Assembly (NCBI GenBank): GCA_947168565.1
Contig: CAMVMM010000004.1
Location: forward strand, 5,867 to 69,866
Source of the DNA: an uncultured Clostridia bacterium
Lineage (GTDB): Bacteria; Bacillota; Clostridia; Christensenellales; CAG-138
Direction of reading: 5' to 3'
Length of the DNA stretch: 64,000 nt
Shown here piece by piece: positions 1-64,000 of this stretch. The notes beneath the pieces are model-generated. The model did no database searches. It was not told the origin of the DNA and saw only the letters and a list, made by a program, of their open reading frames with translations. Made by a program: the position numbers and the translations under genes. Within the stretch, counting starts at the first letter, position 1. Each line of letters opens with the position of its first letter.

Positions 1-1393
1 GATAATAGGCAAGGCGGATTACCGCCGGAGCCTTGTGAGCATGCAGTCCGCCAAGAATAACTGCGCGTATCTCTACGTGAGCGCGGGGGAGGGCGAATCC
101 ACCTCGGATATGGTATTCTCCGGGCATTGTCTTTGCTATGAAAACGGCACTCTGCTTGCGGAAAACAAGCCCTTTGACGAGCCGGGCAGGCTGATGATAA
201 CCGAGATAGACCTGGGCAGGCTGCTTTTTGAGCGCAGGAGGGTAAACAGCTTTAAGTCAAGCGTTGACGACGAGCACGTGTATCTTATCGACTGCGGCTT
301 TGGCGAGGAGGATGAAAGCGGCGACATCTGGCCCGATCCGGAGCAGCTTCCCGTAACGAAGCTCACAAGGCATTTTGACCGCAACCCCTTCGTGCCGAAG
401 GATGCGGACGCAATGAACGCCAGGGCAAACGATATTCTGATGATCCAGGCGATGGGCCTAAAGCGCAGGATGGAGCAGATAGGCGCGAAAACGGCCGTGC
501 TGGGCATTTCCGGCGGGCTTGATTCAAGCCTTGCGCTGCTCGTGTGCGCCAAGGCCTGCGATCTTATGGGGCTGGACAGAAAGGCGATCTACGCCATCAC
601 CATGCCCTGCTTCGGCACCACGGCCCGCACAAAAAACAATGCGATCTCCCTGTGCGAAGCGCTCGGCACCACCATAAAAACCATAGATATAACCGATGCC
701 GTGCGGCAGCATTTCAAGGATATAGCGCATGACGAATCGAATCATAACGTGGTGTATGAAAATGCGCAGGCGCGAATGCGAACGCTTATTCTGATGGACG
801 AAGCGAACGCCACGAACGGGCTTGTGATTGGCACGGGCGACCTTTCGGAGCTTGCGCTCGGCTGGGCGACCTATAACGGCGACCACATGAGCATGTATGC
901 CGTGAATTCGGGCGTGCCGAAAACGCTTCTGAAATACCTTGTGCGCTACTATGCCGATACCTGCGGCAGCGAAAAGGTGAAGGAGGTGCTCTACGGCGTG
1001 CTGGGAACGCCCATTTCGCCGGAGCTTCTGCCGCCGGATGAAAGCGGCAATATCGCGCAGATAACCGAGGACCTTGTGGGGCCCTACGAGCTGCACGATT
1101 TCTTCCTTTACTACGTTCTGCGCTGGGGCTATCAGCCCAAAAAGCTCTACCGCGTGGCAAAGGAGGCGTTCCGCGGCAGCGAATTTACGGATGAGATAAT
1201 CCTCAAATGGCTTCGCAATTTTTACCGCCGCTTCTTCACGCAACAGTTCAAGCGCAACTGCCTGCCGGACGGCCCGAAGGTCGGCTCCGTGTGCCTCTCT
1301 CCGCGCGGGGACTGGCGCATGCCGTCGGACGCAAGCTATCGGATATGGATGGACGAGATAGACGAGCTGAAGCCCATAAGCATACTGGAGTAA
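1..1393 (+). CDS. nadE: Glutamine-dependent NAD+ synthetase, 5' partial (frame open to window start)
   Basis: The frame has no stop upstream of the GTG at 35. It carries the SGGLDSS PP-loop motif and a NAD synthase C-terminal domain preceded by the tail of a CN-hydrolase domain. Confidence 0.9.
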   Translation, partial: IIGKADYRRSLVSMQSAKNNCAYLYVSAGEGESTSDMVFSGHCLCYENGTLLAENKPFDEPGRLMITEIDLGRLLFERRRVNSFKSSVDDEHVYLIDCGFGEEDESGDIWPDPEQLPVTKLTRHFDRNPFVPKDADAMNARANDILMIQAMGLKRRMEQIGAKTAVLGISGGLDSSLALLVCAKACDLMGLDRKAIYAITMPCFGTTARTKNNAISLCEALGTTIKTIDITDAVRQHFKDIAHDESNHNVVYENAQARMRTLILMDEANATNGLVIGTGDLSELALGWATYNGDHMSMYAVNSGVPKTLLKYLVRYYADTCGSEKVKEVLYGVLGTPISPELLPPDESGNIAQITEDLVGPYELHDFFLYYVLRWGYQPKKLYRVAKEAFRGSEFTDEIILKWLRNFYRRFFTQQFKRNCLPDGPKVGSVCLSPRGDWRMPSDASYRIWMDEIDELKPISILE

Positions 1394-1473
1394 AGGAAAA
1401 AGCAAGAAAAGCTTTAATAATAAACAGGATAAAAGAAAAAGCATAAAAGTATAAAAGTTTAGCCGAAAACGAA

Positions 1474-3117
1474 ATGTCTTACAACGCGCTTTACAGAAAA
1501 TATCGCCCCTCGCGCTTTTCGGAGGTGGTGGGGCAGGAGCATATCACCGAGGTGCTGAAGAATCAGATACGCTCGGGCAGGTTCGCGCACGCCTATCTTT
1601 TCAGCGGCTCAAGGGGCACGGGCAAGACCACCACCGCCAGGATCCTTGCGCGCGCGATAAACTGCCTTGACCCGCAGGACGGCGAGCCCTGCTATAAATG
1701 CGAGGCCTGCCTGAAAAGGTTTTCCGAAAGCATAGATATAGTGGAGATGGACGCGGCGTCCAACTCCGGCGTGGATCAAATGCGCTCCGTGATAGAAAAA
1801 GCGGAGTTTGCGCCAATAAATCTTAAAACGAAGATCTATATCATCGACGAAGCGCACATGCTCTCGCGCAGCGCGGAAAACGCGCTTTTGAAAACGCTTG
1901 AGGAGCCGCCGGAGCACGTGGTGTTCATCCTTGCCACCACGGAGCCGCAGGCGCTTGCGCCAACCATACTTTCGCGCTGCCAAAGATACGAGTTCAAGCG
2001 GCTTTCAATAGAAAATCTTGCAAATACAACAAGAAAAATACTGAAGGACGCGGGAGCCGAGATTGAGGACGGCGCGCTGATGGCGATCTGCCGCGCTGCG
2101 GAGGGCGGTATGCGCGACTGCCTGAGCATTGCCGATCAGTGCCTCTCGCTCTGCGGCGCAAGCATCACTGAGGCGGACGCGCTTTCGGTGCTTGGCAGCG
2201 TGAATTCGGACGTGCTGTTTGATTTTGCGCAAAAGCTTATTTCCGGCGATCAGGCGGGGATAATGCTTGGGATCGACCGCGTGGTGTCCGGCGGGCGCGA
2301 TCTTTCCGTTTTCATTCAGGACGTGTCAACGCATTTCCGCTCGCTGCTGTTTGCAAAGGTGCTTGGGGAATGCGCGGATATCATCGACTGCACAAGGGAA
2401 ATGATGCAGCGCTATATCGATCAGGCGGAAAAAACGGGCAAGGCGAGGCTTGAGCGCACGCTTTCGGCGCTGATGAAGCTTCAAAAGGAGCTGAAATACG
2501 CGATAATGCCGCGCGTGCTGCTTGAAAGCGCCCTGCTTGCCGTGTGCCATCCCGAGGAGAGCGCAAGCGCCCTGGACCTTGCGGACAGGCTTGAAGCGCT
2601 TGAGCAAAAGCTCAAAAACGGCAGCTTTGTGCAGGCTTCCGATGCCGGAAAGGCCGAACAGGCGGGGCAGAGCGGGGAAGGCGAAAACGGCGGAAGCGGC
2701 GAAAGCGGCAAAAACGGCGGAACGGGCGAAAAGCCCGAAAAATCGGAGAAGGGCGAGAGCGTGCCGAGCGTGGTGCCGCCAAGCTTTGAAATACCCGCGC
2801 CATCGCAAAAGGCAAACGAGCTTTTCGGCAGCTTCATAGCCTGCGCCATGCAGAACGACGTGTTTTTGGGCGTTCAGATCCAGACCTCGAGCGGGCATTG
2901 GTGCGATGAGGACACGCTTTATATTTGTTTTGACAAATCAAAGGCTTTGGCTTATAATACCGTAGTAAAGCCGGAGATGAAGGCAAAGCTTCACGGCATC
3001 GCCGCAATGAGCATAGCGCCCTATGGCGTTGAGGTCATTTTCAAGGAGGGCAGCGTGACGGTGAATCCGGAGCTGCCGAGCGAGCTGTTTGGAGTTAAGA
3101 TCACACAGGAGGAATAG
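1474..3117 (+). CDS. dnaX: DNA polymerase III subunit gamma/tau
   Basis: N-terminus YRKYRPSRFSEVVGQEH, Walker A GSRGTGKTT, a zinc-module CxxC pair and a low-complexity tau-like linker. Confidence 0.9.
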   Translation: MSYNALYRKYRPSRFSEVVGQEHITEVLKNQIRSGRFAHAYLFSGSRGTGKTTTARILARAINCLDPQDGEPCYKCEACLKRFSESIDIVEMDAASNSGVDQMRSVIEKAEFAPINLKTKIYIIDEAHMLSRSAENALLKTLEEPPEHVVFILATTEPQALAPTILSRCQRYEFKRLSIENLANTTRKILKDAGAEIEDGALMAICRAAEGGMRDCLSIADQCLSLCGASITEADALSVLGSVNSDVLFDFAQKLISGDQAGIMLGIDRVVSGGRDLSVFIQDVSTHFRSLLFAKVLGECADIIDCTREMMQRYIDQAEKTGKARLERTLSALMKLQKELKYAIMPRVLLESALLAVCHPEESASALDLADRLEALEQKLKNGSFVQASDAGKAEQAGQSGEGENGGSGESGKNGGTGEKPEKSEKGESVPSVVPPSFEIPAPSQKANELFGSFIACAMQNDVFLGVQIQTSSGHWCDEDTLYICFDKSKALAYNTVVKPEMKAKLHGIAAMSIAPYGVEVIFKEGSVTVNPELPSELFGVKITQEE

Positions 3118-3123
3118 TTTAGT

Positions 3124-4380
3124 ATGCAGATTCAGGCGCCGAAGGGCACGAAGGACGTGCTGCCGCAGGAAAGCTATAAATGGCAGTTTGTGGAATCAAA
3201 AATCAGGGAGCTGTGCCGTCTTTACGGCATATATGAGATCAGAACGCCCGTGATCGAGCATACGGAGCTTTTTGCGCGCGGCGTGGGCGACACCACCGAC
3301 ATCGTGCAGAAGGAAATGTATACCTTCACCGATAAGGGCGACCGCTCCATCACCCTCAAGCCGGAGGGCACGGCGGGCGTTGTGCGCGCCTTCCTTGAAA
3401 ACCGCCTTTTCAACGAGCCAATGCCGCAGAAGATGTTTTACCTCAATTCGCCCGTTTTCCGCTATGAAAAGCCGCAGGCGGGCAGGCTGAGGGAGCATCA
3501 CCAGTTCGGCATAGAGCTCTTCGGCTCGCCCTCGTATGAGGCGGATGCGGAGATAATGCTGCTTGCGCTCGAGCTTTTAAAGCAGCTTGGGCTTTCCGAT
3601 CTGGCGCTGCACATAAATTCCATCGGCTGCAAAAAATGCCGCAGGCAGTATAATGAGGCGCTGCGGGCGTATCTTGACGACCATATCGAGGAAATGTGCT
3701 CCACCTGCAAATCGAGGATCGACCGCAACCCGATGCGCATCATCGACTGCAAGGAGGAAAAATGCAGACAGATCTGCAAGGGTGCGCCCCGCACGATAGA
3801 TTTTCTTTGCGACGACTGCAAGGCGCATTTTGAAGGCCTCAAGCGCAATCTCGATTTCTGCGGCGTGAGCTACGTTGTGGACACGGATATTGTGCGCGGA
3901 CTCGATTATTACACAGGCACCGTGTTTGAGATAGTTTCAAATAACGTTGGCGCGCAGGGCACGGTGTGCGGCGGCGGCAGGTATAACGACCTTGTGGAGG
4001 AGCTTGGCGGACAGCCGCTCCCCGCCGTGGGCTTCGGGCTTGGGCTTGAGCGCCTGCTGCTTGTGATGGAAAACACGAGGGCGATCTTCCCGGACGCGCC
4101 GAAGGTAAAGGTGTATTTCGCGGCAACGGGCGAAAGGCCGAGGCTGCTTGCGTTCAGCCTTGTGCAGCAGCTCCGCGAAAAGGGCATTCCGGCGGAGTTT
4201 GACCACATGGACAGGAGCATCAAGGCGCAGTTCAAGTATGCCAATAAGCTTGGCGCACAGTACACCGTGGTGATAGGCGACGACGAGCTGAACGACGGCT
4301 CCGCCAATATCAAGAATATGGGCGACGGCATCGAAACCATGGTGCAGCTCGACGACATAGTTGATTTTTTCACGGAATAG
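3124..4380 (+). CDS. hisS: Histidine--tRNA ligase
   Basis: Class II aaRS HisRS motifs (KGTKD, FRYEKPQAGRLREHHQFG, GGGRYD) and a C-terminal anticodon-binding domain. Confidence 0.95.
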   Translation: MQIQAPKGTKDVLPQESYKWQFVESKIRELCRLYGIYEIRTPVIEHTELFARGVGDTTDIVQKEMYTFTDKGDRSITLKPEGTAGVVRAFLENRLFNEPMPQKMFYLNSPVFRYEKPQAGRLREHHQFGIELFGSPSYEADAEIMLLALELLKQLGLSDLALHINSIGCKKCRRQYNEALRAYLDDHIEEMCSTCKSRIDRNPMRIIDCKEEKCRQICKGAPRTIDFLCDDCKAHFEGLKRNLDFCGVSYVVDTDIVRGLDYYTGTVFEIVSNNVGAQGTVCGGGRYNDLVEELGGQPLPAVGFGLGLERLLLVMENTRAIFPDAPKVKVYFAATGERPRLLAFSLVQQLREKGIPAEFDHMDRSIKAQFKYANKLGAQYTVVIGDDELNDGSANIKNMGDGIETMVQLDDIVDFFTE

Positions 4381-4442
4381 CTTCAAAAAACGGTCATTAA
4401 GCCCCGCTTGATCGATTTTTAACGGGGCGAAGCGAGAAAAAA

Positions 4443-4871
4443 ATGGAAAGCAGGCTCAGCTCTATCGGCACAGTACACGAAATAAACGGAGGCATGGCAA
4501 AGGTCGTGTTCACGCGCTCAAAGGCGTGCGGCGACTGCCATGCCTGCGCCTCGTTTGGCGACGGCAAGGCCGTGATCGAGCTAAAAAACACCGTCGGCGC
4601 GAAGGTGGGGGACAGAGTGGTGATAGAGCTGCACCCGGGCGGCGTTTTCAAGGCAAGCCTCATCCTTTACGGCATTCCGCTTATCGCGCTGCTTGCGGGC
4701 GTGCTGCTCGGAAGCAGGATAAGCGACCTTGCAGGCGCGCTCATCGGCATTGGCGCCGCGGCTGCATCGCTTGTTTTGATACGGTTTTTGGATAAAAAAT
4801 TGAAAAAGCAAAGCTGCTTCGAGCCGGAGATGAAAAGCATAGCAAGCTTCGATTCAGGCGGCGAAAGCTGA
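4443..4871 (+). CDS. RseC/MucC (SoxR-reducing system) family membrane protein
   Basis: N-terminal Cys-containing beta domain (ACGDCHAC) followed by two TM helices, typical of the RseC family. Confidence 0.7.
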   Translation: MESRLSSIGTVHEINGGMAKVVFTRSKACGDCHACASFGDGKAVIELKNTVGAKVGDRVVIELHPGGVFKASLILYGIPLIALLAGVLLGSRISDLAGALIGIGAAAASLVLIRFLDKKLKKQSCFEPEMKSIASFDSGGES

Positions 4872-4877
4872 ACCCCT

Positions 4878-4900
4878 GCGCGCTTATTGCGCGCTTTTTT
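4878..4900 (+). terminator. Intrinsic terminator
   Basis: GCGCGC-TTATT-GCGCGC hairpin followed by TTTTTT, immediately after the stop at 4871. Confidence 0.7.
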
Positions 4901-5045
4901 AGTATAAAAGCTGTCGTTATTTTACTTAAATCGCGCTCAGGCAGTTGCAAAACCGCGTTTTTTGAAGTAAAATATACTTATTGATTCCGGTGCGCCGCAG
5001 AGGGCATGAGCCTTGTGCAGATCGGCGGACCCGCGCGGAGGAAAT

Positions 5046-5477
5046 ATGAATAGAAAAATTCTGAGAAAACTTGCGTTTGTGCTTACCCTGGCGCTTGCAG
5101 CGGCGCTGCTTTTCGGCGCGCTTGCCTGCGAAACCGCGCCCAAGGATATAACCTTTAAAAACGAGCTTTCCGTGCCGGTAAATATCTATTTCAGCCGGGC
5201 GGACGACGACGAGTGGAGCGACAGCCCCACGGCGGTGAACGTGCGGAGCGGATCGAGCGTTGGCATCGGCTTTTCGCAGATAGACAGCGAGAGCGGCAAA
5301 AGATTCGACATAGGCGCGATAGACGGAGCCTCCATGAATTACGACGTGCATGACACCGTGCTTTACACGGGCGATTTGGTCGTGCTCTCGGGCAATACCC
5401 AAAGCGCCGTTTACACCATCACCCGCGCGGACGGCACCGTGACGGAGCTCAGCGCATATATCCATCCGAACGACTGA
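5046..5477 (+). CDS. Small lipoprotein, unknown function
   Basis: GGAGGA RBS before the ATG at 5046. Signal peptide with lipobox LFGALAC. Shares a roughly 110-aa domain with the N-terminus of the 6104-8068 protein. Confidence 0.6.
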   Translation: MNRKILRKLAFVLTLALAAALLFGALACETAPKDITFKNELSVPVNIYFSRADDDEWSDSPTAVNVRSGSSVGIGFSQIDSESGKRFDIGAIDGASMNYDVHDTVLYTGDLVVLSGNTQSAVYTITRADGTVTELSAYIHPND

Positions 5478-5578
5478 CGGATTCGGCGTTTCCGCGCGTC
5501 GGTTACGCTGACCGGTTACGCTCATCGGTTAATATGGCTTCGACAATGCGCAAAGGCGCTGCGATTATTTGAGGAAAA

Positions 5579-6088
5579 ATGAAAAAAACTATATTTACCA
5601 AGCTTTTTATACTGCTTTTTGCCGCCGCGATCGCGCTTTTTGCCGCCGCCTGCTCGTGCGGCAAGGAGGGGGGCAGCACTCCCGCGCCGCAGATCTCGGG
5701 CGGTGAGCAGGAGTGGAACGGCATCACCGTGTTTGTGCCGGACGGAATGGAGCTTGCCCCAAGCGCGCTCGATTCATCCGATCCGAACACCGTTTACGTG
5801 CAGAGCAAAAACGATCAGCTCAGCTATTTTCTTATAAATCTGACCGATGAAAGCTCCGCGAGGGCGAGCGTTAAGACCAAGCTGGAGCTGAATTCCGGTG
5901 AGGAGGTCAGCTTCAGCGAGGGCGGCGTGGAATGGACGGGCGTAAAATTCAAATACGCCGGTCTTGTGGATAATTTTGAGGTGTACGCGAACGTGAACGG
6001 CAAAACCGTGAGCGTTTCCGGCTCAAGATTCTCCTGCGATTCGGCTGAGGCGCGGAAGGTGCTTTCATCGATCAAGGTTGCCGAATGA
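5579..6088 (+). CDS. Lipoprotein, unknown function
   Basis: GAGGA RBS and a signal peptide with lipobox FAAAC. Confidence 0.6.
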   Translation: MKKTIFTKLFILLFAAAIALFAAACSCGKEGGSTPAPQISGGEQEWNGITVFVPDGMELAPSALDSSDPNTVYVQSKNDQLSYFLINLTDESSARASVKTKLELNSGEEVSFSEGGVEWTGVKFKYAGLVDNFEVYANVNGKTVSVSGSRFSCDSAEARKVLSSIKVAE

Positions 6089-6103
6089 GCCGCCTTTGAG
6101 GGA

Positions 6104-8068
6104 ATGATTATGGTTAAAAACGGAGCTTTCAACAGAATTATTGCCGCGCTGCTGCTTTTGGCGCTGCTTCTTCCGCTGCTGCTTTCCTGCGGCCGTGAGC
6201 CGATGGTGGAGCCCTTCACAAGGCCGCCGGATTCCGCCTTCCCGCAGGACACCTCCGCCGTTCAAAGCGCCGGCCCAAAGAGCACGGTCGGCCCCGCCGC
6301 CTCTCTCACCGTTAAAAACGAGCTTCAGGCGCTTATCGCGCAGCTTTACATCAGCCCCGCCGAGGCCTCCAACTGGGGAAATGCGGCCGTGACCGAGCTT
6401 GGTGCGGGCGAGGAGAGGCGCATCGACTTCGCTGCTTTTTCCGCTGTTCCCGGCGAAAAATACGATATCGGCACCATCGACGAAAACGGCGTGAATTACG
6501 ATTGCTTTGACGTGGTGCTGCTGGACGGCGATACTATAAGCCTTTCCGGAAACGCGGAAAAGGCGGAGTTCAGGCTTGAAAGGGCGGGCGGAGCGGTTGA
6601 AACGCTCGACGCAAAGGTTTATAATGACGAGCCGAGCGAAGTGAAGCGCGTTTCGTTCATCACTCCCTACGTTTCGCGCAGCTCCGATTATTCGGTGGAC
6701 GGCGAAACGGGCGAGGTTTACGCGGATTATTCCTTTACCGAGCTGAAGCTGAACAGCAAGGACGCGGGGCGTTTCCCGCTGCTTGAAAAAACGCTTGAAG
6801 CGGAGAATAAAAGGCGCTCCGAGACCTCCCGCGAGGCGTATGCCGAGTTTGCTGAAAACGCGCTCAAGCTTCGCCGGGATGAGCCCTCGCAGCCCCTGCG
6901 CACTGCTGCATTTTCGGATGAGGTTTTCATAAAGCGAACCGATGAAAAGCTTTTGAGCATACTCCTTGTTCAGTCAAAAAGCGTGAACGGCGTGGAGGAG
7001 CTCACGTATTCCTCTGCGAATTTCGACCCCGAAACGGGCGCGCTTCTGATGCTTTCGGACGCGTTGAAGGAGACGCAAAATCTTCAAGCCATCATTTATG
7101 ACGAGCTTGTGAAGGCCTACGGCGGCTTCCCCTTCGATGACGAGCTGGAGCTTGCCGGCGAATTCAGCCGACCCTCGGAAAAGCTTATCTGGAGCGTGGA
7201 GCCGAAGGGGCTTGGCATCATGCTGAACGGCGCGGCGTTCGAGGCGGAGAATAAGTATTACGAGATCTTCATTCCTTTTGAGGATCATCCGGAGCTTTTG
7301 GCGGAAAAATACAGGCCCGCAAACGAAAACTACGCGCTCACCATACCGTGCGGAAGGGCTGTTCACACGATGGCGGAGGGAAAGCGCGCTTCGGTTGAGG
7401 TGGACTTTGCCGAGGGCGAGGCCGATGAGCCTGCCGTGCTTCGCATAGTATACGGCGGCGCGGAGTACAGCGAGGAGCTGAGCGGCGTTTACGATGCGGA
7501 GGCAAGCCTTGCGCATATCGGCGGCAGGGAGCTGCTGTATCTTGATATGCTTTCCGACAACGACAACCGCTTCCTGCTTGTGTTTTCGCTTGAGGACGGC
7601 GGAATAATTCCGCTCGGCACTTTCCCCGGCTCGTGGAGCTATGCCTATTCCGCAAACGCCGCGGGCTCCTTCAGCAAGCTGATAATGCCGATGGCGGATC
7701 CCGCAAGCTTCAGCCTTTATACCACCACGGAGCTGCTTGGCACCGTGGACGCGAGCAAGACCTATTCCATAGGCGAAAACGGAATGCCGGAAACCGAGGA
7801 TACGTATTTCAACGTGATCCGCCCGGACGTGGAGTTCACGCTGAAAACCCCGCTGGAGCTTCCCCTTGTGTCCGAGACGGGCGAGGCGGAGGAAGGCACC
7901 GCCATGCTTGAGGCGGGGAGCACGCTCGTTTATTTCAGAACGGACGGCGAAAAAACTGCCGATCTTGCGCTGGAGGACGGCAGATTTGTGCGCATTACGG
8001 TGGAAAACCACCTCATAAACGGCGCCTCGGTGGACGAGGTGCTTGACGGAGTGGTGTATTCCGGCTGA
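6104..8068 (+). CDS. Large lipoprotein, unknown function (possible DUF4163/DUF3298-like middle region)
   Basis: Signal peptide with lipobox LLLSC. The ATG at 6110 has better RBS spacing than 6104. The N-terminal domain is paralogous to the 5046-5477 protein. Confidence 0.65.
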   Translation: MIMVKNGAFNRIIAALLLLALLLPLLLSCGREPMVEPFTRPPDSAFPQDTSAVQSAGPKSTVGPAASLTVKNELQALIAQLYISPAEASNWGNAAVTELGAGEERRIDFAAFSAVPGEKYDIGTIDENGVNYDCFDVVLLDGDTISLSGNAEKAEFRLERAGGAVETLDAKVYNDEPSEVKRVSFITPYVSRSSDYSVDGETGEVYADYSFTELKLNSKDAGRFPLLEKTLEAENKRRSETSREAYAEFAENALKLRRDEPSQPLRTAAFSDEVFIKRTDEKLLSILLVQSKSVNGVEELTYSSANFDPETGALLMLSDALKETQNLQAIIYDELVKAYGGFPFDDELELAGEFSRPSEKLIWSVEPKGLGIMLNGAAFEAENKYYEIFIPFEDHPELLAEKYRPANENYALTIPCGRAVHTMAEGKRASVEVDFAEGEADEPAVLRIVYGGAEYSEELSGVYDAEASLAHIGGRELLYLDMLSDNDNRFLLVFSLEDGGIIPLGTFPGSWSYAYSANAAGSFSKLIMPMADPASFSLYTTTELLGTVDASKTYSIGENGMPETEDTYFNVIRPDVEFTLKTPLELPLVSETGEAEEGTAMLEAGSTLVYFRTDGEKTADLALEDGRFVRITVENHLINGASVDEVLDGVVYSG

Positions 8069-8166
8069 CGGGGAATCACCGGTGACGCGCCAATATAAAT
8101 GCTTCAACACGGCGAAAGCCGAAGAAACTATAACCAATCAATTTGCAATATGCAGAAGGAGGAAAA

Positions 8167-8730
8167 ATGAGCATTTTCGACGATTTGAAAAACAAAGTCG
8201 GCGGCATGGTAAAGGATGCCGCGAAGGGGCTTGGCGATAAGAAAAAGGACGTGGTTTTCCCTAAGCTTCCCGATACCTACGAGGAGTTTATCGCTCTGCC
8301 GCAGGCTTCGCTTGCCGATCCATTCGACACTGCGGCGCTGACGGTGCTTGCGTTTTGCTATTATCCCTCGGACAGCGCGCTTTCGCTCAGGATGCTGGAT
8401 TATCTGCGCGGCCCGCGCCCGCTCAGCGCGATGGATAAGCAGTTTATTGCGGACAGATTCCGCGATAAGGACTATGTGCCGCGCTCCTATTTCAACGGCG
8501 CCACCTATAAAAACGATTACGTTCCGGCGGAGCCGTACAGCGTGAGCCCGTTCACCAATCCACATTCGGAGATCCAGGAGAATATGCTCCGGCTTTGGCT
8601 CAATTCCGGCGGTGCGGACAGCCCGCGCTACGTGGACGTGCGCCTTGCAAAGGACGGGAAATGGTATCTTTGGGAGCAGTACATCCTTGCGGGCATCAGG
8701 GAGCCGGAGAGCAGCAATCCATGGGCATAA
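8167..8730 (+). CDS. Hypothetical protein
   Basis: AGGAGG RBS upstream of the ATG at 8167 and a coding-like composition. I do not recognise a family. Confidence 0.5.
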   Translation: MSIFDDLKNKVGGMVKDAAKGLGDKKKDVVFPKLPDTYEEFIALPQASLADPFDTAALTVLAFCYYPSDSALSLRMLDYLRGPRPLSAMDKQFIADRFRDKDYVPRSYFNGATYKNDYVPAEPYSVSPFTNPHSEIQENMLRLWLNSGGADSPRYVDVRLAKDGKWYLWEQYILAGIREPESSNPWA

Positions 8731-8914
8731 GCTATGCGCCCTGCTGCGCCGCGGCAGGCCGAAGTAAAAAACCTGTTGCGGCGCAATCTTCTGCTGTAAA
8801 CTATAATTTAATAATTACTTTGGGAACGGCGGTTTCGCTTGGGAGGGGAAAGGTTCCTTTCTTTGATGCGGCCGTTTTTTGTGTGTAAAATTTGTGACAA
8901 ATTTCGCAACCTTA

Positions 8915-8943
8915 TTGCTTTTTTGATATACAGGGGTTATAAT
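8915..8943 (+). promoter_or_regulatory. Candidate sigma-A promoter (TTGCTT-17-TATAAT)
   Basis: Hexamers at 8915-8920 and 8938-8943 with a 17-nt spacer, about 95 nt upstream of the 9040 start. Confidence 0.45.
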
Positions 8944-9039
8944 TTTGATGTAAACGTATGCGCCGAAGCTGCGGGTCACGGTTGAATTGGCCCGAAAAGG
9001 CGCTGCGGATTCTCTTTAAAGCTCAAGGAGGTATTTTAA

Positions 9040-11628
9040 ATGGAGAACAACAGACCAAGAGGACGCAACAGAACCGTTTCGGGTCAGGCAAGCGGCGACA
9101 GCATGAAGAAGCGCGGCTCCGGCCTCGGCACGGGTCCCGTTGGCAGGAAAGAGGGCTACAGCGGCAGGCCCACCGGCAGCGGCTCCGCTGCGGGCGGCAA
9201 TCAGACCACGGGAGGCTTCGGCAGACCCACCGGCAGCGGCAGACCCGTCGGCGGCAACGGCGGCCAGCAGTTCCACAGCACCGGAAGCACGGGCCACGGT
9301 GCAAGCGGCGTTACCCGCGCTGGCGGCATCGGCATAGGCGGCATAATCCTTGCCGTTATCGCATTTTTCCTCATCAGCAGGTGCAGCGGCGGCGGACTCT
9401 TCGGCGGCGGCGGCACTACCGATATAAGCGGCGGCGGTCAGCAGCAGGGTCAGCAGCAGGGTCAGCAGGGCGGCAATCAGGGCGGCTCAAGCGGCCTTTT
9501 CTCCGGCGTTCTCGGCAGCCTGATGGGCGATTCCTTCTCAAGCGGCGGCACCGTTTCCACCGGCTGGGTGCAGAGCGCGAACACCGGCAAGCTCAACACC
9601 TCCGTGGCTGAGGGCTCAAGGGCAAAGCGCACCCAGATCCTCGGCGGCGGCAGGGACGTTATCACCATGATGGTTTATATGTGCGGCACCGACCTTGAAT
9701 CCAAGCACGGCATGGGCACGAACGACCTTCAGGAGATGCTGAACGCCCGATTTGGCGACAATATAAACCTCATCGTGTTCACGGGCGGCTGCAAGCAGTG
9801 GAAAAACAACGTGGTAAGCTCAAGCGCCAACCAGATCTACAAGGTTGAAAACGGCGGCCTCAAGTGCCTTGTGCAGAACGCGGGCACCGAATCGCTCACC
9901 AAGCCCAACGTGCTCACCAGCTTCATCAATTTCTGCAAGCAGAACTATCCCGCGAACCGCTATCAGCTCATCCTTTGGGATCACGGCTGCGGCACCGTCA
10001 GCGGCTACGGCTACGACGAAAAGAACGCGAGCAGCGGCTCCATGTCCCTCAAGGGCATAAGCGACGCTATCAAAAATTCGCAGACGACCTTCGATTTCAT
10101 CGGCTTTGACGCCTGCCTTATGGCAACGCTTGAAACGGGCCTCATGCTCGAGCCCTATGCCGATTACATGATCGCCTCCGAGGAAACCGAGCCCGGCGTC
10201 GGCTGGTATTACACCAACTGGCTCACCGCCCTTGGCAACAACACCTCCATGCCCACGGTGGAGCTTGGCAAGATGATCGTGGATGAATTTGTGGACGAAT
10301 GCAACCGCAAGTGCCCCGGCCAAAAGACCACGCTCTCCGTTGTGGACCTTGCGGAGCTTGCGCACACCGTGGCTCCCAAGTTCTCTGATTTCGCCGTTGC
10401 CACCGCGAATCAGGTTCAGAGCGACTATCAAAAGGTTTCGGATGCAAGAAGCGGCGCGCGCGAGTTTGCCGCTTCCAGCAAGATAGACCAGATCGACCTT
10501 GTGCATCTTGCCTACAACCTTGACACCGCCGAGAGCAAGGCGCTTGCAAGCTCCATCCTCGGCGCCGTTAAGTACAACAAAACATCATCCAATATGTCAA
10601 ACAGCTACGGCCTTTCCATCTTCTTCCCCTATAAAAGGTCATCCAAGGTGGACAGCGCTGTGGCAACCTATAACGCCATCGGTATAGACAGCGAATACTC
10701 CCGCTGCATCCAGCAGTTTGCAAGCATGGGCGTTGCGGGCCAGGCGATGGGTCAAACCGCCTCCGCGGGCGGCGTTTCCTCGCCCCTCTCCTCGCTGCTT
10801 GGCGGCACCAGCGCGGGCAGCGGCGCAGCCCAGTCCGTGGGCGGCATCAGCGATCTGCTCGGCGGTCTGCTTGGCGGCGGCGGTGGCGGCGGCGATCTGC
10901 TTTCCTCCCTCACCGGCGGCAGCTCCGATTTCTTCGGCAGGAGCATCGGCGATAAGGAGGAGACCGCGCAGTACCTCTATCAGCACTATTTCGATCCGAA
11001 CAACCTCGTTTGGAAGAATGAAAACGGCAGCAGCGTGATGCAGCTTTCCGAGGCTCAGTGGAACCTGGTGCATAATCTGCAGCTCAACGTGTTCTACGAC
11101 GACGGCGAGGGCTATATCGACCTCGGCTTGGACAATATCTATGATTTCACCAAGGATGGCAAGCTGATCGGCGAATACGACGGCACATGGCTCGCTATCG
11201 ACAATCAGCCCGTGGCGTGCTACGTTATGGACGAGAGCTACGAGGGCAGCAGCTATATCATCACCGCAAGGGTACCCTGCCTGCTCAACGGCGACCGCGC
11301 GGAGCTCATCATCGTGTTTGACAATGCGCATGAGAACGGCTATATCGCGGGCGCGCGCAATATCTACGTGAACGGCGAAACCGAGACCATAGCAAAGGGC
11401 ATCACCGAGCTTCAGTCCGGCGACAAGATCGAGGTAATCTGCGATTATTACGACTACAACGGCAATTATCAGGATACCTACGTCTTCGGCAATCCCATCA
11501 CCTATACCGGCAGCAACACCCTCAGCAACGTGAAGCTGCCCGATTGGCAGAAAGCCGCGAGCGCGACCTATCTGTTCACCGATATCTACAACCAGGAATA
11601 TTGGTCCCCCGTTATGATCAATAAATAA
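9040..11628 (+). CDS. Clostripain-related cysteine peptidase (family C11), membrane anchored
   Basis: AAGGAGG RBS. Gly-rich N-terminal region, then a TM helix (GGIILAVIAFFLI). C11 catalytic dyad context LILWDHGCG and FIGFDACLMA. Confidence 0.8.
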   Translation: MENNRPRGRNRTVSGQASGDSMKKRGSGLGTGPVGRKEGYSGRPTGSGSAAGGNQTTGGFGRPTGSGRPVGGNGGQQFHSTGSTGHGASGVTRAGGIGIGGIILAVIAFFLISRCSGGGLFGGGGTTDISGGGQQQGQQQGQQGGNQGGSSGLFSGVLGSLMGDSFSSGGTVSTGWVQSANTGKLNTSVAEGSRAKRTQILGGGRDVITMMVYMCGTDLESKHGMGTNDLQEMLNARFGDNINLIVFTGGCKQWKNNVVSSSANQIYKVENGGLKCLVQNAGTESLTKPNVLTSFINFCKQNYPANRYQLILWDHGCGTVSGYGYDEKNASSGSMSLKGISDAIKNSQTTFDFIGFDACLMATLETGLMLEPYADYMIASEETEPGVGWYYTNWLTALGNNTSMPTVELGKMIVDEFVDECNRKCPGQKTTLSVVDLAELAHTVAPKFSDFAVATANQVQSDYQKVSDARSGAREFAASSKIDQIDLVHLAYNLDTAESKALASSILGAVKYNKTSSNMSNSYGLSIFFPYKRSSKVDSAVATYNAIGIDSEYSRCIQQFASMGVAGQAMGQTASAGGVSSPLSSLLGGTSAGSGAAQSVGGISDLLGGLLGGGGGGGDLLSSLTGGSSDFFGRSIGDKEETAQYLYQHYFDPNNLVWKNENGSSVMQLSEAQWNLVHNLQLNVFYDDGEGYIDLGLDNIYDFTKDGKLIGEYDGTWLAIDNQPVACYVMDESYEGSSYIITARVPCLLNGDRAELIIVFDNAHENGYIAGARNIYVNGETETIAKGITELQSGDKIEVICDYYDYNGNYQDTYVFGNPITYTGSNTLSNVKLPDWQKAASATYLFTDIYNQEYWSPVMINK

Positions 11629-11646
11629 TTCCGCAGCACGAACGAA

Positions 11647-11675
11647 GGCGGCGCGAGGATGATCCCCGCGCCGCC
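11647..11675. terminator. Hairpin between convergent genes (likely bidirectional terminator)
   Basis: GGCGGCGCG ... CGCGCCGCC 9-bp stem followed by a T-rich stretch on the plus strand. Confidence 0.55.
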
Positions 11676-11746
11676 TGTTTATATTTATCGGCTTCATGCT
11701 TTTTCGTTAAGGCCCGATGATAACAGCAGCTTTTCTCTGTGGCGCA

Positions 11747-12895
11747 TCATTCAAAATGCGCTCCGATAACGAGCCGCAGCCCCACCTCAAGCCCCGCCTT
11801 GAGGGACTCTATATCAAGCCATTCCTCCCTTGTGTGCGCGCCGCCGCCGCGCATCAGCCCGAAGGTCACGGCGGGAATGCCGAGCGAAAGCGGGATGTTT
11901 GCGTCCGTGGAGCCTATGCCGAGCTTCGGCAGCTCTCCGGTCACGGCCTCTATCTCGCGCGCGCAGCGCTCCACAAGCGCTTCAAACGCCGCTTCATCCA
12001 CCTTGCCGCCGCAGGGGCGCTCTCCAAGAAGCTCCGCCTCAAACGCGGCCTTTTCGCAATTCGCCTCGGAAAGAAGCGCCTTGAACTGCTCGCGCATAAA
12101 GCGCAGCGAATCGGCGTTTTCGGAGCGGTATTCATACAGCATTTCGCAGCTCTGCGCGATAGTGTTTACCGATGTGCCGCCGCTGACAGTGCCAACGTTA
12201 TAGGTGGTTCGCCCCTCAAACGGCGGAAGCGGCTGCTCATAGAGCCTTGAAATAAGCCTTGCGCTGTGGTGGATCGCACTCGCGTTTCCAAAGCCGCCGA
12301 AGGAATGCCCGCCCTCGGTGCGCACGGAGATTCGCCAGCGCTCCGAGCCAACCGCCTTAACGCAGATCGCGTCAAGCTCGCAGTCGAAGGAAACCACCTG
12401 CCTGATCCTGCCCGCGTGATCCTTCATTAGCTGCCGAATGCCCTTCAGATTGCCAAGCCCCTCCTCGCAGGAGTTCAGCGCAAACATCACGGGGCTTGCA
12501 CTCTTCATGCCATGCTCGCGGATATAGCGCAGCATGGTGAGTATCGCCGCCACGTTCGCCGTGTCGTCCCCCACGCCGGGGGCAAGCATCCTGCCGCCCT
12601 CGATGCGCACGGGAAGGGGCTCCGGATCGGGAAATACCACGTCCGTATGAGCGGTGTAGCAGCTTATTTCCCCGTCCGAATCTGTGAAGAACGGCACTAT
12701 CACGTTCTTTGCTTCGTCCGTGCGGCACGGGAGACCGTGCGAAGCGAGCCAATCCGTGATGAACTTCACCCGCCTGTCCTCCTCGCCGGAGGGCGCGGGT
12801 ATCGCGGCAAGGGCCTTGAGCAGCTCGATATGCTCGTTAAAATGCGCTTCTATCCAGCTTTTAATTTCCTCGATCGTGTTTTGATTTACTCTCAT
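11747..12895 (-). CDS. M20/M25/M40 family metallo-hydrolase (PepT/ArgE/DapE-like)
   Basis: Start moved to MRVNQNTIEE (AAGGAG RBS). HTDVVFP and GVGDDTANV metal-ligand motifs. The upstream part of the 484-aa ORF is non-coding-like. Confidence 0.8.
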   Translation of the reverse strand: MRVNQNTIEEIKSWIEAHFNEHIELLKALAAIPAPSGEEDRRVKFITDWLASHGLPCRTDEAKNVIVPFFTDSDGEISCYTAHTDVVFPDPEPLPVRIEGGRMLAPGVGDDTANVAAILTMLRYIREHGMKSASPVMFALNSCEEGLGNLKGIRQLMKDHAGRIRQVVSFDCELDAICVKAVGSERWRISVRTEGGHSFGGFGNASAIHHSARLISRLYEQPLPPFEGRTTYNVGTVSGGTSVNTIAQSCEMLYEYRSENADSLRFMREQFKALLSEANCEKAAFEAELLGERPCGGKVDEAAFEALVERCAREIEAVTGELPKLGIGSTDANIPLSLGIPAVTFGLMRGGGAHTREEWLDIESLKAGLEVGLRLVIGAHFE

Positions 12896-13000
12896 TTGCG
12901 TTTGCTCCTTTTCATGGTTCGGCTCTATTATACCATTTTGCGAAGCGAATTGATACAAATAATGCGCAGAATCCGCATTCGACAGAAGAAAAAACGGGGT

Positions 13001-13032
13001 AAAAAAGCGGCGTACCGAAAACCGATACGCCG
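13001..13032 (-). terminator. Intrinsic terminator downstream of the flavodoxin gene
   Basis: On the minus strand: CGGCGTATCGG-TTTT-CGGTACGCCG followed by CTTTTTT. Confidence 0.6.
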
Positions 13033-13100
13033 TGTATATTTGCATTGGGTGAAATCCTTGATGCGCACAGCAAGCCGCAGCAGCGCTTATGCCCGCCGCC

Positions 13101-13823
13101 TCAGCCAAGAGCGCCGATCCATGCGCGAAGTTCATCCTCCGATACTCCGCCGCCGAACCTTCTGCCCTCAAGCCATGTTCCGCTCCCCGCGAGCCCTGCA
13201 AGGTTCTGCCCGCTCCTGCCGATGCCGCTGGAGCCGGAGGTGCAGAACGGGATCATGGTGATCGAGCCAAAATCATAGGTTTCCACAAATGTGTCCATTA
13301 TGCGCGGCTCCTCGCCCCACCAGATGGGGTAGCCGATATATATGCGCTCGTAGCCCTCAAGCGAAATGCTTTCGCTGCCGATTGCGGGGCGGGCGCTCTT
13401 ATCGTTCTGCTCGATGGTGGCTCTGCTGCCGCTGTCGTGCCAGTTCAGATCGGCGCTCGTGTACTCCTGCGCCGCCTTTATCTCGTAAAGATCGGCATTT
13501 TCAATGGAGGCGATCCTCTGCGCCACGGCGCTTGTGGTGCCGGTTGCGGAGAATACAACCACCAGCACGCGCTTGCGCTCCGGCGGTTCCGTGCGCGGAG
13601 CCGTCGGCACCGCAGTCTGTGCGCTTTCTTCCGGCGCTTCGGTCGGCGCGTCGGTTACCTGAGCATCGGGGGAGGGCGCTTCGGTCGGCTTTGAAGCTGC
13701 GGTGGGAGCGAATGAATGAAAAGGCGGTGGGCAAGGGCGGTGGGGAACGGCAGGAACGGCGGGGAAACGGCATAAACGGGATTGAAACGGTATGGATCGG
13801 CGAAAAGCAGCAAAAAACCCCAA
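13101..13823 (-). CDS. Flavodoxin-like protein (Flavodoxin_4 type); true start uncertain
   Basis: The core LVVVFSATGTT ... YPIWWGEEP is flavodoxin-like. The ATG at 13823 lies inside the upstream terminator hairpin. The GTG at 13568 (GGAG 9 nt upstream) would give a typical 155-aa protein. Confidence 0.65.
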   Translation of the reverse strand: MGFFAAFRRSIPFQSRLCRFPAVPAVPHRPCPPPFHSFAPTAASKPTEAPSPDAQVTDAPTEAPEESAQTAVPTAPRTEPPERKRVLVVVFSATGTTSAVAQRIASIENADLYEIKAAQEYTSADLNWHDSGSRATIEQNDKSARPAIGSESISLEGYERIYIGYPIWWGEEPRIMDTFVETYDFGSITMIPFCTSGSSGIGRSGQNLAGLAGSGTWLEGRRFGGGVSEDELRAWIGALG

Positions 13824-13838
13824 GATCGCTCTCGGGGT
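13811..13838 (-). terminator. Intrinsic terminator ending the pilus operon
   Basis: On the minus strand: CCCCGAGA-GCGA-TCTTGGGG followed by TTTTTTG, downstream of the stop at 13901. Confidence 0.6.
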
Positions 13839-13900
13839 GGAAATTCCGGTTTATTCAATTATTCCGGCGTTTTTTACGCCAAGTATCTTGCTAATAATTC

Positions 13901-14761
13901 TTAGGAATCAATGCCGCGCTGCGCGCTCCGCTTTTTGGCAATAATCAGTATCGCTGCCGCCAATGCAAGAGCGGTTATACCGAAAGCGGCGGTCGAAGCC
14001 ATGCCCGTGGGGGGTGAGGGCGGCGAAGTCGGCTGCGGCGTGGGAGCGCCGGTGGGCTCGGGCGTGGGCGTGGGCGTTTCGCCGGGCGTGGGCGTGGGTG
14101 TGGGCGTTTCGCCGGGTTCGGGCGTGGGCGTTTCGCCCGGCTCGGGAGTGGGCGTTTCACCGGGCGCGGGTGTGGGCGTTTCGCCCGGCTCGGGAGTGGG
14201 CGTTTCACCGGGCGCGGGAGTGGGAGTGGGGGGCGGAACAAGGCCCGATTTGGGCGCCGCCAATACCGCATAGACCCAGCTTGCGGTCTCCCCGTCCCAG
14301 CTCGGGAGCAGCACGAGGAAGGGCAGGCTGGTGTAGGTGTTGCCGCTCTGCTCCACATCGTGCCCAACCACAAGATAGAGCCCGTGCGCAAGCGGAGCGC
14401 TGCCGGAGGCGGGGAAGCGGACGCGGCCGTTTGCATTCGTAACGCCGGATTCGGTCGGCTCCGCACCGATGCGCCCCACGTGATCCGCCATCTGCTGCGC
14501 AAGCGCGTCCCAGCCGTAGTGATCCTCAAAGCCCTCTATCGTGAAATAGCCGGCGAAGGGCTCCGCGACCTCGTAGCCGTATAGGGAGCTGTATCGCGCC
14601 GCATAGTATATATCAAACCTTGCGCCGGAAAGCGCAGTGCCGCCGTTCACAAATTCGATGGTCAGCGAAACGGGCTGCTCCGCCCTGATTCGCGCAAATG
14701 CGGGGAGCGCCGCGCACACAAAGGCAAGCAGCAGAATAAACGCGCGCTTGATGAAATTCAT
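13901..14761 (-). CDS. Small pilin-like surface protein with a PT-rich stalk and SPPTG sorting signal (candidate basal pilin)
   Basis: Signal peptide, a SpaA/prealbumin-like fold region (FLVLLP), PGETPTPx repeats, and C-terminal SPPTG plus a hydrophobic helix plus a KKRSAQR tail. Confidence 0.7.
   Translation of the reverse strand: MNFIKRAFILLLAFVCAALPAFARIRAEQPVSLTIEFVNGGTALSGARFDIYYAARYSSLYGYEVAEPFAGYFTIEGFEDHYGWDALAQQMADHVGRIGAEPTESGVTNANGRVRFPASGSAPLAHGLYLVVGHDVEQSGNTYTSLPFLVLLPSWDGETASWVYAVLAAPKSGLVPPPTPTPAPGETPTPEPGETPTPAPGETPTPEPGETPTPEPGETPTPTPTPGETPTPTPEPTGAPTPQPTSPPSPPTGMASTAAFGITALALAAAILIIAKKRSAQRGIDS
14072..14221. repeat. 24-bp tandem repeat (about 6 units) encoding PGETPTP(E/A)
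   Basis: Units of GGGCGTTTCRCCSGG... in perfect 24-bp register at 14102, 14126, 14150, 14174 and 14198, plus a longer first unit. Confidence 0.85.
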
Positions 14762-14858
14762 ATCGGCTCCCCTTTCTGTTTTTTGGTTATACTATCGGTT
14801 TTCAGATCAAAGCTTATTCTTTAAAGCTCTGTTTTTTGAAGCTCTGCTCTTTGAAGCC

Positions 14859-15761
14859 TTATTCTTCGGAAGAACTCCGCGCTTCTTTGGCTTCGGCGTT
14901 TATTTCGCCTTGCTTCGAGGCTTTTTTTGCCCTTTTTCTTGCGGCAAGCCTCAGGATCAGAATAATAATTATCAGCAGCAGTATCCCGGCAACTATCGCA
15001 AGCACGATGTAAAACGGCTCCGTGACGCTGCTCTGCGCCTGCTCCGCTTTCGCCTTGACCTCCTCGGCGATGGCTTCGGTGGTTTCGATGCGATGGCCGC
15101 GAACGAGCAGCCTGTGGGAGTTCACCCCGTACGGCGTGCAGGTCACAAGGGTGCAGTAATCCATGCCCGGCACTATGCCAAGCGCGTCCGCCTCATGCGG
15201 CAGCACCACGAGCACCTGATCCACCTCGTAGGTGAGCACCACTCCGATCGTGCTGAGCGTGAATACGTCGCCCTCATGCACCGCGTCCAGATAGGTGAAT
15301 AATTTGGCGCTCGGCAGGCCCGTATGCCCTGAAATAACGCAGTGCGTGTTTTCACCGCCGACGGGGAGCGAGCTTGTGTCCACGTGCCCGGCGTTTGACT
15401 GAAGGGTGCCCTCGTCGGTGCCGTGGCAGAGCGGCAGATGGCAGTTTATACTCGGTATGTCGATATATGCCATCATGCCGGTGTCGGTCACGTTCAAAAC
15501 CTTATCGTACTCAAGCTTTTCCTCCGGCGGAGTTTCGATGCCTCGGCTGAGGTCAAAAAGCTGCTTGTTGTAAAGCACGGCCTCATCCCACATACGCTTG
15601 AAGGTTTCGTCGTCAAAGGCACTTATCCTGTCCGCATAGTCCACGATTGCGCCCGATTGGTGAACGCGATTATAGTAATCGCTCAAGGTGGGGTAAAGTA
15701 TGAACGAAAGCCCCGCAAGCAGGATCACGACTGCCAGAACGGCAAGCACATACTTTTTCAT
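14859..15761 (-). CDS. srtC: Class C (pilin-polymerising) sortase
   Basis: N-terminal TM, catalytic TLVTCTP motif, HRLLVRG arginine motif, and a C-terminal TM helix typical of class C. Confidence 0.85.
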   Translation of the reverse strand: MKKYVLAVLAVVILLAGLSFILYPTLSDYYNRVHQSGAIVDYADRISAFDDETFKRMWDEAVLYNKQLFDLSRGIETPPEEKLEYDKVLNVTDTGMMAYIDIPSINCHLPLCHGTDEGTLQSNAGHVDTSSLPVGGENTHCVISGHTGLPSAKLFTYLDAVHEGDVFTLSTIGVVLTYEVDQVLVVLPHEADALGIVPGMDYCTLVTCTPYGVNSHRLLVRGHRIETTEAIAEEVKAKAEQAQSSVTEPFYIVLAIVAGILLLIIIILILRLAARKRAKKASKQGEINAEAKEARSSSEE

Positions 15762-15886
15762 AGGAAAGCCTCTCGGTTTAGCGGTGGGGAGCGCAGGAGG
15801 GCCCCGCCCTCCCGCGCTTTATGCCGCCGGCGCGGCCCGATCAAAGGGCCGCAGGCCGGCGGGCGGTTACGGATCTAAAATCAGCT

Positions 15887-17386
15887 TCAGGACTTTTTGC
15901 GCTCACGGGAGAGCATGAGCACGAACACTACGGCCGCCGCAACGAGGACGCCGCCGACGATGTAGAAGATGTAGGTGCCGATGCCGCCGGTGGAGGGAAG
16001 CACGGAGCCGGGGGTGTTGGAAACGCGCACGAACTCGGAGAGCGCAAGGAAGATCTCGGACTCGTTAAGACCGATCGCGGTGGAATCGGAGCCGTCCACA
16101 ACCACCTCGATGGGGTCGGTGAGCACGGTGTAGCCCGAGGGAGCCGCGGTTTCAACGAGGTAGTAGGTGCCGTCCGCAAGGCCGCCGAACTGAGCGCCGC
16201 CCTCCGCGTCCGTGGTCACCTCGGTAGCCTCGGCCTGAGTGTCCTTCCAGGTCACAACGTGGGTGGTTTCGTCAACGTGATAGAACTTGCCTTCCGCGTT
16301 CTTCAGCACGAACTTCGCACCGGGAAGCTTGGACTCGGGGGAGCCGGTTTCAAACTTGTCGATGATGATGGTGGAGGTGTAGTGCTTGGTCATGCTGTCC
16401 TTATGGTGCTGAGAGTTCTCGTCACCGTAGTCAAGGCCCGCGTTGTTCTCGCTGATGACGCCGATCGCGTTTTCATTCACGGTGGCGGTATAGGTGATCA
16501 CAACGTCGTCGCCCGCATGGTCGGCCTGAAGCGCAAGCATATCGATGGAAAGATCGAAGCCGCAGAGACGGTCGTCGGCGGCGTCGTCGGGAGTGGCGGG
16601 ATCGTTCTCGTCAACGTAGTTGTAGCGGATCTGGTTGCCGGTGAGCTCCGCCTCGGGATCGTATACGCGATCGAGGGTGAGGGTGGTATCGCCGATCTTT
16701 ACCACAACGGAATCGGCGGTAAGATCAAGGCCGCTGGTGAGATAATCGCTCACAAGGTAGAAATAGGATTCCTGCTCGGCGGGGAGGGTGGGAACCTTGC
16801 CGGTGATCCTGAAGTTGAGCGTGTCGCCAACGTTTACGCCGGATTCGTTGCCCCAAACGCCGGTTTCGATCTCGACCTGTTTATCAAAGGGCATATCGTT
16901 CTTATCCTGAATGGCGATCTCATCGTTAAGCACGGTGCAGAGGGAAGCAAGGTCGCCCGCACCGGGCACAACGAGATAATAGCCGGGAGCAACGGCGCCG
17001 GTGGTCAGCTTGCCGGAGGCTTCCGCAAAGGGGATCGCGGTGGCGCCGACGGGGATATTCTCCTTTGCCCACGCAGCGAAATCGGCAGCCTTGAAGTAAG
17101 GCAGCTTGGTCACGGTGCCGTCCGCGGCGATCTGAAGACCGGAGAGCTCGCCCGCTTCAAGCGCCGCTATGATGGCGGCCTTCCAGGGGTCGGCAGCGGT
17201 GTAGGTGAGAGTGCCGTTATCGTCGGTAACGGAGAAGATCTGATAGGCGCTGTAGGTTACGCCGTCGGCGGGCTCCATGATGGTGATGGAGCCGGTGGGC
17301 TGGGGAGTCGCAAAGGCGGGTACCGCCATGGCGATCAGGAGCAGTGCCGCTGCAAAGGCAGCGAAGATTCTTGTGGACTTCTTCAT
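15887..17386 (-). CDS. Backbone (major) pilin, isopeptide-forming fimbrial subunit with LPSTG
   Basis: AGGAGG RBS, signal peptide, E-box YYLVETAAPSGY, CnaB-like GAKFVLKN, and C-terminal LPSTGG plus TM plus RERKKS. Confidence 0.8.
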   Translation of the reverse strand: MKKSTRIFAAFAAALLLIAMAVPAFATPQPTGSITIMEPADGVTYSAYQIFSVTDDNGTLTYTAADPWKAAIIAALEAGELSGLQIAADGTVTKLPYFKAADFAAWAKENIPVGATAIPFAEASGKLTTGAVAPGYYLVVPGAGDLASLCTVLNDEIAIQDKNDMPFDKQVEIETGVWGNESGVNVGDTLNFRITGKVPTLPAEQESYFYLVSDYLTSGLDLTADSVVVKIGDTTLTLDRVYDPEAELTGNQIRYNYVDENDPATPDDAADDRLCGFDLSIDMLALQADHAGDDVVITYTATVNENAIGVISENNAGLDYGDENSQHHKDSMTKHYTSTIIIDKFETGSPESKLPGAKFVLKNAEGKFYHVDETTHVVTWKDTQAEATEVTTDAEGGAQFGGLADGTYYLVETAAPSGYTVLTDPIEVVVDGSDSTAIGLNESEIFLALSEFVRVSNTPGSVLPSTGGIGTYIFYIVGGVLVAAAVVFVLMLSRERKKS

Positions 17387-17440
17387 TACAGTTTCCTCCT
17401 AATGATGAATTATTTGTCCGTTGGTCGGGGGCAGACCGTG

Positions 17441-20400
17441 TTAAGCACGGCGCCTCCTTTTGTAAAAATGTATACAAATCACAAGTACCGCGCCCGTGAT
17501 CAACAGCGCCGCTCCCGTGAGCTGATACCGAGGTTCGCCGCTTCCGCCCGTTTCGGGAAGCCGCCAGTAGGAATTGGTGATCATAACCGTTGCGGACGGC
17601 TGATCGACCGTGTACGCCGAATTGTAACTTTCCGGCGTTAACTCGTGAACGTAGTAAACGTAATACTTTTCGTTTTGATAGAAGCCGTAGGCAAGGTCGC
17701 TTACAACCCTGCGCCATGAGGCGCTGAGCGGGTCGGCGTCCGCCTCGGTGAGCACCACTGTGCGCGTGTCCACGATCGAGCCGCGCAGCGCGGCGGGAAC
17801 ATAGCCCGCTTCCACCGCCCTTGGGGGCACGGAAGCGCCGTATTCCACGGTTTCGATAACCACGGTGAGGCTGCCGGGCCGTTGGCGGTGAGCGTCGTTT
17901 TGATCGTTCCACACCTTCTGAACGGTCAGCTCGATGGGCTCTGTCTCGCAGGGATCCTTCATTTCGCCGGGCATGGGCGTCATGCCGATGAGGCTGTCGC
18001 CAAGCACCGTGTCCGCCATGCCGACGTATCTGGCGTTTGAGCGGAAGGCGTTCAGCCTGCGCTCGGCGGAGCCGCGCTCCACCGCGCCGGAAAGATCGGT
18101 CAGGGCCTTTATAACGCTTCGATGCTCCACCGTGTAGCGGTTGAAGGCGGCGCCGGAAACGGAGGAGGTATCCTCCTGCGCGGCGGCTATCAGAGCGCCG
18201 CCGGAGGTGTAGGCTCCGGTATAGGCCTCGTCGCGGCCGCGATAGATATAATACCTGTTTTCTATGCCCTCCAGCCTGTTTGCGGTCTGCGCGTTTTCGT
18301 TGTAGTGCGCGCCGCCCCTGAACGGCCCCGTTTTATCGGCAGCGCCGCGAACGCCGTCCAGAAGCTCCGCCGTGCTGTGGCTCACGAAGCCGCGCTCGTT
18401 GTAGCCGATGAAGCCGCCCGCATAGCCGAGCTTGCCGCTGCCGTCCGCATTATAGGTTGCGCCGCCGCCGAACACGTCGAAGCCGTCGCTTATGCCGCGC
18501 ACAAGGCAGTTTCTAATGGAGGTTCGGTTCAGCTCCACAAGCTCCACCCTGAGATTGGCTTCGTTCACCGTGCCGTCCGTGCCGACGGGGAGCGTTATCT
18601 CGGAGGAGCCGAGCACGAGCGTTACGGCCGTGGGCGCGTCCGTTTCCGGATCGCGCGAGGCAACGGAGAGGGAGATCACAAGCCCGAAAAGGTTAAGCTT
18701 GATAAGATTGCCGTCGGATAAAACCTTGATGCCGAGCAGATCGCCGTACAGGTCGATAAGCCCAAGGTTTTCAAGGTAGCCTATGCCGAGGCCCGCAAGC
18801 AGCAGCCGCAGTATCCACGCCACTGCGCCAACAAGATCCGAGCTTGCCTCAAGATCGCCGAGGAAAGCAACGGAGGATCTGCCCACAAAGCCGCCCGCGA
18901 TCTGCGGACTTATCACCTTTCTGAGCCTGAGCGCGGAGCATTCGTTTATCTGCGCGATATCCGCAAAGCCGATGAAGCCGCCCGCGCACGCGCCGTTCAG
19001 ATGATACAGCTCGTCGCCTATGCTTTCTTCGGTTTGCTTTACGGTGGCTTTCACCGTGAAGCCGTCGTTATCGCCGCCAAAGCCGGTCACCTCGTCGCCG
19101 CTGAAGGTGGAGCCGATGATATTCATAAGCTGCAGGCTTGCCGAAAGGTCCAGCCCCAGCGCATCAAGCAGCTTGCCAAGGGTGCTCTCGCCGTCCACGG
19201 CTGCGCCCGAAAGATCGAGCAGGCTCTTTGTGCCGGAATGACCCACGAAGCCGCCCGCATAGCTCGGCGCCTCAACGCGGTTCAGTCCGTGCACCGCGCA
19301 GTCGTTCACGGTGCCGCTCATAACGCCGCCCGCAAAGCCGCCTGCTGCGCCCGTTACATCCGTATCCTCAAGCTGACCGCCGGTTTCACGACAATCGTGG
19401 GCATAAATGAGCATGCCTTCGCTCACGCCGTAGACCCTGGAACGGTAGATATAGGTTCTGAACACGTCCAGCAGGTCGATGGTGCCGAGGTTAATAACGT
19501 TCAGCAGATTGGCGGAGCTGCCGCCTATCTGCGCCACGCTGCCCACGGAGGCAAGGCCCACGAAGCCGCCGACGTACTCGCCGCCGTTCACGCCGCGCAG
19601 GTATTTCACCTCGATGTCGGTTTCGCCCGGATCGGTATCGGGGATGAACACTTCCGACGCGGCGCTGCCGCGCTTGGTGTTCACAAGGGTGGCCTGCAGA
19701 TGGCCCGCGAAGCCGCCCGCATAGGGCGCGTATTTGGTAACGCCAGCGTCGCTGTATTCGCCGTCCACAACGAAGCCGTAGGCATCGAAGGTGCCGTCCC
19801 GCTTTATAAGGGATTCCACCTCCGCGTCGTTTATGGTGCAGACCGTGGCGTGCAGCGCGTCCAGCAGCCCGTCCTTGGAGCTGATGAGCCTGTTGAGCAG
19901 GCGCTGGATTATGCCGTTTGAGGCGTTGCTTGCGCCCGCCTTCACAAGGGCGGCGGAATCCGCCTTGCCCGCGTAGCCGCCCACGGCGTGAACGCCCTTT
20001 ACCCGCTTGAGCTGGCGCACCGCGGTTTTTTCAAGCTGACCGCCGTAGGAGCCGCCAACGAAGCCGCCCGCGCAGCCGACGTATGCGTCGGAAGGATCGC
20101 CGAAGGTGTAGTCCTCCGGTATCATGTCGTCGTTTTCATGGATATGGCTGGCGATCGGGCCGCTCGCGCCGACCTGAAGGCCGTAGGCATAGCCCCTTGC
20201 CTCGCAATCCTTGATAGCGGGCACGAGCACCGAGCCGAGGTTCGGCGCAAGGGAGCCCACGTTCAGATCTATGCCGAGCAGGCTGATGCCGCCGACGGAG
20301 GCAAGATCGCCCGTTTGCATCTCGCCCGCGAAGCCGCCCGAGGCGCGCATGGAAAGCACGAGCTTCGTGTCCATGCATTCGCTGTATTCTATAACTCCGG

Positions 20401-23400
20401 AGTGCATCGAGCCCACGAAGCCGCCCGCGCAGCCGGAGACGAAGGTGGAGGGGTAGTTGTGGAAGATATGCCTGCCCGCCACAACGTGGGTGCCGTAATA
20501 GAAGCTTTCAAGCTCCGAGAAATCCGCGTTTAAAAGCTCGGGGGAGAACTGGCCGTAGCTGCCGACGTACTGCCGCCATTCGTTCCAGGTCTGCTCATCT
20601 ATTCCGCGAAGCGGGCCGGTCAGAAAGCCGCGCTTTATGGTGGCATACGCCGCGTTCAGGGTGCCAAGCAGGTTATCCACCTCTAAAAGGCCGCCGAGCA
20701 CGCTCAGGCTGCCGACGCTCTCGGTGCTGCCCGCCTCCATAAAGCCGCAGTAGCCGCCCGCGTATTCCGCGCCGTAAACGGAGCGGATGCGGTGCGCGGT
20801 GCAGGGGCGCTGAGGGCCGGTGTATTTGTTGTCGCCGTCGTTTTCTTCCTTCCAGGCGTCGTTGCTCATGCCCCAGATCTGAGCGCCGATGCTGTGGCCG
20901 ACGTAGCCGCCCGCCATGCCGCGAACGAACATTCTGTCGGAAAAGCTTTCCGCACGAACCGCGCCGCCGCAGGGAACGCAGGTGGTTTCGCTGTTTCGCA
21001 CGGTGGGCACGAAATCCTGAACGAGGGACGCAAGCCTCGCCGTGCTGCCTATAAGGCTCAGGCTGGACTCGGGAAGCACGTTTGCAACGTCGCCCGGCAC
21101 CATCTCGCCCGCGTAGCCGCCGGCCGCCACCTCGCCGATGATATAGGCGAAGTTATAGCAGCTTGAATCCTGGATATGCCCGCCGGAGATCCTTGCCGCG
21201 AAGCCGCCGGCATAGGAAACGCCGTGCTCGTCAAAGGCGCCGTCATGCAGGTTCACGTGGGTGGAGGCAAGCACGCTGAAGCCGCCGGGAGCGCCGTACA
21301 CGTTTGAATGCTCAATGGTGGAAACCACAACGCTCAGCACGCCAAGCACGTTCGCAAGGTCGATGCCGTTGCCAAGAAGGGAGAGATGATCGCCCACCGA
21401 GGCGGCGGAGCCTATGTCCATGTGGCCAATATAGCCCGCGGCATACTTCGCTCCGGCAACGGAATAGGGTATCTCGCCGGATTCGGAGGAGGCATAATTC
21501 AGGTACGCTGCGCCGCTGCCGCACTCAAGCGTGTCCGGAAAGATGCCGATGCGCGAATAGGCGTTTGTGTCGTCCGCCGTAAGGTGATCCGGCTCGTTTG
21601 GCTCGCGGTGCGAAAGCCTGTTCACGTCGGAATAGGAGATCTGCACGCTCTGGCCGTAGCCTATGAAGCCGCCCGCGCTGCCGGAGGAGGCGGGGGATGC
21701 TTCATTGGAATAGTCGTGCGCCGCGTAAACCGTGAAGCCGAGCGGCGAATTAACGCCCGCGTATTTGATGATGGGGATGTATACGTCCGCAACGCCAAGC
21801 AGATCGGTGGCGCTGATGGCGGAGGTGTCCGCCGCGCCAAGAAGGCTCAGTCCGCCGCCCGCGCTTGCGAGCGCGCCGGGGTAAACGTGCCCGCCCCAGC
21901 CGCCGGCGAAGCTGCCGCCGCGAACGTAAAGAATATTGTTTACCGACCACGGCTGCTCGCCGTCGCCGCAGGTGTAGTCGTAGGGGGTGTGCGGAGAGTC
22001 TATCGGGTTCAATCCGGTGTAGATATTGCCGCTGATCTCCTCCTGCTGCATGGTGTAGGAATTGACCTTGCCGCTGCGGAAATTGCCGGTAAAGCCGCCC
22101 GCGTAATCGCCGGAAACGAAGCCGCCGTCAACGTAGGTAACGTCGCATCCGTCGTAGGAGGGAACGAGCATCGGGATGGCGTCTATAAGCTTGTTGAGCT
22201 CAAGCAGCCCGCCGTCCCCAACGTGCGCCTCGTCCACAAGACCCGCCGCGCTGCCGGCGCTTGAGCAGGCCACGAAGCCTCCTGCGAAGCCGTCGTGCAT
22301 ATTGGCGGTAACGCTCTTGAGGCCGCTTGCGTGGCAGTCCACAAAGCGCACGCTGTTCGCGCTTGCGGCAAAGCCGCCGGCGGAGTATTCTATAAGCTGA
22401 TCGGTCACCATTCCGGTTTCGGAAACGGTGTAGCCCGCAGTGATGCCGGAAACGCCCGCGCGAAGGTAGGTGGTGCGAACGCCCGCAAAGAGCGAAAGCA
22501 GATTGTTTACCTTAAGAAGCGTGATTCCGAGAAGTGTGAGGTCGAGGCCGCCGCCGTTCGCAAGGTCGCCAGGGCCGGTGGAGCCGACGAAGCCGCCGGC
22601 GCGGTTGTTTGCAAGCACGGAGCCGAGCTGCGTGAGCGAAACGTCCTTTATATCGCCGCCCACGGCCCAGCCGATGCCGCCCGCCGCGTAATCGCCCGGC
22701 TGCGTGCATTCCCCGCCCTCGTAAACGCCGGCGGTTACGGTATAGCCCGTTTCATCGTCGATGCCGTTTACGTAGGTGTGCGAAACCTCGAAGCCGAGGA
22801 ACTGCGCAAGCCCCAGCGTGTCGCCAAGCAGACCGCCCACGTTTGCCGTGGTAAGATAGCCCGCTATGCCGCCCGCAAAATCCTTTGCGGAGGAAACGCT
22901 CACAAGCTGCGTCACGGTGTTGTTTCGCGCTGCCTCGGGGGGAATGGGAAGGGCGGTTATGTATTCGTCGCCGCGTTTTCTTTTGTATTTTGCAAGATCA
23001 CGCAGATGCGTTTCGTCGCTCCTTGCGATCACCACGCCGTCGCCGCGGCCCACGATGCCGCCGACGTATGAGCCGCCGGACACGGTCAGCTCGCCCTCGA
23101 TGTTCGCGCCGAGTATAGCGGCATTCGCTATGCCGCCCAGATCGAGCAGCGACTGATCGCCGCCCTCGCCCAGAAGACCTGCGGCAATAACCTTTACCGC
23201 GTCAAGAAGCGAATCCTTTTCCTCAAGGAAATCGCCGAGGCCCATCAGCGTGCCGAGCCTTGCATAGCCCGCGAAGCCGCCTATGTAATCCTTTTCGCCC
23301 TCAACCGTGATAACGCTGAGTGCGTCGATATCATCGTTTATGCCGTAGCTGTTTGCAAGCACGCCCGCAAAGCCGCCAAGATACGAGCCGCCCGAAACGG

Positions 23401-25774
23401 TGATGCTTGAATTTGTTATGGAGCAGTTCACAAGCTCCGTCTGCGGATGAAGCTGAGCAAGCACGTCTATCCCAAGGCCGGAAAGGGTGCCCTTGATGAT
23501 GCCGTCCCTCGCAACGCCGGTGAAGCCGCCGCCGAAATGATGCGCCGAAACGGTCATCTCGCTTGAATCCACCCTGCAGCCGCGTACCACGGTGCCCACG
23601 AGGCTTCCCGAGAAGCCGCCCACGCCGTATTTGCCGTTCTCCACGGAAACCTTGCCGTTTTTCACGGTGCAGTCTGCTATCCTGGGGGAAACGTAGCCAA
23701 TGGGGATGAGGCTGCCGAGGGGCAGCGCGTTTTCAAGCAAAACGTTTATCAGGTCGCCCAGTCCGAGACCGGGGATGATATTCAGAAGGGTGGCGAGCCC
23801 GGTCACAACGGCTTCGACCGCGCCCGAAAGCAGATCGTAATTGGTAACGCCCTCCGCATGCCCCACAAAGCCGCCAACGCCGACTATCTTGCCGTCGGGC
23901 TCGTCGATATCGCCGTCCGAATCGCTGTCCTCATAGGCGGTTTTGACTGCGGAAACGGTGATGCCCTCCGCCTCGCAGTCCTCAACCGAAACCCTGCCGA
24001 CTATCCTGCCGGCAAAGGCGCCCGTGGCAAGCGAGGCTGGGTCGGCGGCGCGCGTGTTCAAAAGCCCCACAAGGGTATCGGAGATGCTGATGGGCTTGCC
24101 GAGCAGTCCCGAAAGCAGGGGATCGAGCAGCGTGCCGAGCACGGTGGCAACGAGGGTCAGCAGCCCGTTCACCAGGGTCTGCGAGGTGCCGGCGCGAACC
24201 GTGCCGTTTGTGACCGTGCCGTTATAGAGCTTAATATTCTTAACTATGCAGGTGTTTCCCGTGAGATCGCGCCCGGAAATATCGCCCGTAAGCGTGCCGA
24301 AGAAGCCCACTCCGGTCTGAACTCCCAGATCGAGCGTGGTGGGGTTGGTTGAAAGCGGCACGGCGTTTACGTTTATGTTGGAGATAACCGGCTTAACGTT
24401 CGTATCGAGATTGATATACGAATGATCCTGCGCCCAAAGCTTATCGCCCGCATCCGCAGCTTTAACGCCGTACATCTCGCCGGTGAACATCAGCGGCTTC
24501 CACTGATCGGAATACATATCTATATCGCGGAAAACGATATACTTGCCGTTCTTGGTGTATGAAAGATTTGCAAACGAGCGCTCGTTGATATCCGGCTCGC
24601 CCGAAGCGTTCACGGTGCAGTAAACGGTGCGCTCGTGTCCCGTGATATCGAGAACGGCGGTGAGGCTGTGGTAGCGGTCGGAGCTTAAGATGCCGTTGTT
24701 CCCGTCATACATCGGGTTCACCGCACGGTTCGGATAGCCGAAATCGGTGTCCGTATGGCTGTCCTCGGGATAAACGCCCGCAATAAGATCGGCGTCGCCT
24801 GGGTACACAAGCTGAACGGTCTGCTCGATTATGTTGTCCGCGTTCCAGTTTCCAAGTGCATTCCTCTTTTGATAAACCTTGTAAACGGGGCCGGAAACCC
24901 GCGTGCGTATCTCGCCGTCCTTATTTATGGCGTCAAGCTGCTGCCTGGAGCCGATGAGAATGTAAGTGGTTCCGTCTATTTCAACCCAGGTTTGACCGAA
25001 ATGATCCCTGCCGTCCACGTGGTCGGAATTGGCTCTGTAAGAGTGGAGGGCGGGGGAGCCGCCGCTCTCGCTCGTGAAGGATGAAAGCAGCACGTAGCGG
25101 TGATCGGCGCCGTAGGTAACGATCTTTCCATTCCTGTAATAGAAGCTGCCGACTCCGAAAGTATCGGGGCTCAGATCGCCGGAAAGCACGGGCTCATCGG
25201 CTCTTCCGCCTGAAGCAAGCACCATAAGCTGATAGATCGAGCCAATATACACGGTATCCGTCGCCTCGTCGTAGGCGGTGACCCTCTCGGCCCCGGGCGC
25301 GCCGATAAAGCTGCCCGAAAAATCGGCGGGAAGCGTAAATGCGCCGTCAAGCGCTATATCGTTTGCAAGGTAGTAGTCGGCGGTGCTTGTGTACCTTGCG
25401 GGGGTGCCGTCCGCAAAATAAACCTGTGAGCCGCTGCTGAAGGCGCCCTCGTCAAGATCGGCATCCGTAACCGAAAAGCCGGAGCCTATTGCAAGAAGCT
25501 GTTTTAAATTGGAAATTTTGATCCTGTTTCCAATGAGAAGGTCCGATCGTGATTTGCCGATATGATCCTTGATAACGGGGTCGGTATTTGATAGTGCAAA
25601 AAGCCGCGCTGTAAGCTCCCGTGAAGCAGCTTCAATCGTGGTATCGGAAAAAAGGCTGCTGGCGTAGAGGGAGTGTATGCGCTCGGCTGAAACGGAAGCA
25701 GCAAAATCGGTTGAAACCGCCAGAAACATCGCAAGCGCGAGCACAGCGGCAATGAATCTTTTGAACGTACTCAT
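17441..25774 (-). CDS. Giant (about 2777 aa) LPETG-anchored surface protein with GLUG-like GGF(A/V)G repeats and a C-terminal CnaB domain (candidate pilus tip adhesin)
   Basis: GAGGTG RBS before MSTFKRF at 25774 and a signal peptide. Roughly 30 (A/V)GG(F/Y)(A/V/I)G motifs counted by eye. CnaB signature VQKVWNDQNDAHRQRPGSLTV. C-terminal LPETGG plus TM plus KRRRRA. Confidence 0.75.
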   Translation of the reverse strand: MSTFKRFIAAVLALAMFLAVSTDFAASVSAERIHSLYASSLFSDTTIEAASRELTARLFALSNTDPVIKDHIGKSRSDLLIGNRIKISNLKQLLAIGSGFSVTDADLDEGAFSSGSQVYFADGTPARYTSTADYYLANDIALDGAFTLPADFSGSFIGAPGAERVTAYDEATDTVYIGSIYQLMVLASGGRADEPVLSGDLSPDTFGVGSFYYRNGKIVTYGADHRYVLLSSFTSESGGSPALHSYRANSDHVDGRDHFGQTWVEIDGTTYILIGSRQQLDAINKDGEIRTRVSGPVYKVYQKRNALGNWNADNIIEQTVQLVYPGDADLIAGVYPEDSHTDTDFGYPNRAVNPMYDGNNGILSSDRYHSLTAVLDITGHERTVYCTVNASGEPDINERSFANLSYTKNGKYIVFRDIDMYSDQWKPLMFTGEMYGVKAADAGDKLWAQDHSYINLDTNVKPVISNINVNAVPLSTNPTTLDLGVQTGVGFFGTLTGDISGRDLTGNTCIVKNIKLYNGTVTNGTVRAGTSQTLVNGLLTLVATVLGTLLDPLLSGLLGKPISISDTLVGLLNTRAADPASLATGAFAGRIVGRVSVEDCEAEGITVSAVKTAYEDSDSDGDIDEPDGKIVGVGGFVGHAEGVTNYDLLSGAVEAVVTGLATLLNIIPGLGLGDLINVLLENALPLGSLIPIGYVSPRIADCTVKNGKVSVENGKYGVGGFSGSLVGTVVRGCRVDSSEMTVSAHHFGGGFTGVARDGIIKGTLSGLGIDVLAQLHPQTELVNCSITNSSITVSGGSYLGGFAGVLANSYGINDDIDALSVITVEGEKDYIGGFAGYARLGTLMGLGDFLEEKDSLLDAVKVIAAGLLGEGGDQSLLDLGGIANAAILGANIEGELTVSGGSYVGGIVGRGDGVVIARSDETHLRDLAKYKRKRGDEYITALPIPPEAARNNTVTQLVSVSSAKDFAGGIAGYLTTANVGGLLGDTLGLAQFLGFEVSHTYVNGIDDETGYTVTAGVYEGGECTQPGDYAAGGIGWAVGGDIKDVSLTQLGSVLANNRAGGFVGSTGPGDLANGGGLDLTLLGITLLKVNNLLSLFAGVRTTYLRAGVSGITAGYTVSETGMVTDQLIEYSAGGFAASANSVRFVDCHASGLKSVTANMHDGFAGGFVACSSAGSAAGLVDEAHVGDGGLLELNKLIDAIPMLVPSYDGCDVTYVDGGFVSGDYAGGFTGNFRSGKVNSYTMQQEEISGNIYTGLNPIDSPHTPYDYTCGDGEQPWSVNNILYVRGGSFAGGWGGHVYPGALASAGGGLSLLGAADTSAISATDLLGVADVYIPIIKYAGVNSPLGFTVYAAHDYSNEASPASSGSAGGFIGYGQSVQISYSDVNRLSHREPNEPDHLTADDTNAYSRIGIFPDTLECGSGAAYLNYASSESGEIPYSVAGAKYAAGYIGHMDIGSAASVGDHLSLLGNGIDLANVLGVLSVVVSTIEHSNVYGAPGGFSVLASTHVNLHDGAFDEHGVSYAGGFAARISGGHIQDSSCYNFAYIIGEVAAGGYAGEMVPGDVANVLPESSLSLIGSTARLASLVQDFVPTVRNSETTCVPCGGAVRAESFSDRMFVRGMAGGYVGHSIGAQIWGMSNDAWKEENDGDNKYTGPQRPCTAHRIRSVYGAEYAGGYCGFMEAGSTESVGSLSVLGGLLEVDNLLGTLNAAYATIKRGFLTGPLRGIDEQTWNEWRQYVGSYGQFSPELLNADFSELESFYYGTHVVAGRHIFHNYPSTFVSGCAGGFVGSMHSGVIEYSECMDTKLVLSMRASGGFAGEMQTGDLASVGGISLLGIDLNVGSLAPNLGSVLVPAIKDCEARGYAYGLQVGASGPIASHIHENDDMIPEDYTFGDPSDAYVGCAGGFVGGSYGGQLEKTAVRQLKRVKGVHAVGGYAGKADSAALVKAGASNASNGIIQRLLNRLISSKDGLLDALHATVCTINDAEVESLIKRDGTFDAYGFVVDGEYSDAGVTKYAPYAGGFAGHLQATLVNTKRGSAASEVFIPDTDPGETDIEVKYLRGVNGGEYVGGFVGLASVGSVAQIGGSSANLLNVINLGTIDLLDVFRTYIYRSRVYGVSEGMLIYAHDCRETGGQLEDTDVTGAAGGFAGGVMSGTVNDCAVHGLNRVEAPSYAGGFVGHSGTKSLLDLSGAAVDGESTLGKLLDALGLDLSASLQLMNIIGSTFSGDEVTGFGGDNDGFTVKATVKQTEESIGDELYHLNGACAGGFIGFADIAQINECSALRLRKVISPQIAGGFVGRSSVAFLGDLEASSDLVGAVAWILRLLLAGLGIGYLENLGLIDLYGDLLGIKVLSDGNLIKLNLFGLVISLSVASRDPETDAPTAVTLVLGSSEITLPVGTDGTVNEANLRVELVELNRTSIRNCLVRGISDGFDVFGGGATYNADGSGKLGYAGGFIGYNERGFVSHSTAELLDGVRGAADKTGPFRGGAHYNENAQTANRLEGIENRYYIYRGRDEAYTGAYTSGGALIAAAQEDTSSVSGAAFNRYTVEHRSVIKALTDLSGAVERGSAERRLNAFRSNARYVGMADTVLGDSLIGMTPMPGEMKDPCETEPIELTVQKVWNDQNDAHRQRPGSLTVVIETVEYGASVPPRAVEAGYVPAALRGSIVDTRTVVLTEADADPLSASWRRVVSDLAYGFYQNEKYYVYYVHELTPESYNSAYTVDQPSATVMITNSYWRLPETGGSGEPRYQLTGAALLITGAVLVICIHFYKRRRRA

Positions 25775-25840
25775 AAGAGCACCTCGCTTTACCGATATTG
25801 CCAACGGGATTGTTAAAGAGCAATCGTTTTAAACAACTTG

Positions 25841-25869
25841 ATTGTACACCGTTCTTTTCCGAAAATCAA
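25841..25869 (-). promoter_or_regulatory. Candidate promoter of the pilus operon (TTGATT-17-TACAAT on the minus strand)
   Basis: Hexamers at 25864-25869 and 25841-25846 (plus-strand coordinates) with a 17-nt spacer, in an AT-rich intergenic region. Confidence 0.4.
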
Positions 25870-26129
25870 GTAAAAGTGACTTCAAAAAAGCATTTAATTT
25901 CAAACAAAATCGGTAAAAGAGCCAAAGAAAACGCATTGCCAAGTTTGTGTCACAAGAATAACACAATCGGCTATCCTTTATACAAGTTCGGCGGCGGCAC
26001 TGCAATGGCCTTGCCTGCACTTGAACGGATAACCGATTGTATCTTTTAATTGGAAGGGGGGGCGATTCAGCCCATAAAAGTAAACGAGGCGGGGAGCGAT
26101 TCAGGCCATAAACGGCCTTGCCGCTATGA

Positions 26130-27173
26130 TCACTCGATACCGTACATATTTTTAATTATCTCTTCTCCGCAATGCAGCGGCTCCGTGTGCCACTCGCCGT
26201 TTCTGTCGAAGTAGCCGCCGGAATTATATATGGCTTCGTGGTCAAAGCCGTGGCACATTTCAACTATCAGTCCTTTGCCCGTTCTTGAATCAACAACATA
26301 ATCAAAGCCCATGCACTGTGAACCCAGCCCATCCGCCGCCTGGAAGGCCGATTCGATGATCTGAGGCGTGATCAGGCTTCTGTCGTAATAAATATCCCCG
26401 CCGCCGGAAGCACGGAAATCACCCTTGCGTACGCTGCGGATCAGATAGCCGAGCTTATCTCCTACAACAGCAACCTTTATATCGTAGCCCTCGTTTGGCA
26501 CGAACTCCTGAAAATAGCAGTACTCGCGCTCTATGCCAAGCCCCTTTGCCATGCTTCTTGCTTTAAGAAAATTCGGTATCTGCTTTGCCCGGTTGACAAG
26601 GGTCTTAAAGCTGCGGGTGGATTGGACCTTGGAATAGGTTTTATACAGCAGGCTCGGACGGGAGTTGATGCCCGTGGTAAACATACGCTTGCAGTAGGCG
26701 TGCGCCTCCTCCCTGGTTTTAAGCAGCTTAACGTTCGTGGAGCCCGAGCCGTTTCGAAGCTTGGCAACAAGCGGAAACTCAGCCTTTTCATCGATCCATC
26801 GATCGCAGTCCGCCTGCCTGTAAAAGACCCAGCTTTTGGGAATGGATGCCCCAACACTCTGAAAAGCGTACATTTCGGCAATTTTATCATCAAAGTGCCA
26901 GGCGGTGTTGTGATTGGGATACACCTTCAGCCCCTTTTTCTCCGCAATATCCAAAATGAACTGCGCCTCCGCCTTGTCGGCAAACGCATAATGGCTGTAC
27001 CACCAGAAGATGCCGGAAAGATCGTTCATTTTTTCGATAATGTCGTATGCGTAGCAATCAAGATCGATATAGGGTATTCCGTTCTTTTCAAGGAACGGGA
27101 TAATGCTCATGTCGCGTCCGAATTTAGTGCGCTTTTCGGAAAGCAGGTTAGTGCATACACCCAACGGTTTCAT
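26130..27173 (-). CDS. ATP-grasp domain protein (RimK-like ligase)
   Basis: GAGGTG RBS. ATP-grasp pattern (PLVAKLRNGSGSTNVKLL, YCYFQEFVP, GFDYVVD). Confidence 0.7.
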   Translation of the reverse strand: MKPLGVCTNLLSEKRTKFGRDMSIIPFLEKNGIPYIDLDCYAYDIIEKMNDLSGIFWWYSHYAFADKAEAQFILDIAEKKGLKVYPNHNTAWHFDDKIAEMYAFQSVGASIPKSWVFYRQADCDRWIDEKAEFPLVAKLRNGSGSTNVKLLKTREEAHAYCKRMFTTGINSRPSLLYKTYSKVQSTRSFKTLVNRAKQIPNFLKARSMAKGLGIEREYCYFQEFVPNEGYDIKVAVVGDKLGYLIRSVRKGDFRASGGGDIYYDRSLITPQIIESAFQAADGLGSQCMGFDYVVDSRTGKGLIVEMCHGFDHEAIYNSGGYFDRNGEWHTEPLHCGEEIIKNMYGIE

Positions 27174-27226
27174 TTTTTACACCTCAAATCAGAAACTGAA
27201 ATAATAAATAATATTATCGGCAAGCG

Positions 27227-28342
27227 TTATTTGCTCAGCCGTGCTTCTATTTTTTTAATAGCGGAGAAGTATTTATTTATCACAATGCCGCGGTCGAATT
27301 CGGCTTCGACCTTTTTTCGTGCCATTCTGCCCATCTCCGCTTTCTTTTCATGGGGCAGGTCGATGAACCTGTTTACGGCCGCCACAATGGCATCCGCGCT
27401 TTTCGGCTCAAAGCCAAAGCCCGAAACACCCTCGTCAAAGGCTTCGATGCAGCCGGGGATATTGCTTGCAAGCACAGGGCGGCCGCAGGCGGAAGCCTCA
27501 AGCAGAACGTTGGACATGCCCTCGTGATAGGAAGCATGGAGCACGGCATGGCTTTTTTTATACCATTCGTGGATCTCGCTCTGCAAACCAACGTATTCAA
27601 TATAACCCTTTGCCTGCGCCGATTCAAGCTTTTCAAGGTATTCGTCGCCGCAGCCGCCGATAAGGCGAATAAGCACGTTTTTGCCCTTTAGCCTCTCGGC
27701 AGCGGCAAGCACCTCGTCTATGCCCTTATCCTTAATAACCCTGCCCACCACGGAAATAACGATGGGGGAGTCCCCCTCGGGGTACTCCTCGAAGCAATGC
27801 TTTGTAAGGTTCACTCCGGAACCGGGAATAACGTCGTGCTCGCCTGAGCAGATGCCCTTTTTAACAAAGAAATCCCTGTTGGTCCTGTTTTGAAAGAAAA
27901 CCATATCGGCTTTGCGCAGGCCATGCTTATACAGCATCAGCGAGATCTTGGAAATAATGCCCTTGTTCTCGATGGAGTCGCCAAGCCCCGTAACGTTCAC
28001 TATATACGGCACGCCGAGGCTTGCGCACGAAATGCCGCCGTAAACGTTGGGCTTTATCGTGTAGGTCAAAACGATCTTCGGAGCAAGCTGCTTAATACAT
28101 TTTTTATACTTATTGATGAGCGAAAGCTCCTTTATGGGATTTGTGCCGTGCCTGTCGAAATCCGTAGGTATGAACCTGCAGCCGGCCTCGGTGAGCTTAT
28201 CCAGGCCGCCGGAATCGTTTGAAAGCACAGTCACGTCGTATTCCCTGCACAACGCCTCAATTAGCTCAAGTCTGAAGCTGACAAGGCCGCTTGTGCTGTT
28301 GCTTATCACAAGAATTTTATTTGGCACGCTGTTACCCCTCAT
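27227..28342 (-). CDS. Glycosyltransferase family 4
   Basis: GT-B fold with the C-terminal EGMSNVLLEASACGRPVLASNIPG motif (EX7E type). Confidence 0.85.
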   Translation of the reverse strand: MRGNSVPNKILVISNSTSGLVSFRLELIEALCREYDVTVLSNDSGGLDKLTEAGCRFIPTDFDRHGTNPIKELSLINKYKKCIKQLAPKIVLTYTIKPNVYGGISCASLGVPYIVNVTGLGDSIENKGIISKISLMLYKHGLRKADMVFFQNRTNRDFFVKKGICSGEHDVIPGSGVNLTKHCFEEYPEGDSPIVISVVGRVIKDKGIDEVLAAAERLKGKNVLIRLIGGCGDEYLEKLESAQAKGYIEYVGLQSEIHEWYKKSHAVLHASYHEGMSNVLLEASACGRPVLASNIPGCIEAFDEGVSGFGFEPKSADAIVAAVNRFIDLPHEKKAEMGRMARKKVEAEFDRGIVINKYFSAIKKIEARLSK

Positions 28343-29301
28343 GCTTTAAGAATCTTTACTTCGTTATATTTCATCATATAGACGCCCTCGTCATAAGCGC
28401 CTATATTCTTTTTATTGGCGATGCCGTTGAGATTATTGAGGATCAGCCTCATGTGGTCGCAGCCCGCTTCATAAGCATGCGGATACCCGCCTCCAAAGCG
28501 CGGATTGACCTCGGAGATGTAATACTCTCCGTTTATATCGAAAATATCTATATCGATCTGCCCTCTGAAGCCCGCCTCAACAACAAACCTTTCTATAAGC
28601 TCAAACAGCCTTTCATCCTTGAAGGAAACGGCTTTATCGGTTTCTCCGGCGCGCATCTTGATTTTTTTCTTGGTGAAAATCGAAACCACCTCGCCGGAGA
28701 TCATGTCTATATACACGTCCGCGCCTATCTCCTGCCCGTTGAGAAACTCCTGTATCATAAGATCGCGCCCGTGCGCAAGGAGCAGCTCGACCGTGTCGCC
28801 GTCGAACACCTTGGAAATGCTTATGGAAGCAGAGCCCCTGTAAGGCTTAACGAACACTGGATAGGCGATCTCGCCGGCGCTGACCGCCTTGAAAAACTCG
28901 CCCTTATCCATCCATGAGCGGGCGCAATTATAGCCGTGCTCCGCCAGCCAATGATACATTCGCATCTTGTCAAGCGTCAGCTCGCAAAGCTCAAACGAGC
29001 TGCCTATGACCGTTGTGCCAAGCGCTTTGAATCTATGCTCATTTTGCGCAAGCAGACTAAGCTCGGGATCTATAAGGCTCAAAACGCCGCCAATGCTCTC
29101 CTTACGGCAAATATCCAGAATAATATCGATATATCCCGGATCGGTAATTGGCGGAACTATATAATGCTTATCCGCATCATAAATGGCGGGGCCAAGCTCG
29201 CTGGCGTCCGTTGCCACCACCGTGCCTTCGCCGCAAAATGCTTTTTTGAAGTACTGAACGATCTTGTTCCTGCTGCCGGCAGCAAGTATCAATATATTCA
29301 T
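28339..29301 (-). CDS. ATP-grasp domain protein (CarB-like, amide ligase candidate)
   Basis: Overlaps its neighbours by 4 nt (translational coupling). PVFVKPYRGSASISISKV and ISEVNPRFGGGYP ATP-grasp motifs. Confidence 0.75.
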   Translation of the reverse strand: MNILILAAGSRNKIVQYFKKAFCGEGTVVATDASELGPAIYDADKHYIVPPITDPGYIDIILDICRKESIGGVLSLIDPELSLLAQNEHRFKALGTTVIGSSFELCELTLDKMRMYHWLAEHGYNCARSWMDKGEFFKAVSAGEIAYPVFVKPYRGSASISISKVFDGDTVELLLAHGRDLMIQEFLNGQEIGADVYIDMISGEVVSIFTKKKIKMRAGETDKAVSFKDERLFELIERFVVEAGFRGQIDIDIFDINGEYYISEVNPRFGGGYPHAYEAGCDHMRLILNNLNGIANKKNIGAYDEGVYMMKYNEVKILKA

Positions 29302-29828
29302 TTCCTGCCCTCAAACTCTGATTTTAATATGCTGTGTACATACAGATCCTGCTGCTTTCCGCGGCAGTAGACCTGCTGCCTGAGGATACCGTCATGCCGG
29401 AAGCCGTTCCGTTCATACACGTGCCTTGCGCGTTCGTTGTTCGGCAGGGTATACAGGTAGATCTTTTTAAGCTCAAGCTCCGTAAAGCCGTATTCAAGCA
29501 CGAGCGGGATCACCTCGTCCGGAAGACGCCTGCCCCTGTAATTCCTGTTGCCGATGGTAATGTAAAGCTGAGCGTGATGATTGATCCGGTCGATATTCAA
29601 AAGCCCCGTCATGCCGACCAGCTCGTTCGTTTCCTTATCCACAATGCTCAGGTTGAGCTTTGTGCTGTCGAAAACCACGTTGCTGAACCATTTCATAGTT
29701 TTTTCGTATGACGTCGGCCAATCAAACAGCAGTGTTTGTATGTTTTCTTCGTCGTTGATCCACGCCACCCTGTCCTTAAGATCATCCTGACCAAGCAGCC
29801 GCAGATACACCGTTTTGCCCTTAAGCAT
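29298..29828 (-). CDS. GNAT family N-acetyltransferase (RimJ/RimL-like)
   Basis: GNAT core NRNYRGRRLPDEVIPLVLEYGF and a C-terminal NERARHVYERNGF. Confidence 0.8.
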   Translation of the reverse strand: MLKGKTVYLRLLGQDDLKDRVAWINDEENIQTLLFDWPTSYEKTMKWFSNVVFDSTKLNLSIVDKETNELVGMTGLLNIDRINHHAQLYITIGNRNYRGRRLPDEVIPLVLEYGFTELELKKIYLYTLPNNERARHVYERNGFRHDGILRQQVYCRGKQQDLYVHSILKSEFEGRK

Positions 29829-29839
29829 ATTCGCCCTCC

Positions 29840-30835
29840 TTAAAAACCATTGACGATATCAACTATGCCCGTCAGCCCTTTTCCGTTGTAAAGCGCGATA
29901 ATGTTTTCGATAGCTCCGTCCAGATGGGGCAGACTGTCTTCAACAAAACCTGCGCGGTGGGGCGACATAAGAACGTTTTCCAGCTTCCAGAATTCATGCT
30001 TTGCGGAAGGATAGCTTTGGCTCTCTCCGCGCTTGGGCGCGTTCCACCACACGTCGGAGCCGAAAGCGCCGAGCTTGCCGCTTTCAAGGGCATTCCACGC
30101 AGCGTCCTCATCAACAACGGCCGCGCGCGACATATTCACAAAAACGGCGCCGTCCTTCATGTGATCGAAAACGTCGGCATCGATGATCCCGCGCGTTGAA
30201 TCGGTGAGCGGCAAAGTGCAGATCACTATATCAGCCTGAGAAACGGCGGTTTTGAGCAGGTCGTTCGGATACACCTCCTGTGCAGCATCGCCGGGCTTTG
30301 CGCGCCCGTCAACCGCGATGATCCTGGCGTTGAAAGCGGCAAGCAGCTTTCCGATGCGGGAGCCGATATTGCCGAATCCGAGTATGCACACCGTCTGCCT
30401 GCAGAGCATCTTGGATCTCAGATCCAGGGGCTTTTGATCCCTGTTCCAATTGCCGGCGCGCATCTTGCGGTCGTGATACGAAACCTTCTTGATAAGGTCA
30501 AGCACGATTGCAGCGCCGATTTCGGCAACGGAGTCGGCATTGCTGTGAGTGTTGCAAACGGGCACGTTCACACCCTGCACGGAGGAAAAATCAAAGGTAT
30601 CCATACCGGTCCACGGGATCTGGATCAGCTTGAGCGCTCCGGCGGTGTCGATTATTCGCTTTGTTACGTAGGGCCCGAGGAGAACGTCGGCGCCTTCGGC
30701 AACGGCGCAAATGCCGTCCTCCGTGAACTCCTCCGGGATCACAAGCTCATATTGCCCCGGAATGCTCCTGTCCAGGCCGTTCTTAATGTACTGTACGTCT
30801 CCGGGAAGCATGCTTCTTGTTAAAACGATCTTCAT
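29840..30835 (-). CDS. D-isomer-specific 2-hydroxyacid dehydrogenase, NAD-binding
   Basis: Start moved to MKIVLTR (ATG at 30835, 3 nt after the upstream stop). GFGNIGSRIG Rossmann motif and the catalytic R/E/H region SPHRAG. Confidence 0.85.
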   Translation of the reverse strand: MKIVLTRSMLPGDVQYIKNGLDRSIPGQYELVIPEEFTEDGICAVAEGADVLLGPYVTKRIIDTAGALKLIQIPWTGMDTFDFSSVQGVNVPVCNTHSNADSVAEIGAAIVLDLIKKVSYHDRKMRAGNWNRDQKPLDLRSKMLCRQTVCILGFGNIGSRIGKLLAAFNARIIAVDGRAKPGDAAQEVYPNDLLKTAVSQADIVICTLPLTDSTRGIIDADVFDHMKDGAVFVNMSRAAVVDEDAAWNALESGKLGAFGSDVWWNAPKRGESQSYPSAKHEFWKLENVLMSPHRAGFVEDSLPHLDGAIENIIALYNGKGLTGIVDIVNGF

Positions 30836-30837
30836 AT

Positions 30838-31995
30838 TCAAACTCCGTATCTGTATGCTTTGAGCAGACCGACCGCCCTCTCCAGGGTTTCCATCGGCAC
30901 GGCGATCGAGAAGCGAACGTGATCGTCCCACTCGGGGCCGAAAGCCACGCCGGGCGTTGAAGCGATCCCGGTTTTTTTGAGCAGATCGGCGCAGAAGGTG
31001 TTGGAATCAACGCCCGCCGCGCTTATATCAACAAAGTAGAAGAAGCCCGCCTTCGGCTTAACTGCCTTGATATAATCAAGCTTATTCAATTCGGAGTCGA
31101 AGTAATCAATGCGCCTTTCAAGCTCCGCCACGTAGGGGGCTATATGATCGGGCTCGTTTTTATAAATGGAGCAGGCGCCAACCTGAATAAAGGTGCAGGT
31201 GTTTGTGTTGATATGCTGCTGAAGCTTGTTCATCCTCGCAATAACGTCGTGCGCGCCAACGGCATACCCAAGGCGCCATCCGGTCATCGCGTGCGATTTG
31301 CTGTATCCGCTGCAGATAACAAGCCTGTCCCTGATCTGCTCATACAGGCCGAAGCTGATATGCTTTTGACCGCTGTAGGTCAGCTTTTCATAAACCTCAT
31401 CGGAAATAACGTATGCGTCGTGCTCCTGGGAAAGCTCAACGATAAGCTCGACCTCCTCCTTTGAAAGCACCATGCCCGTGGGATTATTCGGGGTGTTCAC
31501 AAGGATCGCCCTGGTATTGGCGTTGAAGGCGGCCCTGAGCTTTTGCGGATCCAGGGTGAAATCGCTGTTCAGCGTAACGTTCACGATCTTCGCATTCGGC
31601 TCGGCTAACTTTAACATTGCGGGGTAGGAAACGTAATACGGGGAAATAAGGATGATCTCATCACCCGGCTCGAGCACGGCGGCAAGAGCAAAATACACGG
31701 CGGACTTGATCCCGGGAGTGACTATCACATCGTTCATCGTGTATGCGGAGCCGTACGCCTTATTGCAATCCTCGGCGATAAGCCTTCTCAGCTCAGGCCA
31801 CCCCTGCGTGGCGGAATAATGGGTGAAGCCGTCCTGCATCGCCTTGATCGTGGCCTCGATAACGTAATTCGGCGTGCTGAAGTCAGGCTCACCAAGACCA
31901 AGGGAAATGATCTCCCTGCCCTGCGCCTTCATCTCGCCGGCTGCCTGGGCAAACTTATATGTTAACGACTCTCCGACTTCTTTAGCAAAATGCAT
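30838..31995 (-). CDS. PLP-dependent aminotransferase, class I/II (AspC family)
   Basis: NPNNPTG-type motif (TPNNPTGMV) and SGYSKSHAMTGWRLGY with the PLP lysine. Confidence 0.85.
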   Translation of the reverse strand: MHFAKEVGESLTYKFAQAAGEMKAQGREIISLGLGEPDFSTPNYVIEATIKAMQDGFTHYSATQGWPELRRLIAEDCNKAYGSAYTMNDVIVTPGIKSAVYFALAAVLEPGDEIILISPYYVSYPAMLKLAEPNAKIVNVTLNSDFTLDPQKLRAAFNANTRAILVNTPNNPTGMVLSKEEVELIVELSQEHDAYVISDEVYEKLTYSGQKHISFGLYEQIRDRLVICSGYSKSHAMTGWRLGYAVGAHDVIARMNKLQQHINTNTCTFIQVGACSIYKNEPDHIAPYVAELERRIDYFDSELNKLDYIKAVKPKAGFFYFVDISAAGVDSNTFCADLLKKTGIASTPGVAFGPEWDDHVRFSIAVPMETLERAVGLLKAYRYGV

Positions 31996-32012
31996 TGTTC
32001 CATCTCCTTTTA

Positions 32013-32642
32013 TTATTGCCTATTGTTGTCTATCTGCTCTTTTGATTCGGGGTAAACGTTTTTGCCGGCAAATACCGAAACAACGGTTTTGAACAGAATC
32101 TTTATGTCCAAAAGAATATTGAATTTATCTACATATTCGTTGTCAATATGTATTCTTTCATCCCAAGGCGCGGTCGTCCTCGTCCTGATCTGCGCCAAGC
32201 CCGTGATGCCGGGGCGCATCTCGAAGCGTTTTCTTGCCCAATCCGGATAGCCTTCGTAGCCCTCATACGGAAAATACGTAACGGGAGGACGGGGGCCGAC
32301 GATGCTCATATCCCCCTTGATAACGTTTATAAGCTGGGGCAGCTCGTCAAGACTTGTTTTTCTGAGGATCCTGCCGATCCCCGTGATCCTGCTGTCATTG
32401 GTGCCGTAAACAAAAAGCCCGTCGCCCTTCTTCTCGGCGCCCATGACCATCGTGCGGAATTTGATGATCCTGAACACCTTGCCGTTCCTGCCCAACCTGT
32501 CCTGCGTAAAAAACACGGTTCCTTTCGAGGTGAGCTTGATGATAATAGCGACAACAAGAAAAACGGGTGAGGATATGATCAAACCGAGTAAGCTTAAAAT
32601 AAAGTCCGCACATCTTTTAACGATCAAGTTGATTTTTCGCAT
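32013..32642 (-). CDS. Small phosphoglycosyl transferase (PglC/WbaP C-terminal type bacterial sugar transferase)
   Basis: Single re-entrant N-terminal helix. Conserved SLDELPQLINVIKGDMSIVGPRP and PGITGLAQ motifs. Preferred start is the ATG at 32642 (GGGGAAGG RBS); the alternative is 32681. Confidence 0.85.
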   Translation of the reverse strand: MRKINLIVKRCADFILSLLGLIISSPVFLVVAIIIKLTSKGTVFFTQDRLGRNGKVFRIIKFRTMVMGAEKKGDGLFVYGTNDSRITGIGRILRKTSLDELPQLINVIKGDMSIVGPRPPVTYFPYEGYEGYPDWARKRFEMRPGITGLAQIRTRTTAPWDERIHIDNEYVDKFNILLDIKILFKTVVSVFAGKNVYPESKEQIDNNRQ

Positions 32643-32673
32643 ACTGCCTTCCCCCTGCTCACACGCCTGTGAT

Positions 32674-33960
32674 TTACTCAAAGCATCTGCGGATAAGCTC
32701 GATGATGACAGCCTGCTCCTCCGCAGTCATTTTATTGTCGCTCGGCAGGCACAGCCCGCGGCGGAAAATGTCCATGCCGGCATCAACCGCGCCGGTCTGC
32801 GCAATATAGGCATTGCTCCTTGCCCGGCCGCTGCCGTGCTTCGTTACAAACGGATTCATGCGATAGACGGGCTGCATGTGCATGGGCTTCCAGATGGGAC
32901 GGCCCTCGGCATTGAAGCGCGCAAGCACCTCCAGTATTTCGGTGGGGCAGCTCTTTCCCGCCTCGGGAATATAGAGCGCCTCCCTCTCGCCGCGCACCTG
33001 CCGGCACATCGCGCTTTCATCAATAATCGCGCAGCTAAGCCAGTAATTGGGAACGCAGCCGTCGATTATCGGCATCATCCGAAGGGGCAGATCCCCAAAG
33101 CCCTCGGCATATCTTTCAAAAACGGCCTTTTTTTGAGCGATATGCTCAAAAAGATGCTCCGTGTTGCCAAGGGCAACTCCGGCAACTATATTGCTTATGC
33201 GGTAATTATAGCCAAGCTCCTCATGCTGATACCAGGCGGCGTCCTCGCGGCTTTGAGTGCTCCATTTGCGAACCTTGTTCGCATCGTCCAAGCTGTCCGT
33301 AAGCAAAAGGCCGCCCGCGCTGCCGGTAACTATTTTATTGCCGTTAAAGCTGATGATGCTCACGTCGCCGAACATGCCCGTTTGCAGCCCGTTATAGGTT
33401 GCGCCGAAGGATTCCGCAGCGTCCTCAACAACGAGCGCGCCGTGCTTATGGCAGATCTCAACGATCCGGGTCAGATCGCCTGTAAAGCCGTATAGATTTG
33501 CGATAACAACGAGCCTTGTGTCCGGATAAAGCTCAAAAGCCTTTTCAAGCGCTTCGGGATCCATGTTCCAGGTGGTTGGATCGGTGTCGATAAACACCGC
33601 TTCTCCGCCCTCATAAGCAATGGGATTCACCGTGGCGTCGAAGGTCATATCGGTGCAGAAAACCCTTCTGCCCTCAAGCGACCCGTGAGCGACCTTGGGC
33701 TGACCGTAAAGCTTCTCGCCGCAAAGCTTTATCGCAAGATGCAGCGCAGCGGTGCCGCAGGAAAGCCCCACGGCATATTTTCGGCCTATAAGCTCGGCGC
33801 AGCGCGCTTCAAGCTCGTTTATATTTTTGCCGACGGTTGAAACCCAGTTGGTTTGTATCGCTTCGGTAACGTAGTTAAGCTCGCTGCCGTGCATGGTGGG
33901 TGAGGCAAGCCAGATCCTGTTTGAAAAGGGTTTAATGTTTCCCGCGTCCTTAAAGGCCAT
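32674..33960 (-). CDS. DegT/DnrJ/EryC1/StrS family sugar aminotransferase (PglE/WecE-like)
   Basis: Start moved to MAFKDAG (AGGAG RBS). SCGTAALHLA and ISFNGNKIVT (PLP lysine) motifs. Confidence 0.85.
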   Translation of the reverse strand: MAFKDAGNIKPFSNRIWLASPTMHGSELNYVTEAIQTNWVSTVGKNINELEARCAELIGRKYAVGLSCGTAALHLAIKLCGEKLYGQPKVAHGSLEGRRVFCTDMTFDATVNPIAYEGGEAVFIDTDPTTWNMDPEALEKAFELYPDTRLVVIANLYGFTGDLTRIVEICHKHGALVVEDAAESFGATYNGLQTGMFGDVSIISFNGNKIVTGSAGGLLLTDSLDDANKVRKWSTQSREDAAWYQHEELGYNYRISNIVAGVALGNTEHLFEHIAQKKAVFERYAEGFGDLPLRMMPIIDGCVPNYWLSCAIIDESAMCRQVRGEREALYIPEAGKSCPTEILEVLARFNAEGRPIWKPMHMQPVYRMNPFVTKHGSGRARSNAYIAQTGAVDAGMDIFRRGLCLPSDNKMTAEEQAVIIELIRRCFE

Positions 33961-34116
33961 ATCAAGCTCCTGTAAAGCAATAGTATTCTCGGAGGGTAAA
34001 GCTGCCGCAGCATTCTTTATGGCGAAGGAAGGAAATTTCCAAAGCGCCCGGAATCGGTGGGGCGGCAAAGCAATACCGAGCGGTTTCAATTAAAAACCGT
34101 GCATTAAAGCAGATTT

Positions 34117-34145
34117 ACTATACCACAATCCAGCGAAAAATGCAA
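34117..34145 (-). promoter_or_regulatory. Candidate promoter of the glycan operon (TTGCAT-17-TGgTATAGT on the minus strand)
   Basis: Hexamers at 34140-34145 and 34117-34122 (plus-strand coordinates), with a TG-extended -10. Confidence 0.5.
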
Positions 34146-34200
34146 TACCGCCGGAGCCCTGTGCGCATCCGCGCGAAGCAGCCGGAGGAGCCTGTATTCA

Positions 34201-34240
34201 ATAGAAAACCGCCCCACTTGACAAGCAAATGAGGCGGTTT
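34201..34240 (-). terminator. Hairpin terminator directly after tRNA-Arg
   Basis: On the minus strand: AAACCGCC ... GGGCGGTTT followed by TCTATT. Confidence 0.5.
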
Positions 34241-34241
34241 C

Positions 34242-34318
34242 TGGCACACCATATTGGATTCGAACCAATGGCCTTTCGCTTAGGAGGCGAACGCTCTATC
34301 CTACTGAGCTAATGGTGC
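34242..34318 (-). tRNA. tRNA-Arg (anticodon CCT)
   Basis: The reverse complement folds as a cloverleaf: acceptor GCACCAT/ATGGTGT, D-loop AGCTCAGTAGGATAGAGC, anticodon loop CTCCTAA, T-arm GGTTCGAATCC, encoded CCA. Confidence 0.9.
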
Positions 34319-34337
34319 AGACGATTCGGTACTGCTT

Positions 34338-34366
34338 ATTATACCCAAATGACGGCGAAATGTCAA
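34338..34366 (-). promoter_or_regulatory. Consensus sigma-A promoter for tRNA-Arg (TTGACA-17-TATAAT on the minus strand)
   Basis: Perfect hexamers at 34361-34366 and 34338-34343 (plus-strand coordinates) with a 17-nt spacer, about 20 nt upstream of the tRNA 5' end. Confidence 0.65.
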
Positions 34367-34403
34367 CCGATTCGGGAGATCCGGTGAATATATACTCTTT
34401 CGT

Positions 34404-34462
34404 GCGCGGGGCATAGGGGGCGCGGGGCATAACTGCGCGGGCATAACTGCGCGGGCATAGCC
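34404..34462. repeat. GC-rich 14-16 bp tandem repeat, 4 units (GCGCGGGGCATA...), plus a fifth copy at 34500-34514
   Basis: Read directly: GCGCGGGGCATAGGGG / GCGCGGGGCATAACT / GCGCGGGCATAACT / GCGCGGGCATAGCC. Confidence 0.7.
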
Positions 34463-34594
34463 ATGCCGCAGCTCATCACAATAGCCTTGCAGCCTTCGGG
34501 CGCAGGGCATAGGAGGGGGCGGCAGGATCGCGGCCGAACCCGCTTTGATCTTCGCAGGCTCGGCCGTGAAAGCTGAGTTTACAGGGGGGCAGGC

Positions 34595-34990
34595 TTAATT
34601 CTTGCAGCCGCAGCCACAGCCGCAGCCGTCCTTATGCGCTTCCTCTTTTTTGTCGTCCGCGCAATCCTCGCAGTCGCAGCCGTCCTCGCAGTCGCACTCG
34701 TCCTCCGCGAACCTCTGCTCAACGATGGCGATAAGCTCGTCCATATCCTCGTCGGCGGGGGAAACGAACTCCTCGGTGTCGTCCTTTTCGTTTACCACGA
34801 CCTGCATGATGTAAACATCGGTTTCATGCTCGCAGTCGCAATCGTCGTCCTCACAGTCGCAGTCATCGGCCTTGGCGTCGATAAGCACGGCGTATTCCTT
34901 GCCCTTGTGATCGAAATAGTCGATAACGTCAAGCTCAAACTCGTTGCCGTCGTCATCGGTGAAGGTTACAAAATCTCTTTCTTCGTTCAT
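34595..34990 (-). CDS. DUF1292 family protein with Cys/Asp-rich insertions
   Basis: AAGGAG RBS before MNEERDFVTFTDDDGNEFELDVIDYF (DUF1292 signature). Extra DCDCEDDDCDCEHE and a C-terminal ECDCEDGCDCEDC...GCGCGCGC. Confidence 0.7.
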   Translation of the reverse strand: MNEERDFVTFTDDDGNEFELDVIDYFDHKGKEYAVLIDAKADDCDCEDDDCDCEHETDVYIMQVVVNEKDDTEEFVSPADEDMDELIAIVEQRFAEDECDCEDGCDCEDCADDKKEEAHKDGCGCGCGCKN

Positions 34991-35174
34991 TTTAGTGTAC
35001 TCCTTTGTGTTCTGGGTAAAAAACATACCTCGTGTATTTTACATCATATTGAGTAAGAATGCAACCGTTTTTTATGTAAAAACTCTGCGAAAATCGTAGA
35101 ATACGGCGGCTGAAGGCCTGCGGGAAGGGGAATAGGCCGAATTGCGGCGGGGAGCGCGTGGGGGGGCTGTGCGC

Positions 35175-36815
35175 TCAGCCTGCGAAATACCAGCTTTTGA
35201 TGCCGCGAAGAAGCATCGGCTCGCGCAGGGAGGCCACGCCGCGAAGCTTTTCGGTGTAAACCGCGCTGTTCAGGCGGAAATACAGCACCATGAAGGGAAG
35301 CTGATCTATGAACGCCGCCTCAAGCTCCCGAAAAGCGGAGCGAAGCGCCTGCTCGTCCGAAGCCGACCGCACCTTTTTCAGCTCCTCGGCAAACAGCACG
35401 CCGGAGCATTTGCCGAAATTGTTTCTGCCCTCCGTGGTGAGATAGGCGGAAAGATCGTTTGAAAGCGAAAGGCTGAAGCCCACAAGGGCGATATCCCAAT
35501 CCATTTCGGTGAGCGCAGAAAGAAACTCGCTCTCCGCTTCGCCGTAGCCGTGCGGAAGTATCACAACCTTCGCCGCGATGCCGAATCCCTCAAGCTGGGA
35601 GGCGATCGCAAGCGCCGCGTCCGAGCGGGTTGTGTTGTCCGTGGTGCCGCTCACAAGCAGCTTCAATTCAAGCTCCGCGCCGCCGTGCAGCATTCGCCCC
35701 GCCTCGTTTTGAGTGCAGCCCGCCTTTTCAAAATAGGAGATGGCTGCGGCGTGGTCATAGCCTATCAGCGTTTCGCCTGTATACAGCCATGAATCCGGCG
35801 GCACAGGCACATCGCAGGCGCGCGCACGGTTCATATATATATTTGAAATGATGGGGCTTCGGTTCACCGCGCGGGCGACAGCCCTTCTGAAATCGGCGTC
35901 CATGGTGGGATGGCGGCGGTGATTGAAAAGCATGACCTCCATTTCCTGCGTCATGTGGTCGGAAACCGCCGTAACGCCGTTATCGGCGTATTGTCCTGCG
36001 GAGAGCTGCGCGGTCTGCACGAAATCGAGCTGCCCCGCGGTGTAGGAGGCAAGCGCGGTGTCGCTGCTGTCCCTTGAAAGAAACTCCACAACGTTTATAT
36101 AGGGCGTGCGGTCCCACCAGGAGTCGTTTGCATGAAGCACGATGCGCTCATCGCTGAAGCTGAACGCGCTATACGGCCCCGTGCCGTTGAAAACGGAGCC
36201 GTCCGCCTTCATAATGGGAAAATCCAGCGCGTAAAGCGCGATTATGCCGGGCGTGACCATATTCACCCGCACGGTGGCGTCGTCCACGCGCACCATGCTT
36301 GTGACGTATGCAAGGGAGCGCGAATAATAGCCCTCGCCCCCAAGCCGCTTGAGGCGGTTGAAGGACTGCACAACGTCATCCGCGCAAAGCTTTTCGCCCG
36401 TGTGAAACACCGCGCTCTCACGAAGGCTCACAAGCCAGCTCCGCTCGTCCCCCTGAAAGCGGCTCCATTTCGCGGCAAGGCAGGGCACAAGCTCGTTTGC
36501 CTCGTTTACGGCGATAAGCGGCTCGTAAACAAGGGAAAACAGCGCAAGCTCCTCCTCCGTGCGCACAAGGAGCGGATCGTAATTTTCGTTGCCGACACTC
36601 AAATTTTCGGGCATCGCCATCCGGAGCACGCCGCCGGAGAGCGGGGAGGGCGAGGAGGATGGGGGAGCGGGCGAGGGCGTTGGCTCATCCGGCGCGGGCG
36701 CGTCCTTTGCGCAGGAGAGCGGAAAAAGCGCAAAAAGAACGAGCGCCAGCAGCGCCGAGGCCGCCTTTTTTGCCGCATGAAGGGCGCTATTGATGCTGCT
36801 GCCTGTATTTTTCAT
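35175..36815 (-). CDS. ABC transporter substrate-binding lipoprotein, family 5 (peptide/nickel type)
   Basis: Start at MKNTG, with lipobox FPLSC. SBP_bac_5 pattern VYEPLIAVNEANELVPCLAAKW ... FHTGEKLCADDV. Overlaps the upstream gene by 29 nt. Confidence 0.8.
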   Translation of the reverse strand: MKNTGSSINSALHAAKKAASALLALVLFALFPLSCAKDAPAPDEPTPSPAPPSSSPSPLSGGVLRMAMPENLSVGNENYDPLLVRTEEELALFSLVYEPLIAVNEANELVPCLAAKWSRFQGDERSWLVSLRESAVFHTGEKLCADDVVQSFNRLKRLGGEGYYSRSLAYVTSMVRVDDATVRVNMVTPGIIALYALDFPIMKADGSVFNGTGPYSAFSFSDERIVLHANDSWWDRTPYINVVEFLSRDSSDTALASYTAGQLDFVQTAQLSAGQYADNGVTAVSDHMTQEMEVMLFNHRRHPTMDADFRRAVARAVNRSPIISNIYMNRARACDVPVPPDSWLYTGETLIGYDHAAAISYFEKAGCTQNEAGRMLHGGAELELKLLVSGTTDNTTRSDAALAIASQLEGFGIAAKVVILPHGYGEAESEFLSALTEMDWDIALVGFSLSLSNDLSAYLTTEGRNNFGKCSGVLFAEELKKVRSASDEQALRSAFRELEAAFIDQLPFMVLYFRLNSAVYTEKLRGVASLREPMLLRGIKSWYFAG

Positions 36816-37413
36816 AGGATTCAAAAACCTTCTGCACATAGTTTCGCGTTTCGGGGAAGGGTATCTCAAGCGTTTCGCCGCCGTGAGCGCTGCCGTCAAG
36901 CCATTTATCCACGTTGCCCGCACCGGCGTTGTACGCGGCAACTGCAAGCCTGAGGTCGTTTTTGTAGTAATCAATGAGATAAGAAAGCAGATAGCAGCCC
37001 AGATCGATATTATACGAGGGCTCATAGATCTTTTTGCTGTCGTACCTGAAGCCGCGCCGCGAGGCGATCCACTCCGCCGTGCCGGGCATGATCTGCATCA
37101 GCCCCATAGCGCCGGAGCGGGAAACCACGTTCGTTTCAAAGCTGCTCTCCGTGCGGATAACGGCAAACACCAGATCGGGGTCAAGCCCGTATTCGCGGCT
37201 TGAGGCAAGCACCTCGTTTTCAAAATGCCGGGGATAGGCGAGCTTTGTGCCGATTTTGGGTATATACGCTATGCCGAGCGCAATAAGCGCAAGCAGCAGC
37301 ACGGAAAGAAGCACGGTGAAAAAGCCGGGCCTTTTGCTGCCTTTTTTAACTCTTTTATTCCCGGGCTTAACGCCTCTTTTTCTTCCTCTTGATGCTGCTG
37401 CCATCTCTTTCAA
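36787..37413 (-). CDS. Lytic transglycosylase (SLT domain) with N-terminal membrane anchor
   Basis: SLT motifs VIRTESSF, GLMQIMPGTAEW and AYNAGAGNV. Confidence 0.8.
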   Translation of the reverse strand: MKEMAAASRGRKRGVKPGNKRVKKGSKRPGFFTVLLSVLLLALIALGIAYIPKIGTKLAYPRHFENEVLASSREYGLDPDLVFAVIRTESSFETNVVSRSGAMGLMQIMPGTAEWIASRRGFRYDSKKIYEPSYNIDLGCYLLSYLIDYYKNDLRLAVAAYNAGAGNVDKWLDGSAHGGETLEIPFPETRNYVQKVFESYEKYRQQHQ

Positions 37414-37482
37414 CGATACTGTTTTTATTATACCGTTTTAACTATATGTCCGCACGGCTCATGCCGCCGTCTGCGTATATGA

Positions 37483-38133
37483 TCATTCCTCGGGATCGTC
37501 CTGCGTGTAAACGGAAAGCTCATTTTGGGCGAATGCGGAGAAAACGTCGATCCCAATCGACTGAAGCGCAGTCAGCACCTGCGCTTCAAGCCGATCCATG
37601 CTGCCGCTGTTTTCGATCACCGCGTCCGCACGCGCCGCCTTTTCCCGCTGCGGCATCTGGCGCGCAAAGCGGGCGGCTGCCTGCTCGCGGGTGAGCCCGT
37701 CGCGCCGCATGATGCGCCCGAAGCGCGTTTCATCATCCGCAACAACGCAGATCACCCTGTCGCAATACCTTTCAAAGCCGGATTCAAACAGCAGCGGCAC
37801 GTCGAATACGACATGCTCCCGCCCCTGTGAAAGCGCGCATTGGGCCTTGGCAAGCATGCTTTCAAAAACGCGCGGATGAACTATCGCGTTCAGAGCTTCG
37901 GTGCTTTCCTTTGCTGAAAAAGCGGCGGCGGCAAGCGCACTGCGGTCCACCATCCCGCCTTCAGCGAATATGCTTTCTCCGAACGCCTCCCTAAGCTCAT
38001 TACGCACTTCGGGCAGCTCAAGCGCGTCGTGCGCCGTTTTATCGGCATCCACAATAAAAAATCCAAGCTCGCGCAGCATAGCGGAAACGGTGGATTTGCC
38101 CGCCGCCATGCTGCCTGTGAGTCCGATTCGCAT
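37483..38133 (-). CDS. coaE: Dephospho-CoA kinase
   Basis: MRIGLTGSMAAGKST P-loop at the N-terminus and CoaE-typical length and pattern. Confidence 0.9.
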   Translation of the reverse strand: MRIGLTGSMAAGKSTVSAMLRELGFFIVDADKTAHDALELPEVRNELREAFGESIFAEGGMVDRSALAAAAFSAKESTEALNAIVHPRVFESMLAKAQCALSQGREHVVFDVPLLFESGFERYCDRVICVVADDETRFGRIMRRDGLTREQAAARFARQMPQREKAARADAVIENSGSMDRLEAQVLTALQSIGIDVFSAFAQNELSVYTQDDPEE

Positions 38134-38194
38134 AGATCAAAACCTCCGCTTGAAATAGGCTCCGGATTAAAGAATAAACCCTGCCGGGCGCGGC

Positions 38195-40825
38195 TTATTT
38201 GGTGTCAAACCAGCTATGCCCGCATTCAACGTCCGCCCGAAGCGGCACGGAGAGCTTTATAACGTTGCTCATGCAGTCCGCAAGCAGCTCCTTTACGCGC
38301 TCCACCTCGCCCTCGGGCGTGTCGATAATAAGCTCATCGTGGATCTGCAGGCAGAGCTTTGCATTTAAGCCTTCATCCGAAAGCCTTTTGTGAACGCGCA
38401 CCATGGCCGCCTTTATAATATCCGCCGCCGTGCCCTGGATCGGCATATTCATCGCAACGCGCTCGCCGAAGGAGCGGGTGTTGTAGTTGCTTGAGCGAAG
38501 CTCCGGCAGCTCGCGCCGCCTGCCGAAAAGGGTCACGGCGTACCCGCGCGTTTTGCCGTCCTCCACGGAGGAGTGCATATAATCGCGCACGCCCGTGCAG
38601 CGCTCAAGGTAGCGTTCGATATATGAAGCCGCCTGCTTCTGGCCTATGCCGAGCTGCTCCGAAAGCCCGAAGGCGCTTATGCCGTACACGATTCCGAAAT
38701 TGACCGCCTTCGCGCTTGAGCGCATCTGCCGCGTGACCTCCTCGCGCGGAACGCCGAAGATCTCGGAAGCGGTGCGCGTGTGGATATCCTCGCCGGAATT
38801 GAAGGCGGAGATAAAGGTGGCGTCTCCGCTGATATGCGCAAGCACGCGCAGCTCTATCTGGGAATAATCCGCGCCAACGAGCAGATTGCCCTCGCTTGCT
38901 ATGAAAGCCTTGCGTATCTCGCGCCCAAGCTCCGTGCGCACGGGAATATTTTGAAGATTCGGCTCCGCGGAGGAGATTCGCCCCGTGGCGGTCACGGTTT
39001 GGTTGAAGGTGGTGTGTATCCTGCCGTCCGCGCCCGTTTTTTCAAGCATCGCGTCTATAAAGGTGGATTTCAGCTTTGTGAGGAAGCGGTATTCCGTCAC
39101 CTTTTCAACTATCGGGTGGAAGGGCTTTAACGACTCAAGCACGTCGCTGTCCGTGGAATAGCCGGTCTTGGTCTTTTTCTTCGGCGGAAGCCCCAGCTTT
39201 TCAAAAAGGATCTGCCCAAGCTGCTTCGGGGAAAGGATATTGAAGCTTTCGCCCGCAAGCTCGAAAATTTCGCCCGTGAGCGAATCTATGCGGCGCTGCA
39301 TCTCGCCTCCAAGCTCCGTGAGCACCGCTTTATCTATGGAGAAGCCCGTTTTTTCCATGTCGAAAAGCGTTTTCACAAGGGGCAGCTCTATATCCGTAAA
39401 GAGCGAAAGCATATCCCTTTCGGCAAGCGCTTTAAGCATCCGCGCCCTCAGCTCCATCAGCGCGGCGGGCGTGGGCAGGTGGGCAAGCCCGCTCTCGGTC
39501 ACAAGGGTCTGCGTGTCCTTCGCAGGGTGCAGCGCGTTTAAAAGGTAGTCCGCTATCATCGCGTCAAACTCAAGCCCGCGAAGCTCCACGCCGTAGCCGT
39601 CCGCAAGCCACATCAGCCTTTTTGCATCGAACACGACCTTTTTTATGTCTTCGCGCTCAAGCACGGGGCGAAGCGCCTCCATCACCTCGTCCGGCGAAAA
39701 GCCGGGGTCAAGCAGCGAGCCGCCGAGCGTGAGGCGGCAGCAGGGGAGGGGGTCGGCAGCGGAAGGCTTACATTTGGAAAAATCCGGAAAGCCCGCGAAG
39801 CAGACCGCGCTTTCGGTAATACCAAAGGCGAAAAAATCATGGGAAAGCGCGGCGGTAACGGCCTCACGAAGCGCATCCGCATTTGTCAGCGCCCTGCTTT
39901 CAAACGCGGCGGGGTCGATCGCGGAATCCGTTTTTATCGCGGCGGAAAAATCGCCCTCGTCCGCTCCGGAAAGCTCGCGCACGCGCTTTATGACCGCCCG
40001 CAGCTCCAGCTCCGTCAGCTCGCCAAGCGCGTTTTTCATATCGGAAGGGTCGAAGCGGCAATCCTCAAGCGTGGCTTCAACGGGGGCGTTCGTGTCTATC
40101 GTGCCGAGCGTGCGGGTCATTTCGGCGCTCTCGCGGCCCGTGAGCAGCTTTTCGCGCAGCGCGCCCTTCTCGCTTTCGGCATTCGCAAGGATCTCATCAA
40201 GGCTGCCGTATTTTTCAAGCAGCTTCAGCGCGGTTTTTTCGCCAACGCCCTTTATGCCGGGCAGATTATCGGAATTATCGCCCATCAGCCCCTTCAGATC
40301 CACCATCCGCGCAGGCTCAAGGCCGTATTCGTCAAAAAGCGTTTTTTTATCGTATTCCACCGTTTCGCTGATGCCCTTTTTCGTCATCAAAACGAGAACG
40401 CTGTCCGTCACAAGCTGAAGCGCGTCCCGATCGCCGGTCACAAGCAGCGCGTCTACTCCCGCCGCCTCCGCCCTTCTTGAAAAGGTGCCTAAAATATCGT
40501 CCGCCTCGTAGCGCTCGCATTCCACCACGGCTATGCCCATTTTATGAAGCAGCTCGCGCAGCATGGGAAACTGCTCCCGAAGCTCGGCGGGCGTTTCGCG
40601 CCTGCCCGCCTTGTACTCCGCGTAGCTCTCATGGCGGAAGGTGGGCGTGCTCATATCAAAGGCGGCAAGCAGGTAATCCGGCTTCATTTCAATAAGCTTC
40701 ATCAGCATGGAAAGAAAGCCGTGCAGCGCGCCGGTGGGCGTGCCTTTTTTATTAGTCATATTCGGCAGCGCGTAGAATGCGCGAAACATCAGCGAGTTGC
40801 CGTCTATTGCAATAAGCTTCTTCAT
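38195..40825 (-). CDS. polA: DNA polymerase I
   Basis: 5' nuclease domain (DGNSLMFRAFYA) and polymerase motifs A/B/C (DYSQIELRVLAH, RSSAKAVNFGIVYG, QIHDEL). Confidence 0.95.
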   Translation of the reverse strand: MKKLIAIDGNSLMFRAFYALPNMTNKKGTPTGALHGFLSMLMKLIEMKPDYLLAAFDMSTPTFRHESYAEYKAGRRETPAELREQFPMLRELLHKMGIAVVECERYEADDILGTFSRRAEAAGVDALLVTGDRDALQLVTDSVLVLMTKKGISETVEYDKKTLFDEYGLEPARMVDLKGLMGDNSDNLPGIKGVGEKTALKLLEKYGSLDEILANAESEKGALREKLLTGRESAEMTRTLGTIDTNAPVEATLEDCRFDPSDMKNALGELTELELRAVIKRVRELSGADEGDFSAAIKTDSAIDPAAFESRALTNADALREAVTAALSHDFFAFGITESAVCFAGFPDFSKCKPSAADPLPCCRLTLGGSLLDPGFSPDEVMEALRPVLEREDIKKVVFDAKRLMWLADGYGVELRGLEFDAMIADYLLNALHPAKDTQTLVTESGLAHLPTPAALMELRARMLKALAERDMLSLFTDIELPLVKTLFDMEKTGFSIDKAVLTELGGEMQRRIDSLTGEIFELAGESFNILSPKQLGQILFEKLGLPPKKKTKTGYSTDSDVLESLKPFHPIVEKVTEYRFLTKLKSTFIDAMLEKTGADGRIHTTFNQTVTATGRISSAEPNLQNIPVRTELGREIRKAFIASEGNLLVGADYSQIELRVLAHISGDATFISAFNSGEDIHTRTASEIFGVPREEVTRQMRSSAKAVNFGIVYGISAFGLSEQLGIGQKQAASYIERYLERCTGVRDYMHSSVEDGKTRGYAVTLFGRRRELPELRSSNYNTRSFGERVAMNMPIQGTAADIIKAAMVRVHKRLSDEGLNAKLCLQIHDELIIDTPEGEVERVKELLADCMSNVIKLSVPLRADVECGHSWFDTK

Positions 40826-40960
40826 AGGGGTGCTCCTCCTAAATGCGCGGTGTTTCTCAAAAAGCTTTGGTTTCTAAAAAACCCGCGCCGAATATCCGAT
40901 TATCCGAATAATATTATACCATCAAAAGGGCTGATTAACAATGATTTGCGTTTGATAAGC

Positions 40961-41035
40961 AAAAGAAAAAAAGAAGAGGAAAAAAGCAAAAGAAAAAGAA
41001 AAAGAAAAAGAAAAAGCCGAAAGCGGGTAAAGCCT
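40961..41035. repeat. Homopurine/homopyrimidine tract with (GAAAAA)n core
   Basis: About 75 nt, almost exclusively A/G on the plus strand, including AGAAAAAGAAAAAGAAAAAGAAAAAG. Confidence 0.8.
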
Positions 41036-41096
41036 CGGCCTTGAAAGCGGTTGGCGCTGCGGGTCCCGCGCGGCTCACGGGCGGCAGGAGAGCCGA

Positions 41097-41801
41097 TTAA
41101 GCCTCCTTAATGGCGCGGATCAGTTCATCAAGCCTATAAACGTGATTCGGCTTCGTGTTTACCTTCTCCCAAATGTTGTCGGAGCGGATAAGCCCATCAA
41201 CGGCTTTTTTCAAAAACGCATTATCCTGCGCAAGATCATGAACTGATGCAGGCATGGTTTCAAGCAAAGCGTAGTGACGCGGGACTGCGTATTCTTCACT
41301 TTCTACGGAAACTATATCAAACGTCGTCATCTGAGCGCAGGTAATGGTATATGTTTCATCGGTAAGCTCATATTGCTTATTGGCTTCATCGGTAGTCTTT
41401 CTGAGGAAAAGCAAAAGCTCGTTGCCCGCAGTGAACAGCGGGTGTCCTTCAAGGGTAAATTTGCTTGAGCCATCCTGAATAAGAGTGAATTTCGCAGGGA
41501 GGCTGCCCTTTACGGTTTCAACGGTTTCGACACTGTAAAGCGAACTGTACATATCTTTGGTATAGCCGAGCCAATCACCGATACGAACGCATGCGACCGC
41601 ATCGGAATCAGCTATTTCACCGGCTATTGAAGCGGGCATATATCCGAAGTTTGCTTCGGAAGGATACTCCGCCATCCGCATGGGCGGCACAACCGGCTCA
41701 GCTTTGTTTACGGTGCAGCCGGAAAGCAGCAGGCTTGAAAGAATGCCGAGCGCAAGCACGGCGGAGCAGAAGAAGCGCGGAAAACGAATTCTTTTTTTCA
41801 T
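41097..41801 (-). CDS. Lipoprotein, unknown function (paralog A)
   Basis: Signal peptide MKKRIRFPRFFCSAVLALGILSSLLLSGC. Homologous along its full length to 41994-42710. Confidence 0.6.
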   Translation of the reverse strand: MKKRIRFPRFFCSAVLALGILSSLLLSGCTVNKAEPVVPPMRMAEYPSEANFGYMPASIAGEIADSDAVACVRIGDWLGYTKDMYSSLYSVETVETVKGSLPAKFTLIQDGSSKFTLEGHPLFTAGNELLLFLRKTTDEANKQYELTDETYTITCAQMTTFDIVSVESEEYAVPRHYALLETMPASVHDLAQDNAFLKKAVDGLIRSDNIWEKVNTKPNHVYRLDELIRAIKEA

Positions 41802-41806
41802 AGGAT
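41713..41806. repeat. 94-bp near-identical repeat copy 1 (5' end of lipoprotein paralog A)
   Basis: Differs from 42622-42715 at only a handful of positions. Confidence 0.85.
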
Positions 41807-41993
41807 CAGTATCCTCGTTTCATTTATTTGCAGCAAAACGAATTGCTACAATACTATAATAATATGAGAAATATACTTTGTCAACAGGCAAGCTGCAATA
41901 ATATTTTAAGTATTTGTTTAATTTTTAATGTTAAGTCCATTTAAATTCGCCGCCCTTTTCGGGGCGGCGGAGAAGAAGCGGATAATTATTGGC

Positions 41994-42710
41994 TTAGGCA
42001 TTCCTCAATGCGCGAATCAGTTCATCAAGCTTATATAGGTGTTGGTGCACTGAGGGAAATCTCTCCCAAATGCTGTCGGAGCGGATAAGCTCATCCACGG
42101 CACTTTTTAAAAAAGCTTCGTCTTGTGCAAGATTCTTTACGGAATCCGGCATCTCTTGAAAAATTGCACAGTTGTGAGGAATAACATATTTTTCGCCGTC
42201 AAGCTCGACCAAGTGCATCACGCCGGTATACGAGCCGGTGATCTTGTAGGTATCCTTAGGATATTTGAGAAATTCAGCGTCCTTTTCGGGGATTTTCGTC
42301 AGAAAAAGAAACAGCTCGTTGCCGTGTGTAAACAGCGGATAGTCCCTGTAAATCAACTCGCTTGAGCCCTCCTGCATGAGGGTGAATCTATTCGGCAGCT
42401 CGCCCTTAACGGTTTCTATAACCTCGGCGCTGAAAAGAGTGCTCATTTTGGTAACGGAATCGCCGAGCCAATCACCAACTCGAACCGTGGCAACGGCATC
42501 GGAACGCTCGATCGCCTCCTGTACCGTGCCGGGTACATTTCCGAGGCAAGCTTCGGCAGGATATTCACTCATTCGTATCGGCGGCAGCACGGCTTCGGAA
42601 TTACCTGATGCGCTGCTCTGCGTGCAGCCGGAAAGCAGCAGGCTTGAAAGAATGCCGAGCGCAAGCACGGCGGAGCAAAGGAAGCGGGGAAAACGAATTC
42701 TTTTTTTCAT
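41994..42710 (-). CDS. Lipoprotein, unknown function (paralog B)
   Basis: Start at MKKRIRFPRFLC (ATG at 42710) with the same lipobox. AT-richer than the surroundings. Confidence 0.6.
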   Translation of the reverse strand: MKKRIRFPRFLCSAVLALGILSSLLLSGCTQSSASGNSEAVLPPIRMSEYPAEACLGNVPGTVQEAIERSDAVATVRVGDWLGDSVTKMSTLFSAEVIETVKGELPNRFTLMQEGSSELIYRDYPLFTHGNELFLFLTKIPEKDAEFLKYPKDTYKITGSYTGVMHLVELDGEKYVIPHNCAIFQEMPDSVKNLAQDEAFLKSAVDELIRSDSIWERFPSVHQHLYKLDELIRALRNA

Positions 42711-42715
42711 AGGAT
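42622..42715. repeat. 94-bp near-identical repeat copy 2 (5' end of lipoprotein paralog B)
   Basis: See 41713-41806. Confidence 0.85.
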
Positions 42716-42845
42716 TCTGCCTCGTTTCAATTATTTGCGGCAAACGAACCGCCGTAGATACAGTTTAATATGGATTCTATTTTTTGTCAACAGGAAATTT
42801 TGAATAAACAATGAATTATACGTAAAAACTCTATTGCCAAATCGC

Positions 42846-42876
42846 AATAAAAGCGCCGCCCTTTGCGGGGGCGGCG
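42846..42876 (-). terminator. Intrinsic terminator after the portal gene
   Basis: CGCCGCCC/GGGCGGCG 8-bp stem followed by CTTTTATT on the minus strand. The same stem sequence recurs at 41948-41969. Confidence 0.6.
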
Positions 42877-42927
42877 TGTGGAAGAAAAAAACGCATAAAG
42901 CGGATAGTATAAAGCGCTGATTCGGAT

Positions 42928-44625
42928 TTACGGCATATTCGCTCCGTTTCCGGTGCCGTTTCCCGCACCGTTTCCCGCTCCCTGCGCCGCGGCAAGCGCC
43001 AGCTCAAGCGCCTTATTTTTCATGAGCTGCACCGCCTGATCCTTGCCGTCGAAGATAAGAAGCTGCAATCCCACGTCCGGCGTAATCATACCCGCCGAAA
43101 CGAGGCGGAAAACGGTTTCGTTGTTGTTCAGCACGGAGAAGGCGTTTTCCTTCACTACCTTCACGGTAACGTGAAATTCCGCGGGCAGGCTGTCAAGCGA
43201 ATCCAGCGCGTGCTCAATGGCGGAAAGCCTTGCCACCTTCGCCGCGCTCTCGCCGTAGCCCATCTCGGAGCCGATCGCGGAAAGCGTTTTTTCGCAGCGG
43301 GCGCGGAGCGTGAACTCGCGTTCTATCTCTATCTCCTGGCAAACCGCCTTGCGGAACGCGGAATGGATGCTTCTTGCCGCCATGCGCGAGCGCTTGCTCG
43401 AAGCCTCCTGAAGCGCCGCTATCGCCACGCCGCTCGTAACGCCCGCATGGGTCATGCCGCGCGCAAATTCGTTTGCGCCGGATTCCTCCTTGATGGAGTT
43501 GCGCATCTCCGCGATATAGCTGAGCATATACGCGGGCAGGGGCGCCGTGGCAAACCACGAGATGCCGTTCAGATTATCGCCCTGATGCACCTCCTTGGAC
43601 CAATCCCGCAGATCGGCGGGATCGAAGCCGCTTGCGCCGGTGATAAGCAGCTTGTTGTGGCTTGCAAGCAGCGCGTTTTTCATAACTATCTGATCCAGCT
43701 TATCCGAATTGCGCTGGCTCGTTTCAAACATATCCACGAAGCCGTAGCCAAGGCAGCTTCCCTTGCGCTCATACATTTTGGTGACAACGAAGGGATATTC
43801 GCCGTGCGCAAAATAGCCGTTCGGACGCGCGATTCGGCTGTCCTCAAGCATCATGCCGCCCGCAAGCAGCATCATGTGGACCGCGTATTTCTCCGCTTCG
43901 GCATCGTACACCCTGCGCCAGCACTCTATAAGCAGTATGGTTTTTTCGCAGTCGGCGGTAAGCAGCTGCTCCTCCGGCGTGTCAAACATAAACCCGTCCT
44001 CCCGAAGCTCAGCCGCCTTGTCGGGGTAGTGCTGGATGAACCAGTCGCGCGTGTGGTGGGCGTATTTGAAAACGGCTCTGCCGTCCTGAATATCCGGCGC
44101 GAGGGGGTCGAAAAGCACGCTGCGCGCGTCCACGTGGCGGATGAACGCGCCGCCGATGCCGCCGTTCGCCGTTTCGTCAAAGCCTATCTGCTGCACGCCG
44201 TAGCCGCCCACAAGCAGATCGTGCGTCATCTTCAGATACTCCTCATCGTAGGCGCAGCGCAGATGGTTTTCGTGGATAATATGGGTAAATATCTCCGAAA
44301 GCGCGTCGTACTCCGGCGCGTCGGAGCTGACTATCGCCTCCGGCAGATGATCCGCAAGATCGGCGCGCACGTTCTCTATCGTGCTTTGGAGAACCGGCGT
44401 AACCGGGCGCGGCTCGCCCTTTTCGCCCATGGGCACGTCGTACCAATGCTCCCCGCGATACATACGCTCGCATTTATCCAGCCTTGCACGCTCCTGCGCG
44501 TATGCGGAGTAGAATTCGTTGAAAAGCGCATACAGCGCCTCCACCTCCTCCGCCTTGCCCATGGCCTTTTCGCTCGTTTCCGCTCCGTAAACGGGGCTTA
44601 TGCGCTTATTTGTTTTCTCCATCAT
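42928..44625 (-). CDS. Phage portal protein (candidate)
   Basis: Lies immediately downstream of TerL. At about 565 aa its size is typical of a portal, and it has an N-terminal region with MYRGEHW. The family assignment was not verifiable by eye. Start taken at MMEKTNK with a GAAAGGA RBS. Confidence 0.65.
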   Translation of the reverse strand: MMEKTNKRISPVYGAETSEKAMGKAEEVEALYALFNEFYSAYAQERARLDKCERMYRGEHWYDVPMGEKGEPRPVTPVLQSTIENVRADLADHLPEAIVSSDAPEYDALSEIFTHIIHENHLRCAYDEEYLKMTHDLLVGGYGVQQIGFDETANGGIGGAFIRHVDARSVLFDPLAPDIQDGRAVFKYAHHTRDWFIQHYPDKAAELREDGFMFDTPEEQLLTADCEKTILLIECWRRVYDAEAEKYAVHMMLLAGGMMLEDSRIARPNGYFAHGEYPFVVTKMYERKGSCLGYGFVDMFETSQRNSDKLDQIVMKNALLASHNKLLITGASGFDPADLRDWSKEVHQGDNLNGISWFATAPLPAYMLSYIAEMRNSIKEESGANEFARGMTHAGVTSGVAIAALQEASSKRSRMAARSIHSAFRKAVCQEIEIEREFTLRARCEKTLSAIGSEMGYGESAAKVARLSAIEHALDSLDSLPAEFHVTVKVVKENAFSVLNNNETVFRLVSAGMITPDVGLQLLIFDGKDQAVQLMKNKALELALAAAQGAGNGAGNGTGNGANMP

Positions 44626-44648
44626 GACTATCCTTTCTTTCAAATTAT

Positions 44649-44690
44649 AATTGCTAATTGCTAATTGCTCATTGCTAATTGCCAATTTCT
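44649..44690. repeat. Heptanucleotide tandem repeat (AATTGCT)x6, degenerate at the 3' units
   Basis: AATTGCT AATTGCT AATTGCT CATTGCT AATTGCC AATTTCT. Spans the TerL stop codon and the whole TerL-portal spacer. Confidence 0.85.
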
Positions 44691-46047
44691 AATCCCCGAT
44701 CGAATACCAGCTCGGCCCCGCCTCGGGCAGGCTCAGCGGGTCATACGCCTTTTTCTGAGCTATCACGGGCTCTCGGCCCGCATGGGGGCGGCTCATAAGG
44801 CCGTATCTGAGCGCCTCGGGCGCGTGGTCGTTGCCGTCGGCGGCGTCCTCGCGGTTCAGCCTGTCGAACTCCAGCATGGGGAGCTGGCGAATAAGATTGG
44901 TGCAGTTTTCAAAGCACTGCCACATCGCTCGCTCCCCGCCAAGGCCGTCCGGCTTCGGGGCAAGATATTCGCGCACGCGGTTCCAGCCGGAAATTCGGGA
45001 ATTGTCCGCCGGGGTGAGCGCAAGACCCGAGGAAGCGAAGAGCTCCGCAAGCGTTTCGCCCTCAAAGCCGCCGCTTGAAGCGAGCAGCGCGCCGCGCTTT
45101 TGCCACATATCGGGGGATGCAACGGTGTACGCTATGCTCTCGCCCTCGGAAAGCCTTTTCACCTCCGCCGCAACGAGGTCCGCGCGCATAAGGCGAACGT
45201 ACAGCTCGCGGTAGGTAAACACCCTGCCCTCGCCGTCCACCGCGTGCCACAGCACGCAGCAGGGGTCGTTGTAGCCCCAGTCCATTGAGCGGAAGCGCCG
45301 CCAGCCCGCTGGTATCTCAAACGGCTGCACAACGTGCTTTTCCCTTGAAAATTCGCGGAAATACTGCCCCGCGTGAACGTCCCAGTCGCCGTCCAGATGC
45401 GCCCTTCGCAGCTCCTCCGGCAGCGCCATGAGCTGGCGCACGTAGCCGGGGTCGCCCTTCATAAGCGCGGCGTTGTCGTAGATGCGGGCGGGTATGAAAA
45501 GATAGTCCTCCGCGCGTTCGCCTGCATTATACTGCCTGTCTATAAAAAGGCGTTTCACCCATGCGTGGCCAACGTTTCCCGGGTTGCAGGTGTAATACAT
45601 CCTTGGGGAAAAATCGCCCCTTGTGGTGCGGTTGCAGGTGGTTAGAAAGCGCATCTGCTCCTCGGTGAAATGCGTTGCCTCCTCCATGCCTATAACCGCG
45701 TATTCCTGCCCCTGATACTGGTAGATATCCTGCGCGGTGTCGCAATAGCCCAGCTTTATGCGCGAGCCGTTCGGAAAGCGAAACACGCGCTCGGTGGAAT
45801 TGTAGCTTGCCGCGCCCCAAAGCTCCCTTTGAAGCGGCACTATATGGTTTTCCCTCAGCTCCGGCAGCGTGCGCCGCAGCAGAAGCAGGTTCAGATTCGG
45901 ATAATTCAGCGCGAGCAGCACGAATTTTCTGCGCATCGCCCAGCTTTTGCCGCCGCCGCGCGCGCCTCCGTAGGCGGTGTGCCGCGCTTTTGAAAGAAAA
46001 AACTCCCTTTGCCGCGCATTCGGCACGCCATGCAGAATAAGCTCCAT
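44689..46047 (-). CDS. terL: Phage terminase large subunit
   Basis: Walker A YGGARGGGKS near the N-terminus, an ATPase plus RNaseH-like nuclease architecture, and phage TerL-like sequence throughout. Confidence 0.85.
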   Translation of the reverse strand: MELILHGVPNARQREFFLSKARHTAYGGARGGGKSWAMRRKFVLLALNYPNLNLLLLRRTLPELRENHIVPLQRELWGAASYNSTERVFRFPNGSRIKLGYCDTAQDIYQYQGQEYAVIGMEEATHFTEEQMRFLTTCNRTTRGDFSPRMYYTCNPGNVGHAWVKRLFIDRQYNAGERAEDYLFIPARIYDNAALMKGDPGYVRQLMALPEELRRAHLDGDWDVHAGQYFREFSREKHVVQPFEIPAGWRRFRSMDWGYNDPCCVLWHAVDGEGRVFTYRELYVRLMRADLVAAEVKRLSEGESIAYTVASPDMWQKRGALLASSGGFEGETLAELFASSGLALTPADNSRISGWNRVREYLAPKPDGLGGERAMWQCFENCTNLIRQLPMLEFDRLNREDAADGNDHAPEALRYGLMSRPHAGREPVIAQKKAYDPLSLPEAGPSWYSIGD

Positions 46048-46069
46048 ATTTAACTCACTTTTCCTTTGA

Positions 46070-46139
46070 TTTCGCTTGCTTTATTGCTTGCTATATTGCT
46101 TGCATTTTTGCTTGCTTTATTGCTTGCATTTTTGCTTGA
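46070..46139. repeat. Phased 11-12 bp repeat, about 6 copies of (W)TTGCTTGC, upstream of terL
   Basis: TTCGCTTGCT TTATTGCTTGCT ATATTGCTTGC ATTTTTGCTTGC TTTATTGCTTGC ATTTTTGCTTGA. Confidence 0.8.
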
Positions 46140-46583
46140 TGAGCCGCTCGGAAACGGTTCATACCTTTGTTTTCAGTAAAATGCGCCCCCGGCGCCGCTC
46201 CGAGCGTGAAAAATGAGAATGAATTGCTTTGCCCGGAAATGACCGTTTATTTGAAGGACTTCTTTCTTTCCCGCCGAATGGGGAACGGCGGCGTATGTGA
46301 AGCTCGAAGCGGCGAAGGGCGGCTGCGTTGGCTTATATTCAGTTTAAGAAAGGCGGATTTGCCTCCCTAATACTATTTTATCATTTATCGCGGTGGAGGC
46401 ACAAGGAAAAACCGCGCCCGATATGTGCTTAAAAATGCACAGGCGGAGTATTGACCCGGAAAGCTTACTGTGGTATCGCGCGCGCGAGGGGCGGCCTTGG
46501 CGGCATTTGGCGGCATTTGGGCTTTGCGGGGGAGGTGTGAAAAATGGTATAATAGAATTAGCGGCATTGCGGAAAGGAGTGAG

Positions 46584-46844
46584 ATGGCGGGGGAGAACCC
46601 GATGAATAAAACCGATGCTTCCTGCGTCAAAAAAAAGCGAAGCGGCGCGCAAAGCGAGAAAAGGCTCAGAAAGCTTGCGCTCGATACCATCATTTCCATG
46701 GTGAACGATACGGAACTCAAGCCCTCGGACAGGCTGAGCGCGGTGAAGGCGCTGCTTGATTACATCAAGTCCCAGCCCGAAAAGGCGGAGGACGATGCGC
46801 TCCGCGTTATCTTTGAAAATCTGCCGGAGGGGTACGCGGAGTGA
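46584..46844 (+). CDS. Small basic/helical protein (86 aa), possibly related to the TerS oligomerisation region
   Basis: AAAGGAG RBS 7 nt before the ATG at 46584, and a TG-extended TATAAT at 46547-46552. KPSDRLSAVKALLDY resembles the C-terminal helix region of Terminase_2-type small terminases. This is a weak call. Confidence 0.4.
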   Translation: MAGENPMNKTDASCVKKKRSGAQSEKRLRKLALDTIISMVNDTELKPSDRLSAVKALLDYIKSQPEKAEDDALRVIFENLPEGYAE

Positions 46845-46896
46845 TATGAAAGCGCTTTCAGCGTACTCCTCAAAGTAAAAAATCCAACGGCTGCGG

Positions 46897-46936
46897 ATAA
46901 AAAAACGGGGACCCGACGGTTTTTCGCCGGGTCCCC
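46897..46936 (-). terminator. Intrinsic terminator after the transglutaminase gene (hairpin shared with the convergent plus-strand gene)
   Basis: GGGGACCCG ... CGGGTCCCC 9-bp stem followed by GTTTTTTTAT on the minus strand. Confidence 0.7.
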
Positions 46937-46957
46937 TGCGTTATTATGACGAAAGGA

Positions 46958-49156
46958 TCAAAGCTTGAAAATCATCCATCTGAGGAAAAGGCGCTTTAAG
47001 GGCTCGTTTTTGAACGCCTTATCATGCACCCTGCGGCAGCGAGTCAGAAGCTCGCGCTGCTTTTCGCTCATCGGGTGATTGGAGAACGCCGCCTCCTCGC
47101 CGACCTCCTTGGAGTTCGGCTCCGGCACAAGCCCGTAGCGCTCAAGAGCGCCCAGATAGCGCAGCATTGCGATTACCGCCGCGCTTGAATCGGATTGCTC
47201 AAACCTGTGCTTGCGGATCCTGCTCATTATAAAGCCCGCAAGCTGCCAAAGCGCGATCACGGCGATCGGGATAAGCAGCCACAGCCATGCGCCGCCCTTG
47301 CTTCCGCCGCTGCCGCCCTTGCCGCCGCTTCCGCCCTGATTGGGCGAGGGCGAGGGTCTTGCGGTGGGTGTTTCACGCGGCCCGATGGAGGGGCGGATGG
47401 AGGGAAGCTCGGTTTCCGGCGGCTCGGTCTCGGGCGCGTTCGGATCGGGCGTGGGGGAGGGAGTGGGCTCCGGAGTGGCGGTTGGCTCGGGGAAGGACGG
47501 GGAGTCCGGCACGTAATCGTCGCCGCCGGGGAAGCCGGGCGTGCATTCGATGGGCACCCAGCCGACGCCCTTTACATATACCTCCACCCAGGCGTGGGAG
47601 GCCTTTTGGGGTATATCCTGCCATTCGTCAAGCTCGGTCACGTCCGCGCGGTAGCCTATCACGAAGCGGGCGGGAATGTCCAGCGCCTGCAAAAACGCGG
47701 CGGTGGCGGAGGCGAAATGGACGCAGTAGCCCCTTTTGGTCTCCTTCATGAAATACTGCACCAGATCCCAACCCTGCGGCGTGGCGCCGGGCAGCAGCGT
47801 GTATTCGCCGAATGAGCGAACGCTGTCCGCAACCACGCGGGCGGCGGCGTAGTGATCGGTCAGCTTTATTTGCTCGATCAAGCCGGTGAAGTCCCGAACG
47901 GAGCTGATCGCAAGGGGGAAGCTTTCGTTCATCAGCTTGCGCAGCTCTTCCTTTTGCGGACCTGCCGGCATGGTGTAGTTGTTCAGCGCAAAAAGATAGT
48001 AGTCGCTCTCCTCCTTGCCGCTCTTTATAGGGGTGAAACGCAGATTGGGCTTGAACTGCCAAACGTAGGAGGTTTCGCCGTATGCGCGCACGAAGCCCTC
48101 CTCCACCTTCACGAAGCTGTCCGGCATGAAGGCATAGGGCACCACGCGCTCGCTCATGATAGCGCCCTGCACCCGCAGCATGGCGTATTCGCCTCTTTGG
48201 GTCAGCCCAAGCGCGTGAAGCGAGTTCCACTCCCCGCTGTATTCCGGCGAGGGAAGAAAGCTGTTTTTATCGTAAAGTCCGTAGGAATGCGTTCTTAAAA
48301 GGAAGGAGCCGGTGGCGGTGGAGCGAACGGCAAACGCCTTTTTGTCCTGCTCCACGCGGTCGCCTATGGAACCGAGATTATACTGCCTCGGGTTCCTTGA
48401 AAAGAGCGAAAGCACGCCGTCCTGCAAAAGCCCGAAGCGCTCGCCAAGGATATACTGCCTCTGCTCATAGGGTATTGGCACGTAGCTCTTTTCCGGCGAA
48501 AACCGGCGGATCGCAAACGCAAGCAGGGTGAGCAGCGCAAGAAACACCAGCCGCACCACCGCGTGCTCGCGCTTCGTGCCGCGGATGCCGCTTCCAAGCA
48601 GCACGCCGCCGATATAGATCACAAGCAGTATCACCGAATAGAGCGCGGGCGAGCAGTCCGTGTATACCATGCTGAGAAACACGGAGGGAAGCACGCAGAG
48701 TATGGAAAGTATCGGGGAGCCGCTTTTGACCGTTGAAAAGCCGATAAGCACCGAGAACACGGCGGAAACGGCTATTAAAAACGAGGTAACGAAGGCCTTG
48801 GCGGATAGGGGCTCCACCTTCGGCTCGGTGGGCATCGGAAGGAAGGGGAATATCACCGTGGGCGGCCGCATCACCGAGTAATACAGTATGCGGAAGCCCA
48901 TTTTAACGGAGTGCCTATCGAAATAAACGTATAGGCCCACCGCCAGAAGAAACAGCAGTATGATAAGCGGCGAAAGCTTTTTGAGCCTCAGCACGAAGGA
49001 GATAAAAAGCGAGAAAAGCGCCGTTGCGTAAACGAGCGTGGATATCTCAAAGCTCACGCTGTACGCGGTCGGAAGCGTGAACACGACCGCGAGCGCGCCG
49101 CAGCATATCAAAAGCGCATCCACAAGGACGTGTAAAAACTGCTTTTTCCTTCTCAT
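46958..49156 (-). CDS. Transglutaminase-domain membrane protein with PT-rich linker and DUF4129-like C-terminus
   Basis: Multi-TM N-terminus. TGase core RGYCVHFASATAAFLQALDIPARFVIGY ... HAWVEVY. Confidence 0.8.
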   Translation of the reverse strand: MRRKKQFLHVLVDALLICCGALAVVFTLPTAYSVSFEISTLVYATALFSLFISFVLRLKKLSPLIILLFLLAVGLYVYFDRHSVKMGFRILYYSVMRPPTVIFPFLPMPTEPKVEPLSAKAFVTSFLIAVSAVFSVLIGFSTVKSGSPILSILCVLPSVFLSMVYTDCSPALYSVILLVIYIGGVLLGSGIRGTKREHAVVRLVFLALLTLLAFAIRRFSPEKSYVPIPYEQRQYILGERFGLLQDGVLSLFSRNPRQYNLGSIGDRVEQDKKAFAVRSTATGSFLLRTHSYGLYDKNSFLPSPEYSGEWNSLHALGLTQRGEYAMLRVQGAIMSERVVPYAFMPDSFVKVEEGFVRAYGETSYVWQFKPNLRFTPIKSGKEESDYYLFALNNYTMPAGPQKEELRKLMNESFPLAISSVRDFTGLIEQIKLTDHYAAARVVADSVRSFGEYTLLPGATPQGWDLVQYFMKETKRGYCVHFASATAAFLQALDIPARFVIGYRADVTELDEWQDIPQKASHAWVEVYVKGVGWVPIECTPGFPGGDDYVPDSPSFPEPTATPEPTPSPTPDPNAPETEPPETELPSIRPSIGPRETPTARPSPSPNQGGSGGKGGSGGSKGGAWLWLLIPIAVIALWQLAGFIMSRIRKHRFEQSDSSAAVIAMLRYLGALERYGLVPEPNSKEVGEEAAFSNHPMSEKQRELLTRCRRVHDKAFKNEPLKRLFLRWMIFKL

Positions 49157-50106
49157 TCGCTCACCACCTTTTTGGGCAGGATGCGGTATACTACGGCGTT
49201 CGAGCCGAGCGCGGCGCCGGCGGCGGGCTGCGTGCGCAGCGGCGCGGAAAGCCTTGATTTTATGTAGTCGTTGAAATCATCGTTTGAAGCAACGGAAAGC
49301 GTGTCGGCTCCGAAAACGAGCTGATAGGGGATCTGCTTTTCCACAAGCCCCTCGCTTAGATAGCGAAGCTGCTCTATCACGCTCTGCTGCTCCTCGTAAA
49401 CTGCGGGAAGATCCACCGAAAGCACAATCTTTCTGCGGATAACCTCCTGCGGCTCGCGGATGATGATCTGATCGGTTTTGCTCGAAAGCTTCCAGTGAAC
49501 CAGGTTCAGCGGGTCGCCCTCGCGGTACTGCCGCAGCTCATGCTCCTCTGAAAAGCCCAGGGGCTTGGGCTTGAACACCACGGTGGAGGGGTCGTCCAGC
49601 TCCGGCTCGTGAAGCGGGCGCTCTGTATTCGGCAGCACCGTAAGTTCCGCCGCGCCGCTCTTTTTAACGGGTATCGCAAAAAGCCCGAGGTAGTCGTATA
49701 TGCAGGCCTTTTTTATGCGGTAGCGGATGGTGCCGAGGCGCGTTGTGTCCGGATAAAAGCTTTTTGTGAGCCTGCTTGTGCCGCCCGCCCTTATCACCTG
49801 CGTGGATGAGCCCTTATCGGTGAAAAGATTCTGCTGCTCAAGCGTTACGCGCCAGGCCTCGGGGGGAAGCACGAAGGCGCATTCAAGCTCCAGTAAAACG
49901 TTGCCCTCGTCGCCGCGATGCACGTCCATGCCGCTGATAATCGAAGCGTGGGATCTGAAGGCGGCGGGAAGGCTCACAAGCAGCGAGAGCAGGGGAAGGC
50001 AAGCTAAAAATATCAGTATGTAATGCGTTGCATACTGTCCGTAAGCGAAATGATAGAGCGCCGCGAGTGCAAGCAGCGCTATGTAGATTATGCGCCGAAC
50101 AGCCAT
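49153..50106 (-). CDS. DUF58 domain protein
   Basis: Two N-terminal TM helices, the LRQYREGDPLNLVHWKLSSK DUF58 signature, and a 4-nt overlap with the downstream gene. Confidence 0.8.
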   Translation of the reverse strand: MAVRRIIYIALLALAALYHFAYGQYATHYILIFLACLPLLSLLVSLPAAFRSHASIISGMDVHRGDEGNVLLELECAFVLPPEAWRVTLEQQNLFTDKGSSTQVIRAGGTSRLTKSFYPDTTRLGTIRYRIKKACIYDYLGLFAIPVKKSGAAELTVLPNTERPLHEPELDDPSTVVFKPKPLGFSEEHELRQYREGDPLNLVHWKLSSKTDQIIIREPQEVIRRKIVLSVDLPAVYEEQQSVIEQLRYLSEGLVEKQIPYQLVFGADTLSVASNDDFNDYIKSRLSAPLRTQPAAGAALGSNAVVYRILPKKVVSE

Positions 50107-51035
50107 TATCTTACCGCCGGAGCGGGCGTGCGGGCAAGGATCTCATCCAGCACGGCCTGCTGAGTCTTTCCGGAGGATTTGGCTTCGGGCGTGAGCACAA
50201 GGCGGTGCGTTACGGTGAAGGGGTAGATAAGCTCCACGTCGTCCGGCACAACGTAATCGCGCTTCTGCACCCATGCCGCCGCCTTGGACATGGCGATCAC
50301 GGCGAGGGAGGCGCGGGGGCTTGCGCCGTGCAGCAGGCAGTCGTGCGCTCTTGAAGCGTTTGAAAGCTTGATAACGTAGTCGAGTATCTTTTTATCGGTG
50401 TAGACCTTATCCACCTGCGCGCGCATCTCGGCAAGATCGCGGCTTTGGGCAACGCAGTTCACCGTGTCGAGCGGGTTGCCGAGCTGCTTTCTTGTTAATA
50501 GATCCAATTCATGCTCCGGCTCGGGGTAGCCCAGCGAAAGCTTGACCATGAAGCGGTCGAGCTGCGATTCGGGCAGAAGCTGCGTGCCGCTGGAGCCCAC
50601 GGGGTTTTGAGTTGCAATAACTATGAAGGGATCGGGCACGGGGTGGGTCTCGCCGTCCACCGTAACGCTGCCCTCCTCCATCGCCTCCAAAAGAGCGGAC
50701 TGAGTGCGGCTGGTGGCGCGGTTCAATTCGTCCGCAAGGAAAAGATTGCACAGGATGGCGCCGGGCTTGTACACCATGCGGTTTGTCTGCTTATCGAGCA
50801 GCGAAAAGCCCACGATGTCGGACGGCAAAACGTCCGGCGTGAACTGAACGCGCTGATAATCAAGCCCCAGCGCCTTGCTGAAGGCAAGCGCCATGGTGGT
50901 TTTGCCCACGCCGGGAATATCCTCAACAAGGATATGTCCGCGCGCGAGTATCGAAATAAGCGCCATTGTGAGCACCTCGTCCTTGCCCACAACGGCCTTT
51001 TTAAGCTCCTTGAGAATTGTTACTGGATCGTTCAT
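50106..51035 (-). CDS. MoxR family AAA+ ATPase
   Basis: GGAGG RBS 6 nt before the ATG at 51035. Walker A DIPGVGKT, Walker B FLADELNR, and the MoxR-typical VIATQNP. Confidence 0.9.
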   Translation of the reverse strand: MNDPVTILKELKKAVVGKDEVLTMALISILARGHILVEDIPGVGKTTMALAFSKALGLDYQRVQFTPDVLPSDIVGFSLLDKQTNRMVYKPGAILCNLFLADELNRATSRTQSALLEAMEEGSVTVDGETHPVPDPFIVIATQNPVGSSGTQLLPESQLDRFMVKLSLGYPEPEHELDLLTRKQLGNPLDTVNCVAQSRDLAEMRAQVDKVYTDKKILDYVIKLSNASRAHDCLLHGASPRASLAVIAMSKAAAWVQKRDYVVPDDVELIYPFTVTHRLVLTPEAKSSGKTQQAVLDEILARTPAPAVR

Positions 51036-51247
51036 CGGCATCCTCCGAATTGGATTTGTATACACTATAAGAGAATACCATAATCGCGGAATTTTGTAAA
51101 GATGTGAAATGTGGCAAAAGAATTAACGCTCGCTTTCAAACGGCGGGAAAACGGCGGAGAAAAGGCGGAATAAACGGCCGGCAAACGGCTTTGTCGGGTT
51201 AATTTATTAAATTTTTATTAACTTTTTATATTATCACGCGTTCGGCC

Positions 51248-51275
51248 TTGACATACTGAAAAAAACAGTTAAAAT
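51248..51275 (+). promoter_or_regulatory. Candidate promoter (TTGACA-16-TAAAAT)
   Basis: Hexamers at 51248-51253 and 51270-51275, upstream of the 51308 start. Confidence 0.45.
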
Positions 51276-51307
51276 GAGCGCATACAGGAGAAAAGGAGGC
51301 CGGCAAA

Positions 51308-52408
51308 ATGAAGCAAAAAGCATCATTCAAAAGCATGAGGCGCGCCGCCTGTGCGTGCATGGCGGCGCTCGCTGCACTCACGAGCCTTGCAGGCTGCGGC
51401 ACAAGTAACGATCCCACCCCTCGCGCGGAAGCGGATGCGGGAAAGGCGCGGACGGAAGCTCTGTTTACCGAGCCGCCGCGAAACGAGAAGCGCACGGAGG
51501 AAATCGAAGCGCCGAGCGAAGCAAGTGCGGATAAAAAGCCGGAGCAAACGCAGGAAGCGGGCAGCGGCAGCTTTGCACCGATACTCCGTTCGATCAGCGG
51601 CAGAGATGATCTGCTCATCCTTTCGCAAAGGCTGCTTGAGGGGAAACGGTTATACAATATTCCGACGGCGCATTACACCGGAGCGGTGTACTTCCGGGTT
51701 GAAGCCGATGGGCTGGTTGCCTATAACAGAAGGATCTATCCCGGGCCCGAGGAGCTATATGATCCTTTCGGCAATTTAGCGTATGATTTGGTTGAGCCGA
51801 TAGCGACCTATCCGAGGGAGCTTGGCATTGAGGCGAAAAAAAGCCTTGTTGATTTTTACAAAAGCAGCTATGATCCAAACTATCCTTCCGATGAGCCGGA
51901 AGGATTCGAGGGCTATACAGGCGATAACTACATTATCTTCACGAATGAAGTTTTCCATGGTATACAGGCCTCGGTGATATTCGTGACCTCTGATGGCTGG
52001 AAAACATGGAAGGAGGTGGAGGTTCCAACGATAGGAGGCTTTCCAAAGCACGTAACGGGCGGCTGTATGCTTTCCGATAAAGAGGGTTTCCTCTGCTTCT
52101 ATGAAAAAGCCACTTTGGGGGATGAATATAAGCTTGACGAGCTTTCGGTTTATAAAACGGCGGACGCCGGAGAAAGATGGCATCCCTTGAAATTGAGGAT
52201 CCCGCTTGATGAGGTCGGAGTGCTGTGCGATCCCATAACGGCGCTGTCGCCGATGTTTGACGGCGATCACGGCATAATGCTCGTGCAATACGGTCAATAT
52301 GTCAAGGAGTTTGACGAATGGGAAAGCTATATCGGCTGGTTTGAAACCTTCGATCGCGGCGAAAGCTGGGAGTTTCATCCCGATCCCGTTTCAAAGCTGT
52401 TTGAGTAA
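51308..52408 (+). CDS. Lipoprotein with BNR/Asp-box-like repeats (beta-propeller candidate)
   Basis: AAGGAGG RBS and lipobox SLAGC. Asp-box-like TSDGWKTW, TADAGERW and TFDRGESW. Confidence 0.6.
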   Translation: MKQKASFKSMRRAACACMAALAALTSLAGCGTSNDPTPRAEADAGKARTEALFTEPPRNEKRTEEIEAPSEASADKKPEQTQEAGSGSFAPILRSISGRDDLLILSQRLLEGKRLYNIPTAHYTGAVYFRVEADGLVAYNRRIYPGPEELYDPFGNLAYDLVEPIATYPRELGIEAKKSLVDFYKSSYDPNYPSDEPEGFEGYTGDNYIIFTNEVFHGIQASVIFVTSDGWKTWKEVEVPTIGGFPKHVTGGCMLSDKEGFLCFYEKATLGDEYKLDELSVYKTADAGERWHPLKLRIPLDEVGVLCDPITALSPMFDGDHGIMLVQYGQYVKEFDEWESYIGWFETFDRGESWEFHPDPVSKLFE

Positions 52409-52573
52409 CATAATAACGGTTTGAATACCGTTTGATACCGCGCGAACCCGTATGATCGCGTATGAAACCGCGCTATCCCCAAAAAAAGCTTTCCCCTCAG
52501 CTGCCTTACGGTGCGAAGGGAAAAGCTTTAATTCTATTCAATTTGAGGGATCGGTGTTCGCCGAACAGGGGGC

Positions 52574-53038
52574 TCAAGCCTCCTCGTCCTCCTCGCCTTC
52601 CTCGCCGTGAGCGTGTTCGTGGTCATGCTCCTCGCCGCAGGAGGCGCAGCTGCATTCCTCGTCGCGGCCTTCCTTGCGGGCATAGTAGTTGTCGATGGCG
52701 GCCTTCACAGCCTCCTCTGCAAGCACGGAGCAGTGCAGCTTTGCGGGGGGCAGACCCTCAAGCGCCTCCACAACCGCGGAGTTGGTGAGCGAAAGCGCCT
52801 CATCGATGCTCTTGCCCTTAATAAGCTCGGTGGCCATGCTGCTGGTGGCAACCGCCGCGCCGCAGCCGAAGGTCTTGAAGCCGACGTCCTCTATGATGCC
52901 GTCGTCGTTTATCTTGAGAAACATCTGCATGATGTCGCCGCATTTCGCGTTGCCGACCATGCCCACGCCGTTCGCGCCCTCGACCTCGCCCATGTTGCGG
53001 GGGTTGGAAAAATGATCCATAACTTTTTCGGTATACAT
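52574..53038 (-). CDS. nifU: Fe-S cluster assembly scaffold NifU/IscU type, with acidic/His-rich tail
   Basis: Three conserved Cys contexts (NAKCGD, FGCGAA, LPPAKLHCS). C-terminal CSCASCGEEHDHEHAHGEEGEEDEEA. Confidence 0.9.
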   Translation of the reverse strand: MYTEKVMDHFSNPRNMGEVEGANGVGMVGNAKCGDIMQMFLKINDDGIIEDVGFKTFGCGAAVATSSMATELIKGKSIDEALSLTNSAVVEALEGLPPAKLHCSVLAEEAVKAAIDNYYARKEGRDEECSCASCGEEHDHEHAHGEEGEEDEEA

Positions 53039-53085
53039 AGTGTTTATCCTCCTTGGGAAGCTGTTGTTTTATGCGTTAGTATAAT

Positions 53086-54249
53086 TTAACCCTTGTAAAG
53101 CGGGCTCATCCTGCGAAGCCGCTCAACTATTTTGGGCAGCACCTCAAGCACGTAATCGACCTCGTCCTCGGTTGTGTCGTCCCCAAGGGTCAGGCGGAGG
53201 GAGCCGTGCGCCGTTTCGTGCGGCAGGCCCATGGCAAGCAGCACGTGGGAGGGGTCGAGGGAGCCGCTCGTGCAGGCGGAGCCGGAGGAGGCGGCTATGC
53301 CGTTTATATCCAGCATCAGCAGTATGGATTCGCCCTCGATATATTTGATGGAATAGTTCACGTTGCCGGGCAGGCGCTCGGTGGGGTGGCCGTTGAGCTT
53401 CACCTCGGGGATGCTGCCCGCGATGCCGGTCATGAGCTTATCGCGCAGATAGGTCATGCGTGCGCTCGTTTCGTCGATGCTTTCGCAGGCAAGCTCTATC
53501 GCCTTGCCAAGACCCACTATGCCCGCCACGTTCTCGGTGCCCGCGCGCTTATTGCGCTCCTGCGCGCCGCCGGTGAGCAGCGGGGGAACCACGATGCCCT
53601 TGCGCACGTACAGCGCGCCAACGCCCTTGGGGCCGTGGAATTTATGAGCGGAGAGGGAGAGCAGGTCGATATTCATTTTCTGCACGTCTATATGCACGTG
53701 ACCCACCGCCTGCACCGCGTCCGTATGGAAGAAAACGCCCTTTTCGCGGCAAACCTCGCCGATGCGCTCTATCGGCATCACGGTGCCGACCTCGTTGTTT
53801 CCGAACATGACGGAAACGAGGATGGTATCGGGCCTTATCGCCTCGCGCACCTGAGCCGCCGTAACCATGCCGTATTCATCCACGGGCAGATAGGTGACCT
53901 CATAGCCCAGCTTTTCAAGGCGCTGCGCGGTATACAGCACGGCGTGATGCTCCACGGCGGTGGTGATGATGTGCTTTCCCTTTTTGGCGTATCTCTGCGC
54001 TATGCCGAGCAGCACCATATTGTCGCTCTCGGTGCCGCAGCCGGTGAAGATTATCTCTTTATCGTCCGCAGCGTTCAGCGCCTTCGCCACCTGATGGCGG
54101 GCGTTTTCAACCGCCTTGTGCGCCTCCTGGCCGAAGGTGTGCAGGCTGGAGGGGTTGCCGTAAATATCCGTAAGGTAGGGCATCATCGCCTCAAGCACTT
54201 CTTTTTTAAGAGCGGTGGTCGCCGCGTTGTCCATATAGACCCTTTTCAT
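53086..54249 (-). CDS. nifS: Cysteine desulfurase NifS/IscS type
   Basis: Start at MKRVYMDNAATT. PLP lysine context LSLSAHKFHGPKG and active-site SSGSACTS. Confidence 0.9.
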   Translation of the reverse strand: MKRVYMDNAATTALKKEVLEAMMPYLTDIYGNPSSLHTFGQEAHKAVENARHQVAKALNAADDKEIIFTGCGTESDNMVLLGIAQRYAKKGKHIITTAVEHHAVLYTAQRLEKLGYEVTYLPVDEYGMVTAAQVREAIRPDTILVSVMFGNNEVGTVMPIERIGEVCREKGVFFHTDAVQAVGHVHIDVQKMNIDLLSLSAHKFHGPKGVGALYVRKGIVVPPLLTGGAQERNKRAGTENVAGIVGLGKAIELACESIDETSARMTYLRDKLMTGIAGSIPEVKLNGHPTERLPGNVNYSIKYIEGESILLMLDINGIAASSGSACTSGSLDPSHVLLAMGLPHETAHGSLRLTLGDDTTEDEVDYVLEVLPKIVERLRRMSPLYKG

Positions 54250-54250
54250 T

Positions 54251-54688
54251 TTATCCAAGCTTCCTTTCCTTTTGCTGAATGTAGTCGTTTGCCATATCGC
54301 GGATGGTGGTGCTTTCAAGCACGTCGTCTATCCTCTGCTGCAGCTTGAGCCACAGGGGACGCGCGGCGCAGGAGCACACGTTTTCGCAGTCCGTGCCGCA
54401 GGTGTCCACGCAGTCCACAAGCGCGGTGCTGCCCTCAAGCGCCTTCAGCACCTCGCCCACGGTGATAAGCTCCGGCGCGCGGGAGAGCCTGTAGCCGCCC
54501 TGAACGCCGCGGCTCGCACTCACAAGCCCCGCCCTTTTCAGAAGGGCGATAAGCTGCTCAAGGTAGGAATAGCTGATCTCCTGGCGCTCCGAAAGCTGCG
54601 CTATCGAGAGCTTGGCGCCCGCGTCGTACTCCGTTGCAAGATCCACCATCGCCTTCAGCCCGTAGCGCCCTTTTGTGCTGAGCTTCAT
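54251..54688 (-). CDS. Rrf2 family transcriptional regulator (IscR/CymR-like)
   Basis: AAGGAGG RBS. MKLSTKGRYGLKAMVDLA wHTH N-terminus and a C-terminal Cys cluster CVDTCGTDCENVCSC. Confidence 0.85.
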   Translation of the reverse strand: MKLSTKGRYGLKAMVDLATEYDAGAKLSIAQLSERQEISYSYLEQLIALLKRAGLVSASRGVQGGYRLSRAPELITVGEVLKALEGSTALVDCVDTCGTDCENVCSCAARPLWLKLQQRIDDVLESTTIRDMANDYIQQKERKLG

Positions 54689-54903
54689 ATTCCGCACCTC
54701 CTTTGATACATTTGCCCGAACGGGCTCTCTTTCCTTGCATAAATCATACCACATGAATATGAATTAGTCAATAATTCCGAGTAAGTTTGTCGGATATATT
54801 TTCGATAACCGTTTAATCTGGAAGGAGCAGGGCGCGGAAGGAGTGAAAGAACGATCAAAACACCCTTATGCGGAGAAATAAGATAAATAAATTCTCTTAA
54901 CAG

Positions 54904-54932
54904 TTGACACACGCATGCGAACATGGTATAAT
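54904..54932 (+). promoter_or_regulatory. Consensus sigma-A promoter, TTGACA-17-TGgTATAAT
   Basis: Perfect -35 (54904-54909) and -10 (54927-54932) with a 17-nt spacer and a TG extension. Confidence 0.7.
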
Positions 54933-54938
54933 GGAAAT

Positions 54939-55070
54939 AGATGGGGATGCGTTGGCGCCGCTCTTTCCGTCGGAGTGGGTCTTTTTCGGCTGAAAGCCGG
55001 GGAGCCTTTTAAGCATACGCGCCGCAGCAAAGAGCACCGAACGGGCTTTAAGCCCTGCGGCGCTTTTTAT
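54939..55070 (+). promoter_or_regulatory. Candidate attenuation leader / short terminated RNA preceding the capsid block
   Basis: About 130 nt between the predicted TSS and the U-run. GCGCCGC occurs twice (54955-54961 and 55019-55025), and both copies are complementary to GCGGCGC at 55057-55063. Confidence 0.45.
55019..55070 (+). terminator. Strong intrinsic terminator inside the leader
   Basis: GCGCCGCA ... TGCGGCGC outer stem with an inner GGGC/GCCC hairpin, followed by TTTTTATTAT. Confidence 0.7.
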
Positions 55071-55178
55071 TATGCCGGACGCGATACCGAAATTAATTCC
55101 GCTTTTTTACTGCGGGAGTCGGCGGAGGGAGCAGCGCCGGGCGGAGCCGTCTTAAATAAGGAAAGGAACAGGCTTAGG

Positions 55179-55760
55179 ATGATGAAGAAAAGAAGGAGCA
55201 TCGCTGCGCTGATCGACGGCATTCTGGAAAGAAAGAGCGCGGAAACGGTCGGAATGGGCGAATCGGGCGAAGCAGGCGGTTCCGTCGGATCCGTCGGTTC
55301 CGGCGAAAGCTTTTCGCACGGGCGGGAGCATCTTGCAAGGCTGGGCGAGGCTTTTCTCGCAAGGCTGAGCATCCCGCAGGGGATGAGCGAGGAGGAGGCC
55401 GCGGAGAAGATAATCGAAATGTGGCGCTCCGCCGATGAAGCAGGCCTGACCCCAGCAGAGGGCGGTGGGTCTGATGAAGGTGAGCCGCAGCTCGCTTATG
55501 CGGCCGATGCGGAGGCCGAGGGCCATGGCGGGGAGCTTGAGAACGCGGAGGACGAAGCGGAGCTCGATTCTCCTTACGGGAGAGCCGCTTCCGAGGCAGG
55601 CGGCAGCTCCGCCCGCTCCGCAAAACTGCCCGCGCCGATTCGCGGCGGACTTTTCGAGGCTCCCGCGGCGGATTACGACAGCATGAGCGCGGAGCAGTTC
55701 AGAAGGCTGAAAAAGCAGCTTGAGCGCGCAAGCAGGGACGGCAGGAAGGTGCGCCTGTAA
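55179..55760 (+). CDS. Acidic, disordered protein with a basic C-terminal helix (scaffolding protein candidate)
   Basis: Lies directly upstream of the capsid gene. E/D/G-rich body and C-terminal SAEQFRRLKKQLERASRDGRKVRL. Confidence 0.45.
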   Translation: MMKKRRSIAALIDGILERKSAETVGMGESGEAGGSVGSVGSGESFSHGREHLARLGEAFLARLSIPQGMSEEEAAEKIIEMWRSADEAGLTPAEGGGSDEGEPQLAYAADAEAEGHGGELENAEDEAELDSPYGRAASEAGGSSARSAKLPAPIRGGLFEAPAADYDSMSAEQFRRLKKQLERASRDGRKVRL

Positions 55761-55864
55761 AAGCGCGTGGGGCGCGGAGGGCGCGGCAGCACAGCGCGGC
55801 TTTTCCCGCGCGAAAAACGAAGCACACAATATATTGAGTATATTAAAGAAAGGAAATTCTATTC

Positions 55865-57082
55865 ATGAGCACAGTTTATTCAAAGGTCGGCATGAACACC
55901 ACCGCCAACACTGGGGTGAAATTCCCCTCCAAGTTTTACGACAGGCAGCTTCTTGAAAGCGCCAAAACGCGCCTCGTGTATCAGGAGTTCGGTCAGAAGC
56001 GCTCCATTCCGAGAAACAACGGCAAGTACGTGAACTTCCGCCGCTGGAATCTTTTCGATCCCGCCAGGGCGGTGCGCGGCCTTGTTGAAGGCGTTACCCC
56101 CAACGGCCAGAGCCTTTCGCAGACCGAGGTGGAGGCCGAGGTGAAGCAGTACGGCGCCTACGTTGAGGTGACCGACCTTCTTGATCTTACCGCCTACGAC
56201 GCGGTGATAAACGATTCCGCGGAGCTTCTTGGCGAGCAGCTCGGCACCGTGGTGGAATGGGTCACGCGCGATGCAATAAGCTCCGGAAGCAACGTGCAGT
56301 ATGCGGGCGGCAAGGCCTCCAGAAGGCAGCTTTCCTCGAACGACAAGCTGACCACCGAGGAGATACGAAAGGCGGTGCGCACGCTTAAAAAGAACAAGGC
56401 GCGTCCCTTCAGCGAAAACGGCAGGCAGCCGCATTTCGTGTGCATCTGCTCGCCGGAGGCCACCTTCGATCTGCAGAACGATGAGATGTGGAAAAACGTG
56501 TCCACCTATTCCAATTCCGAGGCCATTTACAGCGGCGAGATCGGCAGGCTGTTCGGCGTGGTGTTCGTTGAAAGCACCGAGGCGAAGGTTTTCTCCCAGA
56601 CCGTGCGCAACTACGTTGACGACGATACCGAAAACAGCAAAGCCTTCGTGCTGAGGGACGAGCCCACGGAGGAGGAGCTTGCGTATCTCTCCGTTCCGGG
56701 AAACAGGCTCTGCATCGGTGAAAACGAGTACACGCTTGCTTCCGAAAACCCCTACGATCCCGAGACCCGCACCGTGTACCTTTCGGACACCGCTTCGCTC
56801 AGCGCGGACGAAGCCGTTTGGAGCGACGATGCGGGCGAGCGCGAGCCGGGCAGCAACCGCGCAAAGGACGTTCACGGCACGCTCGTTTTCGGCAGGGACG
56901 CATACGGCGTTGTGGACGTTGAGGGCAAGGGCGCTGTGCAGCTCATCGTGAAGCCCCACGGCTCCAGCGGCACCGCCGACCCCCTCGATCAGCGCGCGAC
57001 CGTGGGCGCGAAGGTGACCGCGTATACCGCCGCGATCCTGAACGATCTGTGGATAGTGCGCATCGAGCACACCGTGAGCTGA
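55865..57082 (+). CDS. Major capsid protein, N4-gp56 family (HK97 fold)
   Basis: FPSKFYDRQLLESAKTRLVYQEFGQKRSIPRNNGKYVNFRRW and VKQYGAYVEVTDLLDLTAYD closely match my memory of this family. Confidence 0.85.
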   Translation: MSTVYSKVGMNTTANTGVKFPSKFYDRQLLESAKTRLVYQEFGQKRSIPRNNGKYVNFRRWNLFDPARAVRGLVEGVTPNGQSLSQTEVEAEVKQYGAYVEVTDLLDLTAYDAVINDSAELLGEQLGTVVEWVTRDAISSGSNVQYAGGKASRRQLSSNDKLTTEEIRKAVRTLKKNKARPFSENGRQPHFVCICSPEATFDLQNDEMWKNVSTYSNSEAIYSGEIGRLFGVVFVESTEAKVFSQTVRNYVDDDTENSKAFVLRDEPTEEELAYLSVPGNRLCIGENEYTLASENPYDPETRTVYLSDTASLSADEAVWSDDAGEREPGSNRAKDVHGTLVFGRDAYGVVDVEGKGAVQLIVKPHGSSGTADPLDQRATVGAKVTAYTAAILNDLWIVRIEHTVS

Positions 57083-57171
57083 CGGGCGGAAAGCCCGCCG
57101 ATAAGCGCGGATAAAGCAAGGGGGCGGGGGAAAGCCGCCCCCGAACGGAAAAAACAGAAACGGGGGATAAA

Positions 57172-58500
57172 ATGGCAAAAAACTTTTTCACAAGCGGCAG
57201 GATAAGCCCCGGCATGAAAAGAAGGGTAAACGATGACGTGAAGCCCATTCGCCCGCAGTATTCCGAAATGGGCGGCCCGGGCGGCTATACCGCTTCGGGA
57301 GGAGCGCCGACCGGCTCCGGCGGCAATTCCGCAGCAAACGCGGGCGGCGGAGGCTACGCGGGCGGCTTTTTCGGAGCGCAGGGCGGCTCGGGAGGCTACG
57401 CGCAGGCGGGCCATGCGAACTATCACAGCGGCGAGGGCACAAGCGGCGAAGGCAGCGCGGATAATCACGGCGGCAATACGGGCGGCGGCAATACGGGCGG
57501 CGGCAATATGGGCGGCTACGATGCGGGCAGCTTTGAGGATTATTACAGCCGCCTTATCGCGGCGCTGCACAGTTACGGCATAGATATGGCGTTGCCCACG
57601 CTGGACGAGCTGTATTCGCAGCTTTCAGCATTCCTGCGCCCTTCGGTGGATGCGGCGATCGCGGGCAGGCAGAGATACGGCGAAACCGTGATGGCGGAGC
57701 TGGACGCGGACGCATATTCGCGCGGGATGGGCTCATCGAGCTATCTTTCAAGCATGAAGAACCGCGAGTATGACGATATTGCAAACGATATTGCCGCGAT
57801 GGAAACCAATTACAATTCCACCCTTGCGGAATATCTTTACAATGCGTCAAACGAGCTTGCGAGCATTCAGACTCGCTTTGCGGAGATGCGCCGTCAGCAT
57901 GAGCTTGAGATGGAGCGCCAGCTTCAGCAGCAGGCGTATGAAAACGAGCGCTTGAGGCGGCAGCAGGAGTTTGAGGCGGAGCAGGAGCGGCTCAGGCGTG
58001 CCTACGAGATGGAGAGGCTGCGTCAGCAGCAGGAGTTTGAGCGGGCGATGCGCCTTCAGGCGGCAAGCGCCGCTTCCGGCGGCTCGGGCGGCGGTCACGG
58101 CTCCGGCTCGGGCGGCTCGGGCGGCTCCGGCAGCTCCGGCAGCTCCGGCGGCTCCGGCGGCTCCGGCGGCGGAAGCGGAAAGCCCAAGCCGAATAAGCCC
58201 GGCGCAGCGGGCTCGGGCGGCTCCGGCGGCTATACGGATGCCGGCACGGGCGACAGCGCGCATTATTACAATTATTCCGTGTATCTGAATTCGCTCTCCT
58301 CCGCCGATCGCGCAAGCGTGTTCGGCAGCAATTCCTCCTATTGGAGCGCAATACGCGAGGAGCTTATGCGAAATCTTTCGCCCGATCAGTATGAGCGGCT
58401 GCGCAGGCAGTACGATCCGCACTATTCGCAGGGCGGAGGCGGCGGCACAAGCTCCGGCCAGGCTCCGGGAAGACCGTGGAACGTGAACACCACGAACTGA
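57172..58500 (+). CDS. Gly-rich / Q-E-R coiled-coil protein, unknown function
   Basis: GGGGGA RBS. Two long Gly/Ser tracts flank a helical ERLRRQQEFE-repeat segment. Confidence 0.5.
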   Translation: MAKNFFTSGRISPGMKRRVNDDVKPIRPQYSEMGGPGGYTASGGAPTGSGGNSAANAGGGGYAGGFFGAQGGSGGYAQAGHANYHSGEGTSGEGSADNHGGNTGGGNTGGGNMGGYDAGSFEDYYSRLIAALHSYGIDMALPTLDELYSQLSAFLRPSVDAAIAGRQRYGETVMAELDADAYSRGMGSSSYLSSMKNREYDDIANDIAAMETNYNSTLAEYLYNASNELASIQTRFAEMRRQHELEMERQLQQQAYENERLRRQQEFEAEQERLRRAYEMERLRQQQEFERAMRLQAASAASGGSGGGHGSGSGGSGGSGSSGSSGGSGGSGGGSGKPKPNKPGAAGSGGSGGYTDAGTGDSAHYYNYSVYLNSLSSADRASVFGSNSSYWSAIREELMRNLSPDQYERLRRQYDPHYSQGGGGGTSSGQAPGRPWNVNTTN

Positions 58501-58712
58501 AGAAAGCGGATGCGGAGGGCGTAACGCGAGGCGAAAAGGGGCGGCACGGGGCCTGCCGCCCCTAAAACGGAAGGAATGCGCATGGATGAAGGAGCCGGAT
58601 CAAGGCAGGCCTGAGCCGATGGCATAAGCACGTCAATTATACGAAATATATGAGCAGATAAAAGAAATAATCGAATGAAACGAGTGATCGGGAACACAAA
58701 GGAGAAAACGGA

Positions 58713-59468
58713 ATGAAGAGTGCATTGGATTTTATTCGCTTCGCGCTTTCCCACGCCAAATTTGAAAGCATTCCGGTGGGCACAAAGCTGCCGCTGGATA
58801 TAGAGGAGTGCGCCCTGGAGGAATGGGAATACCTTCCCGGAATGAAGGGCGAGCTGGTCACGAAGGAAACGCTTGAAGCGAAGTATGAGAATTTTTATAA
58901 GCTTTGCGGCTGGACGAGGGAGAAATTCGATCATCTGACGGGCAGCTTCGCCCAAAGAAGGGTGCATGCTTGCGACAGCCAGGGGCTGCTGGCTGCATAC
59001 ACCGGCATGGAGGCAACGCCGAATTACTGTTACAGCGCGTGGTGCTCCGATAAGGGCAGGATAGGCGAGGTCAAGCGGCCCTATGCGATAGGCGAAGCGG
59101 TGTTTGTGATGGATAAGGAGGAGCGCATGATGCACACGGGCTTCATCTGCGGGCAGATCGGCGGGGAGCCGCTGGTGGTGGAGGCGCGCGGCGTTGTTTA
59201 CGGCGTGTGCGTCACAAGGCTTTCCGACCGACCGTGGACGCACAGGGGGCTGTGTACCAGAAGGCTCATCTACGATGAAGGCTGCTACGATGAGCAGATC
59301 GTGCTGAGCCTTCAAAAGCCCATGATGCAGGGCGAGGCGGTGAAGCTGCTTCAGCGCGCGCTGAATGCCCTCGGCTATTTCGCGGGGGAGGCGGACGGGA
59401 AATGCGGCGAATTTACCCTTGGCGCAATAAAGGAGTTTTCAAGGGCGCATTTGACGCGGCTGCTGTAA
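58713..59468 (+). CDS. Cell-wall hydrolase candidate: NlpC/P60-like domain plus PG_binding_1 domain
   Basis: AAAGGAG RBS. ACDSQGLL / MHTGFI pattern reminiscent of C40 peptidases. C-terminal GEAVKLLQRALNALGYFAGEADGKCGEFTLGAIKEF peptidoglycan-binding repeat. Confidence 0.6.
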   Translation: MKSALDFIRFALSHAKFESIPVGTKLPLDIEECALEEWEYLPGMKGELVTKETLEAKYENFYKLCGWTREKFDHLTGSFAQRRVHACDSQGLLAAYTGMEATPNYCYSAWCSDKGRIGEVKRPYAIGEAVFVMDKEERMMHTGFICGQIGGEPLVVEARGVVYGVCVTRLSDRPWTHRGLCTRRLIYDEGCYDEQIVLSLQKPMMQGEAVKLLQRALNALGYFAGEADGKCGEFTLGAIKEFSRAHLTRLL

Positions 59469-59587
59469 AACAGTAAAAAGAAGTCGAAACGGTTGATGAT
59501 TCGGTTGGCATGCTCATATAGCGCGGCGATCGGGGCAAGGAAATGCGCCTTCAAGCGAAAAAACCAAGAATAAAAGGCAAAAAAGCG

Positions 59588-60640
59588 CTATTTTGCCGAG
59601 CGGGGCTTTCTTTTGAGCGCAAGTATGCTTATAAGCGCACCAAGCAGCACCAGCGCGATACCGCAGCCCTTCAGCACGCCTATCGCTTCGCCAAACACCA
59701 GCATGCTTGTGAGCGAGGCGAAAACGGGCTCAAGCGTGTTGAGCGCGGCGGCGGGAGCGGAGCCGAGTATGCGAATGCCGCGGAGCAGCAGCCGCAGACC
59801 GAAAATATACCCAAGTGCCGCCTCAAGTATGAGCAGCACCCAGATGAAAAAATCGGAGGGTATGGTGAGGCGCTTTGAAACGGCGGCAACCATGAAGCTT
59901 AAAAGCGATGCAGCGCCGGTGATATACACGTTTGAAACGGAGGTATCGAGCGCGGCGTAGCTTGAGTTTCTGCCCGCAAGGAAATACACCGCGTAGGCAA
60001 CGCCGGAGGCGAGCGCAAGCAAAATGCCGGCTATATCCACGCTGCCGGAAAACGAGGCGCTTGAAATCAGCGCGATGCCGGCTATTGCGAAAACCAGCGA
60101 GGTAAACAGCGCATAGCTCGCCTTCTCCTTAAAAAACAGGATGCCCGCAAGCAGCACGAACACCGGATAGGTGAAGTTTATAACTATCGTCATTCCGGCG
60201 GGGATATGCAGGTATGCGTAGGTGATGAGAAGCAGCGTGGAGGCAAGCGCTCCGCCGCCGAGCGTGGAAAGCTGAACGAGCTGCCTGCCGCTCACCCCAA
60301 GGCGCTTGCGGGAGATAAGGCAGCTTAAAAGCGAGAGCACGCAGGCAATGCCCATGCATAGGGCAACGAGCGTTTCGTTGCCAACGGCGCGGGCGGGGGA
60401 GGCGATCAGCGAATCCGCGAAGGGAAGCGAGCCGAGCGAGCGCTGCACGAATGCCCGGGGAAGCCCGCCGCGGAGCGCGGCGTTTGACAGGATCGGCGTA
60501 ACGCCGTAGCAGGCGGAGGCAAGAATCACGCACACTACGCCAAAAAACACGCTGCCGCCCTTTTTTGCACAGCTGCCGCCATTGGCGCGCTTATTTGCGG
60601 AGGAATTGTTTTTTGCACTCATTTGCATAGAGCCTTTCAT
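59588..60640 (-). CDS. EamA/DMT family transporter
   Basis: About 10 TM helices in two EamA halves. C-terminal LEPVFASLTSMLVFGEAI pattern. The start is ambiguous among ATGs at 60640, 60628 and 60622. Confidence 0.8.
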   Translation of the reverse strand: MKGSMQMSAKNNSSANKRANGGSCAKKGGSVFFGVVCVILASACYGVTPILSNAALRGGLPRAFVQRSLGSLPFADSLIASPARAVGNETLVALCMGIACVLSLLSCLISRKRLGVSGRQLVQLSTLGGGALASTLLLITYAYLHIPAGMTIVINFTYPVFVLLAGILFFKEKASYALFTSLVFAIAGIALISSASFSGSVDIAGILLALASGVAYAVYFLAGRNSSYAALDTSVSNVYITGAASLLSFMVAAVSKRLTIPSDFFIWVLLILEAALGYIFGLRLLLRGIRILGSAPAAALNTLEPVFASLTSMLVFGEAIGVLKGCGIALVLLGALISILALKRKPRSAK

Positions 60641-60760
60641 TTAAATTACAGCGTCTATATTACAACATTTGAAGCGATTTGTCGAGAACGGATTTCTTTT
60701 TGACCGCATTTGCTTCGAGCAGAGCGGGGAAAAGGAGCCTTGGGCGAAAGGAGAGAAAAA

Positions 60761-60970
60761 ATGAAGCTTGAAAGCATAATCATTGAAAAAACGGGCAGCG
60801 GAGAGCCGTTTGAGTGCTGCGTTAATTCGGTAAACTACCGCATAGAGCGCGGCGTTCCCGTTTCCGTGCCTGCGGAGGTGGCGGAGGTTTACAGGCGCAG
60901 CCTTACGGAAAGGCTCAAGAGCGAAAAGCAGCTTGAACGCTTCCGCAAAGCGGACGGAATGAAGCTTTAA
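60761..60970 (+). CDS. Small hypothetical protein (69 aa)
   Basis: AAAGGAGAG RBS, positioned ahead of the adaptor-like gene. Confidence 0.45.
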   Translation: MKLESIIIEKTGSGEPFECCVNSVNYRIERGVPVSVPAEVAEVYRRSLTERLKSEKQLERFRKADGMKL

Positions 60971-61059
60971 TGAAGGTAAGCAAGGTCAATGCGGTCAGGA
61001 AGGCTAAAAGGAAAAGGCTCATAAGAAAAAAAGGATAGGCTGTTTATGGAGGTAAAAGA

Positions 61060-61599
61060 ATGACTTTGAATGATATTATCGTTTCTTCGCTTGCCCAGCT
61101 CGACCGTTCGCACGATATGCAGACGGTGGAGGTATACAGAAGCCGCTTTGCGCAGTTTGCAAACGATGCGCAAAACGATCTTGCCCTCGCCCTTGCGCTC
61201 AAGCGGACCGAAACGCTTGTGCCGGAGGAGGGCGTGCTCGATCTTACGCAGCTTGAAAGAAAGTGCTATCGCGTTGAAAGCGTTTGCCAGCTCGGAAGAA
61301 GGGTGCCCTTCAGCTCGGGCGACACGCCGATGCGTCTTTACGTGCCGTACAACGAGGAAGCGGAGGTGACCTACCGCTTCGCGCCGCAGAAGCTTGAAAC
61401 CGCGTCCGACGTGAGCGAGCTTCCCGCCGCGCTGCATCCGCTGATAGTGAGCTACGTTGTGGGAAGGGAGCGCATGGGGGGCGACGTTTCCACCCAGGGC
61501 GGCGGAAACATCTACCTTTCCATGTATAACGCGGCGAAGGCGAAGCTGCGCGGAGGCTTCGGCGGGGAGGAAAGGTTCACCATCACAAACAGGTATTGA
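61060..61599 (+). CDS. Head-to-tail adaptor/connector candidate
   Basis: GGAGGT RBS. Size (179 aa) and its position before a hub-like gene parallel P22 gp4. The N-terminus MTLNDIIVSSLAQL resembles gp6-like connector starts. Confidence 0.4.
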   Translation: MTLNDIIVSSLAQLDRSHDMQTVEVYRSRFAQFANDAQNDLALALALKRTETLVPEEGVLDLTQLERKCYRVESVCQLGRRVPFSSGDTPMRLYVPYNEEAEVTYRFAPQKLETASDVSELPAALHPLIVSYVVGRERMGGDVSTQGGGNIYLSMYNAAKAKLRGGFGGEERFTITNRY

Positions 61600-61602
61600 A
61601 GC

Positions 61603-63018
61603 ATGAGCATAAAAACGTTTGAGATCCCGTATTTTACCGGAATAAACCAATCCGGCTTTGAAAACACGCTGCCGTCAAGATTTGCGATAGACGCGGTGAA
61701 TATGGATACCGAGGGCGGAAAGCTGCGCGTTGCGGACGGCTTTTATAAATACTCCGCGCTGCCCGTGCCGGACATGGGGCGCATAGAGCTGCTCTGCTGC
61801 CTTAAAACGCCGGAGGGGGACGTGCCGGTAGTTATGAGCGGGGGAAAGCTTTTCGCGCTCAGCGGCGGGAGCTGGACTCATTTTTACACGGCGCAAAGGA
61901 CTTCGTCGAACGTGACCTGCGATTCCGCAATGGTGCGCATAGGCTCAACGGATTATCTTGTGATAGCCGACGGGGAGAATCAGCTCATAAAGTTCGACGG
62001 CGAAAGCGTTTCGCCCTTCGGCTCGGAGGAAAACTGCTCCGATATACCGGTTTCGTATCTCACGATGTATCGCGGCAGGCTCTTTGCGGCGGGCGATCCC
62101 GAAAATCCGGACAGGCTGTATTACTCGGTGCTGCCGGGAAGCGGGCGCACGGTGGAAAACTGGGGCTACGTGGAGGCCTCGCCCGCAGTTGAGGGCGGCC
62201 ATACGGACGTGGGCTCAATCGGCGGCGATCCCATAGTGGCGATAAAGGCGCTTTCCAATCAGCTTTTGATCTTCAAAAGGCACAGCCTGTACCGGCTTAT
62301 CGGCGATCGGCCCTCAAACTACACCATAGAGCATATCGACGCGGATATGCTTGAAACCAAGCATACGGCGATCTCCGTTTACGGGGATATGCTCTATTTC
62401 GTAACGCAGGAGGGGCTGCATTATTACAACGGCGTTACCGTTCGCCCCTGCCCCGATATGCGCTGCATCAAAAGTATCATGGCAAGGGCCGAGCTTGCCA
62501 AATGCCGCTCGGTGATCGCGGGGGGCAGGCTCTATTTCAATTACACGAGCGGAATGGGCGATGAAATGATGGTTTACGACCTTGAGGAGCGCAAGTATAT
62601 GCGCCGAAACGGATTTGAGGTCAGCTTTCTTGCGGTGATGAACGGTAAGCTCATCATGATAAACAGAAATCGCATCCTGTATGAGTTCGGCGCTTCCTCA
62701 AGCTATGACGGCGCGCCCATCGAAGCGTATTGGAAAACGCCCATCTCCGATCTTGGCGACAAGGCGGCTATAAAAAGCCCCCGAATGCTCTATCTGCGCG
62801 GGAGCGGCAGCGCCATAAGGATAGAAGTGGAGCTGGACGGCAGCAAAAGCGGCTATATCGCCCTGCTTCGTCGAAACGGCGAGCTTTCCGTAACGGAAAT
62901 TCCCGTTTTCAACGAGGGAAGGTGCCTTTCGCTCACCTTTTCCAACGTGAACGGCGGGTATTTCGAGCTGGAGGGCGGAGTGGAGCTTGAGATGAGGCTG
63001 CGCCGCAGAACGGAGTGA
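61603..63018 (+). CDS. Tail hub / DNA-stabilisation protein candidate (P22 gp10-like)
   Basis: Translationally coupled to the upstream gene. 471 aa versus 472 aa for P22 gp10. Beta-rich, with local pattern resemblance. Unverified. Confidence 0.4.
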   Translation: MSIKTFEIPYFTGINQSGFENTLPSRFAIDAVNMDTEGGKLRVADGFYKYSALPVPDMGRIELLCCLKTPEGDVPVVMSGGKLFALSGGSWTHFYTAQRTSSNVTCDSAMVRIGSTDYLVIADGENQLIKFDGESVSPFGSEENCSDIPVSYLTMYRGRLFAAGDPENPDRLYYSVLPGSGRTVENWGYVEASPAVEGGHTDVGSIGGDPIVAIKALSNQLLIFKRHSLYRLIGDRPSNYTIEHIDADMLETKHTAISVYGDMLYFVTQEGLHYYNGVTVRPCPDMRCIKSIMARAELAKCRSVIAGGRLYFNYTSGMGDEMMVYDLEERKYMRRNGFEVSFLAVMNGKLIMINRNRILYEFGASSSYDGAPIEAYWKTPISDLGDKAAIKSPRMLYLRGSGSAIRIEVELDGSKSGYIALLRRNGELSVTEIPVFNEGRCLSLTFSNVNGGYFELEGGVELEMRLRRRTE

Positions 63019-63099
63019 GGCAAGCGGAGACTCGGAAAGAGCCATGCTCGGCAAGAGCGGAGCGCGATTTGTAATGATGGATGAAAGGAGAGCCGAAAT

Positions 63100-63333
63100 A
63101 TGGATATGAGAGCGCTTTATTATATCTATCTGCCTTCGGAGCGCGGCAGGAATGAGGACGCTCAGAAGCATGATGAGGACGTGAAGGCGAATGAAAACTG
63201 CCTCAATCAGAATTTTTCGCTGCTTGCGGGCAAGATCTATGAGTATGAAGCCCGCCTCGCCCTGCTTGAGCAGGCGCTTGAAAGGGTGGATTCGGCGCTG
63301 AACGCCGGCGATCGGGCGGGGGAGGGCAGATAA
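63100..63333 (+). CDS. Short coiled-coil protein (needle/plug-like candidate)
   Basis: AAAGGAGAG RBS. Heptad-like FSLLAGKIYEYEARLALLEQALERV. Confidence 0.35.
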   Translation: MDMRALYYIYLPSERGRNEDAQKHDEDVKANENCLNQNFSLLAGKIYEYEARLALLEQALERVDSALNAGDRAGEGR

Positions 63334-63432
63334 CAGCCTTATTGTAACACTCACGCGCCGTCAGGCATAGAATGGATCAATGGAACGGTTGGTATAAGTA
63401 AACAAACAATGTGTTTTTCCTCCTGAATGAAA

Positions 63433-63460
63433 GGGGCGCGGGGTATTCTCCGCGCTCCTT
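63433..63460. terminator. Hairpin between convergent genes
   Basis: AGGGGCGCGG-GGTATTCT-CCGCGCTCCT 10-bp stem, T-rich on both sides. Confidence 0.45.
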
Positions 63461-63562
63461 TCGCATATAGGCTTGTGTTTGCGGCCGTGATAATTGCAGG
63501 CGCAGATGCAAATATAATCAAAAAACGATCGGTATTGAAAACGATTATTGGAAAACCGGGCC

Positions 63563-64000
63563 TTATACGGAAAACCGCAGGTTTTCGGTCAGCACCGCCT
63601 GAAGCTTCACCGTTCGCGGCGCCATCAGCCTTGAGGAAAGGCGCTCGCCGTAGATATCCTGAACGGTCTGCTCGCGCGGGTCGTTTGAGCTGAGCGAAAG
63701 ATTGGTGGCAAAAAGCGTTGCCTTGCCGCCCTCCTGCCGCGTGCATATTATGGAGAGCAGCGTTTCTATAGTGATATTCGGTATCATGGGTTCGGTGCCA
63801 AGATCGTCTATAATAAGCAGATCGGGCAGCGTAAAATCGGGGCGATCCTCCGGTGAGGCGCGCAGGCTGTCCAGCGTGAGCCGTATAAGCTCGTATGAAT
63901 TGAGCTTCAGCACCGAATAGCCGCGCTCAAGCACCCTTGCGCCGATGCAGTTTAAAAGATAGGATTTGCCAACGCCGGGCATTCCGAAATAGAGTATGTC
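63563..64000 (-). CDS. DnaC/IstB-like AAA+ ATP-binding protein, N-terminus beyond the window
   Basis: Walker A GMPGVGKS at the window edge and Walker B LLIIDDLGTE. The frame is open to position 64000. Confidence 0.75.
   Translation of the reverse strand, partial: DILYFGMPGVGKSYLLNCIGARVLERGYSVLKLNSYELIRLTLDSLRASPEDRPDFTLPDLLIIDDLGTEPMIPNITIETLLSIICTRQEGGKATLFATNLSLSSNDPREQTVQDIYGERLSSRLMAPRTVKLQAVLTENLRFSV

Follow-up and report, generated by a model that had tools for sequence, protein, structure and literature searches.

Among described systems, the closest to the locus reported here is FpGTA of Faecalibacterium prausnitzii, a podovirus-like gene transfer agent (GTA) whose capsid is of the N4-gp56 family and whose nozzle resembles P22 gp10, and for which particles, proteomics and ~8.5-kb DNA have been reported (PMC12946183, Nat Commun 2026; bioRxiv 2024.11.15.623857). 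GTA-like packaging has also been reported for Christensenellaceae, in that case with no locus identified, and the FpGTA work cites PBSX of Bacillus subtilis as the other precedent in Gram-positive bacteria (PMC12946183). Antitermination control and a long attenuating leader are documented for CcGTA (PMC11150451) and BaGTA (bioRxiv 10.1101/2024.11.20.624540). The initial annotation of our locus had taken a short-tailed GTA in Clostridia to be without precedent, a claim superseded by the publication of FpGTA in 2024/2026 (PMC12946183).

We analyzed a stretch of 64,000 nucleotides from an uncultured Clostridia bacterium (the window), in which particle genes form two blocks, a packaging block on the minus strand (42928-46047) and a structural block on the plus strand (55179-63333). 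Like FpGTA, this element is a podovirus-like, chromosomally fixed set of particle genes in gut Clostridia. In both, the major capsid protein (MCP) belongs to the NCBIfam N4-gp56 family (TIGR04387), the large terminase (TerL) is of the Terminase_6 type, the putative small terminase (TerS) lacks a DNA-binding domain and a coiled-coil protein is encoded, which in FpGTA is abundant and of low complexity ('TolA-like'). Moreover, the window nozzle matches 8eap (P22 gp10), the PDB entry used for annotating FpGTA RCH50846, and both systems are multi-locus, with the window's relatives having a BppU-like fibre, endolysin and holin, as in FpGTA operon II. In contrast, operon I of FpGTA runs uninterrupted over 10.5 kb, whereas in the window the modules lie apart and inverted, and host genes occupy the space between. 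A Prp-like protease gene lies between the FpGTA portal and MCP genes but is absent from the window element, and the Prp-type cleavage motif in the MCP N-terminus of the Ruminococcaceae-type, FpGTA-like loci L009 and L010 is missing from the window MCP. Identity to these two loci is 35-37% for MCP, 32% for TerL and 26% for the portal, and the host of FpGTA is a member of the Ruminococcaceae, whereas the named matches here are Christensenellales/Christensenellaceae. Compared in this way, by the published description of FpGTA and via FpGTA-like loci, the window element appears to be a distant, rearranged, Prp-less relative of FpGTA in another lineage.

With RcGTA, CcGTA and BaGTA, the element shares vertical inheritance under purifying selection, the absence of integration and replication genes, the spread of genes over several loci and a TerS (here a candidate, s86) without DNA-binding domain; the attenuating leader and antitermination of CcGTA and BaGTA are paralleled by a promoter followed by leader terminators. 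However, these agents are siphovirus-like, having a tape measure and tail tube, whereas the window element is short-tailed (adaptor plus nozzle). Sequence kinship does not extend past the HK97, portal and TerL folds that all of them share, and no counterpart of the regulators GafA, GafYZ and BrrG was identified in the window element. Among cultured phages, the closest capsid, 38% identical over 74% of the MCP, belongs to the Bacillus megaterium podophages Page, Pony and Pascal (Pagevirus). The TerS-TerL-portal-scaffold-MCP-tail order of Page is that of the contiguous relative L013, and the adaptor-nozzle architecture is that of P22 gp4/gp10 and SU10. Pageviruses, however, are autonomous phages of 40 kb that encode replication and lysis functions, a tail spike and internal proteins, whereas the window element comprises ~11 kb of particle genes among host operons. 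A megablast search for a related complete phage returned zero matches, and IMG/VR yielded only two, both short contigs. PBSX, too, is a host-fixed, phage-derived Gram-positive particle, and it packages fragments of host DNA, as the putative particle of the window may. It differs in being myovirus-like, in having all its genes at a single prophage-like locus that includes a repressor and a sigma-like activator, and in killing rather than transferring. No homology to PBSX was detected save a sub-threshold match of TerL to a PBSX-family model (51 bits vs a cutoff of 105).

About 9 kb of host genes separate the two blocks, including minus-strand genes for transglutaminase, DUF58, MoxR, NifU, NifS and Rrf2. 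Pfam scans bore out the host operons, among them Rrf2-nifS-nifU, that the initial annotation had placed here. The MoxR-DUF58-transglutaminase genes were also recovered, DUF58 with 18.1 bits under the 23.4 cutoff; as a lasting part of the locus this operon did not hold up, because it is missing from relative L004 and is thus variable filler. The neighboring 'BNR lipoprotein' (ORF 51308-52408) has a lipoprotein signal, but Pfam and PHROG searches gave zero matches that would bear out the name 'BNR'. On the left, polA-coaE were found as annotated, with two paralogous lipoprotein genes between them and the portal gene. The antisense EamA gene, also as described, occupies the identical position in L004, L012, L014, L015 and L047-L058 and is a conserved passenger of the structural block. 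Outside both blocks, a Pfam scan of the principal long ORFs, 20 of them within the first 35 kb, covered all but a few mid-sized ORFs and showed housekeeping and surface-protein genes, with no match for several.

Table 1. Features of the particle-gene locus in window coordinates.
Feature	Position	Strand	Basis
Portal, P22/SU10 type	42928..44625	-	P22_portal 1e-22, SU10_portal 2e-11 (Pfam); PHROG 156 3e-38
TerL, large terminase	44689..46047	-	Terminase_6N 2e-13 (Pfam); PHROG 979 9e-53; PHROG 2 3e-39
Putative TerL promoter and ~330-nt leader	46048..46404	-	Five-genome alignment, invariant blocks
s86, small conserved 86-aa protein, candidate TerS core	46584..46844	+	Conservation, profile matches
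Capsid-operon promoter and leader	54889..55178	+	Promoter/terminator scan, conservation
Scaffolding protein (assigned)	55179..55760	+	Position directly 5' of MCP, composition
MCP, N4-gp56 family, HK97 fold	55865..57082	+	NCBIfam TIGR04387 253.8 bits (cutoff 60); PHROG 1357 1e-67
442-aa Gly/Ser-rich, Q/E/R coiled-coil protein	57172..58500	+	Conservation; coiled-coil-type Pfam matches only
251-aa peptidoglycan-binding protein	58713..59468	+	PG_binding_1 4e-8 (Pfam), C-terminal
EamA-family transporter, antisense within structural block	59588..60640	-	EamA 7e-21 (Pfam)
Small conserved 69-aa protein	60761..60970	+	Precedes adaptor; PHROG 15239 (function not known) 1e-5
Head-to-tail adaptor, SU10 type	61060..61599	+	SU10_adaptor 4e-6, 27.8 bits (cutoff 27) (Pfam)
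Tail nozzle/hub, beta-propeller, P22 gp10-like, 471 aa	61603..63018	+	AlphaFold2 and Foldseek; PHROG 511 and 3287 virion proteins
77-aa coiled-coil protein	63100..63333	+	3' of nozzle; last gene of set

In the packaging block, the minus-strand TerL and portal genes recognized earlier at 42.9-46.0 kb were confirmed by family matches and a Walker A motif in TerL (GGARGGGKS), with TerL upstream and the portal downstream. The portal ORF as called spans 42928-44685 and opens at TTG; its true start is likely the ATG at 44625, which is preceded by an AAAGGA RBS. In L001-L003, TerL is 91% identical (dN/dS 0.09) and the portal 87% (0.10-0.12), and the two genes are paired in every locus long enough to judge (71 of 80 metagenome loci). 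Divergent from TerL lies s86, which the initial annotation had missed together with the 442-aa and 251-aa proteins. This gene has its own -10 element, TGGTATAAT, at 46545-46553. The window and L001-L003 proteins are 56-61% identical to the 78-aa homologue of L004, and the gene is found alongside TerL-portal, in two layouts, at 38 of the 80 metagenome loci. Its profile matched small terminases in the PDB, namely 7uxe_A (E 3e-4, over residues 84-119 of 189) and 6w7t_I (E 0.095), and half of eight family members hit PHROG 641, 'terminase small subunit', at E of about 1e-2; a Pfam search returned zero matches. We regard s86 as a candidate small-terminase core without the N-terminal DNA-binding domain.

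The scaffold-like, N4-gp56 capsid, adaptor-like, hub-like and short coiled-coil genes reported on the plus strand are all present and intact. The scaffold ORF gave zero matches in Pfam, PHROG and NCBIfam family searches; it combines an acidic, variable body with a conserved C-terminus of ~44 aa, the sole part common to all lineages (43-52% identity), and a longer reading from 54915 would take in the operon promoter. MCP homologues form more than 120 90%-identity clusters, 66-100% identical, on contigs up to 424 kb, and a member (P0352) of the P0093 MCP cluster, 67% identical to the window MCP, is recorded on a 2.6 Mb contig. The 442-aa protein (dN/dS 0.21-0.25) has homologues in all lineages examined (L003, L004, L007, L008, L012-L015), where its place within the block varies, and judged by name may be the counterpart of the abundant FpGTA virion protein RCH50844. 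The 251-aa protein, 54-65% identical in L004, L012 and L015, sits where L014 has an NlpC/P60+PG_binding endolysin. Its N-terminal domain of ~200 aa has no assigned family and no detectable similarity to the L014 endolysin, PHROG endolysin families match its C-terminus only, and a single-sequence AlphaFold model reached a pLDDT of 35; we consider it a candidate lysin. Directly 5' of the adaptor, homologues of the 69-aa protein (69-96 aa) occur in L004, L007, L008, L013 and L014. The adaptor itself is 39-59% identical among relatives and is always followed by the nozzle, for which structure prediction substantiated the earlier hub-like call: an AlphaFold2 model from a 40-sequence MSA (pLDDT 90.8, pTM 0.89) matched podovirus tails in the PDB, best the Pa223 tail 9nwi_Y (E 1e-23, TM 0.81), and further VP1 8zkk_O, P22 gp10 8eap_D (E 1e-16), T7 gp12 and SU10. 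The 77-aa protein, without matches in family searches, has homologues of 56-72 aa directly 3' of the nozzle in the same five relatives, and by its position is a possible plug or needle-like element.

The same gene set is kept by related rumen and gut Clostridia. The initial annotation had proposed comparing synteny and selection across relatives; both blocks and Rrf2-nifS-nifU proved syntenic (common to L001-L004, L016 and L017), and the structural genes are as constrained as polA and nifS. Between the window and L003, dN/dS is 0.089 for TerL, 0.115 for the portal and 0.166 for MCP, compared with 0.148 for polA, 0.089 for NifS and 0.104 for MoxR, at a dS of 0.58-0.69 for phage-like and 0.60-0.96 for host genes. 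For MCP dN/dS amounts to 0.14-0.17, and overall the TerL, portal and MCP values are 0.09-0.17 at a dS of 0.6-1.2, on par with housekeeping neighbors. Identity to the window falls in one ranking, L003 > L004 > L015 > L013, for TerL (91, 81, 72, 58%), portal (87, 74, 63, 52%) and MCP (86, 83, 72, 60%), implying that the blocks co-diverge. The particle genes have been shuffled into at least four chromosomal layouts: a contiguous TerL-portal-scaffold-capsid order (L013), MCP..EamA-TerL-portal (L015, L047-L055), MCP blocks with fibre and lysis genes and no TerL nearby (L007, L008, L014), and (s86)-TerL-portal alone in 16 loci with full 10-kb flanks. One might read the locus as a cryptic prophage remnant, split by rearrangement and heading to loss, given that integrase, repressor and replication genes are missing from the set, fibre and holin from the window, and host genes lie between the blocks. 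Yet the structural and packaging ORFs align with their homologues over nearly full length, whereas a neutral remnant at such divergence would be full of stops; with the dN/dS values above and retention across all layouts, the MCP clusters and 418 TerL relatives, decay becomes highly improbable. The conserved set, its low dN/dS, a dS matching that of polA and nifS and the multiple layouts instead indicate long vertical inheritance under selection.

As the window ends 667 bp past the last structural gene, the blocks might also belong to an active mobile element with its other modules outside, such as a prophage carrying cargo genes or a capsid-forming satellite of the cf-PICI kind, recurring in relatives through site-specific reintegration. 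Genes for TerL, TerS, portal, capsid and connector also occur in cf-PICIs, a content resembling the window set; however, cf-PICIs are not known to carry tail genes, whereas adaptor and nozzle are present here. In L004-L006, moreover, polA precedes the set and the structural genes run straight into MIP, an LRR protein, glnA and yidC (in L004, polA borders one side, and MIP, glnA and yidC the other), and in relatives the set stops after the 77-aa equivalent, beyond which lie host genes and neither a lysogeny nor a replication module. The matching dS of phage-like and flanking host genes argues against recent reintegration, and lone TerL-portal pairs, bordered on each side by 10 kb of unrelated sequence, should be unable to excise. 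As the initial annotation had stated, scans of most window ORFs, repeat searches and homologue searches revealed no integrase, att-like flanking repeats, holin or fibre in the window, and the family's NlpC/P60 genes had no homologue there either. There is accordingly very little to recommend an active element. The reported absence of fibre and lysis genes applies to the window and not to the element family, which elsewhere carries BppU_N fibre, NlpC/P60 and holin genes.

Each of the two blocks is preceded by a conserved leader. The putative TerL promoter consists of TTGTGC (46404-46399) and an extended -10, TGATAAAAT (46383-46375). Its leader contains a conserved 5' hairpin (46367-46348), a conserved single-stranded AAGCCAACGCA with a 9-mer at 46332-46324, a hairpin CGCCG..CCCCATT..CGGCG at 46293-46271 and a window-specific 12-nt tandem repeat at 46058-46150; RNAalifold predicted two hairpins, with compensatory changes in 4 pairs. 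The capsid-operon promoter is a perfect TTGACA-17-TATAAT with TG (54904-54932; scan score 12/12), preceded by a conserved AAATTCTCTTAAC at 54889-54901 and followed by a conserved initial transcribed sequence, GATGGGGATGCGTTGGCG, at 54940-54957. Downstream lie terminator-like hairpins with U-runs (54958-54986, 55019-55073), and the scan also finds a terminator. Conservation of the capsid leader sequence extends to L003 and L004 and, in part, to L015, and leader terminators are present in 6 of 7 lineages examined. Neither leader matched an Rfam family. The conserved 9-mer TGCGTTGGC occurs twice in the whole window, once per leader; relative to transcription it points in opposite ways in the two leaders, and its distance to the promoters is unequal, both of which are awkward for a simple common operator. 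No regulator or antiterminator gene was identified.

According to our model, s86, TerL and portal would form the packaging module, in which an s86 without DNA-binding domain would favour a headful mode that packages host DNA irrespective of its sequence. The head and short tail would be built from the scaffold, the N4-gp56-type capsid, the adaptor, the P22-gp10-like nozzle and a small, plug-like coiled coil, parts identified by sequence and structure matches and, for scaffold and plug, by position; the Gly-rich/coiled-coil protein and the peptidoglycan-binding candidate lysin should be members of the same module, and BppU-like fibre and holin genes may form a third locus, comparable to operon II of FpGTA. 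The capsid operon would be transcribed from its consensus sigma-70-type promoter into the leader terminators, and both the TerL and capsid operons may be kept off by termination until an antiterminator or regulator switches them on together, as in CcGTA and BaGTA. The window layout, with portal, TerL, nifU, nifS and rrf2 pointing left and scaffold and capsid pointing right, could have arisen from the L013 order by one inversion that also moved upstream host genes.

All evidence for domestication also fits a particle that transfers no DNA and serves the host otherwise, through PBSX-like killing or as a bacteriocin, through release of DNA or cell contents by lysis, or in some other role for a DNA-filled capsid; the FpGTA authors, too, leave a PBSX-like action of their particles possible (PMC12946183). 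The BppU-like gene is also missing inside the block of the close relatives L003 and L004, and with no fibre/receptor-binding gene or holin in the window, this sub-lineage could make incomplete or non-infective particles. Against this stand the BppU-like fibres adjoining the same genes in relatives, and a complete motor (TerL, portal, TerS-like) and ejection conduit (adaptor, nozzle) under purifying selection, which are easier to explain if DNA is packaged and delivered, and we consider a non-transferring particle unlikely. Conservation reveals selection, not what the particles do. The initial reading of a domesticated locus, GTA-like in its gene content, rather than a prophage is thus strongly supported by the comparative tests: a domesticated, selected particle gene set is very likely, and we give even chances to particles that package and transfer random host DNA. 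In sum, both blocks probably encode a domesticated, chromosomally fixed podovirus-derived particle, a GTA-type viriform that a clade of rumen and gut Clostridia passes on by vertical descent.

The virion genes of the window lie in a packaging block on the minus strand and a structural, head-tail block on the plus strand, with host genes between them. Comparison with related loci strongly supports the domestication of these genes; a putative function as gene transfer agent (GTA) is plausible. Listing the ORFs and scanning protein families bore out the gene inventory of the initial annotation, which had proposed a domesticated phage or GTA-like particle locus, and corrected some of its details. 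The inter-block genes on the minus strand encode a transglutaminase, a DUF58 protein (Pfam match weak and below threshold), MoxR, NifU, NifS and Rrf2, and an unclassified lipoprotein gene lies there on the plus strand. On the left side, two paralogous lipoprotein genes are followed by full-length bacterial polA and coaE. The main ORFs scanned in the remainder read as ordinary chromosome, with nadE, dnaX, hisS, clostripain, sortase, a 2787-aa putative surface protein, polysaccharide genes and a tRNA-Arg.

Features of the two blocks and their surroundings (positions in the window)
Feature	Position	Strand	Remarks
2787-aa ORF	14859-25804	minus	adjoins sortase gene
Low-GC segment	26000-34100		GC 49-53% vs 55-62% elsewhere
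tRNA-Arg(CCT)	34242-34318		beside the low-GC segment
Lytic transglycosylase-like gene	36787-37413	minus	beside coaE
Paralogous lipoprotein genes	41097-41801, 41994-42743	minus	tandem
Portal	42928-44685 (ORF)	minus	likely start ATG at 44625; P22_portal 1e-22; PHROG 156 3e-38
AGCAATT-type 7-nt repeats	44650-44698		fill the TerL-portal junction
TerL	44689-46047	minus	Terminase_6N 2e-13; PHROG 979 9e-53; Walker A motif
Tandem array	46058-46150		six copies of the 12-nt unit TTGCTTGCWTTWTT (plus strand), abutting the TerL start upstream
9-mer TGCGTTGGC, first copy	46324-46332		in TerL leader
TerL promoter	46383-46375		conserved extended -10 TGATAAAAT
s86, TerS-like core (86 aa)	46584-46844	plus	divergent from TerL; own TGGTATAAT -10 element
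Palindrome AATTAGTCAATAATTCCGAG	54762-54781		just upstream of rrf2
Capsid-operon promoter	54904-54932		perfect TTGACA-17-TATAAT with TG extension
9-mer TGCGTTGGC, second copy	54948-54956		in capsid leader
Terminator-like hairpins with U-runs	54958-54986, 55019-55073		in capsid leader
Scaffold	55179-55760	plus	longer 281-aa ORF from 54915 takes in the promoter
Major capsid protein (MCP)	55865-57082	plus	TIGR04387 (N4-gp56 family) 253.8 bits, cutoff 60; PHROG 1357 1e-67
442-aa Gly-rich/coiled-coil protein (p57172)	57172-58500	plus	
251-aa peptidoglycan-binding protein	58713-59468	plus	C-terminal PG_binding_1 domain
EamA transporter	59588-60640	minus	antisense within structural block
69-aa protein	60761-60970	plus	
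SU10-type adaptor	61060-61599	plus	
471-aa protein, podovirus nozzle	61603-63018	plus	
77-aa coiled-coil protein (p77)	63100-63333	plus	

The giant ORF and the presence of polA had raised the idea that the whole window belongs to a large N4-like or crAss-like phage. This was rejected because polA encodes a full bacterial Pol I and is followed by coaE, because the rest is housekeeping, and because the giant ORF has only a weak Cna_B match and lies next to sortase. This match, near the C-terminus, reaches 17.6 bits, below the 22.3 cutoff, and the product is probably a giant adhesin or surface protein, not the virion RNA polymerase at which its size first hinted. The neighboring low-GC segment carries glycosyltransferase, ATP-grasp, 2-hydroxyacid dehydrogenase and DegT-type aminotransferase genes and is probably a variable surface-polysaccharide island. 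The lytic transglycosylase-like gene matches phage 'lytic tail protein'/endolysin PHROGs (E 4e-31), and its product is 32% identical to the lytic tail fibre of Bacillus phage Page; we read it as a host gene that might pass for a phage lysis gene, its product being conceivably used by the particle. Across most of their length, the two lipoprotein paralogues downstream of the portal show 50% identity; their 94-nt 5' ends, at 97%, point to gene conversion in the signal-peptide region. Relatives carry one to three copies (three in the rumen locus L002), and since DUF3307-SatD takes their place in the related locus L004, they were rejected as parts of the element.

Sequence-only PDB searches with the 471-aa protein, its four-sequence profile, the MCP and the portal gave nothing useful or weak matches, so that structure prediction was needed for the nozzle. 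From 40 homologues, an AlphaFold2 model was obtained (pLDDT 90.8, pTM 0.89) and compared with the PDB by Foldseek. The best match was 9nwi_Y of Pseudomonas phage Pa223 (E 1e-23, TM 0.81), and the model also matched P22 gp10 (8eap_D, E 1e-16) as well as nozzle or hub proteins of Vibrio phage VP1, GP4, Sf6, T7 (gp12) and SU10. By its predicted fold, the 471-aa protein is a tail nozzle of the short-tailed-phage type; with the SU10-type adaptor lying just before it, the short-tail architecture guessed earlier is confirmed. The homologue search also returned a protein 100% identical to the window nozzle (P0653), located on a 149-kb contig. For the peptidoglycan-binding protein, a single-sequence AlphaFold model reached a pLDDT of 35, and an NlpC/P60-like fold guessed from motifs for its N-terminal domain was dropped, finding no Pfam support at E values up to 5. 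ORF p59543 was rejected as an antisense artefact of EamA.

In the packaging block, s86 is 79–87% identical to its counterparts in L001–L003 and L016 and 59% identical to that in L004. In 38 of 80 metagenome loci, it accompanies TerL-portal, either divergently upstream or downstream of the portal. Pfam gave no match for s86. When a profile of eight diverse members was compared with solved small terminases, the core alone was matched, weakly to residues 84–119 of 189 of 7uxe_A (E 3e-4) and to 6w7t_I (E 0.095). Likewise, PHROG 641 (terminase small subunit, positions 86–125 of 162) matched four of the eight profile members with weak scores. These matches are consistent, at weak to moderate strength, with a TerS lacking the N-terminal DNA-binding domain, a state reported for the alphaproteobacterial RcGTA and suggested for FpGTA, the podovirus-like GTA of Faecalibacterium prausnitzii (PMC12946183). 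The ORFs s46344 and s46385 (minus strand, 46.3–46.7 kb) were rejected as antisense artefacts of s86. The tandem array upstream of TerL is not present in L001–L004, as judged by leader alignment.

Querying genomes with the inter-block transglutaminase yielded three rumen Clostridia MAGs (L001–L003). Their transglutaminases are 59–62% identical to that of the window, yet TerL is 91% and the portal 87% identical. TerL-portal occupies the same position as in the window, between the transglutaminase operon and lipoproteins, with L002 and L003 running on into polA. In L003, Rrf2-NifS-NifU is followed divergently by the scaffold, MCP (86%), 442-aa protein and peptidoglycan-binding protein. A further relative is L004 (161-kb contig), whose MCP is 83% identical to the window's and occurs on contigs up to 424 kb. 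Its left part reads polA - DUF3307 - SatD - portal - TerL - s86 - LPG_synthase_C - NifU - NifS - Rrf2, and its right part scaffold - MCP - p57172 homologue - PG-binding - EamA (minus) - 69 aa - adaptor - nozzle - 72 aa, with the host genes MIP, an LRR protein, glnA and yidC beyond; host genes thus stand at both outer sides. According to this order, the gene set ends after the 77-aa gene, where the initial annotation had placed its right end, the MoxR-DUF58-transglutaminase genes are dispensable filler, and EamA is apparently a conserved passenger. At least five lineages (L004, L012, L014, L015, L047–L058), which otherwise differ in layout, keep the antisense transporter at one point of the block, behind the lysin/holin position; such persistence is unusual for a mere passenger gene. 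Altogether, conserved synteny was seen in L001–L004, L016 and L017.

Selection was assessed by Nei-Gojobori dN/dS, comparing the window with L003 and, for the nozzle, adaptor and peptidoglycan-binding protein, with L004. Against L003, dN/dS (with dS in brackets) was 0.089 (0.68) for TerL, 0.115 (0.69) for the portal and 0.166 (0.58) for the MCP, vs 0.148 (0.96) for polA, 0.089 (0.60) for NifS, 0.104 (0.72) for MoxR and 0.297 (1.09) for the transglutaminase; against L004, dN/dS was 0.15 for the nozzle, 0.32 for the adaptor and 0.15 for the peptidoglycan-binding protein. Accordingly, the particle genes diverge at the pace of the flanking chromosome and are under housekeeping-grade constraint: TerL, portal and MCP fall at 0.09–0.17, with dS comparable to polA, nifS and moxR. 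Moreover, the identities of TerL, portal and MCP drop in one and the same order (L003, L004, L015, L013), which indicates that the modules co-diverge even when unlinked. The vertical inheritance and purifying selection that define a GTA or viriform are thus found here, on the basis of dN/dS, synteny and concordant, identity-based divergence.

The second hallmark of GTAs and viriforms, chromosomal phage-derived genes without integration, lysogeny or replication modules, was found as well. No integrase or repressor was detected among the principal long window ORFs scanned against Pfam, and a repeat search found no att-like direct repeats around either block, in agreement with the earlier reading of the window. 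A functional temperate prophage would carry an integrase, att sites, a repressor switch, and replication and lysis modules beside its virion genes; no such set was found among the scanned window ORFs, nor in the 10-kb flanks of relatives, and a prophage of this kind is unlikely. Capsid-forming satellites (cf-PICIs) are integrase-bearing islands that have their own capsid and packaging genes, lack tail genes and need helper tails. In contrast, the window set has tail adaptor and nozzle genes, and no integrase was found among the scanned ORFs and no att site around the blocks, so a cf-PICI is unlikely too. Megablast of 42–64 kb against GenBank phages gave no match, and no complete phage with close homologues was found, IMG/VR giving two short matching contigs only. 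The best cultured-phage match was a Bacillus megaterium Pagevirus, with an MCP 38% identical over 74% of its length.

The family to which the window genes belong is large and varied in layout. One member, L013 (MCP 60%), has the contiguous, phage-like order TerL-portal-scaffold-MCP-small-adaptor-nozzle-p77-p57172. L015 and four metagenome loci read scaffold-MCP-p57172-BppU-PGB-EamA(minus)-TerL-portal, and L014 reads scaffold-MCP-p57172-BppU(618 aa)-NlpC/P60+PG_binding-holin-EamA(minus)-small-adaptor-nozzle-small. In L007 and L008, scaffold-MCP-small-adaptor-nozzle-small-p57172-BppU_N and further small genes stand with no TerL within 10 kb, the last gene(s) encoding a collagen-like fibre protein in L007 and NlpC/P60 plus holin in L008. 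A metagenome scan with TerL returned 418 relatives, of which 80 loci were fetched; the portal follows TerL in all 71 that extend far enough, and in 16 loci with complete 10-kb flanks TerL-portal, whether joined by s86 or not, is surrounded by unrelated genes only. Besides the TerL relatives, the family counts over 120 capsid clusters; several of these sequences lie on chromosome-sized contigs, and the human gut is the source of many. Named members are annotated as Christensenellales, Christensenellaceae, Eubacteriales or Clostridia bacteria. The assembly collection lists the L014 MCP (P0352) in 1636 blocks, its source names being Christensenellales bacterium or, in one record, Gastranaerophilaceae.

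For a long time, nearly all known GTAs came from Alphaproteobacteria. FpGTA, a GTA of podovirus type from gut Firmicutes, was first reported in 2024/2026 for one genus (PMC12946183), superseding the earlier view that a short-tailed GTA in Clostridia would be new. Its operon I (10.5 kb, ten ORFs) encodes a possible TerS without DNA-binding domain, TerL, portal, a Prp-like protein, an N4-gp56-family MCP, a nozzle annotated via PDB 8eap and, as an abundant particle component, a 'TolA' protein, while operon II, 125 kb away, encodes a BppU-like fibre, a receptor-binding protein, holin and endolysin; the particles have 40 nm capsids and contain ~8.5-kb host DNA (PMC12946183). The window shares with FpGTA the MCP family (RCH50849 carries the PGAP name of TIGR04387), the P22 gp10-like nozzle (RCH50846 is annotated with 8eap) and, by the published description, the TerL family and a low-complexity virion-type protein, and possibly, to judge by the weak s86 matches, the TerS state; the fibre and lysis repertoire is found in the window's relatives. 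On the other hand, a gene for a Prp-like cysteine protease separates the portal and capsid genes of FpGTA and is absent from the window and its clade, and operon I is contiguous, whereas the packaging and head-tail modules of the window lie ~9 kb apart on opposite strands, the set spanning ~20 kb of chromosome with ~9 kb of host genes. A contiguous TerL-portal-scaffold-MCP-tail order as in operon I was seen only in the distant relative L013.

Since RCH50844–RCH50852 were set beside the window by description, two FpGTA-like proxies, L010 (MT835662.1; TerL-portal-Prp-like-scaffold-MCP-nozzle-holin) and L009 (MT836218.1), served for sequence comparison. They are 35–37% identical to the window in MCP (L010, 35%), 26% in portal (both) and 32% in TerL (L010 only), and their nozzles align to the window nozzle with hhalign probabilities of 94% (L010) and 85% (L009). 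An LNLQxF|A-type cleavage motif is present in both proxies, the L009 MCP beginning MEMNLQMF|A, but not in the N-terminus of the window MCP. Both are unannotated GenBank 'Bacteriophage sp.' records from human faeces, with ribosomal-L27/Prp-type cleavage motifs at their MCP N-termini, and they resemble GTA-type loci in the chromosomes of Ruminococcaceae-like bacteria. The MCP cluster of the L010 type, 1370 members strong, is found on contigs as long as 880 kb and has Ruminococcaceae-named relatives; a representative search, cluster look-ups and a homologue search from the L010 scaffold returned Ruminococcaceae, Ruminiclostridium and Eubacterium names and no Faecalibacterium-named member. By these comparisons, the window element appears as a distant relative of this FpGTA-like group, or it may have been domesticated independently, from podophages of the same stock.

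For DNA delivery, the window keeps the adaptor and nozzle and has no fibre or receptor-binding gene. Homologues of the relatives' BppU-like fibre, holin and NlpC/P60 genes were found nowhere in the 64 kb, and the BppU gene within the block is also missing from L003 and L004. These genes either reside at a third locus, much as FpGTA operon II lies far from operon I, or were lost from this sub-lineage, and their absence is the main weakness of the full GTA reading for this genome.

Both operons begin with long leaders. The 246-nt capsid leader contains two terminator-like hairpins, and similar leader terminators occur in six of seven lineages examined. L003 and L004 preserve its upstream AAATTCTCTTAAC box and the initial transcribed sequence GATGGGGATGCGTTGGCG, as does L015 in part. 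The TerL leader (~330 nt) has two conserved hairpins, four pairs showing compensatory changes, and an invariant AAGCCAACGCA; an Rfam search at permissive threshold found no family in either leader. The two copies of TGCGTTGGC are the only ones in the window, and the 9-mer occurs likewise once per leader in L004–L006 (L004: 5500 and 9380). The count is not significant by itself (1.17 expected); what is striking is placement and conservation. An ATGGGG element beside it is also common to both leaders, at different spacing. As TGCGTTGGC is oriented alike on the chromosome in both places and is thus inverted relative to transcription in the TerL leader, the leader RNAs are complementary over 9 + 6 nt (CCCCAU/AUGGGG), and the motif may be either a protein site/operator or an RNA-RNA contact. 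The palindrome AATTAGTCAATAATTCCGAG, which is conserved in both L003 and L004 and has the capsid-operon promoter only ~120 bp away, is probably the Rrf2/IscR-type operator of rrf2-nifS-nifU. In the alphaproteobacterial CcGTA (PMC11150451) and BaGTA (bioRxiv 10.1101/2024.11.20.624540), a promoter-proximal attenuating leader is relieved by a dedicated antiterminator; by analogy, both window operons would be under leader attenuation and antitermination, although no gene for a regulator was found.

GTA-like packaging has been described in Christensenellaceae (HGM11616, ~4.1 kb; QANA01, ~6.3 kb) and also in Gemmiger, Ruminococcus callidus and others, the loci not being identified there (PMC12946183). 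With somewhat less than even confidence, we propose that the window genes represent an old, order-wide, podovirus-derived viriform family of Christensenellales-type Clostridia, distinct from the Prp-dependent Ruminococcaceae/FpGTA lineage, whose TerS-core/TerL/portal, head-tail and fibre-lysis modules are scattered round housekeeping operons yet co-selected, are co-regulated via leader terminators and the shared motif (through antitermination, possibly leader-leader RNA pairing), and are the source of the 4–6-kb GTA-like packaging in human-gut Christensenellaceae. The window is the first concrete candidate locus for such hosts and, with its relatives, offers a candidate gene set to a Christensenellaceae lineage with GTA-like packaging but no named genes, defining parts for knockout or for spotting in VLP proteomes. 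The module-dispersal series, from a contiguous order to three separate loci, illustrates how a phage genome gets dismantled and absorbed into host operons while still functional. If control is indeed exerted at the leader terminators and shared motif, a testable control region, then antitermination would govern GTAs as a general principle, outside Alphaproteobacteria as well.

Follow-up and report, generated by a model that had tools for sequence, protein, structure and literature searches.

A precedent for the control of a phage-derived particle cluster by antitermination is the gene transfer agent (GTA) cluster of Caulobacter crescentus, which is controlled by GafYZ (PMC11150451). Among gut anaerobes of the Clostridia, the podovirus-like, GTA-like element FpGTA of Faecalibacterium comprises TerL, portal, scaffold, capsid and short-tail genes together with a small TerS-like protein that lacks a DNA-binding domain; almost all of its lineage has the element, which is distributed across two or more loci, and its description makes no mention of promoters or terminators (PMC12946183). 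GTA-like packaging of Christensenellaceae DNA has also been reported in human faecal virus-like particles, with neither the responsible genes nor their control identified (PMC12946183). Here, we analyzed a 64,000-nucleotide stretch of DNA (hereafter, the window) from an uncultured bacterium of the Christensenellales, whose phage-derived gene set resembles FpGTA in gene content and distribution. The leader preceding its scaffold and capsid genes (Table 1) is the subject of this study. We cautiously favor, as a somewhat probable interpretation, that it acts as a transcription attenuator, a terminator-gated and factor-dependent leader by which the scaffold-capsid operon of this podovirus-like, domesticated set is controlled.

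Table 1. Leader features and surrounding phage-derived genes, with their positions in the window.
Feature	Position	Strand	Details
TerL and portal genes	42928-46047	-	phage-derived set
Operator-like inverted repeat	54872-54897	+	GGAGA 54872-54876, 16 nt, TCTCT 54893-54897
Sigma-A promoter	54904-54932	+	-35 TTGACA 54904-54909, 17-nt spacer, TG extension 54924-54925, -10 TATAAT 54927-54932; 12/12 match
Putative transcription start	54939-54940	+	from promoter geometry, 7-8 nt past -10
Conserved 5'-terminal hairpin 1	54940-54971	+	5' arm GAUGGGGAUGCG 54940-54951, loop UUGGCGC 54952-54958, 3' arm CGCUCUUUCCGUC 54959-54971; fold of -11.8 kcal/mol plus covariation
Variable hairpin 2	54977-55007	+	core CGGCUGAAAGCCG; -13.2 kcal/mol
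Predicted intrinsic terminator	55019-55073	+	outer stem GCGCCGCAG 55019-55027 with CUGCGGCGC 55055-55063, enclosing inner hairpin GGGCUUUAAGCCC; -26.0 kcal/mol; U-run UUUUUAUUAU 55064-55073 (U5AUUAU) directly 3' of the stem
AAAGAGC box	55029-55035	+	complementary to GCUCUUU 54960-54966 in the hairpin-1 3' arm; candidate antiterminator pairing
G-rich post-terminator segment	55119-55153	+	GUCGGCGGAGGGAGCAGCGCCGGGCGGAGCCGUCU; RNA can pair with the whole hairpin-1 region
Ribosome-binding site and ATG	55160-55181	+	ribosome-binding site GGAAAGGAA 55160-55168; ATG of the scaffold-like gene 55179
Scaffold-like gene	55179-55760	+	193 aa; first gene behind the leader
Major capsid protein gene, N4-gp56 family	55865-57082	+	PF13252; phrog_1357 at 1e-67
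Capsid block	55179-59468	+	phage-derived set
Adaptor/virion protein gene	61060-63018		phage-derived set

Gene context and conservation of the leader

As shown in Table 1, the phage-derived genes lie in several blocks, which are separated by polA, coaE, MoxR, iscRSU, EamA and dnaB/dnaI-type genes. The capsid gene was present in 14 of 15 sampled genomes of the family and the portal gene in 16 of 17 genomes of the genus, with the split arrangement kept; species genomes that carry the capsid gene number ~166. As expected for a gene transfer agent, the set holds phage-like genes for head, neck and packaging functions but none for replication, lysogeny or integration, and it is vertically inherited and dispersed; the operon belongs to a podovirus remnant that is probably GTA-like. 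A preliminary description of this DNA had placed the leader in front of a capsid block; the capsid genes are indeed there, but in a dispersed, family-wide phage-derived set rather than in an ordinary prophage. The gene 5' of the leader is a host gene, iscR, encoding an Rrf2/IscR regulator. The protein encoded directly behind the leader had no Pfam or PHROG match, and we regard it as scaffold-like because its gene precedes that of the capsid protein and because it is acidic and helical in composition; homologs share the GAAAGGA motif and the N-terminus MKK(R)..S(I/L). Relatives of the capsid protein are named "N4-gp56 family major capsid protein" in their source records.

A promoter, a 5' hairpin and a terminator were found at the same place before the orthologous scaffold and N4-gp56-type capsid operon at 28 loci in Christensenellales genomes, and the spacer sequences around the conserved element were fully diverged. 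Judged by these comparisons, the leader element is real and more than a chance occurrence. The order of strong promoter, short leader, terminator and structural genes, to which the preliminary description had drawn attention, is likewise real and conserved, and no further promoter was predicted between the leader terminator and the scaffold gene. In the window's clade (type A, 16 loci), a second, separate terminator lies 3' of the first hairpin (hairpin 1). Hairpin 1 has a homologous counterpart in the 12 more distant loci (type B), and there that hairpin is the terminator itself: it has the U-run, a computed fold of -29 to -44 kcal/mol and an unpaired UUGACGA bulge, and the ribosome-binding site follows 15-100 nt later. 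In relatives without the GCG-UUGRC motif of this hairpin, the promoter is followed by one or two terminators and then by the scaffold gene.

Each genome has one copy of the element, always before the scaffold/capsid operon; BLAST, regular-expression and hairpin searches found no second genomic copies, for example before terL. A covariance model (R1), applied to the collected loci and to 401 genomes from the order, recovered, beyond its seed, only generic AAGCG...CGCUU terminators, and its whole-genome filter lost the window's own copy, so that the run gives no estimate of distribution. A pattern scan of metagenomes gave 57 matches, mostly near-identical and from one human-gut species, plus approximately 9 chance matches, and thus added no diversity. 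The single conserved copy and the compact unit of promoter and terminator with a conserved bulge or loop would also suit a stand-alone small RNA gene of 75-130 nt with a function of its own (e.g., as a protein sponge or a particle-associated RNA), capsid expression being a side effect of read-through. We consider this quite improbable, because the unit invariably precedes the scaffold gene directly and shares its orientation, no other promoter was predicted for the operon, the ribosome-binding site is only ~20 nt past the U-run in some loci, and no small RNA family of Rfam was matched.

Promoter and 5'-terminal hairpin

The promoter named in the preliminary description (TTGACA, 17 nt, TG, TATAAT) was confirmed at every consensus position. 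Perfect TTGACA-N17-TATAAT sites occur 48 times in the genome against ~0.3 expected by chance, indicating that the promoter type is credible, yet it is not exceptional for this organism; 7 of the 48 sites carry the TG extension. The same description had called the promoter constitutive. It is probably not simply so, since conserved AGAGA/TCTCT repeats flank the -35 element. Specifically, the proximal half-site TCTCT lies 6 nt 5' of -35, and the arrangement (A/G)GAGA, ~15 AT-rich nt, TCTC(T/C), 5-6 nt, TTGA(C/T) was seen at 23 of the 28 homologous promoters, often with an extra palindrome, TCTCT-N5-AGAGA, further upstream. These repeats may be bound by a DNA-binding regulator. Type-B promoters also have a near-palindrome, GAAC-N4-GTGC, between -35 and -10, which is absent from the window's clade.

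The distance from promoter to hairpin is kept in 28 of 28 loci, the first paired base falling 5-8 nt past -10, so that the hairpin would begin at +1 to +3 of the transcript. Hairpin 1 is near-invariant in sequence across the type-A loci, and the alignment of both types has invariant GCG, UUGRC and CGC columns, giving a core GCG-UUGRC...CGC of ~11 invariant nt. The arms covary: within the 13-bp helix, 83% of cells were paired, compared with 46-54% in slid controls, and double (compensatory) changes were present at 6 pairs, with an observed score that was reached by 0 of 500 shuffles. Variation among the type-A hairpins is mostly from G·U to A-U, and the double changes stem mainly from the comparison of two related lineages, type A and type B. 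This conserved, covarying hairpin had been overlooked in the preliminary description. The type-A hairpin, with a loop of only 7-8 nt, has lost the U-run, yet no other part of the leader is as well conserved; such loss of terminator function together with the highest conservation points to a recognition role. Inspection by eye found no consistent partner across lineages for a pseudoknot between the loop and downstream sequence.

The place of the hairpin has another possible explanation. Bacillus 5' stabilisers need a hairpin at the extreme 5' end. Given that the hairpin begins at this position in all loci, it could guard the mRNA from the 5'-end-dependent decay (RNase J/RNase Y) of Firmicutes, with a leaky terminator that sets a fixed, low read-through; there would be no conditional switch, and regulation would take place only at the promoter, where the operator-like AGAGA/TCTCT sites are conserved. 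We hold this to be rather unlikely. For such a stabiliser the stem alone would do, which leaves the invariant GCG-UUGRC loop or bulge across diverged lineages unexplained, as well as the U-run right after the type-B hairpin and the separate strong terminator of type A.

Terminator and alternative pairings

The GC-rich terminator with its U-run, proposed in the preliminary description, held up in our analysis: the folded element at this place qualifies by prediction as an intrinsic (Rho-independent) terminator and would end transcription ~130 nt from the putative start. Note that a simple terminator scan was blind to loops of more than 8 nt and therefore to this element. All type-A leaders have a terminator at the equivalent place, at -23.6 to -31.7 kcal/mol where computed, and the homologous terminators overall range from -23.6 to -44 kcal/mol with U-tracts. 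A hairpin was also found at the position of hairpin 2 in every homolog, with unrelated sequence and length.

The repeats quoted earlier were all found in place, namely GCGCCGC at 54955-54961 and 55019-55025 with GCGGCGC at 55057-55063, and GCTCTTT at 54960-54966 with AAAGAGC at 55029-55035. Of the antiterminator fold that had been built on them, the AAAGAGC pairing is kept in the window's clade, but the GCGCCGC duplication is limited to the four closest loci. Every type-A leader keeps the AAAGAGC box in or beside the 5' arm of its terminator, and for 8 of 13 distinct leaders no other segment pairs better with the hairpin-1 3' arm; the box can alternatively pair with GCGCUUUUU at the 3' end of the terminator. 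A DNA repeat search recovered the terminator arms as well as the complementarity of 54960-54973 with 55022-55035 (14 nt, 79%). Matching changes in the alternative pairing were seen in leaders L014, L018 and L021, and truncated transcripts of L020 and L025 were computed to fold as the antiterminator form. The window's own GCUCUUU/AAAGAGC pairing is 7 bp only and not the best partner of its 3' arm. The alternative pairing has modest z-scores, with a mean of -1.1, and the complementarity might have arisen simply from two paralogous hairpins that lie in tandem.

The segment behind the terminator may take part in a further pairing, for which folding calculations suggest a role. Its duplex with hairpin 1 was computed at -45.9 kcal/mol (z = -5.4 against shuffles), and it forms the closing helix in the fold of the full-length 5' UTR. 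A like duplex was found in L004, L013 and L014 (z = -2.5 to -3.5) and not in the other type-A leaders. It relies on G·U pairs, and a DNA inverted-repeat search does not see it. The full-length UTR of the window's subgroup would thereby bury its 5' end in a helix of ~30 bp, a point in favor of the mRNA-protecting function considered above. Whole-leader fold z-scores for the window are weak, at -0.7 to -2.4.

Alternative terminator and antiterminator pairings behind a highly conserved 5' sequence are also what a metabolite- or ion-sensing riboswitch would present, its aptamer including hairpin 1 and its expression platform being the terminator. Nevertheless, this option, which the preliminary description had offered, is very improbable here. 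Rfam gave no leader match at the gathering threshold in the window, at E <= 10 for the leader itself or in seven homologous loci. The conserved core is confined to a single hairpin without a multi-helix junction, and its type-A loop has just 7-8 nt. Furthermore, the element is a single copy found only before phage-derived structural genes, where metabolite control would be unexpected. Resemblances to fluoride and T-box elements, suggested by shared motifs (GAUGG, GCUGAUGA and UGGN), were dropped, as Rfam gave neither of them support.

We also considered that processive antitermination is loaded here, as in lambda N/nut, HK022 put or Q/GafZ, so that RNA polymerase, converted by the hairpin or by promoter DNA elements, becomes terminator-resistant across the leader and the operon. 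The layout matches pR'-tR', the conserved hairpin comes right after the promoter as in nut and put sites, and the near-palindrome of the type-B spacer sits where Q and GafZ elements do (PMC11150451). This palindrome is, however, absent from the window's clade, and no further U-tract intrinsic terminators were found on the + strand inside the operon; nothing there calls for processivity, and a switch specific to the leader would suffice. The genome search for a loading protein was negative as well. The NusG family (PF02357) has only one locus, the housekeeping NusG, and thus no LoaP/RfaH-type paralog (genome 92% complete); no gene passed the cut-off for the Q families PF06530 and PF03589, the best sub-threshold match being an ECF sigma factor, although Q proteins are diverse and a family-profile search could overlook a divergent analogue. 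Of 30 HTH_3 genes in the genome, none lies within 80 kb of the leader as a nearby Xre-type regulator. Taken as a whole, we judge the processive mechanism to be unlikely. The failure to find a trans factor among NusG paralogs, Q families and nearby Xre genes would equally suit a leader that merely stabilises its mRNA.

A boxA/NusB-E connection was prompted by CGCUCUUU in the hairpin-1 3' arm, which equals the lambda boxA core, and was rejected. The rrn leaders of three Christensenellales genomes have a boxA of the CCUUGAAAAC type, and at the boxA-like spot type-A leaders have CGCUCUUUCC, type-B leaders CGCUUGUUUCU, so that the type-B arms differ; the resemblance therefore also fails to speak for processive antitermination.

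Proposed switch and comparison with known systems

In the factor-dependent attenuator that we favor, RNA would be started by the strong sigma-A promoter, and its first 32 nt would fold as the GCG-UUGRC...CGC hairpin. By default, hairpin 1 would form first and the terminator next, and an RNA of ~130 nt would be released. Read-through would need a trans-acting factor, most likely a protein, that binds the 5'-terminal arm and the UUGRC element while they emerge from the polymerase. In the distant relatives, where the hairpin is the terminator, binding would stop closure of the stem. In the window's clade, it would free the hairpin-1 3' arm GCUCUUUCCGUC to pair with the AAAGAGC box in the 5' half of the terminator, thus blocking the terminator; hairpin 1 would then act as an anti-antiterminator. 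Capsid production would probably depend on a factor that overrides the stop in the leader, as the arrangement of the conserved elements suggests. More tentatively, and with considerable doubt, we propose that the GCG-UUGRC hairpin is the RNA operator of a new antitermination switch that times capsid synthesis by a family-wide, podovirus-type GTA of Christensenellales. The scaffold gene of phage P22 is autoregulated post-transcriptionally, its RNA target not being defined there. The part of the factor might be played here by the scaffold protein, feeding back on its own leader, or by an RNA-binding antiterminator of a new kind.

If the proposal is correct, the leader would be the control point of capsid production in a family-wide phage-derived particle system of gut and rumen Christensenellales. 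The locus offers a candidate gene set for Christensenellaceae packaging, together with a compact, testable cis-element (promoter repeats, hairpin and terminator) from which reporters and pull-down baits could be made to trace the inducing signal and the antiterminator. Rfam has no model of this RNA motif, whose evolution follows an unusual path, the hairpin being the terminator itself at one end and a separate putative sensor with a terminator behind it at the other.

The locus shares with the lambdoid pR'-tR'-Q system a strong promoter, a short terminated leader before head genes and, as proposed, expression via read-through. The Q-type control suggested in the preliminary description thus stands as to layout, but not as to components: no Q-family gene passed the cut-off, and the upstream gene is the host's iscR. 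Lambdoid Q control uses a sigma-dependent pause site at the start of the transcript, a stretch that here forms the 5' arm of the conserved RNA hairpin, and no conserved -10-like hexamer stood out among the 28 aligned loci. The conserved DNA repeats lie 5' of -35 here rather than between -35 and -10, the host is a Firmicute-type anaerobe, and the phage-derived element is no intact prophage. Lambda N/nut and HK022 put likewise have a conserved RNA hairpin just 3' of a phage-operon promoter, and the 3' arm here contains the lambda boxA core; unlike in nut, this core is at odds with the boxA of the order and is not kept in type-B hairpins. The put site has two hairpins, compared with one here, which in type B is directly followed by a U-run. 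In lambda, the boxB hairpin is bound by the arginine-rich N protein; peptides like N are so short and divergent that they escape detection by sequence searches.

Another point of comparison is the protein-dependent attenuators that have an anti-antiterminator hairpin, as in the PyrR-controlled Bacillus pyr operon, and also LicT/SacY RAT and TRAP; as in these, a 5' hairpin, a candidate antiterminator and a terminator would be mutually exclusive here. The small 5' hairpin with its conserved loop is, as in PyrR-type attenuators, a putative protein-binding site that could decide the outcome. The differences are that no homologous regulator was identified here and that the distant relatives are reduced to a single hairpin-terminator; we know of no attenuator protein-binding site that the GCG-UUGRC loop or bulge matches.

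Finally, the Caulobacter GafYZ cluster belongs to an alphaproteobacterium with a siphovirus-type particle, and no sequence relationship to the present locus is expected. Its terminator comes after the first gene and is made up of 150-bp repeats, and GafZ binds DNA between -35 and -10 (PMC11150451). The likeness is in the two tiers of control, DNA-binding regulators at the promoter and bypass of an early terminator, which are described for the Caulobacter cluster (PMC11150451) and proposed here for the capsid operon of Christensenellales.

Promoter and terminated leader ahead of the capsid operon

The overall observation of the preliminary description, namely a promoter and a terminated leader ahead of the capsid block, is confirmed. 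The element is best read as a leader whose terminator gates structural genes of phage origin. The promoter was exactly as described there, and the repeats and complementarities it listed were all present at their positions, as examined by sequence and repeat search. We infer that transcription starts at 54939/54940. A whole-genome count found 48 perfect TTGACA-N17-TATAAT sites in the 2.36-Mb genome G000, from which the window derives, versus ~0.3 by chance; 7 of the 48 had the TG extension, and the count was 62 when spacers of 16-18 nt were allowed. Near-consensus sigma-A promoters are in wide use by this bacterium and are unusually consensus-like, so that the leader promoter call is reliable but the promoter itself is not unique. 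The terminator was overlooked by a simple scanner because of its long loop. Promoter prediction gave nothing in the stretch from the terminator to the start of the scaffold-like gene.

Features of the leader and of the surrounding phage-like and host genes in the window
Feature	Position	Strand	Details
Operator-like repeats	GGAGA 54872-54876; TCTCT 54893-54897	+	same pattern as homologs
Sigma-A promoter	-35 TTGACA 54904-54909; TG 54924-54925; -10 TATAAT 54927-54932	+	17-nt spacer; 12/12 match
Hairpin 1	54940-54971	+	GAUGGGGAUGCG / UUGGCGC / CGCUCUUUCCGUC; -11.8 kcal/mol (predicted fold)
Hairpin 2	54977-55007	+	-13.2 kcal/mol (predicted fold)
Terminator	55019-55027 with 55055-55063	+	outer stem GCGCCGCAG / CUGCGGCGC; inner hairpin; -26.0 kcal/mol (predicted fold)
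Terminator U-run	55064-55073	+	UUUUUAUUAU, directly after terminator stem
Scaffold-like gene	55179-55760	+	ATG at 55179
Major capsid protein, N4-gp56 family	55865-57082	+	PF13252; phrog_1357 at 1e-67
442-aa Gly-rich coiled-coil protein	downstream of capsid gene	+	
PG_binding_1 protein	downstream of 442-aa gene	+	
EamA transporter	downstream of PG_binding_1 gene		convergent
SU10-adaptor-like protein and 471-aa virion protein	61060-63018	+	
P22/SU10-type portal	42928-44685	-	9-12 kb from capsid block
TerL	44689-46047	-	9-12 kb from capsid block
iscR-iscS-iscU host operon	divergently upstream of leader	-	Rrf2, Aminotran_5, NifU_N

Two leader forms, their pairings and a possible mechanism

The leader DNA matched 11 genomes within the genus. 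Species genomes yielded 80 loci by retrieval anchored on the capsid gene, and a recognisable leader element was present in 28 loci in total, in two forms. In the 12 more distant loci (type B), the RNA opens with a single long hairpin. Its 5' arm leads into GCG and an unpaired UUGACGA bulge, a variable GC-rich inner hairpin comes next, and (C)CGC and the 3' arm close it ahead of a U-run; the predicted folding energy is -29 to -44 kcal/mol, with the scaffold RBS 15-100 nt further on. In type A (16 loci, 13 distinct, the window among them), the homologous hairpin 1 has a loop of just 7-8 nt (UUGGCNNN) and no U-run, and it is followed by a variable hairpin and then a separate terminator. The first paired base was 5-8 nt past the -10 in 28/28 loci. 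When homologous leaders were examined for covariation, as the preliminary description had proposed, the hairpin arms proved to covary: in a 25-sequence alignment, compensatory double changes occurred in 6 pairs of the helix, and the observed covariation was reached by 0/500 shuffles. Furthermore, 83% of cells were paired in the 13-bp outer helix versus 46-54% with the partner slid, and the GCG, UUG-C and CGC columns were invariant. Separately, two type-B loci have a raiA-motif RNA (RF03072) upstream of the promoter of the capsid leader: L029:3080-3284 (-) at 190 bits and L031:1160-1375 (-) at 183 bits.

The antiterminator fold suggested in the preliminary description was upheld in part. An AAAGAGC-type box within or beside the terminator 5' arm, complementary to GCUCUUU of the hairpin-1 3' arm, was kept in all type-A leaders and was the best partner of this arm in 8/13 distinct ones (-9 to -15.5 kcal/mol). 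Changes on both sides of the pairing match in L014, L018 and L021, and truncated transcripts of L020 and L025 were predicted to fold as the antiterminator form. However, z-scores were modest and the window's own pairing is weak, with 7 bp only; the GCGCCGC duplication also stressed there was restricted to the four closest loci. Note that hairpin 1 and the terminator hairpin look paralogous, which would in itself give rise to cross-complementarity. In the same four closest loci, a G-rich post-terminator segment (~55119-55153 in the window) can also pair with the whole of hairpin 1 and its surroundings, at -45.9 kcal/mol and z = -5.4 in the window and at z = -2.5 to -3.5 in the other three, forming the closing helix of the predicted full-length UTR fold. 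This pairing depends on G·U pairs and is not seen by a DNA inverted-repeat search, a sign that the feature belongs to the + strand RNA; it may serve to protect the 5' end, or as an RNase III site when the transcript reads through.

Given that hairpin 1 lost its terminator function in type A, yet no other part of the leader is as conserved, its loop sequence included, a role in recognition is suggested, and this is the strongest argument for it. A single model could cover both forms: a trans factor would bind the nascent 5' arm and UUGRC, preventing closure of the terminator stem in type B, and freeing the 3' arm in type A so that the AAAGAGC box is sequestered, with hairpin 1 acting as an anti-antiterminator. 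No further + strand U-tract terminators were found within the operon, so that a leader-specific switch would suffice. Two regions (57083-57143, 58538-58564) hold GC-rich hairpins without a + strand U-tract, the first after the capsid gene (CGGGCGGAAAGCCCGCCG, GGGGGCGGGGGAAAGCCGCCCCC) and the second after the 442-aa gene (GGGGCGGCACGGGGCCUGCCGCCCC); instead of acting as terminators, they may stabilise mRNA 3' ends or be sites of processing.

The lambda-like interpretation held for the layout of promoter, terminated leader and structural genes, but not for Q-type membership, as no Q-family member passed the cut-off in the genome. The search for a trans factor brought up no other candidate either: the genome has one NusG gene only, and no Xre-type gene was found near the leader. 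A likeness to boxA was rejected because rrn leaders of the order carry CCUUGAAAAC; the boxA position in three Christensenellales genomes (L160-L165) reads (A/G)CC(C)UUGAAAA(C/A)U, not the enterobacterial UGCUCUUUAACAA. A metabolite riboswitch, the other earlier suggestion, is unlikely: the conserved core is tiny, the element occurs as one copy per genome in one gene context, and the covariance-model scan gave no leader match, the sole Rfam match at gathering threshold in the window being a tRNA gene (34245-34318 (-), 69.7 bits). The leader's RNA motif is absent from Rfam. Less probably than under the trans-factor model, the leader may serve as a plain 5' stabiliser with a leaky terminator, in processive antitermination, or as a stand-alone small RNA.

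A candidate gene transfer agent

The phage-like genes form three blocks, 42928-46047 (-), 55179-59468 (+) and 61060-63018 (+), with host genes between: a MoxR-DUF58-transglutaminase operon and iscRSU separate TerL/portal from the capsid block, and EamA also intervenes. Next to the set lie polA/coaE at one end, and DnaB_2/IstB-type replication genes and ABC transporters at the other; neither an integrase nor a repressor or replication module was seen. The capsid gene was single-copy in 14/15 sampled same-family genomes (55-75% identity) and sporadic outside the family within the order (31-50%). The portal gene was present in 16/17 genus genomes, and in four it shared a contig with the leader at a distance of 5-10 kb, suggesting that the split arrangement is old. 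Among divergent-capsid relatives, one group has a promoter and one or two unrelated terminators ahead of the scaffold gene, and another has the portal gene immediately upstream without a leader; terminator gating thus accompanies the split arrangement.

No capsid-type promoter-plus-terminator leader was seen upstream of terL. A tandem GCAAGCAA(A/U)A(A/U)A array of ~5-6 units (46070-46139, - strand sense) lies immediately upstream of its start codon. Divergent from terL, an 86-aa protein (46584-46844 (+)) lacks a DNA-binding domain; its N-terminus is basic, and near its C-terminus a DRLSAVKALLDY motif resembles the helix conserved in small terminases of the Terminase_2 type. Small terminases of GTAs have been reported to be of this kind. 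The divergent iscR promoter (TTGACT-17-TATGAT with TG; 54743-54800 (-)) lies inside a CCGAGT...ACTCGGAATTATTGACTAAT segment conserved genus-wide, probably the Rrf2/IscR autoregulatory operator.

The set has the appearance of a GTA-like, domesticated remnant of a podovirus, not of a prophage, and is a candidate podovirus-type GTA of Christensenellales; this setting may well hold more interest than the leader does. A 2026 paper described a podovirus-like GTA-like element in Faecalibacterium, and Christensenellaceae DNA packaged in a GTA-like manner, for which the responsible genes were not identified (PMC12946183).

Promoter-flanking repeats and a probable second tier of control

In 23/28 loci, (A/G)GAGA, ~15 AT-rich nt, TCTC(T/C) and 5-6 nt precede the -35, often with an additional TCTCT-N5-AGAGA palindrome upstream. 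Type-B promoters (L026-L035, L057, L061) carry an extra near-palindrome, (C)GAAC-N4-GTGC, spanning the spacer and extended -10 and overlapping TGnTATAAT, of which the window promoter retains the CGAACAT half only. The near-palindrome is one mismatch from the Gram-positive LexA (Cheo) box, GAAC-N4-GTTC, a likeness that would suggest SOS control in type-B lineages. Given these conserved repeats and the near-palindrome, the leader promoter itself is probably also regulated, which would make two control tiers; the Caulobacter GTA cluster likewise has two tiers of control (PMC11150451).
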